From Malacoraja senta (Eukaryota), in NCBI GenBank assembly GCA_038087875.1, contig CM075981.1:40238001-40302000 (forward strand): 64,000 nucleotides of DNA, written 5' to 3'. The position numbers and the translations under genes are program-made. The notes below the pieces were generated by a model. That model had not been told where the DNA came from and ran no database searches. It was given only the letters and a program-made list of their open reading frames with translations. Positions 1 through 64,000 of this stretch are shown here, piece by piece; the stretch's first letter is position 1, and each line of letters opens with the position of its first letter.

Positions 1-129
1 TTGGCCTCAGTAATTCTGTGTTGCATCTCTTTTGTTCATTCAAATATATTTTTATTCCTGAGTATTGTTTTGAAAAGCTCTTCTACTGCTGAGAATAAAC
101 CTATAGTTCCAGACATATCTTTTTTTTTT

Positions 130-1930
130 TTAACCATTTTCCAGTCCTTCCCATGGACCTTCTCTCCTGATCCAGAGCCATCTCGAGGCCTTCTCCGCTG
201 CCTCTGTGGTGTTCTTGATGGCCCTTCTCCTTGCCATTCCGGTGATGCCCAGTGCACTCAAGGCTTTGTAGAGCGATTGCCCTGCAAAACCTCTGCAGCC
301 CACTTCGATGGGCATACACCTTGCCTTCCAGCCCTGCTTGCGGCAGTCTATGACCAGCTCTTCATACTTGGCCATCTTCCTCTCGTGGGCCTCCTCCAGA
401 CGGTCCTCCCACAGCACTGTCAGTTCCAACAAGATGATGTTTTTGGTCGCCTATGAGACCAGGAGGATATCTGGCCTCAGGGTGGTCGTGGCAATGTGCT
501 GTGGGAACTTCAGCTGTTTCACCAGGTCTACAGAAAGCTGCCAGTCCTGCGCAGTCGCCAGGATTCCTGACGGATTCCTGGCTGCTGTGGTTCTTGGCAG
601 CTGCTCTCTGGCCTTCACGAAGGTGATCATCTGGGTGGTGGGGCGTGCTCGTCTGCAACTGCTGATTCCCATGCTGATGGCTTCTGCAATGGGTTTAAGA
701 ACCTGGTGGTGATGCCAGGTGTACCGGCCCTGCCCAAGAGCCTTTGGACAGCAGCTCAGGATGTGTTCCGACGTCCCCTTGCCTGAGCATTGCGGGCAAT
801 CTGGAGATTCTGCTTTGCCCCAGATGAAGAGGTTTGATGGGCTGGGCAGGACATCATACACTGCCTGGACCAGGAACTTGATGGGCTGTGGTTCAGCCTG
901 CCAGAGCTCAGTCCATGTGACCTTTCGGCCCATGGCCTCCTCCCACCTTGTCCAGGCCCCCTGCTGCCTCAATCCAACTGCTCTCGTACACCTCGCCTCC
1001 TCCACCACTGCCCTCACTTCCTCCTGGACCAGCCTGCGCCTCTCCTTCCCCTGGCCTTGTCAAACTGGGGAGATGGGAAGATTCCCAGGCCAGCTCTTCC
1101 CCGAGTCACTGCTCCCACCAGGACTCTGTGGCGTATCAGAGACTCCGCTTGCAGTACGGCTTCACCGGCTCTCCACTTCCTCCCAGTTTTCACCTCCACC
1201 CCTGCCTGAGCCACCTTGGGGTCGCTGGAGTCCCTGTACAGCATCACCTCTCTGGCCCGAGTCACCTTAAACTCCTCCACCAGGGACTTCAGGGGCAGCT
1301 GGAGCTTGGTGTTATTTCCGTATAGGGCGATGCTGCTAAGGCTCCTGGGCAGTCCCAGCCACCTCCTGAGGAAGCTGCTGACTTTCCTCTCCAATCTCTC
1401 TACGATGGATATTGGGACTTCGTAGACAAGCAGTGGCCAGAGTATCCTTGGCAGGATACCATGCTGGTAGATCCATGCCTTGAACTTGCCGGGAAGCCCC
1501 GACCGGTCCACTGCTCTCAACCAACTCTCCAGCTCCTGACAGGTTGCCTGGACAGATGCTGTATCCTTCAGGCTGCTGTTAAACACCTTGCCAAGACTCT
1601 TCACTGGCCTTTCGGAGACAGTTGGGATTGGTGTCCCTTCGATGCTGAAGCGGAACCTGTCCATTACTTTGCCCTTCTTCAGCACCAGTCACCTTGATTT
1701 TCCTGGCTTAAACCTCATCCTTGCCCATCCAATCAGTTTCTCCAACCCCTGCAGGATCCACCTGCCTCCTGGCACTGACTCAGTGGCGACAGTCAGGTCG
1801 TCCATGAAGGCTCTGATTGGTGGTTGGCGCACTCCTGACTTGGTCCGAGGGCCCCGGCACTCTGGCTCAGCAGACTTGATGATCATGTTCATCGCCAAGG
1901 CAAAAAGGATCACAGATATGGTACAGCCAT
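130..1930 (-). mobile_element. HERO-like (R2/NeSL group) non-LTR retrotransposon, 5'-truncated and disabled: RT C-terminus, zinc knuckle, restriction-like endonuclease
   Basis: Minus-strand ORFs 1689-1913 (AFMDDLTV RT motif), 1014-1685, 451-1017 (CPQC..EHILSCC knuckle, RPDILLVS) and 130-432 (LELTV.WE...KY) join into one ORF broken by 2 in-frame stops (~1689, ~451) and 1 frameshift (~1045). Confidence 0.88.
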
Positions 1931-2044
1931 CTATAAACTAATCTACATTACACCGGGAAGCACCCATCCACACCAGGCTCCTTTATCAAAGCACAGGCAG
2001 CCTTTCCAATGCTGCACTCATTTTCAATTTCACGTAGTCTATTA

Positions 2045-2500
2045 ACATAGAACATAGAACAGTACAGCACAGTTTGTACCAAACGAGATGCCTAGTTAAA
2101 CTAATCTCATCTGCTAGACATGATCCCTATCCACCTGTTCCCTGCACATCGCTGTGCCTATCTATAAGCCTCTTAAATGCCATTGTTATATCTGCCTCCA
2201 CCACTATCCGTGGGAGTGTGTTTCAGGCCCCTGCCACTCTGAGTGTAGAAAACAAAATTTGCCCAGCAAATCTCCATTAAACTTTACATCTCACACCTTG
2301 TAGCTATGCCCTCTAGTGTTAGACATTTCCACCTGGGAAATGGGTTCTGACTGTCTACCTTATCTATGCCTCATCATTTTATATACTTCTATCAAGTCTC
2401 CCCTCAACCTCTGCCATTCCAGAGAAAACAATCCAAGTATGTCCAACCGCTCCCTGTAGCTGAAACCCGCTAATCCAGGCAACATTTTGCACTCTCTCCA
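2045..2500 (-). mobile_element. CR1 LINE 3' fragment
   Basis: Reverse complement of CR1 ORF2 C-terminus and 3' UTR; (AACATAG)n tail at ~2045. Confidence 0.7.
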
Positions 2501-2509
2501 AAACCAAAG

Positions 2510-2716
2510 AATGTTCATTGTTAGCTGAGAAGAGAATGAACCGTTCTACATTTCTGTATTATCCTCTCCTTTGATCTGTCATTTTCACACCATACCCCTC
2601 CATATCTCTAGACGCCCTCTCCCCCGACTCTCAGTCTGAAGAAGGGTCTTGACCCGAAACATCACCCATTCCTTCACTCCAGAGTGCTGCCTGTCCCGCT
2701 GTGTTACTCCAGCAGT
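2510..2716 (+). mobile_element. Penelope-like pLTR fragment with degenerate hammerhead motif
   Basis: CTGAAGAAGGGTCTTGACCCGAAAC at 2636, followed by the shared PLE terminal sequence. Confidence 0.7.
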
Positions 2717-2899
2717 CCGAATTCCATACTAGTAGACATGTCAACTTTCCCCAAGCTCGAACAACCTGAGGAACTGATGGATCTGTTGCTTAACCCATGA
2801 GCTCTTTAAACATTATTTCACTTATTCTTGTTCTTCCAGGGTATGCTTGAATTTAGTTTGTACAACTCACACTGTGTAAATTGGCATGATCGCCGTCAT

Positions 2900-3275
2900 C
2901 TATAGGTGCAGGAGTGGGCCATTTGGCCCTTCGAGCCTTCACCACTATTCAATATGATCATGGCTAATCATCCTAAACCAGTACCCCGTTCCTGCTTTCT
3001 CCCCATATCCCTTGATTCCGTTAGCCCAAACTCTCTCTTGAGAACATCCAGTGAATTGGCCTCCACTGCCCTCTGTGGCAGAGAATTCCATGAATTCACA
3101 ACTCTTTGGGTGAATTTTTTTTTCCTCATCTCAGTCCATATTCTTAAACTGTGACCCTTGGTTCTGGACTCCTCCAACATGAGGAACATTTATCCTGCAT
3201 CAAGCCTGTCCAATCCCTTAAGAATTTTATATGTTTCTATAAGATGCCCTCTCATCCTTCTAAATTCCAGTGAAT
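2900..3275 (-). mobile_element. CR1 LINE 3' fragment
   Basis: Minus ORF ESRTKGHSLRI...FTQRVVNSWNSLPQRAVEA, the typical CR1 ORF2 C-terminus. Confidence 0.8.
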
Positions 3276-3662
3276 TCCTGAAGTTTATTTCAGTTCACTA
3301 TGTAGCTATATTATGAATAAATGAAGATGATTCACAGTCGCTTGCTATTACCCAGTGGGATGGCAGTCTATTGGAGTATGAAGCGGAAGTCAGCGGATAA
3401 ATCAGCGTGGTCAATGTGGAGCTACGGGTGGGGAATGTTGGACACCCTGCTCATTTCCAGATTTTAATTTTTTTGGTTTTGATTCATCTCAGATGGCTCC
3501 ATGGCTTTCTCCCCGAGTAGTTATGTAGCTGCAATGGAATGAGAGAGTTCAGATAAAATCTGTGAGGGAAGAGTGGGAGCAAGAGAAAGTAGTCTGCAAT
3601 GAAGGGTGTGAGATGTTCTGCTTTCAAAACCCTGCATAAAAGGGAAAGATTATTTGTCCTGA

Positions 3663-3865
3663 TCGAGTGGGGGGATCTTATAGAAACATATAAAAATATA
3701 AAAGGACGGGACAAGCTAGATGCAGGAAAAACATTCCCAATGTTGGGCGAGTCCAGAACCAGGGGCCACAGTCTTAGAATGAAGGGGAGGCCATTTAAGA
3801 CTGAGGTGAGAAAAACTTTTTCACCCAGAGAGTTGTGAATTTGTGTAATTCCCTGCCACAGAGGA
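3663..3865 (+). mobile_element. CR1 LINE fragment
   Basis: GDLIETYK...ESRTRGHSLRMKGRPFKTEVRK. Confidence 0.8.
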
Positions 3866-4499
3866 CCTTCACCGATTTCCTTGCAACCCATTTTCCCTTG
3901 CATGTCGATTCCCTCCCCCTTGATTTTCCTGCCATCCACTTGCAGTAGAGGTACTTCATGGCAGTTTATTAACCACCGACACATTTCTGTGATGAGAAGG
4001 GTAACCAGAGCATTCAAAGGAAACCGGTGATTATTGGGTAAACGTGCAAACTCCACAGGGACAGCACCAGAAAGTCTGAAGAAGGGCCTCGACCCGAGAC
4101 ATCACCTATTCATTTTCTCCAGCGATGCTGCCTGAGTTACTCCAGCTTTTTGTGCCTATCTTCAAGCAAAGAAGCAACAGGTTGCGCCATTGTGTGACTT
4201 TTTCTTCTGTGCTAGCCCATGATACCCAGGTGAAAAGTGATGCGTACACTTCATTTGGATTACCCCCAGAGTTAACTAGCCTGCCAGTGCTCTGTGTTTC
4301 ATTGATACCTGAATGGTTCTTTGGGTCAGCAATCAGAGCCGCATCACCACACCTGGAGTCTGTACCCCATCAATTCCAAACATTCAGTTGCATAGGAAGA
4401 TGAAACGAAGGAAGATTTGTAAATCATAACAGAAGTCCATCTGAAGTTATGAATGATGTACGGCTTTGTGTAGTAATTCCCTATAATACTGCAAGGGCC

Positions 4500-4873
4500 A
4501 GGAAGCGAGCGGGCAAGATCATCTCTGACCCCTCTCACCCTGGCCACAAACTCTTTGAATCACTTCCCTCTGGAAGGTGACTCCGGACTGTCAAAGCTGC
4601 CACAGCCAGACATAAAAACAGTTTTTATCCACGAGTAGTTGCTCTACTCAACAGCTAAAAATCTGTAGCCTCCCTTTGATCTGGTATTTTGTTGGTTCAC
4701 ATGCTTGATCAATGGTGTTTTATCATTAATGTTTTATTATTATTAATGTTTAGTGTTTTCTGAGTCATTCATAACTGTCACTGTATGTCATGTTGTTACT
4801 TGTGGGTGGAGCACCAAGGCAAATACCTTGTATGTGAATACTTGGCCAATAAACTTACTTACTTACTTACTTA
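4500..4873 (+). mobile_element. Rex1/Babar-type LINE 3' end
   Basis: IISDPSHPGHKLFESLPSGR peptide, AATAAA, then (ACTT)n tail at ~4852-4872. Confidence 0.7.
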
Positions 4874-5306
4874 ATATGTGATTCTCGTGTTGAGAGCTTC
4901 CAAAATTATGTCTTTCCAGAGTCCCTTATAGCTGAGCAGGAAGAGATGCCAGCACAAACAGTGATGATCCGCTTGGCATGTGGTCCCCGGACACAATGAA
5001 ATATCCTCTGCTTGTACCACTCACATTTGTTTGTGACTGCTGTTCTTTCCCTTCACTGCCAGCTGTGTCCTTGCTCTTTCCTGTTGCTTTTCTAAAGTTA
5101 TTTTAAACTGCTGTATTGCTCTTAGGTAGAGCTGTTATTGTATGAATAATGCAGGCTGTCATTGGAAGCTCTTTGTATGGGGTTAGAAGTCATGTTCAGC
5201 TAGTCATAGCCAGTATCATTTAACCAGCATTTTATTCCAAAGATTGCTCTCTAGAACGCTGTACTGCAGAATGGTGGAATGCATGCAGGCTGCGCTGACT
5301 TTTTCT

Positions 5307-5660
5307 TTGAAGATAGACACGAAAAGCTGGAGTAACTCAGCGGGACAGACAGCATCTCTGGAGAAAAGGAAAAGATGACGTTTCGGGTCCAGACCCTTCT
5401 TCAGACTGAGAGTCAGGGGGAAGGGAAATGAGAGATGTAGATGGTGATATAGAGAGATATAGAACACATGAATGAATGCAAAACAATAATGATGATAAAG
5501 GAAACAGGCCATTGTTAGCTGTGTCCTGTGTGAGATCGTATTACAGACAATGAGATTCAACAAGACGACTGAACCTAGTGCAACGACTCGGGTGGGGGAG
5601 GGACGGAGAGAGAGGGGAGATGCAAGGGTTAGTTGAAGTTAGAGAAATCAATATTCATAC
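5307..5660 (-). mobile_element. Penelope-like pLTR fragment with hammerhead motif
   Basis: GACGTTTCGGGTCCAGACCCTTCTTCAG at ~5377-5404 is the reverse complement of the motif; homologous to 18367-18640. Confidence 0.75.
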
Positions 5661-6595
5661 TTTCATTGATTCACTGCATGAAGACAATGGGTAGACAGTC
5701 AGATCCTTTTCCCCAGGTTGGAGGTGTCAGACTAGAGGGCATTATCGTGAGGTGAAAGGGGCAAAGTTTAAAGATGTGAGGGTCGCTAAAACAAGGATTT
5801 ACTGTAATTTTATCCAAGGGAGAGCAGCTTTGGAAAGCTCACTGGAGTTAGCTGCTGCCATGGGAGAAATTGAGCATGTTGTCATGATTGCAAATGTATC
5901 AGTAGACCAGGAACAGACGTCAGACTCTGCAAACACTCCACCCACTCTCTTTTCCAAGTGAAAAGCTTTTATTTAGCATGAGATCCTTCGTACATACGAA
6001 CAGAAGTAGTCTATTCTATTTCTTAACTGTTCGTTTGTCCCATGGATTTGCCCTTCTCAATTTTTTTCTTTTTTTTTAATTATCTGCAATTCAGGTTAGA
6101 TTTTACAATAATGCTCCTCCATTGAGGAATTAGGTCTAACAAGCATTGGACAGGATTGGGAGAATGCTGGAAATCTGAAGACTCTTGTGTACTGCCTCAG
6201 TGCATTCCACTATTCTCTTGGACTTAAATATGGTTGTGTCCATGGATATTACGATTTTTACTGAACTGTATACACAAAAATGAATTTCACTGTACCAAGG
6301 TACATGTGACAATGAAGTACCATTGAACTTCCAGTATAGGAGACCGGGGTGGGCAGTCTATACTTGCCGAGAGTGTGGCTTCCTGCTGAGAATGGGGCAG
6401 ACACGGAAACATAACCTTGGTGAATTACCCTGATCCACACGCTCATTGGTTAATGTATACCTGATTTACAAATTGCTATTATCAAGTGGATATACTATAA
6501 TAGAAAGACATGGAAGTGGTAATAAGGAGCTATATAAGTATGTGTCTCTGATTTACCAAAAGGTGTCTTAAGCAACACTGCCTTAAGCAACACTT

Positions 6596-6809
6596 GAAAA
6601 TTGACTTCTCCAATTTCAGGTAGTCCCTGCTTTCTCCTTCTTTCTACTCCCCTTCCCAGCTCTTCCACAGCCCACTGAGTCCGCTTCTTCCTTTCTTCTT
6701 CCCCACCCCCACATCAGTATGAAGAAGGGTCTCGACCCGAAACGTCGCCTATTTCATTCGCACCATAGATGCTGCGTCACCCGCTGAGTTTCTCCAGCAT
6801 TTTTGTCTA
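6596..6809 (+). mobile_element. Penelope-like 3' fragment with 15-bp target duplication
   Basis: IDFSNFR* end of the GIY-YIG ORF, hammerhead-like motif at ~6717; CCTTAAGCAACACTT at 6581-6595 and 6810-6824. Confidence 0.75.
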
Positions 6810-6835
6810 CCTTAAGCAACACTTAACTTGTTCTG

Positions 6836-7753
6836 TGTAGGAAGGAGCTGCAGATGCTGGTTTAGACCGAAGATAGACACAAAATGCAGAAGTAACTCAG
6901 CGGGACAGGCAGCATCTCTGGAGAGAAGGAATGGGTAAATGCCTACTATGTACTGTGTGCTGAAGCAAAGCAAGAATTTCATTGTCCTATCAGGGGCACA
7001 TGACAATAAACTCACTTGACTTGACTTGACTTGGGTGACTTTTCGGGTGGAGACCCATCTTCAGACTGAGAGTCAGGGGAGAGGGAGACTAGAGATATGG
7101 AAGGGCAAGGTGAGGATAAGATCAAAGCAGCCGATACAGTCATAGTCATAGAGTGATACAGTGTGGAAACAGGCCCTTTGGCCGAACTTGTCCACACCAA
7201 CCAACATGACCCAGCTACACTAATCCCAACTGCCCGCGTTTGGTCCATATCCCCCCCCAAACCATGTACCTGTCTAACCATATCCCCCCCAACCATATCA
7301 ATGTATCTGTCTAACAGTTTCCTAATTATTGGGATAGACCCTGCCTCAACTACCTCCTCTGGCAGGTTGTTCCATACACCCACGGTGTGAAAAAGTTACC
7401 TCTCAGATTCCTATTAAATCTTTCCCACCTTCACCATAAATCTATGTCCTCTGATCCTCGATTCATCTGGGCAAGAAACACTTGTGCATCTATCTGATTT
7501 ATTCCCCTTGTGATTTTATACACGATGATCAAGGCAAAGTAGAATGGTTCATCGTTGGCTGAGGGGAAGGTGACAACGAGGCATACAACCAGGAAAATTA
7601 ATCAGGAGGACAGTGAAACTAGGGAGGGGGAGGGACAGAGAGAGAGGGAAAGCAATGTTTACTTGAAGTTAGAGAAATCAATATTCATACAGCTGTATAT
7701 ACTTAACTCAATCATCAACTTAATTAATCAATTAATAATTAAGTTAATCATAA
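6836..7753 (-). mobile_element. Penelope-like pLTR carrying nested LINE 3' ends (6940-7032; CR1 7137-7525)
   Basis: PLE tail and terminal sequence; TTAACTTGTTCTG duplicated at 6823-6835 and 7754-7766. Confidence 0.7.
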
Positions 7754-7924
7754 TTAACTTGTTCTGATGTTCAGCCATCTAGTTTGCTGAAGGAAGGTGG
7801 TAGTTCAGTAATTCCGTCTTCAATTCACTGGAAAAATTGAAGTGTGGAATTAAAGATAAAATGGCAACATAGATACAAAATGAATGTTAGATAGGGCTAA
7901 CATTCAGGCCTATTAGGAATGTTA

Positions 7925-8088
7925 GATAGAGAGCTAGATAGGGCTCTTAAAAATAGTGGAGTCAGGGGATATGGAGAGAAGGCAGGAATGGGGTACTGAT
8001 TGGGGATGATCAGCCATGATCACATTGAATGGCGGTGCTGGCTCGAAGGGCCGAATGGCCTACTCCTGCGTCTATTGTCTATTGTCTA
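7925..8088 (+). mobile_element. CR1 3' end
   Basis: Near-identical to 13740-13883; (CTATTGT)n tail. Confidence 0.75.
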
Positions 8089-8669
8089 TAATGTAAATAC
8101 AAAGAAACAAAGTAAAGTGAATAATTGTATTTCAGATTGGTGAGAAGTATGCAGTTTCTCCCCATGAATTGCTATTGCAATGCATTCTTTTTTATATTTA
8201 AGCTTCACTATGGCATATAAGGCATAACATTAAAATGGAGTATAGGTCCACACATCGGCATGATGATTTGAAAAGACTGTTTTAACAAAAAGCATGCAAC
8301 TTTACATACCAAGACTTGGTACAAAAGTAAGGATGCTATGTTAAATGTTTGTAAATCCCTGGTCACCCCCGACCACTCTCGTATGTTTGGAGCAAGATAT
8401 AAGATCTTATGATAATGCAACAATACACTAGAATTGCACCAGTGGTTCGGGTGAGGGGGTTCAGTTACATGGAAAGACCTTCACTAAATTATCTCAGAAA
8501 GTAGAAGGAGGAGGATATTTGATTGAGATGTTCAAAAAGAAGCTTAGCTAAATAGAATATGGAACAGAACGACACAGGAACTGGCCCTTCGGCCCACAAT
8601 GTCCATGTCGGCCATGATGGCAAATTAAACTAATCCTCTCAGACTGCACATGATTCCATGCATTCATGT

Positions 8670-10730
8670 CGACAATGGCTGACTAGGGATAGTCAGCATG
8701 GTTTTGTACAAGGGAGATAGACACAAGGTGCTGGAGTCACTCAGCGGGACAGGCAGCATCTCTGGAGAAAAGGAATGGGTGATGTTTTGTGTCGAGACTT
8801 TTCTACAGACAGCATCTGCAGTTCCTTCCTACACATTTGTACATGGGAAATCGTGTCGCACGAATCTGAGCTTTTTGAAGATGTGACCAGAGATGAGAGC
8901 AGAGATGTAGACATTGTATATATGGATCTCAGCAAGTCATTTGACACTGTTCTGCATGGTAGGCTGATCTGGAAGATTAGATTGCATGGGATACAAGGAA
9001 AGACTGGATACAAAATTGGCTACATGGAAGAATGCAGAGGGTGATGGTGGAAGGTTGCTTCTCGGACTAGAGGCCTGTGACTAGTGGTGTGCCTCAGGGG
9101 TCGGTGCCGGGCCCGTTACTGTTTGTCATCAACATCAATGATTTGGATGAGAACATGTTCAAGAAGGAACTGCAGATGCTGGAAAATCGAAGGTAGACAA
9201 AAATGCTGGAGAAACTCAGAGGGTGCAGCAGCATCTATGGAGCGAAGGAAATAGGCAACGTTTCGGGCCGAAACCCTTCTTCAGACTGATGCAGGGTGGG
9301 GGGGCGGGGGGCGGGAAGAAGAAATGAAGAGGAGGAGCCGGAGGGAAGAGGGAGAGCTGAGAAGGGGAGGAGACAGCAAGGGTTACCGGAAATTGGAGAA
9401 GTCAATGTTCAGGCCACTGGGGTGCTGACTGCCCAAGCGGAATATGAGGTGCTGCTCCAGTTTCCGGTGGTGCTCACTCTGGCAATGGAGGAGGCCCAGG
9501 ACAGAAAGGTCGGATTCGGAATGGGAGGGGGAGTTGAAGTGCTGAGCCATGTGGACGAGAACATGTCAGGCATGATTCACAAGTTTGCAGATGACACTAA
9601 AGTGGGTGGCATGTGTCATGGTGGCATGGTGAAGATGGTTGTCGAAGATTGCAGCAGGATCTTGATTGGTTGGGCAGGTGGGCTGAGGAATGCTTGATGG
9701 AATCTAATGTAGTGAGGTGTTGTATATTTGGAAGTCTAACAAGGGCAGGACTGAGGCAGTGAATGGCAGGACCTCTGGGGAGTATTGTAGAGCAGAGGGA
9801 TTTAGGAGTGCAGGCACATAGTTCCTTGAAAGTGGCATCACAGGTAGATAGGGTGGTCAAAAAGGCTCTCAGCACATTGGCCTTCTTCAGTCAGAGTATT
9901 GAGTATAGAAGTTGGTATTGGCTATAGACCATGTTGCAGTTGTATGAGATGTTGGTGAGGCCACATTTAGAGTATTGTGTTCAGTTCTGGGCACCATGTT
10001 GTAGCAAAGATGTTGTCTAGCTGGAAAGGATGCAAAGAAGATTTATGAGGATGTTGCCAGGTCTTGAGGGCCTGAGCTATGGGGAGAGATTAAGCAGGCT
10101 AGGACTGTGTTCCTTGGAGCACAGGAGGACGAGGGGTGATCTTATGGAGAGAGATGTACAAGATCATGAGAGGAATAGGTAGGGTAAATGCTCAGTCTTT
10201 TGCCCAGAGTAGGGGAATCGAGAATCAAACGTGGGCAGGCGGCTTTGACTTCCGATTTAGAACTGGCTTATTCATAGAAGGCAGAGGGTTGTGGTAAAAA
10301 GAAGGAAGATATTCTGGCTGGAGGTCTTTGACCAGTGGAGTTCTGCGGGGATCTGTGGTGATATATATAAATGACATGGACATAAATGTAGATGGGTTGG
10401 TGAGTAAGTTTGCTGATGACGCCAAAAATGGAGGAGTTGGGAATGCTGTCCGAAGATCCAGCGAGATTTAGATCAGTTGCAGACATGGGCAGAAGAATGG
10501 CAGGTGGAGTTTAATCTGATCAAGTATGAGGTGTTGGGTGATTGAATGTAAGGGGAGAGTATAGATATGACTGTGGTGTTTAAGAGGCTTTCACATAGGT
10601 ACATGGAAGTGCAGGAATAGAGGATTAAGGATCATGTGCAGGTAGATGGGATCACTTGGGGATAATGCCCAGTGCAAACATTGTGGTTATTGAGAGAGAA
10701 ACACTGTGTTCCTGTGCTGTTCTATGTTGT
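8670..10730 (+). mobile_element. Degenerate CR1 RT fragments (at least two) interrupted by PLE insertions
   Basis: VDIVYMDLSKSFDTVLHGRL, SGVPQGS and KFADDTKVGG motifs. Confidence 0.8.
9159..9551 (-). mobile_element. Penelope-like element (subfamily B): GIY-YIG C-terminus plus pLTR
   Basis: Minus strand reads AQHFNSPSHSESDLSVLGLLHCQSE; hammerhead motif at ~9257-9284; TGGA(T/C)GAGAACATGT duplicated at 9144-9158 and 9552-9566. Confidence 0.8.
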
Positions 10731-10777
10731 ATTTGCCTCCACCACCACCCAAGGCAGCACGATCCACGTACCCATTA

Positions 10778-11082
10778 AGGGCCTGTCCCACTGTACGAGG
10801 TAATTCAAGAGTTCTCCCGAGTTTCCCCCGATTTGAACTCGGAGAATTACGGTAATAGCCATTCGTAGGTACTCGGGGCTCTCGTGGGCATTTTTCACAC
10901 TGCTGAAAAAACTTCACGAGTTACCGCGTTTCCCGAGTACCTGCCGTTAGCGTTACGAGCCGCTAAGAGACGTCCCGAGCTCCGACGTACCCGCTACGTA
11001 CATTCTACGTATTTACCACGAGTTTGATTTTTGTTAAACTCGGGAGAGCTCTTGAATTACCTCGTACAGTGGGACAGGCCCT
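10778..11082. mobile_element. PIF/Harbinger-type MITE
   Basis: TIR AGGGCCTGTCCCACTGTACGAGGTAATTCAAGAG at both ends; flanks TTA/TTG. Confidence 0.85.
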
Positions 11083-12529
11083 TTGCTCTCTCATGTTTTT
11101 TTTAATTTACGCTGCACCCCTTTGACATCTTAGATATTTCCACTCTGGGTTAAAGATTCTGACTGTCTAGCCTATCAATGCCTCTCATACTTCTGGTCTC
11201 CTCTCACCCTCCAGAGAAAACAAAGCAAATTGTCTAACCCCTCCTTATAGCTAATACCCTCGAATCAAGGTATTTGATAAGCCCCCCATGTGGTCTGATC
11301 CAGAAGATTAAGATGCATGAGATTAATAGTGACTTGGTCATATGGATTCAGAACTGGCTAACTGATAGAAAAGCGAGGGTGAGGTGGAAGGACAAGAAAG
11401 GGCAGAGAAATGGCTTCTTGAGGTTCAAGTCCACAGCTCTCTGGCTACATAAAGTGGTGAAGAAGGCATATGGTATCCTTGGTTTAATAGATTGGGGCAT
11501 TGAGTATAAGAATCATGAAATCATGATGCAGTATTATGCACCATGCTGGTTGAAGCAGATAACACTGAAAAGACCTTGGATAAGCGTATGGCTATGCAGG
11601 GATTGGAGGGATATGGCTTATATCCAGGTGGATCAGTGATTATGTGCAGACGTGAAATGCATTGTTTTGCCAAAGTGGTGAGAGCAGATTCATCAATAAT
11701 TTTCTAAAGAAGGTTGAAAAGGTAGAAGTACTAAATACTGAGGCCTTGGGGATGGGCTATAGGGACTCATTTGCTAAGCTCTCTTTAAAATGTAGCCATG
11801 TATGATAGCCAGTTTGACCACTATCTGTGGAGTTTGAATTTTTCACCCAGTATGCAAAATAAGTTTCCAATATCTGCCTGTTGGTTATATGAAACACTTA
11901 TTGTACAGTTTTATCACTTTATTCAATGTTTTGATCAGTGTTTTATTGACACAGTGGAGCCAAACATAGTCAAAGACAAAATGTGTGCATAATGTTTTCT
12001 CTATTAAAGATCAGGTTTGCGCAGAATATACGACACATATTTAGGGCCAGTTACAAAATGTTGTTTTGTCAAAGAGTTGCGTACATGATTGTTCCAGGAG
12101 CTGTATCATTGCCGAAGAAACAAACATCAGATTGACATTTTTTCTCTTTGTTCTTGTTTCGTTACACGGAGTGTTATATATATGCAGACTTGTTGGGTCT
12201 TGTCTCTTCAGGTTATGAGAGATCAAACCATATTTTTATGAAGCCATAGAAATACAAGTTTTGATAAATGCTGAGTTCACATTTTGGTTGGTGTAATCTG
12301 CAGTGGGTTTGGATTTTCTTTGAGGTAGGAAGGAATCTCAGCATTGCTGCCGCCGCCAGCGTTTCATGCTCTTTCGTACTTGATTTTGAAGGATGGTAGT
12401 GAACTGTTGTATTGAACAGCTGGCTGGCAAAGGAGCTAGCTCCAAGGTGTTGTCATTGGTGTTCCAGGATTTACACTCCACAGTGATGAGGGGTGGCAAT
12501 ATTTTCTCCAAGTGGGGTTCATGTATGAT

Positions 12530-12990
12530 TTGGGTGGTGGATGTGTGGAACGAGCTGCCAGAAGAGGTAGTTGAGGCAGGTACTGTTGCAATGTTTAAGC
12601 AGGTACATGAATAGGGCAGGTTTAGAGGGATATATGGGCCAAACACAGGTGGGACTAGTGTAGATGTGACATGTTGGCTGGTCATAGAGTGATACGGTGT
12701 GGAAACAGGCCCTTCGACCCAACTTGCCCACACCAGCCAACATGTCACAGCTACACAAGTCCCACCTGCCAGCATTTGGTCCATATCCCTCCAAACCTGT
12801 CCTATCCATGTACCTAGCTAACTGCATCTTAAACGTTGGGATAGTCCCTGCCTCAACTACCTCCTCTGGCAGCTTGTTCCATACACCCACCACCCTTTGT
12901 CTGAAAAAGTTACCCCTCAGATTCCTATTAAATCTTTTCCCCTTAACTTTAAGCCTACGTCCTCTGGTCCTCGATTCACCTCCTCTGGGC
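12530..12990. mobile_element. Two tail-to-tail CR1 3' fragments (+ 12530-12680, - 12680-12990)
   Basis: WNELPEEVVEAGT on plus; ESRTRGRRLKVKGKRFNRNLRGNFF on minus. Confidence 0.75.
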
Positions 12991-13429
12991 AAGGTGTGGG
13001 CAAGTTGGGCCAAAGGGCCTATTTGCACGATGTAAGACTCTATGTCTATGATTTAGGGGGGCATAAGTAAAATATGATGTTCCCTCTCCCCTTGGTGAGT
13101 ATCTGCAATGTATTTTGAGATCCTGCACGATGTGCACTGCCGCTGAAAGTATTGGAGATTTAGTGTGATGGATGGGTATCAGTTGAATAGATTTCTTGTT
13201 CCTGATGGTGTCCAACCGAAGTGGTCTCACCCAGGAAAGCATTCCGTCAATAGTGTTTTATTGTCATATGTCCCGAAAAAGAACAATGAAATTTTTACTT
13301 GCAGCGGCACAACATACAAAAACATACCATTGCCCCCCAAGTCTGTGGTGTTCGGAGCTTGGTTGGAGGTTATAATGTTTAATAGCCTGATGGTTGTTGG
13401 GAAGAAACTGCTCCTGAACTTGGACATTA

Positions 13430-13883
13430 CATTCCCGGGATGGCGGGACTGTCAATTGCTGAGAGAATGGAGCGGCTGGGCTTGTACACTCTGGAGTTTA
13501 GAAGGATGAGAGGGTATCTCATTGAAACATATAAGATTGTTAAGGGTTTGGACACGCTAGCGGCAGGAAACATGTTCCCGATGTTGGGGGAGTCCAGAAC
13601 CGGGGGTCACAGTTTAAGAATAAGTAGTAAGCCATTTAGAACGGAGACGAGGAAACACTTTTTCTCACAGAGAGTGGTGAGTCTGTGGAATTCTCTGCCT
13701 CTGAGGGCGGTGGGGGCAGGTTCTCTGGATGCTTTCAAGAGAGAGCTAGATAGGGCTCTTAAAAATAGCGGAGTCAGGGGATATGGGGAGAAGGCAGGAA
13801 CGGGGTACAGATTGTGGATGATCAGCCATAATCACATCGAAGGGCCGAATGGCCTACTCCTGCACCTATTGTCTATTGTCTAT
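13430..13883 (+). mobile_element. Young CR1 3' fragment
   Basis: ORF 13440-13889 encodes the CR1 ORF2 C-terminus; nearly identical to 49285-49690 (minus). Confidence 0.85.
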
Positions 13884-14266
13884 TTTTAATGCTCCTGTAC
13901 ATTTGTGATAGCAGGAGTGATATGAGAATATGGGTCCCTGATGATGCTGTCTGTCTTTTTGAGCCAGTGATTCCTGTAGACAACCTCCCATGTCAGTACC
14001 CATGTTGGGAAAGCTCAGTTGCCCATCATGGCAGAGGATATGGTTAGAATCGGACATCAAGTTGTAGAGATTACACAACTGGAAAATATTACAGACTTTT
14101 TTATTGGTTCACTGGTGGGACCAACAATTGTTGTCCTATTCCTAATTGCTCTGGAAGTTGCGAATCATCCAGACAGAAATGCAACAAACACATAAAGGAA
14201 TTATGGTTCAATGGTATGAATTTTTTTAAACAAAAAATGAATTGTTGAACAGTCTGTAACCACGGA

Positions 14267-14530
14267 AAGACATAAAATGCTGGAGTAACTCAGCAGGTCT
14301 GAAGAAGGGCTTCGGCCCGAAACGTTGCCTATTTCCTTCGCTGCATAGATGCTGCTGCACCCGCTGAGTTTCTCCAGCATTTTTGTGTACAGGTCGAGAA
14401 CATGGATAGGCGACGTTTCAAGTCAGGACACTTCTTCAGACTGATTGCAGGGGTGGGAGGGGAAATAAGGTGGAAGAGTGGAGGGGCAGGACAAAGCATG
14501 GCAGGTCATAGGTGAACATTGGCAGATGAA
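14267..14530. mobile_element. Composite Penelope-like terminal fragments
   Basis: Subfamily B arm with an intact hammerhead motif at 14299-14326, embedded in an inverted subfamily A piece. Confidence 0.7.
14295..14330 (+). ncRNA. Minimal type I hammerhead ribozyme motif
   Basis: AGGT-CTGAAGA-A-GGGC(TTCG)GCCC-GAAA-CGTT-GCCT: conserved core, 4-bp stem II with UUCG loop, palindromic ACGT stem III, 4-bp stem I. Activity not shown. Confidence 0.62.
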
Positions 14531-14709
14531 TGGTCAGAGATGAACGCACAAAGCAGAAAACCAGTTTAGATAACACTTGCGATGTGAGTTTGGGGGTTAT
14601 TCCAAGTCCAACAAATGGTGTTGTATCTCTGCCCTTTCCCAGTGCCCATTCGCTTGCCTTGAGATACAGCATGCTGCTATACACAGCTTCACCAAGTCCA
14701 ATGCCGGCC

Positions 14710-14954
14710 GTCGATCTTCCTTTCACACTAGTTCTGTTTTACCCCACTTTCTCCTCCACTCCCTACATATTAGGGCCAATTAACGGTGGCCAATTAACCT
14801 ACAAATCTGCATGCCTCTGGGATGTGGGAGGAAACTTGAGAACCCCGATTAAACCCACATGGTCACCGGGAGAACGCGCCAACTCTGCAGGGTCGAACAT
14901 GGGTCTCTGGAGCTGTGAGGCAGCGGGGCTACGAGCAGCACCACCATGCCGCCC
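14710..14954 (-). mobile_element. tRNA-derived V-type SINE (older copy)
   Basis: Homologous to the 33125-33422 SINE. Confidence 0.65.
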
Positions 14955-15279
14955 CATTTCCTGTACTTTTCTCTGTCTATTCTCTGCATTCCTTTTCTGT
15001 ATAATTCTATATTCTATACATGGTTCCTTTTCTCCTTTTGAACAATTGCCATCTGGTCTTTGTTTCTTTGTTCTTGGTCTTTTTGTTTCTTGTGCTCTTG
15101 TTGGAAGGTTTTGTGCAGAGATTAGTGCAAGGCTCTGTTGGCCTCCGATCAAATGAACTTGATTCACATGATGCTGAGCATTGTCAGAGAAATAACAACT
15201 TGGAGTTAGGTGATAACTTTAATATGGAGATAATGCCTCGTCACACTGAAGAAGAAGGATAAAAGGGGGAAGCGGTTCT

Positions 15280-15680
15280 GTGCTCCTTGCCAAGCCCCTC
15301 ACACATCTCAGTACCACCCTGGCCAGGCTCGCATTCCACCCCTGCCATCAGGAAGAAGGTACAGGAGCCTGAAAACTGTAACGTCCAGGTTCAGGAACAG
15401 CTCTTCCCTACAGCCGTCAGGCTATTATTAAACACTACAACCTCCAATAAGCTCTGAACCACATAGGCTATAATTGTTTATAATTGCACTATTATTGTGT
15501 TTGTTTTTGATGGGTGTGTGTATGTGTGAGTATGTGTATATACACACACTGAACTGTTTGTTCTCGTTTACTATATAGTTTACAGTGTAGTATGTTTACC
15601 TATTCTGTTGTGCTGCTGCAAGTAAGAATGCCATTGTTCTATCTGGGACACATGACATTAAAACACTGTTGACTCTTGAC
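15280..15680 (+). mobile_element. Rex1/Babar-type LINE 3' end
   Basis: LPSGRRYRSLKTVTSRFRNS peptide followed by 3' UTR and tail. Confidence 0.65.
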
Positions 15681-16003
15681 TATTTCAATTCTCTTTTCTG
15701 GTTTACCATTGACGAATTAAATATCCATGTAAGTTACTTTCCACGCAAAGAGCTACCCAAGAGAAAACATAAAGCGGGATGATTTGTTTATCAAGCCTAC
15801 AAGTGTTTATCGAGCCTACAAGAGAGAGATTTTGCAGCACTGAGCAGTGGAGAAGTAGCTGCAGCTGGAATGTTGTGTGGTTCGCAGGCGAGTTCCTGCA
15901 AAGTCTCCAGAAACACCACAGATTTCAGGGTGTAACCACTCAATATAGAAACGTTAAATTATAATGTAAGGGCCACACGAATCTCGCATTGGAGGGTGCA
16001 TAA

Positions 16004-16341
16004 AGGGCCTGTCCCACTGTACGAGGTAATTCAAGAATTCTCCCGAGTTTTCCCCTGATTCGAACTCGGAGAATGTCCGTAGCGGGTCCGTAGTCGTTCG
16101 TGGATGTCTCGTACGGGTAACGGTAGGTACTCAGGAAATCTGGTAAACACGTGACGTTTTTTCAACACTGTGAAAAATGTCCACGAGTAAAAAAAATACT
16201 CGTGATGAAAAAAATTGTTACTTTTTACTCGTACGAGACATCCACGAACTCCTACGGACCCGCTACGGACATTCTCCGAGTTCGAATCAGGGGAAAACTC
16301 GGGAGAACTCTGGAATTACCTCGTACAGTGGGACGGGCCCT
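16004..16341. mobile_element. PIF/Harbinger-type MITE with ~110-bp inverted arms
   Basis: AGGGCCTGTCCCACTGTACGAGG...CCTCGTACAGTGGGACGGGCCCT; flanks TAA/TTA. Confidence 0.85.
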
Positions 16342-17719
16342 TTAATTACTCTGCGCTTCTCTCTTTGAGAATGCAGAGACATCTGCTGCCCTATGTTACT
16401 GCATCTAAATCAAGATTTTCCCCTTCACGTTAAAGATCTGCTCTCTACTATTTGATTTTTCCATCCTGGACAAACGGTTCCGACTGTCTACCCTACCTAT
16501 GCCTCTCATAATTTTACATACTTCTATCATCTTGCGTTCCAGAGAAAACAATCCAGATCTTTCCAACCTCTCCCCGTAGTTTATCCCCCCCCTAATCCAG
16601 GCAACATTGTGGTAAAAACCTTTCTACCACCATACCACTTTGCCAAGCATTGAACAATTCCTTCAACTACACTTACTTTCTTCAAATCAAAGTTGTATCG
16701 TTGTATCTGTTGGAACTTACATTGCTCCGAATTAAGTCTGTGTTGTATTTGGAAATGTGGAACAAACCTTGTCTCAGGCCATTCCACCAATTGTCTTCTG
16801 TACTGTGCTGTTTCTGATGCTCATACAAAACACAATAATTGAGTTATCTGCAAACTTCTGTTGTCACATTCAGAGATTCCTATCTGACTCTTTCTTGACA
16901 TCTGTTAGCTATATCCATTCATAAGCCCATCATATCTCACTACACTCATCTACACTTTCACCTCAACTCTACCTGAAACCTATACTATGCATTTCATTCT
17001 TCCATCACCATTGTGTTGTGTTGATGATGAGACTTTCCACATCACTGGCACTGAGAAGCCTTAATTTTTTTGTAACCATGGCTTTCATTTTATCATGGTT
17101 GACATCTATTGTTTCTAGTCTTTCTCCTGCAGTTTTGCTCTCACCTCGTCTGTACAGGTTAATTTGGATAAGTGTGAGATGTTGCATTTTGGAAAGTCAA
17201 GTGGTAGAGCCCTATGAGTGGTAGAGCCCTGAGGAGTGTTATAGAACAGAGGGACCTCGGTGTACAAGTACGTTATACCATGTACCCATCGTCTATTCAT
17301 TTCCATCTCGCCCCTCCCCTCCCCTCCCCCCCCCACTTTCCTGCACGCACAGTTTATACTTTCCCTGCCCTCATTATCCATTTTCCATCCCAGCCTCCAT
17401 TCACTCATCTCCAACCCCTACACGCTCCAAAGTCCCCAATTTTCCTTTCTTCCCCACGTTCCCTTTCACCTACTGTTGCACCCTGCGCTTCCATATTTCC
17501 CTCCCCGTCTTTGGCCTGTCCCGGGATCATGAGTGAGATGGTAGCATTATGGTTAATTGAAACATTAGTATTAGTATTCGGAAGGCTTAAATCTTGCCAT
17601 GTGGCCTGAGTTTGAACCTGATCATAGATGCTTGAAATTTAAGTCTAATTTTTGAAGTGTCTGGATGGTTTTTCAGAATTCAAATTTCAAAGAATACAAT
17701 CACGCTGCAAATGGTACAC

Positions 17720-18165
17720 AGAACATCTACGAGGATGTTGCCAGAACACGAGGGCCAGAGCTTTAGGGAGTGGTTGAGTAGGCTGGGACTCTAGTCCTTG
17801 GAGAGGAGGAGGATGAGGGTTGATCTTATAGAGGTGTACAAAACCATGAGAGAAATAGATCGGGTTGTCACACACAATCTCTTGCCCAGAGTAGGGGGAT
17901 CAAGAACCAGAGGACTTAGGTTTAAGGAGAGGGGGGAATGATTAAATACGAACATAAAGGGAAACATTTTCACACAAAGGGGGGATGGGTGTTTGGAATG
18001 AGCTGCTGCAGGAGATAGTTGAGGCAGGTACTGTTGCAATATGCTTAGAAATATTATGGCAGGTACATGGATAGGTTAGGTTTGGAGGGATATGGGCCAA
18101 AGGCAAGCAGGTGGGACTAGTGTCAATGGAGCATGTTGGTCGGTATGGGCAAGTTGGGCCAAAAG
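17720..18165 (+). mobile_element. CR1 3' fragment
   Basis: Homologous to the CR1 ORF2 C-terminus and 3' UTR. Confidence 0.7.
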
Positions 18166-18366
18166 GCCAAAGTTATTCAGGAATTGAAATCTGCGCCAGG
18201 CCAGTAGCAGTGCAGTTGACTCCCAACCTCCCTCTGAAATAGTCCTATTAACTAGTTCAACGTTAATAAAGTAGTGGAGGATTGAGGGTGGGGGATAGAG
18301 CGCAATAAATGCCTGCATCGTCAACAACATCCACATTTAGTTAACACGTACATATTTAAAACGTTG

Positions 18367-20377
18367 ATAGATACAAAAAGCTGGAGTAATTCAATGGGTG
18401 AGACAGAATCTCTGGAGAAAAGGAATAGGTGACGTTTCGGGTCAAGATCCCTCTGCAGACTGAGAGTCAGCGGTTAGAGAAATGAGAGATGTAGATGGTG
18501 ATGTAGAGAGATACAGAATAAATGAATGAAAGATATGACTCAACAAGATGACTCTGAAACTGGTACGTCTTGGTTGAGGGTGGAATGGAGAGAGAGGGAA
18601 TGCAGGGGTTACTTGAAGTTAGAGAAGTCAATATCCATACCCCTGGGTTGTAAGCTGCCCAAACAAAATATGAGGTGTATTCTGTTCCTCCAATTTGCAT
18701 TTAGACCCATTAGGACAATGGAGGAGACCTAGGACAGAAAGGTCAGTGTTGGAATGGGAAGGAGAATTAAAGTGTTTAGCAACTGGGAGATCAGGTAGTT
18801 CAGGCAGACTGAGCGAAGGTGTTCAGCGAAACAATCGCTAGTCTATGTTTGGTCTCATCGATGTATAAGAGTCCACATCTTGAACAATGGATACAATAGA
18901 TGAGGTTGGAGGAGGTGCAAGTGAACCATTGCCTAACCTGAAAGGATTGTCAGGGTCCTTGGATGGAGTCAAGGGAGGAGGTATAGCGACAGGTGAAACA
19001 TCTTCTGCGGTTGCAGCGGAAGGTACCTGGGGAGGGGGTAGTTTGGATGGGGATGATTTAACCAGGAAGTTGCGGAGGGAATGGACTCTGCAGAAGGCGG
19101 AAAGATGTGGAGATGGGAAGATGTGGCTGGTGGTGGGATCCCGTTGGAGGTGGCGAAAATGTCGGAGGATTATTCTTTTTCACCCAGAGAGTTGTGAATT
19201 TATGGAATTCCCTGCCACAGAGGGCAGTGGAGGCCAAGTCACTGGATGGATTTAAGAGAGAGTTAGATAGGGGCTGGTGAAATCAAGGGATATGGGGAGA
19301 AGGCAGGCACGGGTTATTGATAGGGGACAATCAGCCATGATCACAATGAATGGCGGTGCTGGCTCAAAGGGCTGAAATGGCCCCCTCCTGCAACTATTTT
19401 CTATGTTTCTATGTTTCTAAATGATGTGTTGTATGTGATGGCTGATGGGGTAAAAGGTAAGGACTAGGGGGACTCGTTGCAAATAGGGGGAGGGGGAACC
19501 AGGGCAGAGCTGCGGGGTACCGAGGCAACACGTATGAGGGCCTCATCTTTGATGGAAGAGGGGAACCCCCGTTAATCCAGCAGTATGAATATTGACTTCT
19601 GTATCTTCAGGTAACCCTTGTTTTCCCTCTCTCTCCATCCCTCCCTCATCCTAGTTCTCCGACCAGTCTGACTGTTCTCCTGATTACATTTTACCTTTGT
19701 TTGCTTTGTTGTTAACTTCCCCTAGCTAACAATTCTACATTTTCTTTGATCTCTTGTCCTCACACCTTAAGGGCCTGTCCCACTTGGCCATCATTTGCGC
19801 CTCACTTACGCGTCATATGTAAAATAGGTCGACGCGTGGGGTGCGCGTGGGAGACGCACGCATTGTGCATAGTGAGGTGTGCAATCGCATGCGGTGGCGC
19901 ACGGAATCGGGCGGCACTCCAGGATTTCGTAGTGTAACGAAATCCTCGCACGCCACCTGCGTGACGTATCGCGTACGCATGCTGACGCATTTGCGTCGTA
20001 TGCTGGCGTCCCGACGTCTCACGTGTATCGCGTGGTGACGCATGGTTACGTTACCGAGCCTGATCGTCCGTAACCATGCGTCACCGCGCGCCGCAGGGTA
20101 TTCTAATGATGTCACGCGCACCAGACGGTTGTGCTGACGCGTGATTTGCGCGCGACGTCGTGCATCACGACACGTCAACCTATTTTACATATGACGCGTA
20201 AATGAGGTGCAAATGACGACCAAGTGGGACAGGCCCTTCATCCTTCCATTTCTCTCTGTCTCCCTCTCCTCTGACACTCAGTCTGAAGAAGGGTCTCAAC
20301 CTGAAGCGTCACCCATTCCTTCTGTTCAGAGATGCTGCCTGTCCCGCTGAGTTACTCCAGCATTTTGTATCTATCTT
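18367..20377 (-). mobile_element. Penelope-like element with GIY-YIG endonuclease remnant and an inverted 5' pLTR
   Basis: Minus strand reads PPGTFRCNRRRCFTCRYT...FTCTSSNLIYCIHCSRCGLLYIDETKHRL (Cys linker plus GIY-YIG). 19575-20377 is an inverted copy of the 18367-18660 pLTR. Nested CR1 (19175-19420) and MITE. Confidence 0.85.
19770..20237. mobile_element. PIF/Harbinger-type MITE, CpG-rich
   Basis: TIR AGGGCCTGTCCCACTTGG; flanks TTA/TCA; interrupts a PLE pLTR. Confidence 0.85.
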
Positions 20378-20689
20378 CACAATAGGTAAATTACATAATT
20401 AATTTCAAATCAACGACAATCAGATGATTTTACATAATACACTCGTGATCTATATTTTTATCATTGAATTTGTGCGCTGAGCAGTCCTTGCAATAAATCC
20501 CTCTGTGTAAACACATCCCAGCGCTTGCACAACTATTGCATGTTTAGAGTAAGTCCTCATTTGGTGAATAGTGAAAGGTCATGAGAAGAGATCAGATGTT
20601 GTCGTCTCTGGGCAAAAAATTTCACTTCAGGCCTGAGAATGAGTCTCGGGTTTAGTCACCAACACAATTGAAAGAGGAAGTTGTGCACG

Positions 20690-20920
20690 TTGGTGGATGC
20701 AGCTGTTTTGCAGTTTACATAACTCTTGACAGTTTGTAGCTCTCCAGATGGCAACTGGTGCAATATAGTCTTTATTTATTTTGCTCTTTTTAAAATAAAT
20801 ATGCACTGTAATCTCTAAAATCCAATATATGAAAGGGGTTTCTGGTTATATTTAGAAGGAAAATACTCTGGCTCTGCTGTTTATTGATTGATATGCTTCT
20901 GGTGGAGAGGTGAGACAGAG
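20690..20920. promoter_or_regulatory. Candidate enhancer/promoter: E-box, MEF2 and CArG-like cluster
   Basis: CAGCTG 20700, CAGATG 20745, CAACTG 20752, CCAATATATG 20822, TTATATTTAG 20846 in TE-free sequence. Motif evidence only. Confidence 0.3.
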
Positions 20921-21429
20921 ACACGGACAGAGTGAGAGTGAGTGAAGTTGAGTTTCAGTTCCCTTCTGTGCGGAGGACGTTAATCTCACTTCTGGCCGCA
21001 GTGGCGCCAAAGTAGGGAGACCTTCTGATGCCTTGAGTTGCCATCTTTGCCTCTCGGTATCAATAACATATTTCTATAAAACTTTTTTTTTTGTAGCAGC
21101 ACATTCCATGGCACTTGACGCTATCCAGTATTTGACACTGAGCCATACGAGGGCAGATGACCATGAGCTTGAGAAGGAAGATAGGTTGACGGAAGGAGCA
21201 TGTTAAAGGAGAAAAGTATGTCAAGAGGTTCAAGGAAGGTCTTTGGATCATGAGTGCTGTCAGTGGTTTAAATAGGGGATGTCAAAGGACTCGGAGACTA
21301 TGAGCGGGACCCCGACCCCCTTTTGGTTTGAAGAGAAGGTACATATTTCATAATATCTGAGCAGTGCTGTAGCAATAGTCCACGATTTTGTTGACAATTT
21401 TCTTTCTGCACTGAAACTCTGTCTAATAT

Positions 21430-21830
21430 TGGATGAACGTAATGGTTAATTAATGCTTTATGCCTCTTTAATGAAGTGGCGGAGCGTAAAATAGATTGCC
21501 AGTGCCACCATTTGTATCACTCAACAGATTTCCCCGCCATCTGGGCTCTCATCAATATTCATGGGGACGGAATGGCTGTGATACAGTTTGAGAGAATTGC
21601 GATTGTTGGCAATGTCGCTTTTCCCGATTCCCCACTGCAGCCGGCCCCAGCATTACGGCCACCCACATTACAGAAATTCACCCTGGCGGAATTCACTAAT
21701 CACTACACAAATATTTGAGGCACAGAATAAATAATTCACAATAATATAATGCTCTCATGATTTGTGTGGAGAACATAAATAAATCAACGCAAGATTTGTT
21801 TTTCAACTTGAGTTTCTCAATGCATCCATA
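21430..21830. promoter_or_regulatory. Candidate conserved non-coding element
   Basis: TE-free, dense TAAT/ATTA sites, ATAAATCA (Pbx/Hox-type TGATTTAT on minus) at ~21779, retained CpGs. Conservation not testable here. Confidence 0.35.
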
Positions 21831-22967
21831 GATGATGTGGCTTTGTGTTAGGGTATGTTTTCTAGGATCCTCACCGCCCCCCTCCACCCTCCACCCCTCC
21901 TCTTCCTCCCCCTCCCAGAGTTCACCTGTACTTCCGTGGAACCAGAATGCACATTCTGGAAATGAGCAGTAAAAACTCCAGCTTTAAGATGTTTTAAGTT
22001 TTAAACATTAACTCATTCTGATGCAGAATTGATCTTTGTACGCTTAATTCGCTTATCTGTATAGATATTCATCAACATACTGTGCATTGAATATTCCAAG
22101 TGTATATTCCTCAACATACTAATGTCCAGATGTCACTACTCATCCATCTGAGGTCTCTGATTAGTTGGGTAATCCGATAGTTATTCAATCTCCAGTTCAT
22201 TAGGCATAAGAAGGCCCTTCTGCGATGCTCACAAAATATTGCCTCAATGCTCTTGGGTTTGTTCAGCTTAACACTAATGGGATGCTGAATAGCTATTTAA
22301 TCAAACATATCTCTTCCACTTTGTCAATGGCTTAATGTATTTGAAGAAGACTTGATTCATTTAGTTTATGGTTAAACCATCCCCAAATCAATTGGCAAAG
22401 CCCAAAATCTACTTTGCACAGCATCGAATGTCAAAAACGTCATTTGGAAAGGGATGACAAAAACAGAAAATGCACATTGATCAGCAGCAGTTGAATGTTG
22501 GGGCAGAGCTTAGAGCTCTGTGGAAAAGTAAATGACATGTTTGATATAATCCATAAAGTGGAGAGGAAGGAGGAATGTTTCTCAAAGGCTGGCAGAGAGA
22601 AATCACAAGGAGAAGCGGAAAACCATGAAGTTATTTTTTCTTATTGTTTTTCGATTAGCTCCAGTGAATCCAAGCAGTTCTAATCTCTCTTATGTGTAGT
22701 CGTATTATCTGACTGCTTAACCAATTACAATGTCAAATATCTATGGCTTTGATATCTTTCTACAATGGAGTGTTCAAACCATGACCTAGACATAAACAAT
22801 AGCCATATCGATGTTGTGGGCTGTAAATATATCATTACTTTTCTCATTACATGTTAATAAAATCCAGTTTACTGTTTTTTGCTTAATCTGAACTTTTGGG
22901 GCATGGCATGGGCCTCCCAATATGCAGGCATTCTTCAACGTCCTCTGATGAACTAGTCTGAGGGATA

Positions 22968-23175
22968 CTGTGTAGGAAGGAACTGCAGATGCTGGTTTAC
23001 ACCGAAGATAGACACAAAAGGCTGGAGTAACTCAGCAGGACAGGCAACATCTCTGGAGAGAAGGAATGGGTGTCATTTCGGGTCGAGTCTGAGGAAGGGT
23101 TTCAATCCGGAACGTCACCCATTCCTTCTCTCCAGAGATGCTGCCTGTCCCGCTGAGTTACTCCAGCATTCTGTT
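22968..23175. mobile_element. Palindromic PLE terminal insertion
   Basis: Two inverted arms of the PLE terminus, with the tail on the left arm only. Confidence 0.75.
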
Positions 23176-23199
23176 TGAGGCATAACCCTGACAGTCAGT

Positions 23200-24450
23200 A
23201 ATGGAACACTCAGACGTACAGGGTACAGGTGCTATCGGTGAGATGCAGGCAGAGTGAAAGATGAGAGGAGAGGATGTTGCCAAGGAGAATGTCACGGCAG
23301 CGCTCCAAGATGACATTAGTTCCAGTGAGGTTACATGGGTGAGGCTGAGAAATAAAAAGGGGATGTTCACCTTGTTGGCCCCTACTATAGGCCCCAAATA
23401 ATCAGCAGGAATTAGAGGAGCAAATATGCCAAGAGATTGCAGGCAGCTGCAAGACTAATAAGATTGTCATAGTAAGGGATTTTAACTTTCCCCATATAGA
23501 CTGTGACTGTCATAGTGCCAGATGCTTAGACAGGGTGTACTTTGTCAAATGTGTTTCAGGAAGTTTCCTCAGGCAATATGTAGAGGGCCCTTCACGGGAA
23601 GGGCAAGACTGGATCTACTTGGTATGAAACATAGAAACATAGAAAAATAGGTGCAGGATTCAGCCCTTCGAGCCAACATATGATCATGGCTGATCATCTA
23701 AAATCAGTAGCCCATTCCTGCTTTTTTCCCGTATCCCTTGATTCCTTGAACCCTAACAGTTAAATCTAACTCTCTCTTAAAAACATCCAGTGAATTGGCC
23801 TCCACTGCCTTCTGTGGCAGAGAATTCCACAGAGTCACAACTCTCTGGGTGAAAATGTTTTTCCTCATCTCAGTCCTAAATGGCCTAACCCCTTATTCTT
23901 AAACTGTGACCCCTGGTTCTGGACCCCCCCTACTCTTAGGTAATTGGGAAGAGCAAATGACTGACGAGTTGGTGGGTGAGCCTTTTGGGACCAGTGAACA
24001 ATTAGCTTTAAAATAATTATGGATCAAGACAGGGCGGGCCCAAGAGTTAAAATGCTGATTTGGGGCAAAGCCAACTTTGCATTCGACAGGAACTTGCTCA
24101 AGTTGATTCGAGTTAATTGTGGGAAAAGGAACGTCTGGTATGTGTGATGCTTTTAAAAGTGTGATTGCAAAGGTTCAGGGCACAATTGTTCCATCAAGCC
24201 GTCCACAGTGTGCAGATACTGGATAACGAGAATAAAGTCCAGTATAGTCCAATTAAATATAGTCTGAGGGTCTCCAATTAATATTCTGAGAGATAAGATA
24301 CATATGCATTTGGATACACTGGGGCTGATTAGAGAGTCAGCATGGTTTAGTGCGTGGGAGTTCCTGTCTTACAAATTTGATTGCGTTTTGTGAAGAAGTA
24401 ACCAAAAATGATGACGAGGGCAAAGCTGTAGACGTTGTCTACACGGACAA
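23200..24450 (+). mobile_element. Degenerate CR1 endonuclease/RT fragment with a nested minus-strand CR1 3' end (23626-23930)
   Basis: YYRP..ELEEQICQEI and DFNFP peptides, homologous to 51350-51800. Confidence 0.75.
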
Positions 24451-24709
24451 CTATATCAGACTACAAGTCTGAAGAAGGGTCTCGACCTGTAATGTCACCC
24501 ATTCCTTCTCTCCAGAGATGCTGCCTATCCCGCTGAGTTACTCCAGCATTTTATTTCTATCTTCTTGTCTGTGTGGACTTTTTTGTTTGTTTAATTTATT
24601 ATTGTCACGTGTCCCGAGGTACAGTGCAACGCTTTTATTGTATGCTAACCAATAAAGCCATCCACAGTGTACGGATAAAGGATAACATGTACAGCATTTA
24701 ATGCAAGAT

Positions 24710-25460
24710 AAAGACACTTGTCCCTTGAGCTCCCCCCTCACCTCTACCAGGGACCCCAGCAGTTCTTCCAGGTGAGACAGAGGTTCACGTGCACCTTCTG
24801 TAACCTGACCTGACATTCCCGATTTAGCCTCCTGAACATCGGCTGGACAAAATGTTGACTTGGTGGCCGTTTCGCTGAACACTTGCCCTTGGTTCCCCAA
24901 GACCTACCGGATATCCCGGCTGCCATCCATTTTAACTCCCCTTCCCATTCCCCTGCTGACTTTTCAGTCCTAGGCTCCTCCATTGCCAGAGTGAGGACAA
25001 AGGCAAAGTGGAGGAGCAGCACCTTGAGTTACTAGGAACCTCATGGTGTGAACATTGAATTCCACAATTTGAGGTTAGCTCTAACAACCCTCGCTCTCCC
25101 TTCCCTTCCTCCCCCACAACCCTCTTTCTTTTCTACCTACACCCCCCCCCCCCTCCCAATATTCCTTCCTCTGGTTTCACAATTCGCAACTTGCCAATCC
25201 TTTTGTCTCACATGTTCTGTTTTTTAATCTCTGGCCTCTATCCAATGATCTACTGATCAAAAACCCTTCCGAGTAGATGTTCACCTATACTGCCATACAC
25301 TTACTTGCCGTACTTAGTCTTGCCCCTCCTCCCCTCCAGCTTTCTTATCCCCCCCCACCCTTCCCCTACCATCAGATTGAATAAGTGTCCCAACCTGAAT
25401 CATCGCCTATCAATGTTCTCCTGGGATGCTCCCTGACATGCTGAGTTACTACAGCACTTT
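24710..25460 (+). mobile_element. Penelope-like element, GIY-YIG remnant plus pLTR
   Basis: GPQQFFQVRQRFTCT...RFAEHL...HFNSPSHS peptides. Confidence 0.75.
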
Positions 25461-25570
25461 GAGTCCACAGTTATACAAGATGCCACATTTGGAGTATCGT
25501 GGTCAGCTTTGGTTTACCCTGCTGTATGTAGGCTGTAAGCTGGAAAGAGTACATGGAAGATTTATGAGGA

Positions 25571-25708
25571 GGAAATGTGCAGGAAAGGAATGCAGATGCT
25601 GGTTTAAAGAAGTCTGAAGAAGGGTCTCGACCCGAAACGTCACCCATTCCTTCTCTCCAGAGACGCTGCCTGTCCCGCTGAGCTACTCCAGCATTTTGTG
25701 TCTAGCTT
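25571..25708. mobile_element. Short PLE insertion inside CR1 with 13-bp target duplication
   Basis: AGATTTATGAGGA at 25558-25570 and 25709-25721; inverted tail followed by a plus-strand arm. Confidence 0.8.
25611..25645 (+). ncRNA. Minimal hammerhead ribozyme motif (subfamily A consensus)
   Basis: CTGAAGA-A-GGGT(CTCG)ACCC-GAAA-CGTC; predicted cleavage after C25641; stem I is weak. Confidence 0.58.
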
Positions 25709-26280
25709 AGATTTATGAGGATGTTGCCAGGAATTGAAGGTGTGAGCTTGGGCAGATTAGGGCTTTATTCTTTGGAGCGCAGGAGGATGAGGGTTGATCT
25801 TATAGTGGTCTATAAGATCATGAGAGGAATAGTAGGGTAAATGCAGAGACTTTTACCCAGAATACTGGAACCAAGATCCAGGGGACATAGGTTTAAGGTG
25901 AGAGGCGAAAGATTTAATAAGAATCTGAGGAGAAACGTTTAAACTCAGAGGGTGGTAGGTATACAGAAAAAGCTGCCAGAGGAGGTAGTTGAGACATGTA
26001 CAATAACACCATTTGTAAACATCTTTTCTGCCTGCATGTGATCCGTATCCCTCTATTTCCTGCATTCCCATGTGCCTGTCCAAAAGCCTCTTAAATGCCA
26101 CTATCATATCTGCCACCACCACCACCCTTGGCAGCACATCCCAGGCACCCACCATCCTCTGTGGAAAAACTTGCTCCGCACATCTCATTTAAACTTTGCC
26201 CCATCCCAGTTTAAAGCTATTCCCTCCAGTCTTTCACATTTCCACCTTGCACACAGAGAAGAAGAAGTCAAACTGATGCT

Positions 26281-26579
26281 TTAGTTTAGTTTAGAGATAC
26301 AGTGTGGAAACAGGCCCTTCGACCCACCAGGTTCCCTCACATCAACACTGCCCTACATACAGGAGAAACTGTTTTTACACTATACCAAGCAAATTAACTT
26401 ACAAATCTGTACATCTTTGGAGTGTGGGAGGAAACCGAAGAACTCGGAGAAAACCCACCCGGTCACGGGGAGAACGTACAAACCCCGTACAGACAGCACC
26501 CGTAGTCGGGATGGCACCCGGGTCTCAGGCACGGCAAGCGCTGTAAGGTACCAACTCTACCGCTGCACCACCATGCCGC
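26281..26579 (-). mobile_element. tRNA-derived V-type SINE (HE1-like)
   Basis: tRNA-like head, central GTTTGTACGTTCTCCCCGTG motif, CR1-like 3' end, (CTAAA)n tail. Confidence 0.8.
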
Positions 26580-28389
26580 TTTGAGTCATTGCAAAGTTTT
26601 GTTAGTCAGGACAGGTTTGGTTCTCTTATTAAGAAGTTGAATAAACAAGCCAACTGAAAAAAGCATGGCCTTGAAAATGTACGTTATCCCAATGAAATTC
26701 GGCAACTTGGTAGCAGTTCCTTCTTGCTCAAGTAATGGGCGGATGTAGGTACGAGGGAAGAGTGAGTATTGATCGTTCTGCTATGTATATAATTTTATAA
26801 CTCTCTAATAATTTTGTTGCTTTGGTTGTCCAGTAAGAACTACAGAAAGACCCCCTCTCCCATGCTATCTTGGAATAACATTCTTAATTTGTTTGTTCTT
26901 ATTTGTTACTGATCGTCTACAACATCTATGTTGCATTCAAAATACCACGTTAAACAACAATCTTTTTTAAAGAACAGTAGTTGTCATTTGAAAGAAAGAG
27001 CAGACTTCTTTGTACAAACGAGCCACTGTTTCAGTCTTTCCCTCTGTATTTTCCCTTTATTTAGTTCTGGTTGAATGATTACTCCATATGTTCCCCCTCC
27101 CCCCCCCCCCCCCCTCACCAAAGGCAGGAAAGGTTCATTGATTTATTCCAGATGTTGGCGCTCTCTCCCAAGTGGTAGATTCCAGGGTTACAGCATCTGT
27201 GGATTCTGTGGAGAAAATTCACTGGCAAAAAGCTCTGGCTAAACATGTACTCACGAGTGCAGAGAAGGTTTCTTAACACATCCATTCAGGAATCCATTGG
27301 AATTTTAATGAAAAGCAGATGCGATCAGCAGGCAAGAACAGCGTTCGGAATACGGAGACTCCCAATTCTCAGCTGTTCGGAAAAGTCAGTTCAGGATGGA
27401 ATTGAGCATTCCAACACCCTTGGGAAATGCCAAGGGTTTAGAGAGAGGGTATGTCCATGCGCTGCGTTACTGTTCAGATGTCTTGCATTTCTATTCCTAT
27501 TTCTATAGAAACCGCTATTTCTATTGTCATCAGAAGAAAGGGTTTCATCTTGTAAACTACTTCCCAGTATATCCAGTAAGGAGTTCAGAAGAATCTATTG
27601 TTAGCTGGCAATGACTCTGAATGTGGAACTAAGTACCACATGGTTAGATACTTTGAAGGAGAAGGTGAAATCATGGAAGAGGAATGGAAATATGTGCAGT
27701 TAGGGTCGATAAAGAAGGATGGCTGAGTGACGTAGCAAGTAGTGCTGTTTGCCGCACAACACCAGAGACTTGGCTCAATCTTAACCTCAAATGCTGTCTG
27801 TGTGGAGTTTGTGTGTCCCTCGTGTGACAACATGGGCTTCTCTCGAGCGCTCGGCTTTGCTCCCATATTTGAAAGACATGATGGTTGATCGTTTAATTGG
27901 TCTCTGTACATTATTACCCTGGATGGTGGGTGGGCCAAAAGAAAAAAGGTTATTGGGGGATGCAGAAAGAGGAATGGGATTGATGGGATTGCTCTAAAAA
28001 GAAGAGCAGATTCCGTAGGCCAAATGGCCTCCTACGAATAATATGAAATGTTCGCATGAACTTCGCATAGCAAATGGCCCGTGCCTGTGTAAGGCATAAT
28101 ACAGATTTCAGTTTAGTTTATTGTCACGTGTACCGAGGTACAGTGGAAAGCTTTTGTTGTGTGCTAACCAGTCAGCGGAAAGACAATACATGATTACAAT
28201 CCAATCAATTTGTCCTTTGTTGTCTGTTCAGTATGCAGGAGGAATATTAATTCATAATCTACAAAATGTTAGAAGTATTGTCAGGAGGATGTAGTTCCTC
28301 CATAGAAGTAACTTGTACAAAGGGTGAAACCCATTGGTTTTAAAAGCCAGGCCTGGCTTCAACTTAACCAAGGCATCTGACATCGCATC

Positions 28390-29095
28390 ATATCTCTTTA
28401 AAACGCCATGCACACCAAAAACGCACATCAACACTTCTACTTCCTTGAAGGCTTAGGAAGGTTTGGGATGTCCCCTACAACTCTCACCAACTTCAACAGA
28501 TGCGCTGCAGAAAGCATTTGATCGAGATGCATCACAACATGGTTTGGGAACAGCTCCATCCAAGACCACAAGAAATTGCAAAGAATTGTGGACGCAGCCC
28601 AGACCATCGCACAAACCAATCTCTCTTCCATTGACTCCATTTATACCTCACGCTGCCTCGGCAAGGCCAGCAGCATAATCAAAGACGAGTCGCACCCTGG
28701 CCACTCCCTCTTCTCTCCTCTCCCATCAGGCAAAAGGTATGAGAACGAACACCTCTAGATTCAGGGACAGTTTCTTCCCAGCTGTTATCAGGCAACTGAA
28801 CCATCCTAACAACAACTAGAGAGCAGCCCTGAACTACTAGTGTATCTGCACACTGTGAATGGCTCGATTGTAATCATGTGTAGGAAGGAACTGCAGATGC
28901 TGGTTTATACCGAAGATAGACACAAAATGCTGGAGTAACTCAGCGGGGACAGACAGCATCTCTGAAAGAAATGGGTGACGTCGAGTTGAGACCCTTCATC
29001 AGAGTTTATTGTCTTTCTGCTGACTGGTTAGCACCCAACAAAAGTTTCTCTGTACCTTGGTACACGTGAGAATGAACTAAACTCAGCAAACTCAA
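28390..29095 (+). mobile_element. Rex1/Babar-type LINE 3' part with nested PLE end (28877-29005)
   Basis: LQRIVDAAQTIAQTNLSSIDSIYTSRCLGKASSIIKDESHPGHSLFSPLPSGKRY. Confidence 0.8.
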
Positions 29096-29289
29096 ATGTG
29101 AAATTAAATTAGGCTTGAAATTCGCAGCAGGGGAAAAAAGCATCTGTGAAGGAAGAAACAATATCAATATTTCTGGCTGATGACAGATCATCAGTACTCA
29201 TGAAGATTATTCAACTGAAAAGTGGACTTTTTCATTTCTTTTTACTCCCTTTTACATTGTAGGACAGGCTCCTTCGTGTTGCTTATTTA

Positions 29290-29753
29290 TGGGCCTGCCC
29301 ACTTAGGCGATTTTTGGGGGCGACTACAGGCAACTGCCGCAAAATTTTCAACATGTTGAAAACATTTCAGCGAGAGTGGTGACAATTTTTGCTGTCGTAG
29401 ATTGATGTAGGTTGACGTAGGTTGACGTAGGTGTTGTCGCAGCTTGTCGTAGGTTGTCTTAGGTGCTGTCATAGGTTGTCGCCAGGTGTCGTAGTTGAAT
29501 TCCTTTAGAACTAGTCCCTGGCAGTCGCCTGAAGGGCATGTCCCACTTGGGCGTCATTTGCGCGTCATTTACGCGACATCATTTACGGATCACGACGCAC
29601 GTGATGCGCGCATGGTGCGTGGTGACGTAGGCAGTGACGCGCGGTCGCGCGCGCAGCCCCAGGATTTTGGGATGCACAAAATCTTCGCGAGCCATCTGAG
29701 TGATGCGCAAATGACGCCCAAATGGGACAGGCCCTTAAAGAGTCTCCTAAGTG
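29290..29753. mobile_element. Harbinger MITE with a second Harbinger MITE (29533-29735) nested near its right end
   Basis: Outer left TIR TGGGCCTGCCCACTTAGGCG; inner TIRs AGGGCATGTCCCACTT and ATGGGACAGGCCCT flanked by TGA/TAA. Confidence 0.78.
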
Positions 29754-30139
29754 TGCGTTGGAGTTGCCAGGTCACGGGCTGTGATTTAGTGTCTCATATC
29801 TATGGTCCGAAAGAGATATATTTTCACATTGTGGGCTTCCACCTCATAATACCCTTGTGAGTGATAGTTTATAAATATGCATTCATGGAATTTTTACCAT
29901 AAAACTGTTTTTCAATTGTGTATTGCTGGAAAAATAATAATCATTTTATTTTTCTGGAATAAACAGGGAGTCGGAAATTCCTGGCGTCAATTGCTCTTAT
30001 GCCCCTGACTGTTTCTGTGCCAAATATACATGAGATAACATCATTTCCTCTGCATTTCTATTTCTGAAGTATTATTACAGGGGGTTATTGGACTTGGTTT
30101 TCACTTTTCACTCCACCACCACATAGCAGCGAGCAGCGA

Positions 30140-31198
30140 TAATGAAAGGCAACGGAATCAAACTACCAGTCACATCCACCCCTCCCCATCCCTTCCCACT
30201 TTCTGCAAAGACCACTCTCTCCATGACCTCCGGGTACCCTCATCATTTGCAGTTACAGTTCAGTTTATTGTCACGTGTACCGAGGTACAGTGAAAAGCTT
30301 TTGTTGCGTGCTATCCAGTCAGCAGAAAGACAATACATGATTACAATCGATCCATTTACAGTGTACAGATACATGATAAGGGAACAGGAGTTTAAGAAGA
30401 TTGTGGTTAAAGTAAGAAATTTTGCTGTAGAGTAGAGATTTAAGAGTGTGGAACGATTGTAATATGCGATTGTAGATCTGCTTCTGTGACTAGCACGCAA
30501 ATAGTCGCCTGGGATGGGCACCATCTTGGAAGCAATTTCCCCATCCACAATATGCCATTCACCTGGCCCATTCACCTGGCCCAATCACCTGGCCCATTCA
30601 CCTGGCCCATTCACCTGGCCCGTTCCACTGCAACTTCTCAAATTACCAACCAAGGTCTTCCACATCAGGCAAAGACTCACATGCACCACCTCCAACCTCA
30701 TCTACCCATTTGGTGTTACTGATGTGAGTCTTCCACATTGGTGGGTCCAACCCTAGAATAAGCAATCGTTTTACGGAGCACCTGTGTTCTACCAGCAGTG
30801 GCCATTTCATCTCCCCTTACCATACTCGCACTCCCTGGTCTGTACTCAGCCTCCATTGCCACGGTGAGGCCAAATTAATCTCAAAGAACAACACCTCATA
30901 TTCCCTCTGGGTTCTACAACCCAATGGTATGAAATTGATTTTTCCAATTTGAGGTAACCCACATCCCATTATCTCTCCTGGTCCATGCAGGTTCTCTCAC
31001 CTCCCCCTTCCTTATTCTAAACATAGACACAAAGTTGGAGTACCCAAGGGGTACCCAAGAGACAGCATCTCTGGAGAAAAGGATTTGGTCACGACCTGAA
31101 ACATTTTCTCCAGAGATGCTGTCTGACCCGCTGAGTTACTCCAGCTTTTTGTGTCTTAACTTCGGTTTAAACCAGCATCTGCTGTTCCTTCCTACACA
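30140..31198 (+). mobile_element. Old Penelope-like fragment plus a palindromic PLE end (31023-31198)
   Basis: KVFHIRQRLTCTTSNLIY peptide; terminal arms. Confidence 0.65.
30555..30621. repeat. Minisatellite, 13-bp unit CCATTCACCTGGC x5
   Basis: Direct reading; one unit has a single substitution. Confidence 0.9.
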
Positions 31199-32034
31199 CC
31201 TTTGTTATTCCAGTTTTGTTCCCGTCCCCCACCTGATTCCACCATCTATACATCGCTCACATACTTAATCTACCGTGTCTCTTACATCCTACATCATCCT
31301 GGCGACAGCCTACGACAGCACCTACGTCAGGAGAAGTCAAGCTACGCTCACTGGCGTCAAGCCAACTGTCGCGGAAAAGTTTTAAACATTTCAAACTCCA
31401 GCGGCGACCAGAAAAACGCTACGATTCTTTGGGCGACTGAGGAGACTATGTGTTGCCTGTCCCTTCCAGCATTTTGTGTCTATCTTATATATGTGTTCAA
31501 TATTGAGCACAAGAACAAATGAAACACAGAAAGAGTAGGTCATTTGGTCTTTTGTGTCTAATTGTGTTTAAAATCATGACTAATCTATTACCCAGCACAA
31601 TTTAATTATATTAACTCCATAATGCTTTGAATTCCTTAACACCCAATGATTACTCATCTCTGCCTTGAATACACTGAGCAACTAAGCTTCACAGAGCTTA
31701 AGCAGAGAATGCCAAGTTTCACTGTGTCGCTGAGAACATTTCTTCTCATCTGTCCTGAATGCTTTCTTATTTTGAGACAGTGGCTGCTGGCTCCAGATAA
31801 TCCAGCCTGGATAACATCATCCCTGCACCTATTTTGCCATTTTAACATCACTGAAGAATGTTGTGCATTTTAATAAGAATATCTCTCATTCTTCTTATCA
31901 CAAGAAGGTAGAGGCCTAATCTGGTTAATCCTCGCTCATTAGAGAAACATGCCATCCCAGGAACCCTTTGCTGCATTCCATCCACTGCAGGAATAACGTT
32001 CCCTGGGCAGGGGAGCAATATTCTCTCAGTCTTC

Positions 32035-32820
32035 ACTCAGTGAACACCTCTGCTCAGTCCGCCTAAACCAACGCGATCTCCTGGTAGCCAAACACTTTAA
32101 ACTCCCCCTCCCATCCCCACACTGACCTTTCTGCCCTGGGTCTCCTCCATTGTCAGAGTGAGGCCCAATGCAAATTGGAGGAACAGCACCTCATATTTTG
32201 CTTGGATAGTTTACACCCCAGCGGTATGAACATTGACTTCTCTAACTTCAAGTAACCCTTGCTTTCCCTCTCTCCCCATCCCTCCCCCTTCCCAGTTCTC
32301 CCACCAGCCTTACTGTCTCAAACTACATTTTATCTGTTTGCTTTGTTGTTACCTTTTCCCAGCTAACAATGATCTATTCTACATTTCCTTGATCTCCATT
32401 CCCTTTGTCACGTTTGTACGCTTTACACTTCCTTATCTACGTATCTCCTGCTCCCCTGACATCAGTCTGAAGAAGGATCTCGACCTGAAACGTCACCCAT
32501 TCCTTGTCTCCAGAGATGCTGCCTGTCCTGCTGAGTTAAGTGCCTGTCCCACTTGGCCATCATTTGCGCGTCATGCAGATGGCGCGCAAAGATTTTGTAC
32601 ATCACAAAATCCTGCGACGCCGCACGCAACCGCGCGTCACTGCCAATGCCAACACACACCATGCGCGCGTAATGCACACCATGCGCGCATCACGTGCGTG
32701 TCGTGCGTCGTGACGGGTAAATGATGTCGCGTAAATTATGGCCAAGTGGGACATGCCCTTTACTCCAGCATTTTGTGTCTATCTTCGGTTTAAACCGGTA
32801 TCTGTAGTTCCTTCCTACAC
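32035..32820 (+). mobile_element. Penelope-like 3' fragment (GIY-YIG C-terminus, pLTR, tail)
   Basis: EHLCSVRL..VAKHFNSPSHPHTDLSALGLLHCQSE..LEEQHLIF; hammerhead-like motif at ~32467. Confidence 0.8.
32539..32759. mobile_element. PIF/Harbinger-type MITE
   Basis: Splits the PLE sequence CTGAG-TTA-CTCCAG; perfect TTA duplication at 32536-32538 and 32760-32762. Confidence 0.9.
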
Positions 32821-33124
32821 AATATTCCAGTTGCTGTCTCACGAGGCCCCCACCCCCGTATTACTGCAGCTGGATATCTCTATCCTTGTACTCGTATCAT
32901 CTTGCAGTAATAATTTGCCTCGCAAGTTGTTTGCTGCCCCTGCACATTAACTTGATTTGTAGGACATCAAGGTTCCTCTGAACATTAACTTCCTTCAATC
33001 TCTCACCATTTAAAAAAATACTCCACAATCCTCTACCAATGTGGATGGCTTCACAGTTGTTCACATTATATTCTATTTGCAATGTTCTTGCCCCTTCATT
33101 TCGTCTGCCGATATTCTCGTGAGA

Positions 33125-33422
33125 TTTAGTTTAGTTTAGTTTAGAGATACAACGCGGAAACAGGCCCTTCAGCCCACCGAGTCCGCACCGACCAGCGATC
33201 CCCGCACACTAACACTATCTACACACTAAGGCCAATTTACATTCACGCCAAGCCTACCAACCTGTACGTCTTTGGAGTGCGGGAAAAAACCGAAGATCTT
33301 ACGGAAAACCCACGCAGGTCACGGGGAGAACGTACAAACTCTGTACAAACAGCACCCATAGTCAGGATCGAATCCGGGACTCTGGCGCTGTAAGGCAGCA
33401 ACTCTACCGCTGCGCCACCGTT
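33125..33422 (-). mobile_element. tRNA-derived V-type SINE (HE1-like)
   Basis: Minus strand: A box TGGCGCAGCGG, B box GATTCGATCC, V-like core, CR1-like tail. Confidence 0.85.
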
Positions 33423-33636
33423 CCTCCCTTAGCATCCTCTCCACAGCCTACTATATGAGCTTGTTATGTATCAGCAGCAGGCTTAACTAGTTTACACCCG
33501 ACTGTGTCACCCAAATTATTGATATAGGATGCCAACATTTGGAACCCCCTTGCAATATCTGACACGCCTCACTGGTCCCAATTTTCCAAACAAAAATATT
33601 CCCTTTTCGAAAAAAACCTTTGTTTTTTGTCTGTTA

Positions 33637-34130
33637 TGCCCCTGTCCCACTTAGGCGATTTTTTAGGCGATTAGGCTGTCGCCACAAGGTCGTTGGGGTG
33701 TCGCCTGTATGGTTGTGTGTGGTCTCCTCAGTCGCCCAAAGAATCGTAGCATTTTTCTGGTCACCGCTGGATATTGAAATGTTCAAATCTTTTTGGCGAC
33801 AGTTGGCTTGACGCCAATGAGCGTAGCTTGACTTCTCCTGACGTAGGTGCTGTCGTAGGTTGTTGCCAGGATGATGTAGGTTGTCGCCGGTGCTGACTTT
33901 GGTGGATTCCATTGGCGACTACCTACGTCAAATGGCGACTGAATTGTCTTACCTTGTCGTAGCTTGTCGTAGGTGTGGTCGTAGGTGAACGTCGCCGGTT
34001 GTCGGTAGCTTGCCGTAGCTGGATGTCGACTAGGTTGTAGGTTGTTGTAGACATTGCCGTAGGGGATTTTTCGATGACCTGGTACGACTATGACAGTCGC
34101 CGAAAAAATCGCCCAAGTGGGACAGGCCCA
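33637..34130. mobile_element. PIF/Harbinger-type MITE
   Basis: TIRs ...CCTGTCCCACTTAGGCG and CGCCCAAGTGGGACAGGCCCA; perfect TTA duplication at 33634-33636 and 34131-34133. Confidence 0.9.
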
Positions 34131-34704
34131 TTACAATCTATAACGCACATCAGAGAATTCCCCACTATACCATGTGCTCTAATTTTGGTTACTAAGCTCT
34201 AATGTGACACCTCATGATAGGCCTTATGAAAATCCAAAAATACCACACAAACTAGTTTGCCCTTGCGTATTCTGCTAGTTTAAATTTAAAAATTCCACAT
34301 TTAGTTTCAGCTTTATTATTGTCACGTGTAGAGACCTTACAAAAACCTTTACTTTGCATGCTATGCCAACCGATCAGAAAATGCTATACATAAATACAAT
34401 CAAGACAAACTCAAGTACAACAAAGCAAAAGATGGAGTGCAGAATATAGTTCTCAGCATTGTAGCGATTTGTCAATTCCATTTCCTAATTCCATGCTGAT
34501 TCAGTTCAAACCTGCTGTCTATTTCCCACTTTCCCTGTTACCATTTTCACAATAGTGGATTCGACTTTATTTTGTACTTTGACATCTGTTCAATGACACA
34601 TTGTTTTTTCTCTTCCTCTTTGCTGAAATACTGAGTGCACACATATCAACTGCAAATATACATAGTTATAATCATTTGTCATTAATGACATCATTTATAA
34701 TTGA

Positions 34705-35670
34705 TGTTTCCACTAGTGGGAGAGTCTAGGACTAGAGGGCATAGCCTCAGAATTAAAAGACGTTCCTTTAGGAAGGAGATGAGGAGGAATTTCTTTAGTG
34801 AATCTGTGTAATTATTTGCCATTAAAGGCTGTGGAGGCCAAGTCAATGGTTATTTTTAAGGCAGAGATAGATAGATTCTCAATTAGTGAAGGATATCAGA
34901 GGTTATGGGGAGAAGGCAGAAGAATTGGGTTAGGAGGGAGAGATAGATCAGCCATGATTGAATGGCGAAGTAGACCTGATGGGCTGAATGGCCTAATTCT
35001 GCTCTGATCACTTATGACCTTATGATCTTATAATCTGCAAGGTACTGTGAGTATTGAAATGTGAACCGGTGGTCTCGAGTTTTGTGTGTACTCTAATGGG
35101 TTTATGCAGTATATCGATGACAGCGAGATGCCAAGTATTATCTGATTCACTGGCTGCATGTGCTCCAAACTTTAATTTAACCGAGACCCATGGCATTTGT
35201 GCCAAGACTGAACGCTGTATTTTTGAGTTTGAACATTTGCTGCCCAGTACTTCACTGCAATACTAGTCATGAGGGCCATCAGCCCCAGGGCTGGAGAACA
35301 AGGAGAGACAAATAAAGTCAGTAATATCAGGACAGAAGGATGGCTAGTGAGGAGTGTGAAGGGATTACCAACACAGATGGGTCCCATATCTGAGGAAGGA
35401 TGAGCTGGTTCTGGAGAGGGGCCAGAGGAGGTTTATACGAATGATCCCAGGAATGAGTCGGCTAACCTATGATGAGCATTTGACGGCACTGGGCCTGGAC
35501 TTGCTGGAATTTAGAACGATGAGGAGGGACCTTGTTGAAACTTACCAAATAGTGAAAGTGGATGTGGAGAGGATATTTCAACCATTGGGAGTGTCGACCA
35601 ACAGTCAGGCCCAACAGTTTTTCGGCGACCTGCTACGACTATGACAGTCGCCTAAGTGGGACAGGCCCAT
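34705..35670 (+). mobile_element. CR1 fragments (34705-35030, 35360-35590) and a solo Harbinger MITE right end (35590-35670)
   Basis: CR1 C-terminal peptides; CCTAAGTGGGACAGGCCCA-TAA. Confidence 0.65.
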
Positions 35671-36112
35671 AAGGGGCTACAAAATAAAAGCATAACGTGT
35701 AGGGAATACCCAGCAGATTAGGTCGCACTTGTGGAAAGACAAACATACAGCATTGGCTAAATGACCCTCCATCAGAGCTCATAAGTGAGAAAACAAGTAT
35801 GTTTTAAGCTGCAGCCAGTTTTGGGGTGTGCGCAGAGAACAAAAGGATTATCTGTGATAGGGTGAAGATCAAGTTTATCTAGAAGAAATAATTGGTTTTG
35901 ATAGTACCCTATTACTCAAGTGAGACAGTTTGATCATCTGGTGCAGTATAAATAACGGCAGGTGAATGTGGGCACAGGTAATGAAAATACATTTGCTGGA
36001 ACTGTGTGATGCAGAACACAGCATTTACTAGAAATCAGCATCAAATCAGGAAGCATCTGTGGAGAGAGAGAATTGAATAAATGCTGCAGCCGTCTAACCT
36101 TCCATCAGTATG

Positions 36113-36328
36113 TGTAGGAAGGAACTGCAGATGCTGCTTTATATCGAAGATAGACACAAAATGCTGGAATAACAGTGGGACAGGCAGCATCTCTGGAGAG
36201 AAGGAATGGGTGACGTTTTGGTTCGAGACCCTTCTTCCGATTCAGTCTGTGGAAGGGTCGCGACCCGAAACGTCACCCATTCCTTCTCTCCAGAGATGCT
36301 GCCTGTCCCGCTGAGTTACTCCAGCATT
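36113..36328. mobile_element. Palindromic PLE terminal insertion
   Basis: Inverted arms meeting at ~36240, each with a degenerate hammerhead motif. Confidence 0.75.
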
Positions 36329-36519
36329 GAGTGTTTCATCAGAACTGGCCAGTTCAGGAAAAGCAAGAGCACATGGAGCACATCAATTCCATAGACAAAT
36401 ATCCATAGCTTCTCATCCATGATGGATGAGAAGCTTAAGTCTCCTCTGAGGCCTGAACAGAGGTGTTCTGCAAAGCAATTAACCAGATCCAAAATTATTG
36501 AAGTTAGTAGATGTAGAAG

Positions 36520-37197
36520 AAGGCAATGGAAGCAACCACATTGATTTGACAGCCATGAAGCCACGCCTCTACCTCCTCAGCAGACTGAAGAAATTCAGCA
36601 TATGTCCAATGACTGTCGTAAACCTCTACAGTTGCATCATAGAAAGTATGATGTTGGGTTACATAACAGCTTGGCCTGGGTACAGCTCTGCCCAGGACCA
36701 CATAAATTGCAGGGCATTGTAGATGTAGCTCAATCCATCACACAGACCAGGCTTACAACCATTGCCTCTATCTACACTTCACGCTGCCTTGAAAAGCAGC
36801 CAACATAATCAAAGACTTGTCCTACCCCATTCATTCTTTCGTCTTGCTCCAATCTGACAGGAGGCACAGAAGCTTGAAGATGCGCATAACCAGACTCAGG
36901 AACAATTTATCTCCCTTGTGTTATCAGCCTTCTGAATGGTCCTTGCATAAAGTTGGGTTCCGCTTGATTCACCTCTACCCCAATTGAGGACATTGGACTT
37001 TGTCTGTGGAATTGATGTGCTCCAGTGCTGAGAACTATATCCTGCACTCTGTATCTTCCCCTTGGCTTCATCTGTTGTACTTGAGTTTGAACTGAGTGGA
37101 TCTATGCGTCATATATCTGATCATGTCTGGATGACATGCAAGACAAAGCTTTTCACTGTACCTCAGTACTTGTGACAACAATAAAGCTGAACTGAAA
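36520..37197 (+). mobile_element. Rex1/Babar-type LINE 3' part
   Basis: RLYLLSRLKKFSICPMTVVNLYSCIIES..ITAW peptide; AATAAA and tail at ~37180. Confidence 0.75.
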
Positions 37198-38138
37198 GAT
37201 GCTATTTCTTCATCTTACATTGTCCTTTGTTGGAGTAATGTAGAAGAACAAATGCAGAGAGATCCGAGTAGGAGTGAGATGAAGAAAGATGATGGATGAG
37301 AAGCTTAAGTCTCCCCTGAGGCCTGAACAGAGGTGTTCTGCAAAGCAATTAACCAAGCTGGGTTATTTTACTTTCAATAAAGAGGAACCCACATCCTGAG
37401 CACCAAACACTATACTTTAAATTGGATCCAGAAACATGGACTCTTTTTTCTTCACAGATTCCACATGACTAGCTGAATATCCCCAGCATTTTCTATTTAA
37501 TTTAGATTTCCAGCATCTGCAGATTTCTTTGCTTTTCAATCAATTTACTCTTTACTGTCAGTAACCGAATCATACAACAGAATGATTTCAAAAGTACTTT
37601 TATTAATTGTAAGGTAGACAAATGTAATTTGGGAATGCTTTGAAACCGAATGAAAGTTTAGATATAAATGACAGTCTTTCTTTTCTAACATTATCATTGA
37701 AGATATGGACTGATGTTTACCTTCTGTCACCTCCTTATTTTATCTGTTGACGTCATATTACATTATTTTAATACGTCACTGGTTTCAATGATGACTTCAG
37801 TTATCCCCAGCCTCAGTTCTTTCTGCAGGTTAGTTGCTTACATTGTATCCTTGTTTTTTGTTCAAATATCTTGTGCTTTGTTTTGAAAGTGAGGATCATT
37901 CATTCTAGGCTGTTCTTATCAAGGAGGGGATTCCATTCCACTCCATAAGCCTCTCTCCAGTTTTACATTGGAGATCTATGTCTTTGCCTAATTTAATTTC
38001 CATTGCAAATGTAACCTCAATATATTTAAGTAATTATGGAAATTGCTCTCTTTCTCTCTCCCTTCCAACTTTTGTTTTGTTTCCGTATTTATCTTCTCAT
38101 TTAATAAATCCCAAATGGTTTCCGATTAGAGTGTCGAT

Positions 38139-38372
38139 CAAGGGATCCCAACCTGGGGTAACTTTACCCCCACGGGATAAATTTTGTTTACCCAGGGGGT
38201 AAATTTGTTGATTCTGGATTAGTACATATTTGTTCTCATTGACTGACTGTGTTTGGTTCTGGTATACCGGTATCTGTTCATCATTAGTTGTTCATAAATA
38301 AGTGAAATAACATTGTTATGTGCTATTAAAGTTGCCAGGGGTAAACGGGACGAAAAAGGTTAGGAACCCCTG
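38139..38372. mobile_element. hAT (Charlie-like) MITE
   Basis: TIRs CAAGGGATCCCAACCT and AGGTTAGGAACCCCTG; 8-bp duplication GTGTCGAT/GTGTAGAT. Confidence 0.85.
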
Positions 38373-38741
38373 GTGTAGATGCTGGAGTTGTAACCTCCCA
38401 CTGTTTCTCATCTGAACTTTCCATTAGTTCTCTCCACTGCTAATCCAATCCAAATGTAGTTTTGCCTCCTTCCATCAGTATAATCTGAATTATTCCAGCA
38501 ACAGACTACATTTTGTTCTGTCTCATAAGGCCTGCTACAATGTGGGAAGCCTGTTCAGTTTAGTTTATTGTCACGTGTACCGTGGTACAGTGAAAAGCTT
38601 TTGTTGCGTGCTAACCAGTCAGCAGAAATTGAGCCATTTACAGTGCTTATTTTTCATGAGTGGGGATGATCTGGAATCACGTTGTCCACTGAGGTCACCA
38701 TTAACATGACAGAGAAGTTGTGCATGAATAGGCCAAGAATT

Positions 38742-39960
38742 CAAGAAGGATCTCCTGTGGCGTTCTGTGCTGCATCTTGGTGGAACCAGTCTGTTGCTGA
38801 AGGTACTCCTCAGGTTGACCAGTGTGTCATGGAGGGGGTGAGCTGTATTGTCCAAGATGCTCCGCAGGTTGAATCCACCTCCATGACGGAGCCAGCATTC
38901 CTGATGAGCTTGTTAATCCTGTTAGTGTCCGCGGCCTTCGCCCTGCTGTCCCAGCACATGGCAACGAAGAAGATGGCGCTGGCTACCACCGATTGGTAGA
39001 ACAAATGCACCATCTTACTGCAGATGTTGAAGGAGCGGAGCCTTCTCAAAAAGTACAGCCGGCTCTGTCCCTTCTTGTACAGGGCCTCAGCATTGCTGGA
39101 CCAGTCCAGTTTACTGTCCAGATACACTCCGAGGTATTTGTACTCCTTGGTAAACTGCACATCCACACCATGGATGGAGATAGGTTGGGTTGCCAACTTT
39201 CTCACTCCCAAATAAGGGACAAAAGGTCAAAATACAGGACAAATTCCCGACAGCAATTCGTTGACCAACCCGGCCATGGCTGGGTGAATGATGAGTTGGC
39301 TTTGTGTGCTGGACTGCACACAAAGCCCAGCCGGCGGGCCAGCTGAGGGGTTGTAGCCCGTGCGACGTCGCGCGCAAAGCCTGGCACCCCATCCAACTCA
39401 TGAACCGATGATCAGCCATGAGAAGGAGGGGTGGTGGTGTCGGCGGTAAGTGAAGGTCCGAAGGTCGGACAGCTGGCCGGGCTGCCGACCGACGGGGCCA
39501 CGGGCGAGGCGCTGCACTATGTCGGGATGGGTGAGGCGGGGCCGGACACGGCGCTCCGACCCGGCAGTCTCCACGACTCGAGTAGTAGCAGTCAACTACG
39601 GGCCCCTATGGACAAACCAATTTAGCCCCAAAAACAGGAGGTCCCTGCTAATACGGGACAGTTGGCAACCCCAGTGAAAGGGACAGGGGTGTTTCTCTCC
39701 TCCTAAAGTCCACCATTACCTCCTTAGTCTTGTCGGTGTTGAGCTGCAGGTGATTCAGCCCACACCACTCAAAGTCGTTGACTACACCTCTGTATTCAGC
39801 TTCCCTCCCCTCACTGATGCAGCCCACAGTTGCAGAGTCATGCGAAAACCTCTGCATGTGGCAGAAGTCCGCAGGATTGTATCTGAAGTCCGAGATGTAG
39901 ACGGTGAACAGGAAGGGATGAGAAGACCGTCCCCTGATGGGGCCCCTGTGTTGCTTCCCA
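38742..39960 (-). mobile_element. Rex1/Babar-type LINE RT fragment (copy 1)
   Basis: NHLQLNTDKTKEVMVDFRR...YKYLGVYLDSKLDW...KKGQSRLYFLRRLRSFN. Confidence 0.85.
39187..39671. mobile_element. hAT (Blackjack-like) non-autonomous element nested in the LINE (copy 1)
   Basis: TIRs GGGTTGCCAACT and AGTTGGCAACCC; interrupts the LINE ORF between ETPLS and PISIHG; no clear TSD. Confidence 0.7.
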
Positions 39961-40259
39961 GTAACAGACTACATTTTGTCCTGTCTCACAAGGCTTGCTA
40001 CTATGTGGGAAATTCATTGTGCTTATTTTTCAATTGATTTGCCTCTCTTCTAAAGTTTAACAGATTGATAAAATGTGAAGAAAGTTGGAATATGATGTCC
40101 TTTATCCATCATTAAGCCTGCTGTCACAGTCTCGTGCTCAATTACCTCGTTGCTCACAAGACCAGTGCCACCCATGAGTGGGGATGATCTGGAATCACGT
40201 TGTCCACTGAGGTCACCATTAACATGACAGAGAAGTTGTGCATGAATAGGCCAAGAATT

Positions 40260-41478
40260 CAAGAAGGATCTCCTGTGGCGTTCTGTGCTGCATCTTGGTG
40301 GAACCAGTCTGTTGCTGAAGGTACTCCTCAGGTTGACCAGTGTGTCATGGAGGGGGTGAGCTGTATTGTCCAAGATGCTCCGCAGGTTGAATCCACCTCC
40401 ATGACGGAGCCAGCATTCCTGATGAGCTTGTTAATCCTGTTAGTGTCCGCGGCCTTCGCCCTGCTGTCCCAGCACATGGCAACGAAGAAGATGGCGCTGG
40501 CTACCACCGATTGGTAGAACAAATGCACCATCTTACTGCAGATGTTGAAGGAGCGGAGCCTTCTCAAAAAGTACAGCCGGCTCTGTCCCTTCTTGTACAG
40601 GGCCTCAGCATTGCTGGACCAGTCCAGTTTACTGTCCAGATACACTCCGAGGTATTTGTACTCCTTGGTAAACTGCACATCCACACCATGGATGGAGATA
40701 GGTTGGGTTGCCAACTTTCTCACTCCCAAATAAGGGACAAAAGGTCAAAATACAGGACAAATTCCCGACAGCAATTCGTTGACCAACCCGGCCATGGCTG
40801 GGTGAATGATGAGTTGGCTTTGTGTGCTGGACTGCACACAAAGCCCAGCCGGCGGGCCAGCTGAGGGGTTGTAGCCCGTGCGACGTCGCGCGCAAAGCCT
40901 GGCACCCCATCCAACTCATGAACCGATGATCAGCCATGAGAAGGAGGGGTGGTGGTGTCGGCGGTAAGTGAAGGTCCGAAGGTCGGACAGCTGGCCGGGC
41001 TGCCGACCGACGGGGCCACGGGCGAGGCGCTGCACTATGTCGGGATGGGTGAGGCGGGGCCGGACACGGCGCTCCGACCCGGCAGTCTCCACGACTCGAG
41101 TAGTAGCAGTCAACTACGGGCCCCTATGGACAAACCAATTTAGCCCCAAAAACAGGAGGTCCCTGCTAATACGGGACAGTTGGCAACCCCAGTGAAAGGG
41201 ACAGGGGTGTTTCTCTCCTCCTAAAGTCCACCATTACCTCCTTAGTCTTGTCGGTGTTGAGCTGCAGGTGATTCAGCCCACACCACTCAAAGTCGTTGAC
41301 TACACCTCTGTATTCAGCTTCCCTCCCCTCACTGATGCAGCCCACAGTTGCAGAGTCATGCGAAAACCTCTGCATGTGGCAGAAGTCCGCAGGATTGTAT
41401 CTGAAGTCCGAGATGTAGACGGTGAACAGGAAGGGATGAGAAGACCGTCCCCTGATGGGGCCCCTGTGTTGCTTCCCA
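40260..41478 (-). mobile_element. Rex1/Babar-type LINE RT fragment (copy 2) with nested hAT element 40705-41189
   Basis: Duplicate of 38742-39960. Confidence 0.85.
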
Positions 41479-41834
41479 GTAACAGACTACATTTTGTCCT
41501 GTCTCACAAGGCTTGCTACTATGTGGGAAATTCATTGTGCTTATTTTTCAATTGATTTGCCTATCTTCTAAAGTTTAACGGATTGTTAAAATATGAAGAA
41601 AGTTGGAATATGATGTCCTTTAGCCTTCTGTCACAGTCTCGTGCTCAATTACCTCGTTGCTCACTGAGTTACCATGTTACCCATGAGTGGGGATCTAGAA
41701 TCGCATTGTCCACAGAGGTCACCATTAACATGAAAGGGTTTCTGTGCATGAATAGGCCAAGAATTAGAGTCCACAAATTGTTGTAAGGTGACTCTTGCTT
41801 TATCAGTACAATGCACAGAAAGTATTGTCCAAAC

Positions 41835-42006
41835 ATGCGACATCGCGGAGTGACGCCTGTATGGTCGTGAGTAGTCCCCCAAAGAGTCGTTCCTTTTTCT
41901 GGTCGCCGCTGGATTTTCAACATGTTGAAAATTTTTAGCCACCTGCTGCGACTATGACGGGTGCCGGTAAGTCGCCGAAGAAATTGCGTAAGTGGAACAG
42001 GCCCTT
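41835..42006. mobile_element. Harbinger MITE right part
   Basis: AAGTGGAACAGGCCCT-TTA terminus; internal similarity to 33637-34130. Confidence 0.65.
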
Positions 42007-42529
42007 TAGCTAACTGCTTTGTGGAAGCTCTTATCTAGTAATTGTTACTTGGCAATAGGTGCCGTGCGCTTTTGTTTACTTAGGTTTGGTGCAGTCCGCA
42101 GCAGCGGAGAGAAAATTATGATTTGGACTTGGCAGGATGTCGACTCTTTTAATTACTGTTGGCTCTGGACAGCGGTCTTTGTGGAAACATCACAATCTGT
42201 GCGAGAAGAAGTATTTATTCTACGATTGGCACAATGTCAAATGATCATTCTGCAGGGTTAGTGCGGGTTTTGTTGCTAATATGTGTTGAGATTAAGCAAT
42301 CATGACAACTTTTTATTTATTCGTTTTTTCTGAATATAAACATCTCTGAAAAGGGTAACATTTATTTCCCAAAACATTATTGCCCTTGAGATGGAGGTGA
42401 ACTGCCTTCTTGAAATACTGCATACTGAAATCATGAATACTGAAATAATATAACATAAAGATATACATGTCTTTGTGTAAGTTCTCCCACAAGGCTTTAG
42501 ACTGGGGTATTCCAGCAGTTAGTGTCAGA

Positions 42530-42760
42530 TCCTTTTCACCCAGAGAGTTGTGAATCTGTGGAATTCTCTGCCGCAGAAGGTAGCGGAGGCCAATCTACTC
42601 GATGTTTTCAAGAGAGAATTAGATATACAGTAGCTCTTAAGGCTAATGGAATCAAGGGATATGGGGAGAAAGCAGGAACGGGGTACTGATTTTGGATGAT
42701 CATCATTGATCATATTGAATGGCCGAATGGCCTAGTCCTGCAACTATTTTCTATGTTTCT
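42530..42760 (+). mobile_element. CR1 3' end
   Basis: FTQRVVNLWNSLPQ peptide; CTATGTTT-type tail. Confidence 0.75.
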
Positions 42761-43104
42761 ATCCTCGCCTTGATCCGAATATAATGAGCACACTTCAAAG
42801 ACATTGAACATAAACGCTTTGTTTTATTCCGCCATTCCTTCACATCCCGGCACCATGTGTCCCCTGAACGTTCTGACTCAAAGTAACGCGTGATGCATTT
42901 ACATACGACATCAGTGACCACGACAGTTGGAACCAGCAGCAATTTGGGACGTGGAAAAGTCGGGGGAGACTTTGTGGTTGGCATGTATCTGCTGCCCTGG
43001 TCCTTCTTTGCGGTAGAGGTTATGGACATGGAAGATGCTGGTAGAACAACCTAGACAACCAACCAATGAAGAGATTGTCAGTATCTTCATGACTTGTCCC
43101 TTGT

Positions 43105-43652
43105 AGATACGATACGATAGAACTTTATTTATCCCAGGAGGGAAATTGGTCTGCCAACATTCATAAAAACACAAGATCCATGAAATTAAAGTGACGAGTG
43201 GAAAGTCCATGATTGGGGATGTGCAAAGATTGGGGAGGAGGGGAGGAGAGGGAAGGGGGGGTGGGGGTCAATCTACCCAACGACAGAAGGGGGAGGAGTT
43301 GTACAGTTTGATAGCCACAGAGATAAAGGATCTCCTGTGGCGTTCTGTGCTGCATCTTGGTGGAACCAGTCTGTTACTGAAGGTGCTCCTCAGGTTGATC
43401 AGTGTGTCATGGAGGGGGTGAGCTGTATTGTCCAGGATGCTCCGCAGTTTGAGGAGCATCCTCCCCTCCAAGACCACCTCCAGTGAAACCAACTCCATCC
43501 CCAGGACGGAGCCAGCCTTCCTGATGAGCTTGTTAATCCTGTTGGCGTCCGCGGCCTTCGCCCTGCTGCCCCAGCACACAACACCAAAAAAAATGGCGCT
43601 GGCTACCACCGATTGAAAGAACATCTGCAGCCTCTTACTGAAGATGTTGAAA
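43105..43652 (-). mobile_element. Rex1/Babar-type LINE 3' end
   Basis: ORF 43268-43624 is homologous to 38742-39030; AATAAA and (TATCG)n tail at ~43105-43130. Confidence 0.85.
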
Positions 43653-43731
43653 GATAATGGAAAGGCTTTGGAATGTCAGGAGATGAGTCATTTGCTGCAC
43701 ATGTAATGACCTTTTCTCTTTAGGGTTAGAT

Positions 43732-44036
43732 ATTTAGTTTAGTTTAGAGGTTCAGTATGGAAGCAGGCCCTTCGGCCCACCGAGTCCGTGCCAACCAGCG
43801 ATATGCACTGGTTACACTATATATGCACTAGGGACCATTTGTAATTTTTACTGAAGCCAATTAACCTACAAACATGTACGTCTTGGAATGTGGGAGTAAA
43901 CTGGAGCATCCAGGGGAAACCCACTTGGTCATGGGGAGAACGTAAAACTCCATACAGATAGCATTCTTAGTCAGGATCGAACCCGGGTCTCTGGCGCCGT
44001 AAGGCAGCAACTCTACCGCTGCGTCACCGTGCCGCG
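43732..44036 (-). mobile_element. tRNA-derived V-type SINE
   Basis: Homologous to 33125-33422. Confidence 0.82.
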
Positions 44037-44335
44037 CTCATATCAGTCATACTGAATGTGCTTGACTTTTCACTGTATGAGTGAATGATTTGGCAACAAA
44101 TGGCTTGGTTCGTAGTGCAGAGTCAATTCAAATTGTTCAGGAACGTAGATGCGAACATCTCTCTGTTTCCTGTAATTTCAAAACTGCATGATTGATATAT
44201 TGCCGTGTTTATATTTGACATTACCACATTGCTCCAACTGGATTTACTCAAACTGCCTTCTTTTTTGTGTCGAGGATAGACACAAAATGCTGGGGTAACT
44301 CGGGAAGTGTTGGAAGTTGTTCTGCACTATGACTT

Positions 44336-44650
44336 TTTAGTTTAGTTTAGAGATACAGCGCGGAAACAGGCCCTTCGGGTCTTCCACCAAGTCCGCACCG
44401 ACCAGCGATCCCCGCACACTAACACCACCCTACACACACTAGGGACAATTTTACATTTATATCAAGCCAGTTAACCGATAAACCTGTACATCTTTGGAGT
44501 GTGGGAGGAAACCGAAGATCTCGGAGAAAACCCACGCAGGTCATGGGAAGAACGACAAACTTCGTACTGAGAGCACTTGTAGTCAGGATCAAACCCGGGT
44601 CTCTGGCACTGTAAGGCAGCAACTCTACCGCTGCGCCAACGTGCTGCCGC
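44336..44650 (-). mobile_element. tRNA-derived V-type SINE
   Basis: Homologous to 33125-33422. Confidence 0.85.
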
Positions 44651-45168
44651 ACTGTTGACTATTTTAATCAAGTTCAAAATAGCAGTGTAGGGGGGGTTGG
44701 AAAAATCCCAACTTCTCGTTGTTCCTGTGTGTGATAAATGCTGGAGCTTTTCAACCCATCCCAAGACCAGCTGTCATCTGCAACTATTCTCCTGGAAGTT
44801 AGCAACTCTTAATACGTTTAGACAGATGGCAAAGCTACATACGGGTAGTATCCACACAATGGGCACATCAAATTATGTTCTTGCGGCATAAATGGAAAGA
44901 ACAACTCATCAAAGAGCTTTTAGGCTTATTCGAAGCAGTTGACAAGTTTATTTAGAGATAGTGTGTGAAACAGGCCATTCGGCCGGCTGAGTCAGCCAGC
45001 GTTGGCCATATTCACCCGCACGCAGGCTCTATCCTACACACTGGGGACAATTTACAGAAGCCAATTAACCTACAAACCTACACATCCTTGGAAGGGCATG
45101 GGAAAGGCATGTTCTTCATATTTTGTTCAATCAAATCTTTTTAAAAAACTGTCTTTAGCTCGGCCAAC

Positions 45169-45170
<2 letters not shown>

Positions 45171-45201
<31 letters not shown>
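45171..45201. repeat. (TG)n microsatellite
   Basis: About 15 TG units. Confidence 0.95.
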
Positions 45202-45204
<3 letters not shown>

Positions 45205-46669
45205 TTTGTGTGTGTTTTTTGTTTTTTTTGTTACAAACTATATAAGCAGGCCCACAAGGAGCTTCCAGAAGGAGTCGATACAATCAGTACAAACAATATA
45301 CACTAAGAAGTCGGCAAGTATGACAAGAATGTCAGCTATTTCTCTGTGTGTTTATATTGGACCATGTTTGAGTGCTGTGAATGGCCCCTCTGTGTTCGTG
45401 AACAGACCCTCTTGCTAGTCGGCTCTCCGGCAAGTGGATGCAAATCTCTGTATGAACACTTTGAAAGAGCACTCTCAAGTTTTTCTAGAAGGGAAATTTG
45501 CCCGGTAACAGGTGGGCAATATTCCTTCATATAAAGCACGAAACTATCGATTCTGATGAAACTCTCCACTATTCGGCCAACTCATCTATGTTGATCAACG
45601 TGTCCTATTTAAGCTAATTCCGTTCATAAGTGATAGGAGCAGAATTAGGGCATTCGGCGCATCAAGTCTACTCCGCCATTCAATCATGGCTGACCTATCT
45701 CTCCCTCCTAACCCCATTCTCCTGCCTTCGCCCCATTAACCCTGACACCCATACTAATCAAGAATCTATCTCTGCCTTAAAAATATCCACTGACCTGGCC
45801 TCCACAGTCACCATTTGCCCATGTTTACCACCTGGAGTGGGGTGGATGTGCAAAGACAGAGGGTGTTTATTGTTTAAAATAAATAATATGCGGTTCACTG
45901 TAAGTATCGGATCTGTGACTGGAACATGAATAAGAACAGGAGCAGAAGGCCTGATTTTTTTTAATCTATTTTTGTCTCCCAAACATTGTTAACTTCTTTT
46001 GATGGAAACGTTCCCATTTAACGCAGTTAGTAAGAACATCAGACATTCATGGGGCAGCTATGGGATGAACTGGGTAAAGAGCAAAGATTGAGTTTTCGGT
46101 CCTGTCAATCCCTCTCAGGACAGTTACAGCATGGACTGGACATGGAGTAAAGATCCATTGGTACTCTCTTGTACTCGTCAAGTACCACACAACTTAAAAA
46201 TGCATGGATATAGCCCCTATCTGTGTTTCAATCCTTCAATCACCAGCAAATACCACTATATTATGCTAATATTTTTACATTGAGGATCTTCCTGCAGTGA
46301 TTATCAGGTTAGAGCTTAAAAAATGCCAATTAATGGATTCTTCTGGGACGATGGGTGGATATATTCAGTAAATCAAGGAGGGCTCATGAATTCACCTTCA
46401 GTAGTTCAAATGAATAGTGGAGGAAAGAACTGCAGATGCTGGTTTAAACCGAATATAGACACAAAACTCTGGAGTAACTCAGCGGGGCAGGCATCATCTC
46501 TGGAGAGAAGGAACAGGTGATGTTTTGGGTCGAGACCCTTCTTATTCTGAAGAAACATTTAAATGAATACGTTATTTATTCTCTCTCACCCCTTTAACCT
46601 TACCATTGCATGGAAGGAATAATTTTGATTGTTTGAATCAATCTTGCTCCGTACTTCCAGTTCTTGCAG

Positions 46670-47470
46670 AGTCATGGAGTGATACAGTGTGGAAACAGGC
46701 CCTTCGGCCTGCCCACACCGGCCAACAAGTCCCAGCTACATTAGTCCTACCTGCCACTATTTGTCCATATCCCTCCAAACCTGTCCTATCCATGTACCTG
46801 TCTAACTGTTTCTTAAACGATGGGATAGTCCTGCCTCAACTACCTCCTCTGGCAACTCTTTCCATACATCCACCACACTTTGTGTGAAAACGTTAACCCT
46901 CAGATTCCTATTAAATCTATTCCCCTTCACCGTAAAACCAGATGATTGTCAAATTATGCTTCCACATGACTAACCTTCACCCAGCCAATGTTGACTGCAA
47001 ACCTGACTCGCCCTGTAAGATTGTTTTTAATTTCTACATTTGCACATGCAAGAACCATCCAATATCCAACACTTCTTGCCCTCTGAGACAGAACAGCCTG
47101 CTCCACAGATGTCTCCAGCACAGAGATGAGAGGATAGAAAGAACCTAACAATGTGAAATGTATAAAATCATGAGAGGAATAGATTGGGTAGACGCACAGA
47201 GTCTCTTGCCCAGAGTAGGTGAATCGAGGACCAGAGGACATAGGTTTAAGGTGAAGGGGAAGAGGGGTAACTTTTTCACACAAAGGGTGGTGGGTGTATG
47301 GAACAAACTGCCAGAGGAGGTAGTTGAGGCTGGGACTATTCCAATGTTTAAGAAACCGTTAGACAGGTATATAGATAGGACTGGTCTGGAGGGATATGGG
47401 CCAAACGCCAAAGGTGGGACTAATGTAGCTGGGACATGTTGGCCGGTGTGGGCAAGTTGGGCCGAAGGGA
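46670..47470. mobile_element. CR1 3' fragments (- 46670-46935, + 47155-47470)
   Basis: YKIMRGID..ESRTRGHRFKVKG..FFTQRVVGVWNKLPEEVVEAG. Confidence 0.78.
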
Positions 47471-48119
47471 AAAAAGGGAAGAGGTGGGGAAATAAGAGAT
47501 TTTTTATCCCCCTCCAATGGAAGAATTTTAAATTCCAAGGCAAAGTACGTAATATTCACCACCATGGAGAAGGAAAATTGATGCTTTCCCCATCCCTAAC
47601 CCAGCACACCAGTAAAGTCTGACTACGTTCATCCTATGTTCATCTTCTTCCATGGGAAATTAATAATTGTGTGAATTATGGGATAAGTGGCCGGTTTCAA
47701 TAAATAACTGAGAGATCGTGATCCTCAATCAACTGCACTGCAAGTCATTGCCCTGAATCGAGCTCAGCAAGAGTATAGAACAAATTTACACACATTCTTC
47801 TGGGTTCAAAAACATTTTTGTTTGGCAATAACTTGGCTACAGAGCAAGAACATCAACTTGGCAAAAAATCATTTTCCATTCTGTGTTCTTTTTTTTCCTT
47901 CTCTTCTAACGAAATAAGACTTACTTAAGGCGGGCTATGTTCACTCAGCCATCAGCTACAATCCGATGATATCTACACATGCGTGCTCAGAGCAAAGCAG
48001 CAGAGTTAATAGTTACTGAAGATCCTGTTCTCGCCCTATGTCCACAAATGTGCACTTTGTCCCAGCATTATGACTATCCACTTGGTTTCAAAGGTGAAAT
48101 GCTGGCTGTTTTTTTTCCA

Positions 48120-49130
48120 CAGAGAGTCGTACAGTGTGGAAACATGTCCATTGGCCCGACTTGCCCACGCCGACCAACATGCCCCATCTACACTAGTCCC
48201 ACCTGCCTGTGCTTGGCTCATATCCTAAACATATCCTATACATGTACCTGTCCAAATGTTTTGTAATGGTTGTGATAGCACCTGCTTCATCGACCTCCTC
48301 TGGCAGCTCCTTCCATATACCTATCAATGTATGTGTAAAACAATGAGTTGCCCCTCAAGTTCGGTGAGTGTAACAGCGTGTCAGGTGAATGACAGAGGTT
48401 ATGGGGAGAAGGCAGGAGAATGGGGTTAGGAGGGAGAGATAGATCCGCCATGATTGAATGGCGCAGGAGACTTGATGGCCGATTGGCCTAATTTTACTCC
48501 CAGCACATGATCTTATGAGCATGGAAACAGGCCCTTCGACCCAACTTGCCCACGCCGACCAACATGCCCCCTCTACATTAGTCCTACCTGCCTACTTTTG
48601 GCCCATATCTCTCTAAACCTATCCTATCCATGTGCCTGTGTAAATGTGTTTTAAACATTGTGATAGTACATGCCTCAACCACCTCCTCCGGCAGATCGTT
48701 CCGTCCACCCACAACTCCATTGTGCAAAACAAAGTTGCCCCTCAGGACCCTATTAAATCTCCCCCCCCCCTCCCCCCCGCCCTCACCTTAACCCTGTGTC
48801 CTCCGGATCTTGATTCCCCCTACTCTGGGTAAAAGACTTTATGCATTTACCCTATCTATTCCTCTCATGATCTTATACATCTCTACAAGATCACCCCTCA
48901 CCTCCTGCGCTCCAAGGAATAAAGTCCTAGCCTGCTCACCCTCTCCCTATAGCTCAGGCCCTTGAGTCCTGGCAACATCCTCGTAAATTTTCTCTGCATC
49001 CTTTCCCATTTCATAACGTCTTTCCTATAACAGGGTGACCAAAAGTGAACACGACTCTGTAAGTGTGGCCTCACCAATATCTTGTACAATATAATCAACC
49101 CTCTGACTGATGAAGGCTTCTTGACCACAT
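48120..49130 (-). mobile_element. CR1 3' fragments
   Basis: LYKILVRPHLQSRVHFWSPCYRKD..RMQRKFTRMLPGL. Confidence 0.78.
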
Positions 49131-49284
49131 GCGATGAAAGCTTTCTTGACCACGATTCACCGAGGACCTTCTTGACCACCAATGTTGAATCCAGAACCAT
49201 TTAAAAGGGATCCTTTTTAAAAATTAATGAGCTTAAACCTGGGTTCCTCGAGCGTATATCGTTCGGTATTAGTGTGAGCAAAGT

Positions 49285-49690
49285 TAGACAATAGACAATA
49301 GATGCAGGAGTAGGCCATTCGGTCCTTCGAGCCAGCACCGCCATTCAATGTGATCATGGCTGATCATCCCCAATCAGTACCCCGTTCCTGCCTTCTCCCC
49401 ATATCCCCTGACTCCGCTATTTTTAAGAGCCCTATCTAGCTCTCTCTTGAAAGCATCCAGAGAACCTGCCTCCACTGCCCTCTGAGGCAGAGAATTCCAC
49501 AGACTCACCACTCTCTGTGAGAAAAAGTGTTTCCTCGTCTCCGTTCTAAATGGCTTAGTCCTTATTCTTAAACTGTGGCCCCTGGTTCTGGACTCCCCCA
49601 ACATCGGGAACATGTTTCCTGCCTCTAGTGTGTCCAAGCCCTTAACAATCTTATATGTTTCAATGAGATCCCCTCTCATCCTTCTAAACT
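49285..49690 (-). mobile_element. Young CR1 3' fragment
   Basis: ORF 49374-49679; (CTATTGT)n tail. Confidence 0.85.
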
Positions 49691-50270
49691 TCTAAATCAT
49701 GAAATAGTAAAGACCGACATGACCCATCACTTCACACCCTAATGCACAACTACATTGTATTTGTATTCTTTTATCCTGATATTTTCGATACAATCATATT
49801 AATTGAGGGTGATAAGAGTCGATCATGATGTGTGTGATTGGAACTACTGTCAGGGTGAGGGGGGTGAGGCTAATGACACCGGTAAAAGGGGAAGATCATG
49901 GGTGGACGCTAGGCAAAACCAGCAGTCAGAAAGGTAATGATGTAGATAATGAGGAGAAAGTAGGAGGTTGCTATCGGATATGCTGGAAATGAAAAAAAAT
50001 ATATATATATCCCCCAATTGTAAAATGATTACAAAAATCACACTCTGAGAAAAAAAAAACTTATCACGACACCTCAGCTTCTTTTGCCCTCTGCAACTGG
50101 AAAAAAAATGGAGTTTGTCACATATGGTATGGCATGGAACTTTATTTCTCACATGTTCAGCAGTACAGTGAAATTCATTATTGTATACAGTTCAGTACAA
50201 GTATCACTATACAAAAGCACTTAGATACATCTTGGATAAGCATCTCAGATACGGTACAAGTGTACAGCAG

Positions 50271-50421
50271 TCTTCTTCTTCTTCTACTTCTTCCTGCGTA
50301 TGGCGTGCACAGCCTAAAGTTGTAGGACAACTTGTTCTATTTGATCTTATTTAATTGTGCACACCAGGTTGATTGCATTCGTCGAAACAGGGCGGACCAC
50401 GTGAAGGTTGCAATCTCCCAC
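50271..50421 (-). mobile_element. 3' end of a non-LTR retroelement with (GAA)n tail (RTE/RTEX-like)
   Basis: Minus strand ends GCCATACGCAGGAAGAAGTAGAAGAAGAAGA; clade assignment is tentative. Confidence 0.45.
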
Positions 50422-50510
50422 GAAGTAGTACGCTGAGACGGTATACAGTTTGGCACAAGAATGTCGATTGTAATCATGTATTGACTTTCTGCGGATTGGT
50501 TAGCACGCAA

Positions 50511-50781
50511 CCATATAACCATAACAGCACGGAAACAGGCCATCTCGGCCCTTCAAGTCCGTGCCCAACATTTTTTAATTTTTTTTTTTTAAATTAAAAA
50601 TAAATACTTCCCCCTAGTCCCATCTACCTGCACTCAGACCATAACCCTCCATTCCTTTCCCGTCCATATACCCATCCAATCTATTTTTAAAGGATAACAT
50701 CGAACCTGCCTCCACCACTTCCACTGGAAGCTCATTCCACACAGCTACCACTCTCTGAGTAAAGAAGTTCCCCTTAATGTT
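50511..50781 (-). mobile_element. CR1 3' end, same subfamily as the adjacent long copy
   Basis: Reverse complement of ~53625-53900. Confidence 0.8.
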
Positions 50782-50954
50782 CCCCTAAACTTCTGTCCCT
50801 TAGCAATAAAGCTTTTAACTGTACCTCAATAAACTAAACTGAAACTGGGATTTCCAAGTCCCAGTTGTTGTAAGTGCAGGGTTCCTGGTCTGACCACGAT
50901 GGCCCATTGTCCTGCCAGCGTTGTGTGGTCAGCCTGGTTAAGCGTGGCCATGGT

Positions 50955-53900
50955 ATCAAATAGAGGGACTCAAATAGAGAAAGCGAGTAGAAAATGTGGG
51001 AGGCAGGAGGCAGAGAAGGGAAGCACTCGGACCCAAAATGTAGGGGAGAAAGAAGAAAAAGATAATAAACAGAGAATAAGTAGTGGTGGGTTTCTTAAAT
51101 GTGTATATTTTAATGCTAGGAGCATTGTAAGAAAGGTGGATGAGCTTAGAGCCTGGATTGACACCTGGAAGTATGATGTTGTGGCGATCAGTGAAACATG
51201 GTTGCAGGAGGGCTGTGATTGGAAACTAAATATTCCAGGATTTCGTTGCTTCAGGGGTGATAGAATTGGAGGGGCAAGAGGTGGGGGTGTTGCATTACTT
51301 GTCAAGGAAGATATTACAGCAGTGCTTTGGCAGGATAGATTAGAGGGCTCGTCTAGGGAGGCTATTTGGGTGGAATTGAGAAATGGGAAAGGTGTAACAA
51401 CACTTATAGGGGTGTATTATAGACCGCCTAATGGGGAGCGAGAATTGGAAGAGCAAATATGTAAGGAGATAGCAGATATTAGTAGTAAGCACAAGGTAGT
51501 GATTGTGGGAGATTTCAATTTTCCACACAGACTGGGAAACACATTCTGTAAAAGGGCTGGATGGTTTGGAGTTTGTAAAATGTGTGCAGGATAGTTTTTT
51601 GCAGCAATACATAGAGGTACCTATTAGAGAAGGGGCAGTGCTGGACCTCCTGTTAGGAAATGAGACAGGGCAGGTGGCGGAGGTATACGTTGGGGAGCAC
51701 TTCAGGTCCAGTGATCACAATACCATTAGTTTCAATATAATTATGGAGAGGGTCAGAACTGGACCTAGGGTTGAGATTTTTGATTGGAGAAAGGCTAACT
51801 TTGAGGAGATGCGAAAGGATTTAAAAGGAGTGAATTGGGACATATTGTTTTATGGGAAGGATGTAGAAGAGAAATGGAGGACATTTAAGGGTGAAATTTT
51901 AAGAGTACAGAATCTTTATGTCCCTGTTCAGTTGAAAGGAAATAGTAAAAATTGGAAAGAGCCATGGTTTTCAAGGGAAATTGGACACTTGGTTCGGAAA
52001 AAGAGAGAGATCTACAATAATTATAGGCAGCGGAGTAAATGAGGTGCTTGAGGAGTATAAAGAATGTAAAAAGAATATTAAGAAAGAAATTAGAAAAGCT
52101 AAAAGAAGATATGAGGTTGCTTTGGCAAGTAATATCTCCCCCCTGCCAAAAGAGGGGGGAGATATTGAACGATTTCTTTTCTTCGGTATTCACCAAGGAG
52201 AAGGATATTGAATTATGTGAGGTCAGGGAAACAAGCAGAGTAGAAATGGAAACTATGAGATTCAAAGAAGAGGAGGTGCGGACACGTTTGAAAAATATGA
52301 AAACGGATAAGTCTCCAGGTCCTGACAGGATATTCCCATGGACATTGAGGGAAGTTAGTGTAGAAATAGCAGGGGCTATGACAGAAATATTTCAAATGTC
52401 ATTAGAAACGGGAAGGGTGCCGGAGGATTGGCGTACTGCGCATGTTGTTCCGTTGTTTAAAAAGGGTTCTATGAGTAAACCTAGCAATTATAGACCTGTT
52501 AGTTTGACGTCGGTGGTGGGCAAATTAATGGAAAGGATACTTAGAGATAATATATATAAGCATCTGGATAAGCAGGGTCTGATTAGGAACAGTCAACATG
52601 GATTTGTGCCTGGAAGGTCATGTTTGACTAATCTTCTTGAATTTTTCGAAGAGGTTACTAGGGAAATATGAGGGTAAAGCAGTGGATGTTATCCATATGG
52701 ACTTCAGTAAGGCCTTTGACAAGGTTCCTCATGGAAGGTTGTTTAAGAAGATTCAATTGTTGGGTATTAATGGTAGAGTAGCAAGATAGATTCAACAGTG
52801 GCTGAATGGGAGATGCCAGAGAGTAATGGTGGATGGCTGTTTGTCAGGTTGGAGGCCAGTGACTAGTGGGGTGCCTCAGGGGTCTGTGTTGGGTCCACTG
52901 TTGTTTGTCATGTACATCAATGATCTGGATGATGGTGTGGAAAATTGGATTAGTAAGTATGCAGATGATACTAAGATAGGTGGTGTTGTGGATAATTAAG
53001 TAGATTTTCAGTCTACAGAGAGATTTAGGCCATTTGGAAGAGTGGGCTGAAAGATGGCAGATGGAGTTTAATGCTGATAAATGTGAAGTGCTACATCTTG
53101 GCAGGACAAATCAAAATAGGACGTACATGGTAAATGGTAGCGAATTGAGGAATGCAGTTGAACAGAGGGATCTAGGAATAACTGTGCATAGTTCCCTGAA
53201 GGTGGAATCTCATGTAGATAGGGTGGTAAAGAAAGCTTTTGGTGTGCTGGCCTTTATAAATCAGAGCATTGAATATAGAAGTTGGGATGTAATGTTAAAA
53301 TTGTACAAGGCATTGGTGAGGCCAATTCTGGAGTATGGAGTACAATTTTGGTCGCCTAATTATAGGAAGGATGTCAACAAAATAGAGAGAGTACAGAGGA
53401 GATTTACTAGAATGTTGCCTGGGTTTCAGCAACTAAGTTACAGAGAAAGGTTGAACAAGTTAGGTCTTTATTCTTTGGAGCGCAGAAGGTTAAGAGGGGA
53501 TTTGATAGAGGTCTTTAAAATGATGAGCGGGTTAGACAGAGTTGACATGGATAAGCTTTTCCCATTGAGAGTAGAGAAGTTTCAAACAAGGGGACATGAC
53601 TTGAGAATTAAGGGGCAGAAGTTTAGGGGTAACATTAGGGGGAACTTCTTTACTCAGAGAGTGGTAGCTGTGTGGAATGAGCTTCCAGTGGAAGTGGTGG
53701 AGGCAGGTTCGATTTTATCCTTTAAAAATAGATTGGATAGGTATATGGACGGGAAAGGAATTGAGGGTTATGGTCTGAGGCAGGTAGATGGGACTAGGGG
53801 GAAGAAAGAAGGGGGGGGGGAAAAGAAGGAAAAAAAAGTGTTGGGCACGGACTTGAAGGGCCGAGATGGCCTGTTTCCGTGCTGTAATGGTTATATGGTT
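50955..53900 (+). mobile_element. CR1 LINE, near-complete ORF2 (APE endonuclease plus reverse transcriptase), disabled
   Basis: [70 protein letters not shown] at 52958; several frameshifts and stops; (ATGGTT) tail. Confidence 0.95.
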
Positions 53901-54365
53901 ATCCTCCGCCGCTGTAGGCCACGCGTGGTCCACGCGCTGGAACAGTGCTCGGTCCAGTCAAGACCCAACAAATATCTTGCTTGCCTATATCTATATTCCA
54001 CACATGGTTACGAATGCAGCATAGCAGCACATATTTATCCAGCTTCCAGTCCATATATATACAGCTGATCACTGTAAGCATAGTCCCTATAAACCCCATA
54101 CATATTAGGCACATAAATAACTTGCTTAAATAAGCCATCATGCATTAATAGCTCTTCTGTGTTACTTTACAAGGCAATATTGTTGATTTCCGTCTAAATC
54201 CAGGTCAGCCACTACCTTCGCCACCTCCTGAGAGTAAACTTAATCCATTTGCATAGCTTCTAATCAGCTTTTACTTTAAAACTATTCTAACTAAAATCAA
54301 TTAAAAAGACTATTTTCATTTGGAAAGATGACCACTTCGCTGTCCCCTGATTCTTGTACCGGATG

Positions 54366-54598
54366 TGTAGGAGGGAACTGCAGATGCTGGTTTAAACCGA
54401 AGATAGACATAAAAAGCTGGAATAACTAAGCGGCTCAGACAGTATCTCTGGAGAAAAAGAATAGGTGATATTTTGGTTCTAGACCCCTCTTCAGACCGCC
54501 TGAGTCTGAAGAAGGGTCACGACACGAAACGTCAACCATTCCTTTTCTCCAGAGATGCTGTCTGACCCGCTGAGTTACTGCAGCTTTTTGTGTCTATC
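54366..54598. mobile_element. Palindromic PLE terminal insertion with 15-bp target duplication
   Basis: TTCTTGTACC(G/A)GATG at 54351-54365 and 54599-54613. Confidence 0.8.
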
Positions 54599-54970
54599 TT
54601 CTTGTACCAGATGGTTTGGTATTGTAACTGTATCTGGAGACCAGCCTGAGTACCTTTTGAAACCAATTAGAATCCCTGCAGTTTATTTGTTGTTTCCCCC
54701 TTCATATTGTAGACAGGTTGTGAGGAAACTGCTGCTAACCTGAAAGTGAGGTGGAGCAGAAGTGTAAATCGCAGCAGGCCAATGTAAAGGGTGCGGGCAG
54801 AACATCCATGGCTTAATCAGCAAAATAGCATCACAACAGCATGGAAACAGGCCCTTCAGCCCAACTTGCCCATGCCGTCCAAGATGTCGCACGTCACACC
54901 TTCCTGCATTTAGCCCATTTCCCTCCAAATCTTTGCTATCCATGCACCTGTCCAAATGTCTTTTAAATGT

Positions 54971-55167
54971 AGACAAAAATGCTGGAGAAACTCAGCGGGT
55001 GCGGCAGCATCTATGGAGCGAAGAAAATAGGTAACGTTTCGGGCCGAAGGATTTCGGCCAGAAACGTTACCTATTTCCTTCGCTCCATAGATGCTGCCGC
55101 ACCCGCTGAGTTTCTCCAGCATTTTTGTCTACCTTCGATTTTCCAGCATCTGCAGTTCCTTCTTGAA
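54971..55167. mobile_element. Palindromic PLE terminal insertion (subfamily B) with 18-bp target duplication
   Basis: ~80-bp inverted arms; CAAATGTCTTTTAAATGT at 54953-54970 and 55168-55185. Confidence 0.88.
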
Positions 55168-55194
55168 CAAATGTCTTTTAAATGTTGTTAAGAA

Positions 55195-55505
55195 ACGTTT
55201 TGGGTTGAGACAATTTTTTCAGGCTGAGGCTCAGGGGAGAGGGCAACGAGATATGGAAGGGTACAAAGAACATGTAAGGTGCAAAAAGAACAGATCAAAG
55301 CAGATGATGATCAAGGAGATGTAGAACTCGTTGTTGGATGAGTGGATGGTGACAACGTGGCATACAAACAGTAAAATTAATCAGGAGGCCAGTGAAACTA
55401 GGAGAACTAGGGTTGGAGAGGGACGGAGAGAGAGGGAAAGCAAGGGATACATGTAGTTTGAGAAATTAATATTCATACTGCTGGGCTGTAAACTGCCCAA
55501 GCAGC
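55195..55505 (-). mobile_element. Penelope-like pLTR fragment
   Basis: Homologous to 7036-7700 and 18430-18660. Confidence 0.7.
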
Positions 55506-57113
55506 TTATTCAATACCTGACTGGTATAAGCCAATGTGCCAAAAGCCTTCTTGACCACACTATCTACCTGTGATGCAACTCTCAAGGAACTATGGAGCTG
55601 GATGCCTAGATCCCTCTGCTATACATTTTGCCAGTATTGTTTGCATGTGCGGTGCCAATGTTGAAGCTGATGTCTGGAAAGATATTCCAGCCAGGGCACT
55701 TGCTCAAGGGCACTTGGGCAACTGTTCAATCAGTGACAATTCAGACTTGGTGTGATCTGCTGAGAGCTCTCACTTTATGCATTGATAGACAGGATTCTAT
55801 GTTTTTACAATTTGGGCTCTGCTGTGTTTTTTTTTGCCATTGCATGTTACACATTCTGCATATCTTTTCGAAGAGCAGTCAGTGATTAAAATATTTTCTC
55901 TTGAGTCCAACGCCTCTCTGATTTCATTTCTCTCTTTCACTGTCTTTGTTTCAATATTGAAACAAGCTGGAATTATTCTGGGTTTCTTAAAAATGAAATA
56001 TCAAACTCGCATCAAAGAAGATTGAATTTGAAGTTTGAAGATTACATGTTTGAAACATTGAATGTGAAACATTAAGTCATTGAGTGTTTTGGAAATGTTG
56101 GCATTTTTTCTGGAGAAAATAATACTTTAAAAAGTTTTCATATTTTGAAACACTTTTCAGGCTTATCCAAATCACTAGATAGACACAAAATGCTGGAGTA
56201 TCTCAGCGGGACAGGCAGCATCTCTGGATGGGAGACCCTTCTTCAGATACACTGATTGTTACCGACTGTTATTGGTTTCCTTCTCCATTGAATCATCCTG
56301 GTCATCGTATCTTGGATCACACTTTTCCTTTTATTTTGACTTTCAATGGCCTTTGGAACTCACTCTTCATTCGTGGATAAATCCCTGGGATCCTCTCTGG
56401 AGAAAATAGATTGGATAGGTATATGGACGGGAAAGGAATTGAGGGTTATGGTCTGAGTGCAGGTAGATGGGACTAGGGGGAAGAAAGAAGGGGGGGGAAA
56501 AAAAGAAGGAAAAAAAAAGTGTTGGGCACGGACTCACCAAATACCCCATCTACATACCTCACCAAATTTATGTTAAAAGAAACATCTCAAAACATATCTG
56601 TTTATGTTCATTTCCTGACTCATTCCAATCCTCGTGTTTTGCTTTTGGGGCCACTTTCTACATGAAAGATGCTGTTAAAACAGCAAATAGCATCCTATAG
56701 GCAGGGGCTATCGCAACGTTTTAAGAAATAATTGGACAGGTACATGGATAGGACAGGCTTAGAGTGATATGTGGCAAACACAGGCAGGTGGGGCTAGTGT
56801 AGCTGGACAGTTGTGCCGGGGCCGGTTTCCATGCTGTTAGACTCTGACGAAAACGTATGCTCAATTACTCAGTAACAATTTAAGACAAGGACAGTGCTGA
56901 CAAATAAAGACAATCTATTAATATTTATTGAACTAACTAAGCAACAAGAGGACATTGAATCCTCACTGTTTGCTGCTCTCAATTTGTTATAAGTGAACAA
57001 ATTGAGAGAATTCCAGAAGACATTGATTGCCATCAAATAGCATTGACTCTGTGTCAATTGACCGTTTAAATATTTGGACTAGAGTGGAGGGGAGGTTAAT
57101 GGGAGACTGCTGC

Positions 57114-57421
57114 TTTAGTTTAGTTTAGAGATACAGCGTGGAAACAGGCCCTTCGGCCCACCAAGTCCACACCGACCAGCGATCCCCGCACATTAATACT
57201 ATCCTACACACACTAGGGACAATTTACACTTATACCAAGCCAATTAACCTACGTCTTTGGAGTGTGGGAGGAAACCGAATATCTCGGAGAAAACCCACCC
57301 GGTCACGGGGAGAACGTACAAACTCCCTACAGACAGCACCCGTAGTTGGGATCGAACCGGGGTCTCTGGCGCTGTAAGCGCTGTAAGGCAGCAACTCTAC
57401 CGCTGCTCCACCGTGCCGCCC
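57114..57421 (-). mobile_element. tRNA-derived V-type SINE
   Basis: Homologous to 33125-33422; B box GGTTCGATCC on minus. Confidence 0.85.
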
Positions 57422-58254
57422 TGTTTCAGATTACTACAATCTGCAGCTTTTATACATGTTCATTCACCGTAAAGATACTGGGATAGAAGGGTTAAATTGT
57501 GACAATGTATTGCACTGAACAGAGTTCCATTTCCTTGCCTGTGGAAAATTAAAGTTTTATCTAATTGAGATGATTAAGATGATTAAAGGATTTAGAACAC
57601 GAGATAAAGAGAAACTATTTCCTCTGCTGGGAGAAGGCAGAACAAGGAGGAGTGACTTTAAAGTTAGAACTTGACTATTCGGGTGGTATTAGATTATATT
57701 TTGTTGTCCCAAGATTGATATCAGTTTGCAACTCTGTCCTCTTAAAGACACTTAAGATGTAAATGAAAAATTTAAACTGGGATTGAAATATTGTTGTTAG
57801 CTAATCTATTCATGGATTTGGAATCCGGATTCCTCTCGCATTCCAAAGATGTGCTGGTTTGTAGGTTAATTTGCTTCTGTAAATTGTCCATATTGTGTAA
57901 TATAGAACTAGCGTATGGGGATTGCTAGCTGGCACGGACTTGGTGGGCTGAAGGGCCTGTTCCCACGCTGTATCTCTAAACAAAATTCTGGAGGGCATAA
58001 CTTAAAGGTGAGGGGGCAAAGTTTACAGGAGATGTGCAGGGCACGGTTTTTAACACAGAGAGTGGTGGGTGCCAAGTATGTGGAGGCAGATACAATAGTA
58101 GCATTTCAGAGACTTTTGGGTAAGCACATGGATATGCAGGGAATGGAGAGATATGGAGAGTTGGTCTTGGCATCAAGTCCGGCACAGACATTGTGGGCCG
58201 AAAGGCCTATTCTCATGCTGTATTTGTTCTACATTTTGTGTTGATTTTTGTACT

Positions 58255-59340
58255 AGAGGCCTGTGACTAGTGGTGTGCCTCGCGGATCGGTGCTGGGCCC
58301 ATTGCTGTTTTGTGGTTCATGTCAAGGATTTGGATGAGAATGTACAAGACATTAGTACGTTTGCAGATGACACTAAAGTCAGGGGATCGTAAACAGTGAG
58401 GATGCTCAGCACAAATTACAGCAGGATCTTCATCAGCTGGACATGTGGGCCTTGGAATAGTTAATAGAGTTTAATGCAGTGTGAGGTGTTGCATTTTGGG
58501 AAATCAAAGCAAGGCAGGACCAAAGATCCTATAGCAAGCAAGATAGATCACTCGACGAAAAAGAAGTAGTACGGTCATTGGCAGATTCATGGGTAATTTT
58601 CGGCCCCATTTCCGTAACCGGCTTCCGTCTCTGCACCAAAGATCCCATAGCGGAGCTAGTGCGGAGAGGGAAGCCGGTTACGGAAACTTCCTCGTAAAAA
58701 TAAAAGTTATTTGGTTAAAATCATCTCCTCATTTTCAGAATTTTAATTTATTAACACAAACTGTTCGCCCGCAACGTTGATTACACTGCGAGTCGGGTCG
58801 GGTCGGGTTGGGTTACGGAAATGGATGAACCATATCAAATGCCCTTGGAAAACTTTTTGGATACTTCTTTAGTTATACAACACGTTGATGAGGCCTAATT
58901 TGGAGCATTGTGTTCAGAAGAATGTCAATAAACTGGCAAGATTGAAGAGAAGACTTGGGAGTTTGAGCTACAGGGAGAGGTAGGCCAAGCTAGGACTTTA
59001 TTCCTTGGAGTGAACGAGGATTGATCTTATAGAGGTGTATAAAATCATGAGTGGAGTAGGGTGAACACACATTCTTTTACCCAGAGCAAGGGAGTCATGA
59101 AACAGAGGACATCGGCTTAGGTTGAGATGGGAAAGATTTAATGGGAACCTGAGAGGCACCTTTTACACACAGTGGATAATGGGTACATGTATCGAGGTGC
59201 CAGAGGAGATAGTTGAGACAGTTACTATAACAGCATTTAAAGGACATTTGGACAGGTACATGGACAGGAAAGGTTTAGAGGGATATGGGGCAAATGTAGG
59301 CAAGTGCGATGAGAGTAGATGGGGGCATCCTGATTGGCAT
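58255..59340 (+). mobile_element. Degenerate CR1 RT and 3' fragments, interrupted at ~58520-58830
   Basis: [13 protein letters not shown] and FADDTKV motifs. Confidence 0.7.
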
Positions 59341-59364
59341 GAACCAGTAAAAGACTGCATTCAC

Positions 59365-60380
59365 TATATTACATCCCCTCATGATCTTGGGCACCTCAAT
59401 AAATCACACTTCAGCCTCCTGTGCTCCAATTAATAAAGTCCTAGCTTGCTAAATTTCTCCCTATAGCTCATGCCCTTGAGTTCTGGCAACATCTTCGTAA
59501 ATCTTCTCTGCACTCTGCCCAGCTTAATGACATCCTTCCTATAGCAGAGTGGCCAAAACTGAACATGATACTCCAAATGCAGACTCAGCAATGTCTTATA
59601 CATCTGTAGTTCCTTCCTATAAATCTTTGTTGTAAACCAGCATCTGCAGTTCCTTCCTGAAACGTCACCCTTTCCTTCTCTACAGAAATACTGCCTGCCC
59701 TGCTGAGTTTCTCCAGCATTTTGTGTCTATTTTTGGTGTAAACCAGCATTTGTAGTTCCTTCTTAAACGTCCCAACTTCTTTACTCAATACCATGACTGA
59801 TGAAGGCCAATGTAACAAAACCCTTCTTTACCCCTGTTACCACATTCAAAGAACTGTGCACCCATACTCCTAGATCCCTCTGTTTTACAACACTTGCCAA
59901 GGCCCTACTAAGGCCTTCATGGTTTGACATCCCAAAATGGAACACCTCACACTTACCTGCATTGAACTCCATTTATCATTCTTCTGCTGCATTGTACAGC
60001 TGATTAAAATCTTACTGTAATTTTTGATAACCATTTTCACTGTCTATGCTGCCGCCAACTTTGGTGTTCAATGTAAACTTACAAATCATGCCATACACAC
60101 TCTCATCTGAATTGTGCATTTAAACGACAAGCAACAAATAGGTCCAGCACCCATCACTGAGGTACGCCACCCGTCATAGGTCTCCAGTCCGAAAAACGAC
60201 ATTTCACCACTACCCTCTGCATTCTTCCATGTAGCCAATTCATGTATTCGGCATCTAGCTTTCCCTGCGATCTAACGTTCCCGGGCAGCCTACCATATCA
60301 AAGCCTTACTAAAGTCCCTATAGACAGATTTAGGGCCTTGCCCATATCAAACTTCTTGGCTACTTCTTCAAAAAGCTCAA
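59365..60380 (-). mobile_element. Degenerate CR1 RT fragment with nested PLE ends (59600-59765)
   Basis: MEFNAGKCEVFHFG..QRDLGVWVHSSL. Confidence 0.72.
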
Positions 60381-60479
60381 AATTGGTGCATTAGTTTGGG
60401 AATGCTAGATATTCTAAGCAACTGTTACTTTTTTTGTTCTTATCCTATGTTCTGAGCATAGCTTGCATCATTTTAGGTA

Positions 60480-60784
60480 TTTTAGTTGAGAGATACAATG
60501 TGAAGCAGGCCCTTCAGCCCAGCGAGTCCGCGCCGACCAGCGATCCCCGTACACAAGCACTATCCTACACACACGCTGGGGTCAATTTACAACTTGACCA
60601 AGCCAATTAGCCTACAAACCTGTACGTCTTTGGAATGTGGGAGGAAGCCAGAGATTCTAGAGAAAACCCATGCAGATCACGGGGAGAACGTACAAACTAC
60701 ATACAGACAAGCACCTATAGTCAGGATCGAACCCGGGTCTCTGGCGCTGTAAAGCAGCAACTCTACCGCTGCGCCACCGTCCCG
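60480..60784 (-). mobile_element. tRNA-derived V-type SINE
   Basis: Homologous to 33125-33422. Confidence 0.85.
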
Positions 60785-61809
60785 TCGTAATGATATATTT
60801 GGTATGTATGCTGTGCATGTATGAATGTAAACATCCTATCTTTCCCTCACATAATTTCTTGACTTTCATCTGAATGCAATTAATAATGGGTGGAGATTGT
60901 TTACTCTAGACTCAAGGAGCCATGAGTTGCAAGTTCAAGCACTCCCTGCATATTCTCTTCTTGTATCTTCTTGTGTTTTTTCCTTATTTTTTCCTTTGTC
61001 CTAAAATCTTTTAAAAATATGTTTTGTCTTTTTAGTACCTATCATTGAGTCACTTAATTCTCACTTAATTCAGGAAGAGAGTGGGGAGATTTTATGTGTT
61101 CTTTGTCTGACCTGGGAATTTTTCCTTGTGCGTCTCAGAATGGGGAATTTGCCAGGGTATTTCCCTTTACAGTTTGGGCTATGAATCTGAGCAGAGATCA
61201 GCCGAAAGCTGGTGCTTGTTACTGAATTTACAGTAGATTGTGCAAGCTGCACAGGTTTTGTTCCCCACATCCTACCAGCTGATCACTGAGGAATTTGTAA
61301 TCATTTGATGAACATGGAACAGAAACTGCAGCAGCGGTTGCCAGTTTCAGGTGGAAAGATGGTGTAAAACATCAAAGTGCAGCGGTATGTTCACTTTGGA
61401 GAGAACTGTATTGGCAGTTGTGAAGACTCAGAAGAATGAACATACCATTTTTGAAAAGATATTTAAAAACTTGATGTTTTTCATTTAACAAAATAGGCAA
61501 CGGTCCATGAGAGGAATAGATTAAATCTCAGCTTTGAAAAGGGAGCTAGATGAATATCTGAAAAAGAAAACATTTCGGGATTTCGGAGAAAGTGCAAGGG
61601 GGAGAGGAACTAATATGATTTTCTGAATCCAGTCTGAAGAAGGATCTCGACCTGAAATGTCACCCATTCTTTCTCTCCAGAGATGTTGCCTGTCCCGCTG
61701 AGTTACTCCAGCATTTTGTGTCTATCTTTGATTTGTACCTGTTATTGCTATGTATCACATTTGTTGCACTTCTCAGGATTGAAGCGATTGGAATCTGGGT
61801 TGCTCAGTT

Positions 61810-62735
61810 TATGTTCATAAGTGATAGGAGCACAATTAGGCCATTCGGCTCATCAAGTCTACTCCGCTATTCAATCATGGCTGATCTATCTTAACCCCAT
61901 TCTCCTGCCTTTTCTCCATAACCCCTGACACCCGTACAGATCAATAATCTAAGTTAGCCTTAAAAATATCCGTTGACGGCCTCCACAGCCTTCTGTAACA
62001 ATGAATTCCACAGATTCACCACCCTCTGACTAAAGAAATCCCCCCTCATCTCCTGCTTACAGGAACATCCTTTAAATCTGAGGCTTTGCCCTCGGGTCCT
62101 AGACTCAATCATTTGCAGTTCCAGGATATTGCTACAGCAGATACTTGAGCACTGGAAAGCAGGATCTGCACGGGTTGTATGACAGTTCAGAACCTCAGCT
62201 GAAATCTCAGAAAACTGTGCCCACCGACAGTTGCAAAAATTAATTTTTTATTCAAGGTGCAGAAAACATTCACAAGGATGTCAGAGCTCGATGCCTGAGC
62301 TTTAGGGAGAGGTTGAGCAAGTTGGGGCTATATTGTTTGGAATGCAGGAAGATGAGGGATGATCTTATTGAGGTGTATAAGATCATGAGAGGAATCGATC
62401 GGGTAGAGGCACAGAGTCTACTACCCAAAGTAGGAGAATTGAGAACCAGAGGACATAGGTTTAAGTGAGGGGGGAATGATTTAATAGGAACCCGAGGGGT
62501 AACTTTTTTACACTAAGGGTGGTGGGTGTGTGGAATGAGCTGTCAGAGGATGCAGTTGAGGCAGGAACCATCACAACATTTAAGAAACATTTAGACAGGT
62601 ACATGGATAGGACAGGTTTAGAGGGATATATGGGCCAAACCAGGCAGGTGGAACTAGTGCAGATGGGACAGGTTGGTCGGTGTGGGCAAGTTGGGCCGAA
62701 GGGCCTGTTTCCGCACTCTATCATTCTATGGCTCT
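61810..62735. mobile_element. CR1 3' fragments (- 61810-62105, + 62255-62735)
   Basis: VGVWNELSEDAVEAGTITTFKKHLDRYMD and CR1 3' UTRs. Confidence 0.75.
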
Positions 62736-63510
62736 AATCCCTGTGGCCTTGCTGTTTTAGCAAGATGTTAAATCGTGCTAATTGGAAATAATTCAGTTTT
62801 GCCATGGGCTTGGCACTATGAGGAAGTAGTCTGAGACTTGTCAAAAACTTTAAAAAACTTGTGAAGACATGCACTTACTTGCTCAAACAGCCTGTGAGTA
62901 ACCACACCCTGAGACACAGCCTTCTTCTTCTTTCATGTCCATCATCTATAACAAAGACAGACTATCCCTATTTGGATCACCAGGTCCATAATCAACCTTC
63001 TTTTGTTCTCTACCTACCTCAGTCAGCTGTTGACTGGTCTCCAGAAGACATGTATTCTGCCAGTTGTGTAGCCTAATTCTTGGATACACCCCAAAAGCTG
63101 CCAAGGAAAAGTCTGATAACAACAACACAATGTTCAGTGGCTGCAGACAAGTCTGAACACAAAGTGGAATTAGCCTGACGGCAAATCAAAATTAGAATTT
63201 CCTGATGGAGCTAATCTTGGGCTGTGAACATCTCCCTCTCTGAAACTGTAGCCTTGGACAATATTCATATTAGAACAATGGAATGTTCATCTACTCATCT
63301 GCATTTGTCATTATAGCATAAAACGAATAAGTGAGTTGTTTGGTTATTGAACAGGAAGGTGAATTTTCAGTTAAGTGCTCTCTTTAAATTAAGTACTCTC
63401 TTTACACCCATAATTGTGGCTAAGTACAGCTCCAATGTCATATTTAAAGTCACTAGCAACAGCACTGTTGTTAGCCAAACCACTGATGGTTATGAGTCAG
63501 CCAAGAGACA

Positions 63511-63601
63511 GAACCCCTGGTTTAGTGATGCTGAACCCCTGGTTTAGTGATGCTGAACCCCTGGTTTAGTGATGCTGAACCCCTGGTTTAGTGATGCTGA
63601 A
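63511..63601. repeat. Perfect minisatellite, 22-bp unit GAACCCCTGGTTTAGTGATGCT x4
   Basis: Four identical contiguous units, no spacers. Confidence 0.95.
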
Positions 63602-63704
63602 ACAACAACCAATCGCTCAACGTCAACAAAAGTCAAGAACTAATTGTTGAAATTATGAGACCACACATGACTTATCATTATTGGGTCGGTAGTAGAGAGA
63701 GTTA

Positions 63705-63890
63705 AGGGCATGTCCCACTTTGGCCGTCAGTTACGCGACAGGCCGGTGGCACGCAAAGATTTCGTGCAGGACGAAATCCACACTCCTTCACACCACTTCA
63801 TGCGCCCGTCCCCGCGCTACCCACGCGCTACCCACATGCTAGCAGGTCGCGTAAATGGCGCGCGAAAGACAGCCAAGTGGGACAGGCCCT
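63705..63890. mobile_element. PIF/Harbinger-type MITE
   Basis: TIRs AGGGCATGTCCCACTT and AAGTGGGACAGGCCCT; TTA duplication at 63702-63704 and 63891-63893. Confidence 0.9.
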
Positions 63891-64000
63891 TTAGAAGCTT
63901 AAAATTCCCGGATAACCTGTCCTGGGCCCAGCAAATGTGATTATGACAAACTTACCAAAACCACTACCTATTTTGAGGCTTAAAGGCTTAGCATGTCTAT

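What the first reader, a model, noticed from the sequence alone, without database searches (positions are those of the whole stretch)
2636..61665. High-copy minimal hammerhead-ribozyme motif in Penelope-like termini, with stem II covariation
Seen: about 15 intact or degenerate copies of CTGAAGA-A-[stem II]-GAAACGT(C/T). Plus-strand copies lie at 2636, 4076, 6717, 14299, 20283, 24469, 25614, 32467, 36247, 54506 and 61634; minus-strand copies at ~5404, 7064, 9284, 18458 and 46545. Stem II varies while keeping its pairing: GGGT-CTCG-ACCC (25622), GGGC-TTCG-GCCC (14307) and GGGT-TTCG-GCCC (9284, minus). The motif lies downstream of GIY-YIG ORF ends. Known: CUGANGA...GAAA...UH is the hammerhead core; PLE pLTRs carry minimal type I hammerheads whose palindromic stem III (here ACGT) supports dimeric cleavage; an extra A after A9 occurs in natural hammerheads. 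Inference: two PLE subfamilies kept a self-cleaving RNA, and at roughly one copy per 4 kb the genome could hold a very large number. Caveat: stem I is only 2-4 bp, so monomer activity is doubtful.
Basis: partly seen in the sequence, partly recalled or inferred. Interest (0 to 1): 0.78.

Follow-up and report, generated by a model that had tools for sequence, protein, structure and literature searches.

The report
Penelope retroelement tails with minimal hammerhead
The commonest short repeat in this stretch of a cartilaginous-fish-like genome is the end-piece of a Penelope-like jumping gene, and it carries that family's already described stripped-down hammerhead ribozyme motif; most copies here are mutated relics, so the finding is real but of a known kind.

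Summary
CTGAAGA-N13-GAAACGT (up to 1 mismatch) occurs 13 times against 0 expected, and about 34 copies of the carrier repeat lie in the 64 kb. Of these, 23 keep the motif region and 4 are fully intact (25614+, 5404-, 9284-, 14299+).

The carrier is the 3' end (pseudo-LTR) of Penelope-like elements (PLEs):
- Broken GIY-YIG endonuclease reading frames end about 180-300 nt upstream of several copies (about 600 nt in one interrupted copy).
- Full-length relatives fetched from public data pair an RT-type motif with a C-terminal GIY-YIG domain, and have the same motif in their terminal repeats.
- Copies end at two sites about 35 nt apart, the published PLE "tail".
- Six composite or palindromic insertions each have a 9-14 bp target duplication.

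The motif meets every sequence feature of the PLE minimal hammerhead of Cervera and de la Pena 2014, except that helix I is only 2 bp. Stem II covariation is weak within the window but clear across PLE lineages. Self-cleavage is not shown, and Rfam hammerhead models do not match.

It is a new member of a known kind. This scan already found it on other DNA of the same genome. One lead remains: 13 of about 33 copies begin 1-3 nt upstream of the ribozyme core.

The parts
25611..25715 (+). Best-preserved subfamily A unit. It has AGT, the intact minimal hammerhead (25614-25640, predicted cleavage after C25641) and the tail to the short 3' end. It is preceded by a 32-nt inverted tail-extension piece (25575-25606). 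The whole 25575-25715 unit is flanked by a 12-nt target duplication.
14299..14325 (+). Intact subfamily B motif with stem II GGGC/GCCC (C-G at the fourth pair) and U at position 17.
9155..9287 (-). Intact subfamily B copy (motif 9258-9284, stem II with a U.G wobble) running to the long 3' end that includes the 35-nt tail extension. A GIY-YIG C-terminal remnant lies upstream at 9386-9565.
5309..5407 (-). Intact subfamily C copy (motif 5378-5404) with the short 3' end. The end of the ORF (MNIDFSNF) lies at 5635-5658.
18803..18949 (-). GIY-YIG core remnant (49 aa, containing NLIYCIHCSRCGLLYIDET) of the PLE whose motif lies at 18432-18458. This piece was the query for the homology search.
32088..32252 (+). 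C-terminal end of a PLE ORF (ending GMNIDFSNFK, then a stop), 215 nt upstream of the motif at 32467-32493. The tail of this copy is split by an insertion of about 230 nt (32529-32759) and resumes at 32760-32821.
24859..25071 (+). GIY-YIG C-terminal remnants upstream of the degenerate subfamily D motif at 25377-25403.
54363..54601 (.). Palindromic composite insertion. The inverted arm is 54363-54495 (long end with tail extension, motif 54468-54494) and the direct arm is 54500-54601 (short end, motif 54506-54532). It is flanked by a 14-nt target duplication with 1 mismatch.
36105..36334 (.). Palindromic composite insertion with motifs at 36213-36239 (-) and 36247-36273 (+), 7 nt apart. The left arm has the tail extension. 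A 9-nt target duplication flanks it.
22969..23176 (.). Palindromic composite insertion. The inverted arm is truncated inside stem II and the direct arm carries the motif at 23089-23115. A 9-nt target duplication flanks it.
54966..55170 (.). Subfamily B palindrome. Both arms are truncated inside stem II, so there is no CTGAAGA box. The right arm has the tail extension. A 14-nt target duplication flanks it.
8715..8838 (-). Composite insertion made of a degenerate motif copy (8782-8808) plus a 27-nt inverted tail-extension piece (8810-8836). A 13-nt target duplication flanks it.
2636..2662 (+). Degenerate motif (ACGT changed to ACAT), with PLE 3' UTR upstream.
4076..4102 (+). Degenerate motif. 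The copy starts at the hammerhead and has the short 3' end at 4163.
6719..6745 (+). Subfamily B tail with an A-type stem II; C3 is mutated to A.
7038..7064 (-). Degenerate motif. The tail is replaced after about 36 nt by a (CAAGT)n run. The ORF end lies at 7665-7688.
14413..14439 (-). Subfamily D motif with intact core boxes and a weakened stem II (GTGT/ACTT).
18432..18458 (-). Degenerate motif (A6 changed to C) downstream of the GIY-YIG remnant.
20283..20309 (+). Degenerate motif (GAAG in place of GAAA), with PLE 3' UTR upstream.
24469..24495 (+). Degenerate motif. The copy starts at the hammerhead and has the short 3' end at 24564.
28876..29003 (-). Copy that starts at the hammerhead and has the long 3' end; 2 nt are deleted in the GAAA box.
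46417..46560 (-). Copy with the long 3' end and a mutated core (motif 46520-46546). A mini-inverted stub of about 6 nt sits at its 5' end. A 12-nt target duplication flanks it.
61631..61732 (+). Copy that starts at the hammerhead and has the short 3' end. The motif at 61634-61660 has CpG decay.

Best explanation
The repeats are 3'-terminal pieces (pseudo-LTR region) of several subfamilies of endonuclease-encoding Penelope-like retroelements. Each carries, about 95 nt (short end) or 130 nt (long end) before its 3' end, the minimal type I hammerhead known from metazoan PLEs. Its parts are CUGAAGA, one unpaired A, a 4-bp helix II closed by a tetraloop, GAAA, the palindromic CG at positions 15.2/16.2 with no loop 3, and U plus C or U at the cleavage site.

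Shown here: the identity of the element, the architecture of the motif, and its conservation across PLE lineages with compensatory changes in helix II.

Inferred from published work: in master copies the motif can self-cleave PLE RNA only when two units pair through ACGU, or when the element's protein assists. Activity is probably low, because helix I is 2 bp and a competing fold sequesters the core.

The copies in this window are mostly 5'-truncated, dead-on-arrival or decayed insertions. Many were made as composite inverted insertions in one event. Their cores have been eroded chiefly by CpG transitions.
For: Motif: 13 hits against 0 expected, and about 34 copies of the tail.

PLE identity:
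- Broken reading frames with the CCHC-like and GIY-YIG motifs and a common C-terminus (MNIDFSNFK) end about 180-300 nt upstream of copies 32467+, 25377+, 18458-, 9284- and 5404- (about 600 nt for 7064-).
- The 49-aa piece 18803-18949(-) finds 339 proteins at E<=0.001.
- The long hits P0126, P0130 and P0151 (882-900 aa) have Pfam GIY-YIG above its cut-off exactly at the matched site. They also carry an R(F/Y)IDDI RT motif about 250 aa upstream.
- Their loci L001 and L002 are bounded by direct repeats that hold a minimal hammerhead of the same build. L003 and L004 hold one about 490 and 175 nt after the ORF.

PLE insertion hallmarks (as described in PMC8557442 and PMC11167929):
- Two classes of 3' end, about 10 copies at reference position ~102 and 11 at ~137.
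- Six composite inverted units, each with one long and one short end and a 9-14 bp target duplication.

Motif features match the four listed by Cervera and de la Pena.

Helix II across lineages: 36 of 36 cells paired, 2 of 4 pairs with changes on both sides, and 0 of 500 shuffles reach the covariation score.

Invariant core positions outside CpG differ from the consensus at 6.6% against 13.2% for non-CpG tail positions (Fisher p = 0.004).
Against: - No Rfam hammerhead family matches at gathering score or at E<=10. This is expected for a motif without helix III, but it means there is no independent model support.
- Helix I is only 2 bp.
- The minimum-free-energy fold of the RNA pairs AGAAGGG with UCCUUCU downstream instead of forming helix II.
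- Within the window helix II covariation is not above shuffles.
- Only 4 of 23 copies are intact, and no two intact copies lie in tandem.
- No RT domain of a PLE is present in the window itself, because all copies are 5'-truncated.
- Published assays found low or protein-dependent activity, and cleavage was dispensable for insertion in vitro.
Confidence: 0.85

Rival explanations
1. The core-like sequence is conserved mainly for something other than RNA cleavage. It would mark or structure the 5' end of the RNA that is copied, acting as an internal promoter or initiator, a protein-binding site, or a turn-around point for composite insertions. On this view the hammerhead is vestigial or parasitic.
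For: - 13 of about 33 copies, including the direct arm of all six composite insertions, begin 1-3 nt upstream of C3.
- The junction reads TCAGTCT, which resembles an initiator, and it follows a pyrimidine tract plus CAG.
- Helix I is 2 bp.
- A competing helix that covers the core is kept in 88.5% of cells, and only 3 of 500 shuffles reach its covariation score.
- Hammerhead mutants did not affect insertion in vitro, and Naiad PLEs thrive without hammerheads.
Against: - The same catalytic boxes, the extra nucleotide, G10.1-C11.1 and the palindromic 15.2/16.2 recur in unrelated PLE lineages whose flanks share no sequence. These include a U3/A8 double change in L002 that keeps the core pair. That pattern is what selection on a ribozyme fold predicts.
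- The initiator and splice-site matches are short and could be chance.
- The shuffle control can be exceeded by related sequences that have no structure.
Confidence: 0.1
2. The repeat is the shared tail of a LINE/SINE pair, or a tRNA-derived SINE read on the other strand, and the hammerhead resemblance is chance.
For: - An APE plus RVT_1 LINE lies just upstream of the 54506 copy.
- On the opposite strand GGGTCGAGACC resembles a Pol III B box, and TAACTCAGCGG resembles an A box about 50 nt upstream of it (read directly).
Against: - The 54363-54601 unit has its own 14-nt target duplication, so it is a separate insertion beside the LINE.
- ARAGORN finds no tRNA-like gene.
- It is the motif-strand 3' end that is constant and the 5' end that is truncated.
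- Long copies run upstream into GIY-YIG reading frames on the motif strand.
- The same motif lies in the terminal repeats of full-length PLEs from elsewhere.
Confidence: 0.03
3. The palindromic units are MITEs of a DNA transposon with terminal inverted repeats.
For: Several units of about 230-270 bp are near-perfect palindromes with TGTGTAGGAAGG at an outer end, and they are flanked by target duplications.
Against: - The arms are unequal: one has the 35-nt extension, the other ends short or is truncated at variable points.
- Target duplications vary from 9 to 14 bp.
- Single-arm copies outnumber palindromes.
- This arrangement is the published PLE insertion pattern.
Confidence: 0.02

Closest known systems
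Minimal hammerhead (min-HHR) of metazoan Penelope-like elements (Cervera and de la Pena 2014, PMC4209133)
   Same: - The CUGANGA and GAAA boxes.
[quoted passage not shown]
- The G10.1-C11.1 pair.
- A palindromic 15.2/16.2 with no loop 3, which implies dimeric use.
- Location in the PLE terminal repeat.
- Massive copy number, mostly as single truncated units, some as close pairs on opposite strands.
- Consensus families that differ by compensatory changes.
   Different: Helix II is 4 bp here, against 6-8 bp in the Schistosoma and Drosophila examples. Helix I is 2 bp rather than 4-5 bp, as in the D. virilis variant. The host appears to be a cartilaginous fish; the papers read here do not name that group for PLE min-HHRs, although a 2026 preprint reports hammerhead retrozymes in one chondrichthyan.
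Poseidon PLE of Anolis carolinensis (PAc; Frangieh et al. 2024, PMC11167929)
   Same: It is a vertebrate PLE with RT and GIY-YIG, with a hammerhead in the pseudo-LTR. It has two adjacent reverse-transcription start sites that give an optional 30-40 bp tail, which is mirrored here by 3' ends about 35 nt apart.
   Different: In PAc the ORF starts at stem II of the hammerhead. No copy in this window reaches an ORF start, so this could not be compared. Protein-assisted cleavage was shown for PAc and not for this family.
Penelope of Drosophila virilis
   Same: It has a 2-bp helix I. According to PMC4209133, an intron 3' end abuts the 5' end of helix I. Here a pyrimidine tract plus CAG sits in the same place.
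   Different: D. virilis has a bulge in helix II and a 2-nt palindromic insertion in helix III. Splicing was not tested here.
Non-LTR retrozymes (tandem hammerhead repeats derived from PLE pseudo-LTRs)
   Same: Short non-coding units derived from PLE ends that carry a hammerhead.
   Different: Retrozymes are head-to-tail arrays that can give circular RNAs. In this window the short units are dispersed singles or inverted pairs, each with its own target duplication.

Membership tests
Endonuclease-encoding Penelope-like element (3' end / pseudo-LTR) | C-terminal GIY-YIG endonuclease preceded by a CCHC-like motif, on the same strand and upstream of the terminal repeat | tested here: met
   Remnants lie upstream of six copies. 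Pfam does not score the short broken pieces. Their homologues P0126, P0130 and P0027 score GIY-YIG above the cut-off at the aligned site.
Endonuclease-encoding Penelope-like element (3' end / pseudo-LTR) | Telomerase-like reverse transcriptase N-terminal to the endonuclease | tested here: inconclusive
   No PLE RT is present in the window, because the copies are 5'-truncated within about 1 kb of the 3' end. The homologues P0126 and P0151 have an R(F/Y)IDDI motif about 250 aa before GIY-YIG, and P0080 has a weak RVT_1 hit. Pfam RVT_1 does not score P0126 or P0151, and the PDB search was blank.
Endonuclease-encoding Penelope-like element (3' end / pseudo-LTR) | Optional 30-40 bp tail extension at the 3' end, often at only one end of an insertion | tested here: met
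   3' ends fall into two classes about 35 nt apart, roughly 10 short and 11 long. Each of six composite units has one long and one short end. The published description was read.
Endonuclease-encoding Penelope-like element (3' end / pseudo-LTR) | Heavy 5' truncation, with partial tandem or adjacent inverted 5'-truncated copies made in one insertion | tested here: met
   Six inverted composites are each flanked by a 9-14 bp target duplication. A partial tandem lies at 59601-59768.
PLE minimal hammerhead (min-HHR) | Catalytic boxes CUGANGA and GAAA, then U16.1 and H17 | tested here: met
   Present in the consensus. Ten of 23 copies keep all core boxes, and four of these also keep a 4-bp helix II.
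PLE minimal hammerhead (min-HHR) | [quoted passage not shown] | tested here: met
   It is A in 20 of 23 copies. It is A in L001, L002 and L004, and U in L003.
PLE minimal hammerhead (min-HHR) | G10.1-C11.1 closing pair and a helix II supported by compensatory changes | tested here: met
   Across nine sequences from six lineages, 36 of 36 cells are paired, two pairs show changes on both sides, and 0 of 500 shuffles reach the score. Within the window alone the result is not significant.
PLE minimal hammerhead (min-HHR) | Palindromic 15.2/16.2 with no loop 3 (helix III formed only between two units) | tested here: met
   GAAA-CG-U in the consensus and in L001, L002 and L004; ACAUGU in L003.
PLE minimal hammerhead (min-HHR) | Helix I of about 4-5 bp | tested here: not met
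   Two pairs only in nearly all window copies, as in the published D. virilis variant. L002 and L004 have 4 bp.
PLE minimal hammerhead (min-HHR) | Self-cleavage after position 17 | not testable with these tools
   This needs transcription and cleavage assays or RNA end mapping.
Rfam hammerhead families (types I, II, III, HH9, HH10) | Match to a curated covariance model | tested here: not met
   No hit at gathering score on the whole window, and none at E<=10 on 25300-25800. Those models expect a helix III.
Non-LTR retrozyme | Head-to-tail tandem array of hammerhead-bearing units | tested here: not met
   No array was found. The copies are dispersed or inverted, each with its own target duplication.
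tRNA-derived SINE on the opposite strand | tRNA-like head and a constant 3' end on that strand | tested here: not met
   ARAGORN finds nothing. On that strand the 5' end is constant and the 3' end varies.

The most novel reading that the evidence does not exclude
The RNA that this PLE family copies has a fixed 5' end 1-3 nt upstream of the hammerhead core. That end could be made by an internal initiator in the pseudo-LTR, or lie at an intron acceptor as in D. virilis. If so, the abundant 100- or 135-nt 'hammerhead-capped' units are retrocopies of a short pseudo-LTR transcript that behaves like a SINE. On such an RNA helix I cannot exceed 3 bp, so the conserved core would act in trans or in dimers, or would serve another role at the 5' end.
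Probability: 0.3. Interest if true: 0.5.

Novelty: new member of a known kind. Interest (0 to 1): 0.25.

Why it matters
The finding adds a cartilaginous-fish PLE family to the known range of minimal hammerheads. It shows in one small window the full set of PLE insertion signatures: two 3' ends, one-sided tails, and inverted composites with target duplications. It does not change what is known about ribozymes. The clustering of 5' ends at the first bases of the ribozyme, if general, would bear on how PLE template RNAs are made, and on the still unsettled question of what the hammerhead does for these elements.

Tried and rejected
- Rfam scans, at gathering score on the whole window and at E<=10 around 25614, gave no hammerhead hit.
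- Pfam on the broken GIY-YIG pieces gave nothing meaningful. Identity had to come from a profile-free HMMER search and Pfam on its long hits.
- A PDB sequence search with P0126 was blank.
- Pfam RVT_1 did not score P0126 or P0151.
- The DNA of the Hypanus sabinus hit P0010 could not be fetched because the file was too large.
- The idea that the tail belongs to the APE-type LINE at 50899-54068 was dropped once the neighbouring palindrome proved to have its own target duplication.
- The MITE reading and the antisense tRNA-SINE reading were considered and rejected.
- Thermodynamic folding of monomer and dimer did not recover the hammerhead fold. I treat this as a caveat rather than a refutation, because a 4-bp intermolecular helix III is beyond what such predictions favour.
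- A long-range helix I between CUCAG upstream and CUGAG about 40 nt downstream was looked at by eye and judged unconvincing.

Full report
**Observation.** The pattern CTGAAGA-N13-GAAACGT with up to one mismatch occurs 13 times in the window, against 0.00 expected from 100 dinucleotide-preserving shuffles. A looser scan and blastn with the surrounding repeat find about 34 copies of a 100-135 nt unit on both strands. Of these, 23 still cover the motif. Scored strictly, 4 of 23 copies are intact: 25614+, 5404-, 9284- and 14299+. The strict criteria were all core boxes, a 15.2/16.2 pair, U16.1, H17 and a 4-bp helix II.

**What the repeat is.** Read on the motif strand, all copies share a constant 3' part and differ at the 5' side. 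This is the signature of a retroelement copied from its 3' end.

Long copies continue upstream through about 180-300 nt of pyrimidine-rich sequence (about 600 nt in the interrupted 7064- copy) into broken reading frames with a common end (GMNIDFSNFK, then a stop). Further up they carry a CCHC-like motif followed by NLIYCIHCSRCGLLYIDET, and then AEHL and HFNSPSH. Pfam does not score these short broken pieces.

A HMMER search of the 49-aa piece 18803-18949(-) against 1.84 billion representatives gave 339 hits at E<=0.001. Most were short fragments at 55-80% identity. One came from the stingray Hypanus sabinus, which suggests a batoid or other cartilaginous-fish source.

The long hits P0126, P0130 and P0151 (882-900 aa) score Pfam GIY-YIG above its curated cut-off exactly where the window peptide aligns, at their C-termini. 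About 250 aa upstream they carry an R(F/Y)IDDI motif of reverse-transcriptase type. This is the domain order of endonuclease-encoding Penelope-like elements (PLEs). The RT assignment rests on motif inspection only, since Pfam RVT_1 and the PDB search were silent.

The APE plus RVT_1 LINE at 50899-54068 is a separate element. The palindromic unit beside it has its own target duplication.

**PLE insertion hallmarks.** Three features that the literature gives as peculiar to PLEs are present.

- Two 3' ends. The 3' ends fall into two classes about 35 nt apart, roughly ten copies ending at CTATCTTC and eleven running on for 35 nt more. This is the optional 30-40 bp tail, which Frangieh et al. 2024 traced to two adjacent reverse-transcription start sites.
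- Composite inverted insertions. Six units consist of an inverted, variably truncated arm next to a direct arm. Each unit is flanked by a 9-14 bp target duplication, so each was made in one event.
- A one-sided tail. In all six units exactly one end carries the tail extension, as drawn by Craig et al. 2021.

**The motif against the published minimal hammerhead.** Cervera and de la Pena 2014 defined the PLE min-HHR by four features:

- the two catalytic boxes;
- a conserved G10.1-C11.1 pair;
- a palindromic 15.2/16.2 without loop 3, so that helix III forms only between two units.

They also noted families linked by compensatory changes, massive copy numbers of mostly single truncated units, and some pairs on opposite strands. 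All of this is seen here. The one departure is helix I, which is 2 bp in this family. The same paper reports a 2-bp helix I for D. virilis.

Rfam hammerhead models do not match at any threshold tried. This fits a motif with no helix III, but it leaves the call resting on the descriptor-type features above.

**Comparative support.** The loci encoding the long protein hits give an independent test.

- L001 is a 3.1-kb unit bounded by 140-nt direct repeats. Each repeat has CTGAAGA-A-GGCC...GGCC-GAAACGTC.
- L002 has the same build with the U3/A8 core double change that Cervera and de la Pena described.
- L003 (a crinoid) and L004 carry the motif about 490 and 175 nt after the ORF stop.

The flanks of these motifs share no sequence with the window's repeat. 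In an alignment of nine sequences from six lineages, all 36 helix II cells are standard pairs. Two of the four pairs change on both sides (G-C, C-G and U-A; U-A, C-G and U.G). No shuffle out of 500 reaches the covariation score, and sliding the partner by one column drops pairing to 50-67%. The motifs in L001-L004 were found with a core-only pattern, so helix II was not selected for. Two core-only hits inside ORFs without a stem were set aside.

**Within the window.** The fourth helix II pair is U-A in subfamilies A and C and in 6719. It is U.G in 9284 and 55041, and C-G in 14299 and 55060. Statistically this is one cell with a double change and is not above shuffles.

Invariant core positions outside CpG differ from the consensus at 6.6% (15 of 228). 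Non-CpG tail positions differ at 13.2% (180 of 1368), with Fisher p = 0.004. Much of the tail figure reflects differences between subfamilies.

The motif holds three CpGs, in loop 2, at C11.1-G12 and at C15.2-G16.2. These account for 30 of 78 substitutions, and 26 of the 30 are C>T or G>A. Methylation-driven decay therefore explains why most copies are dead.

**Mechanism.** Shown here are the element's identity, the motif's architecture and its conservation.

Inferred from published assays: single units do not cleave, dimers or extended-helix-III versions cleave weakly, and in Anolis cleavage needs the element's protein and is dispensable for insertion in vitro.

Two local caveats apply. Helix I is 2 bp. 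The predicted minimum-energy fold pairs AGAAGGG, which includes core residues, with UCCUUCU about 10 nt after the cleavage site, and UCUG with CAGA. That alternative is kept in 88.5% of cells across the copies, and only 3 of 500 shuffles reach its covariation score. It may be a regulatory inactive conformer, or an effect of relatedness.

**A lead beyond the finding.** Thirteen of about 33 copies begin 1-3 nt upstream of C3. These include the direct arm of all six composite insertions. The remaining truncated copies start at scattered positions, so the template RNA probably has a fixed 5' end there.

The site reads TCAGTCT, which resembles an initiator, and it follows a pyrimidine tract plus CAG, which resembles a splice acceptor. 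In D. virilis an intron ends at the same place relative to helix I, and the internal promoter overlaps that intron. These matches are short and untested. Earlier notes of this scan reported the same clustering, and the same PLE reading, on other pieces of this genome. I treated them as leads and re-derived the points here.

**Verdict.** This is a genuine, abundant PLE terminal repeat carrying the known minimal hammerhead. It is a new member of a known kind, mostly in relic form, and of low to moderate interest.

Noticed in passing
window 50899-54068 (+): A non-LTR retrotransposon broken into four ORFs, with an Exo_endo_phos (APE) domain and RVT_1. It is unrelated to the PLE tails next to it.
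   Followed up: partly
window 25611-25661 and equivalents in other copies: The predicted lowest-energy fold pairs AGAAGGG (core plus the helix II 5' strand) with UCCUUCU downstream, and UCUG with CAGA. This sequesters the hammerhead core. The pairing is kept in subfamilies A, B and C with G.U changes, and a similar CUUCUU...CAG complement follows the motif in L004.
   Followed up: partly
window, 1-3 nt upstream of each motif (e.g. 4073, 24466, 61631, 36244, 54503, 25611): Insertion 5' ends cluster at AGT just before CTGAAGA. The site reads like an initiator (TCAGTCT) and, in long copies, follows a pyrimidine tract plus CAG that looks like a 3' splice site.
   Followed up: partly
window 46546-46560 (-): At the 5' end of this copy a 6-nt stub (CTTCAG, the reverse complement of the first bases of the motif) precedes the motif inside the target duplication. 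It looks like a minimal version of the inverted arm.
   Followed up: no
window 32529-32759: An insertion of about 230 nt splits the tail of the 32467+ copy. It shares short matches with other places in the window (for example 29528-29738 and 20170-20238), so it is probably another short interspersed repeat.
   Followed up: no
window 6963-7031 (-): The tail of the 7064- copy is replaced after about 36 nt by a (CAAGT)n microsatellite and unrelated sequence.
   Followed up: no
window 9584, 10409, 52958, 58360 (+): Four LINE-type RT motif C remnants (K[FY]ADDTK) show that several decayed non-LTR elements share the window with the PLE tails. A different RT-like FMDDL lies at 1797 (-).
   Followed up: no
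opposite strand of the tail, e.g. window 36141-36245 (+): On the antisense strand GGGTCGAGACC matches the Pol III B-box consensus at 8 of 9 specified positions. TAACTCAGCGG resembles an A box about 50 nt upstream of it. ARAGORN sees no tRNA, so this is probably coincidence with the palindromic helix II.
   Followed up: partly
L002:39-67 and 3113-3141: A full-length PLE from a marine metagenome carries the U3/A8 covariant hammerhead core (TTGAGAA) and a 4-bp helix I. L001 is a 3135-nt unit with 140-nt terminal direct repeats.
   Followed up: partly
L001:~120-135 versus the window tail extension (e.g. 36109-36125): The 11-mer TGTAGGAAGGA occurs in the sense strand of the L001 terminal repeat. 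It also occurs in the antisense of the window's 35-nt tail extension. Its meaning is unknown and it may be chance.
   Followed up: no
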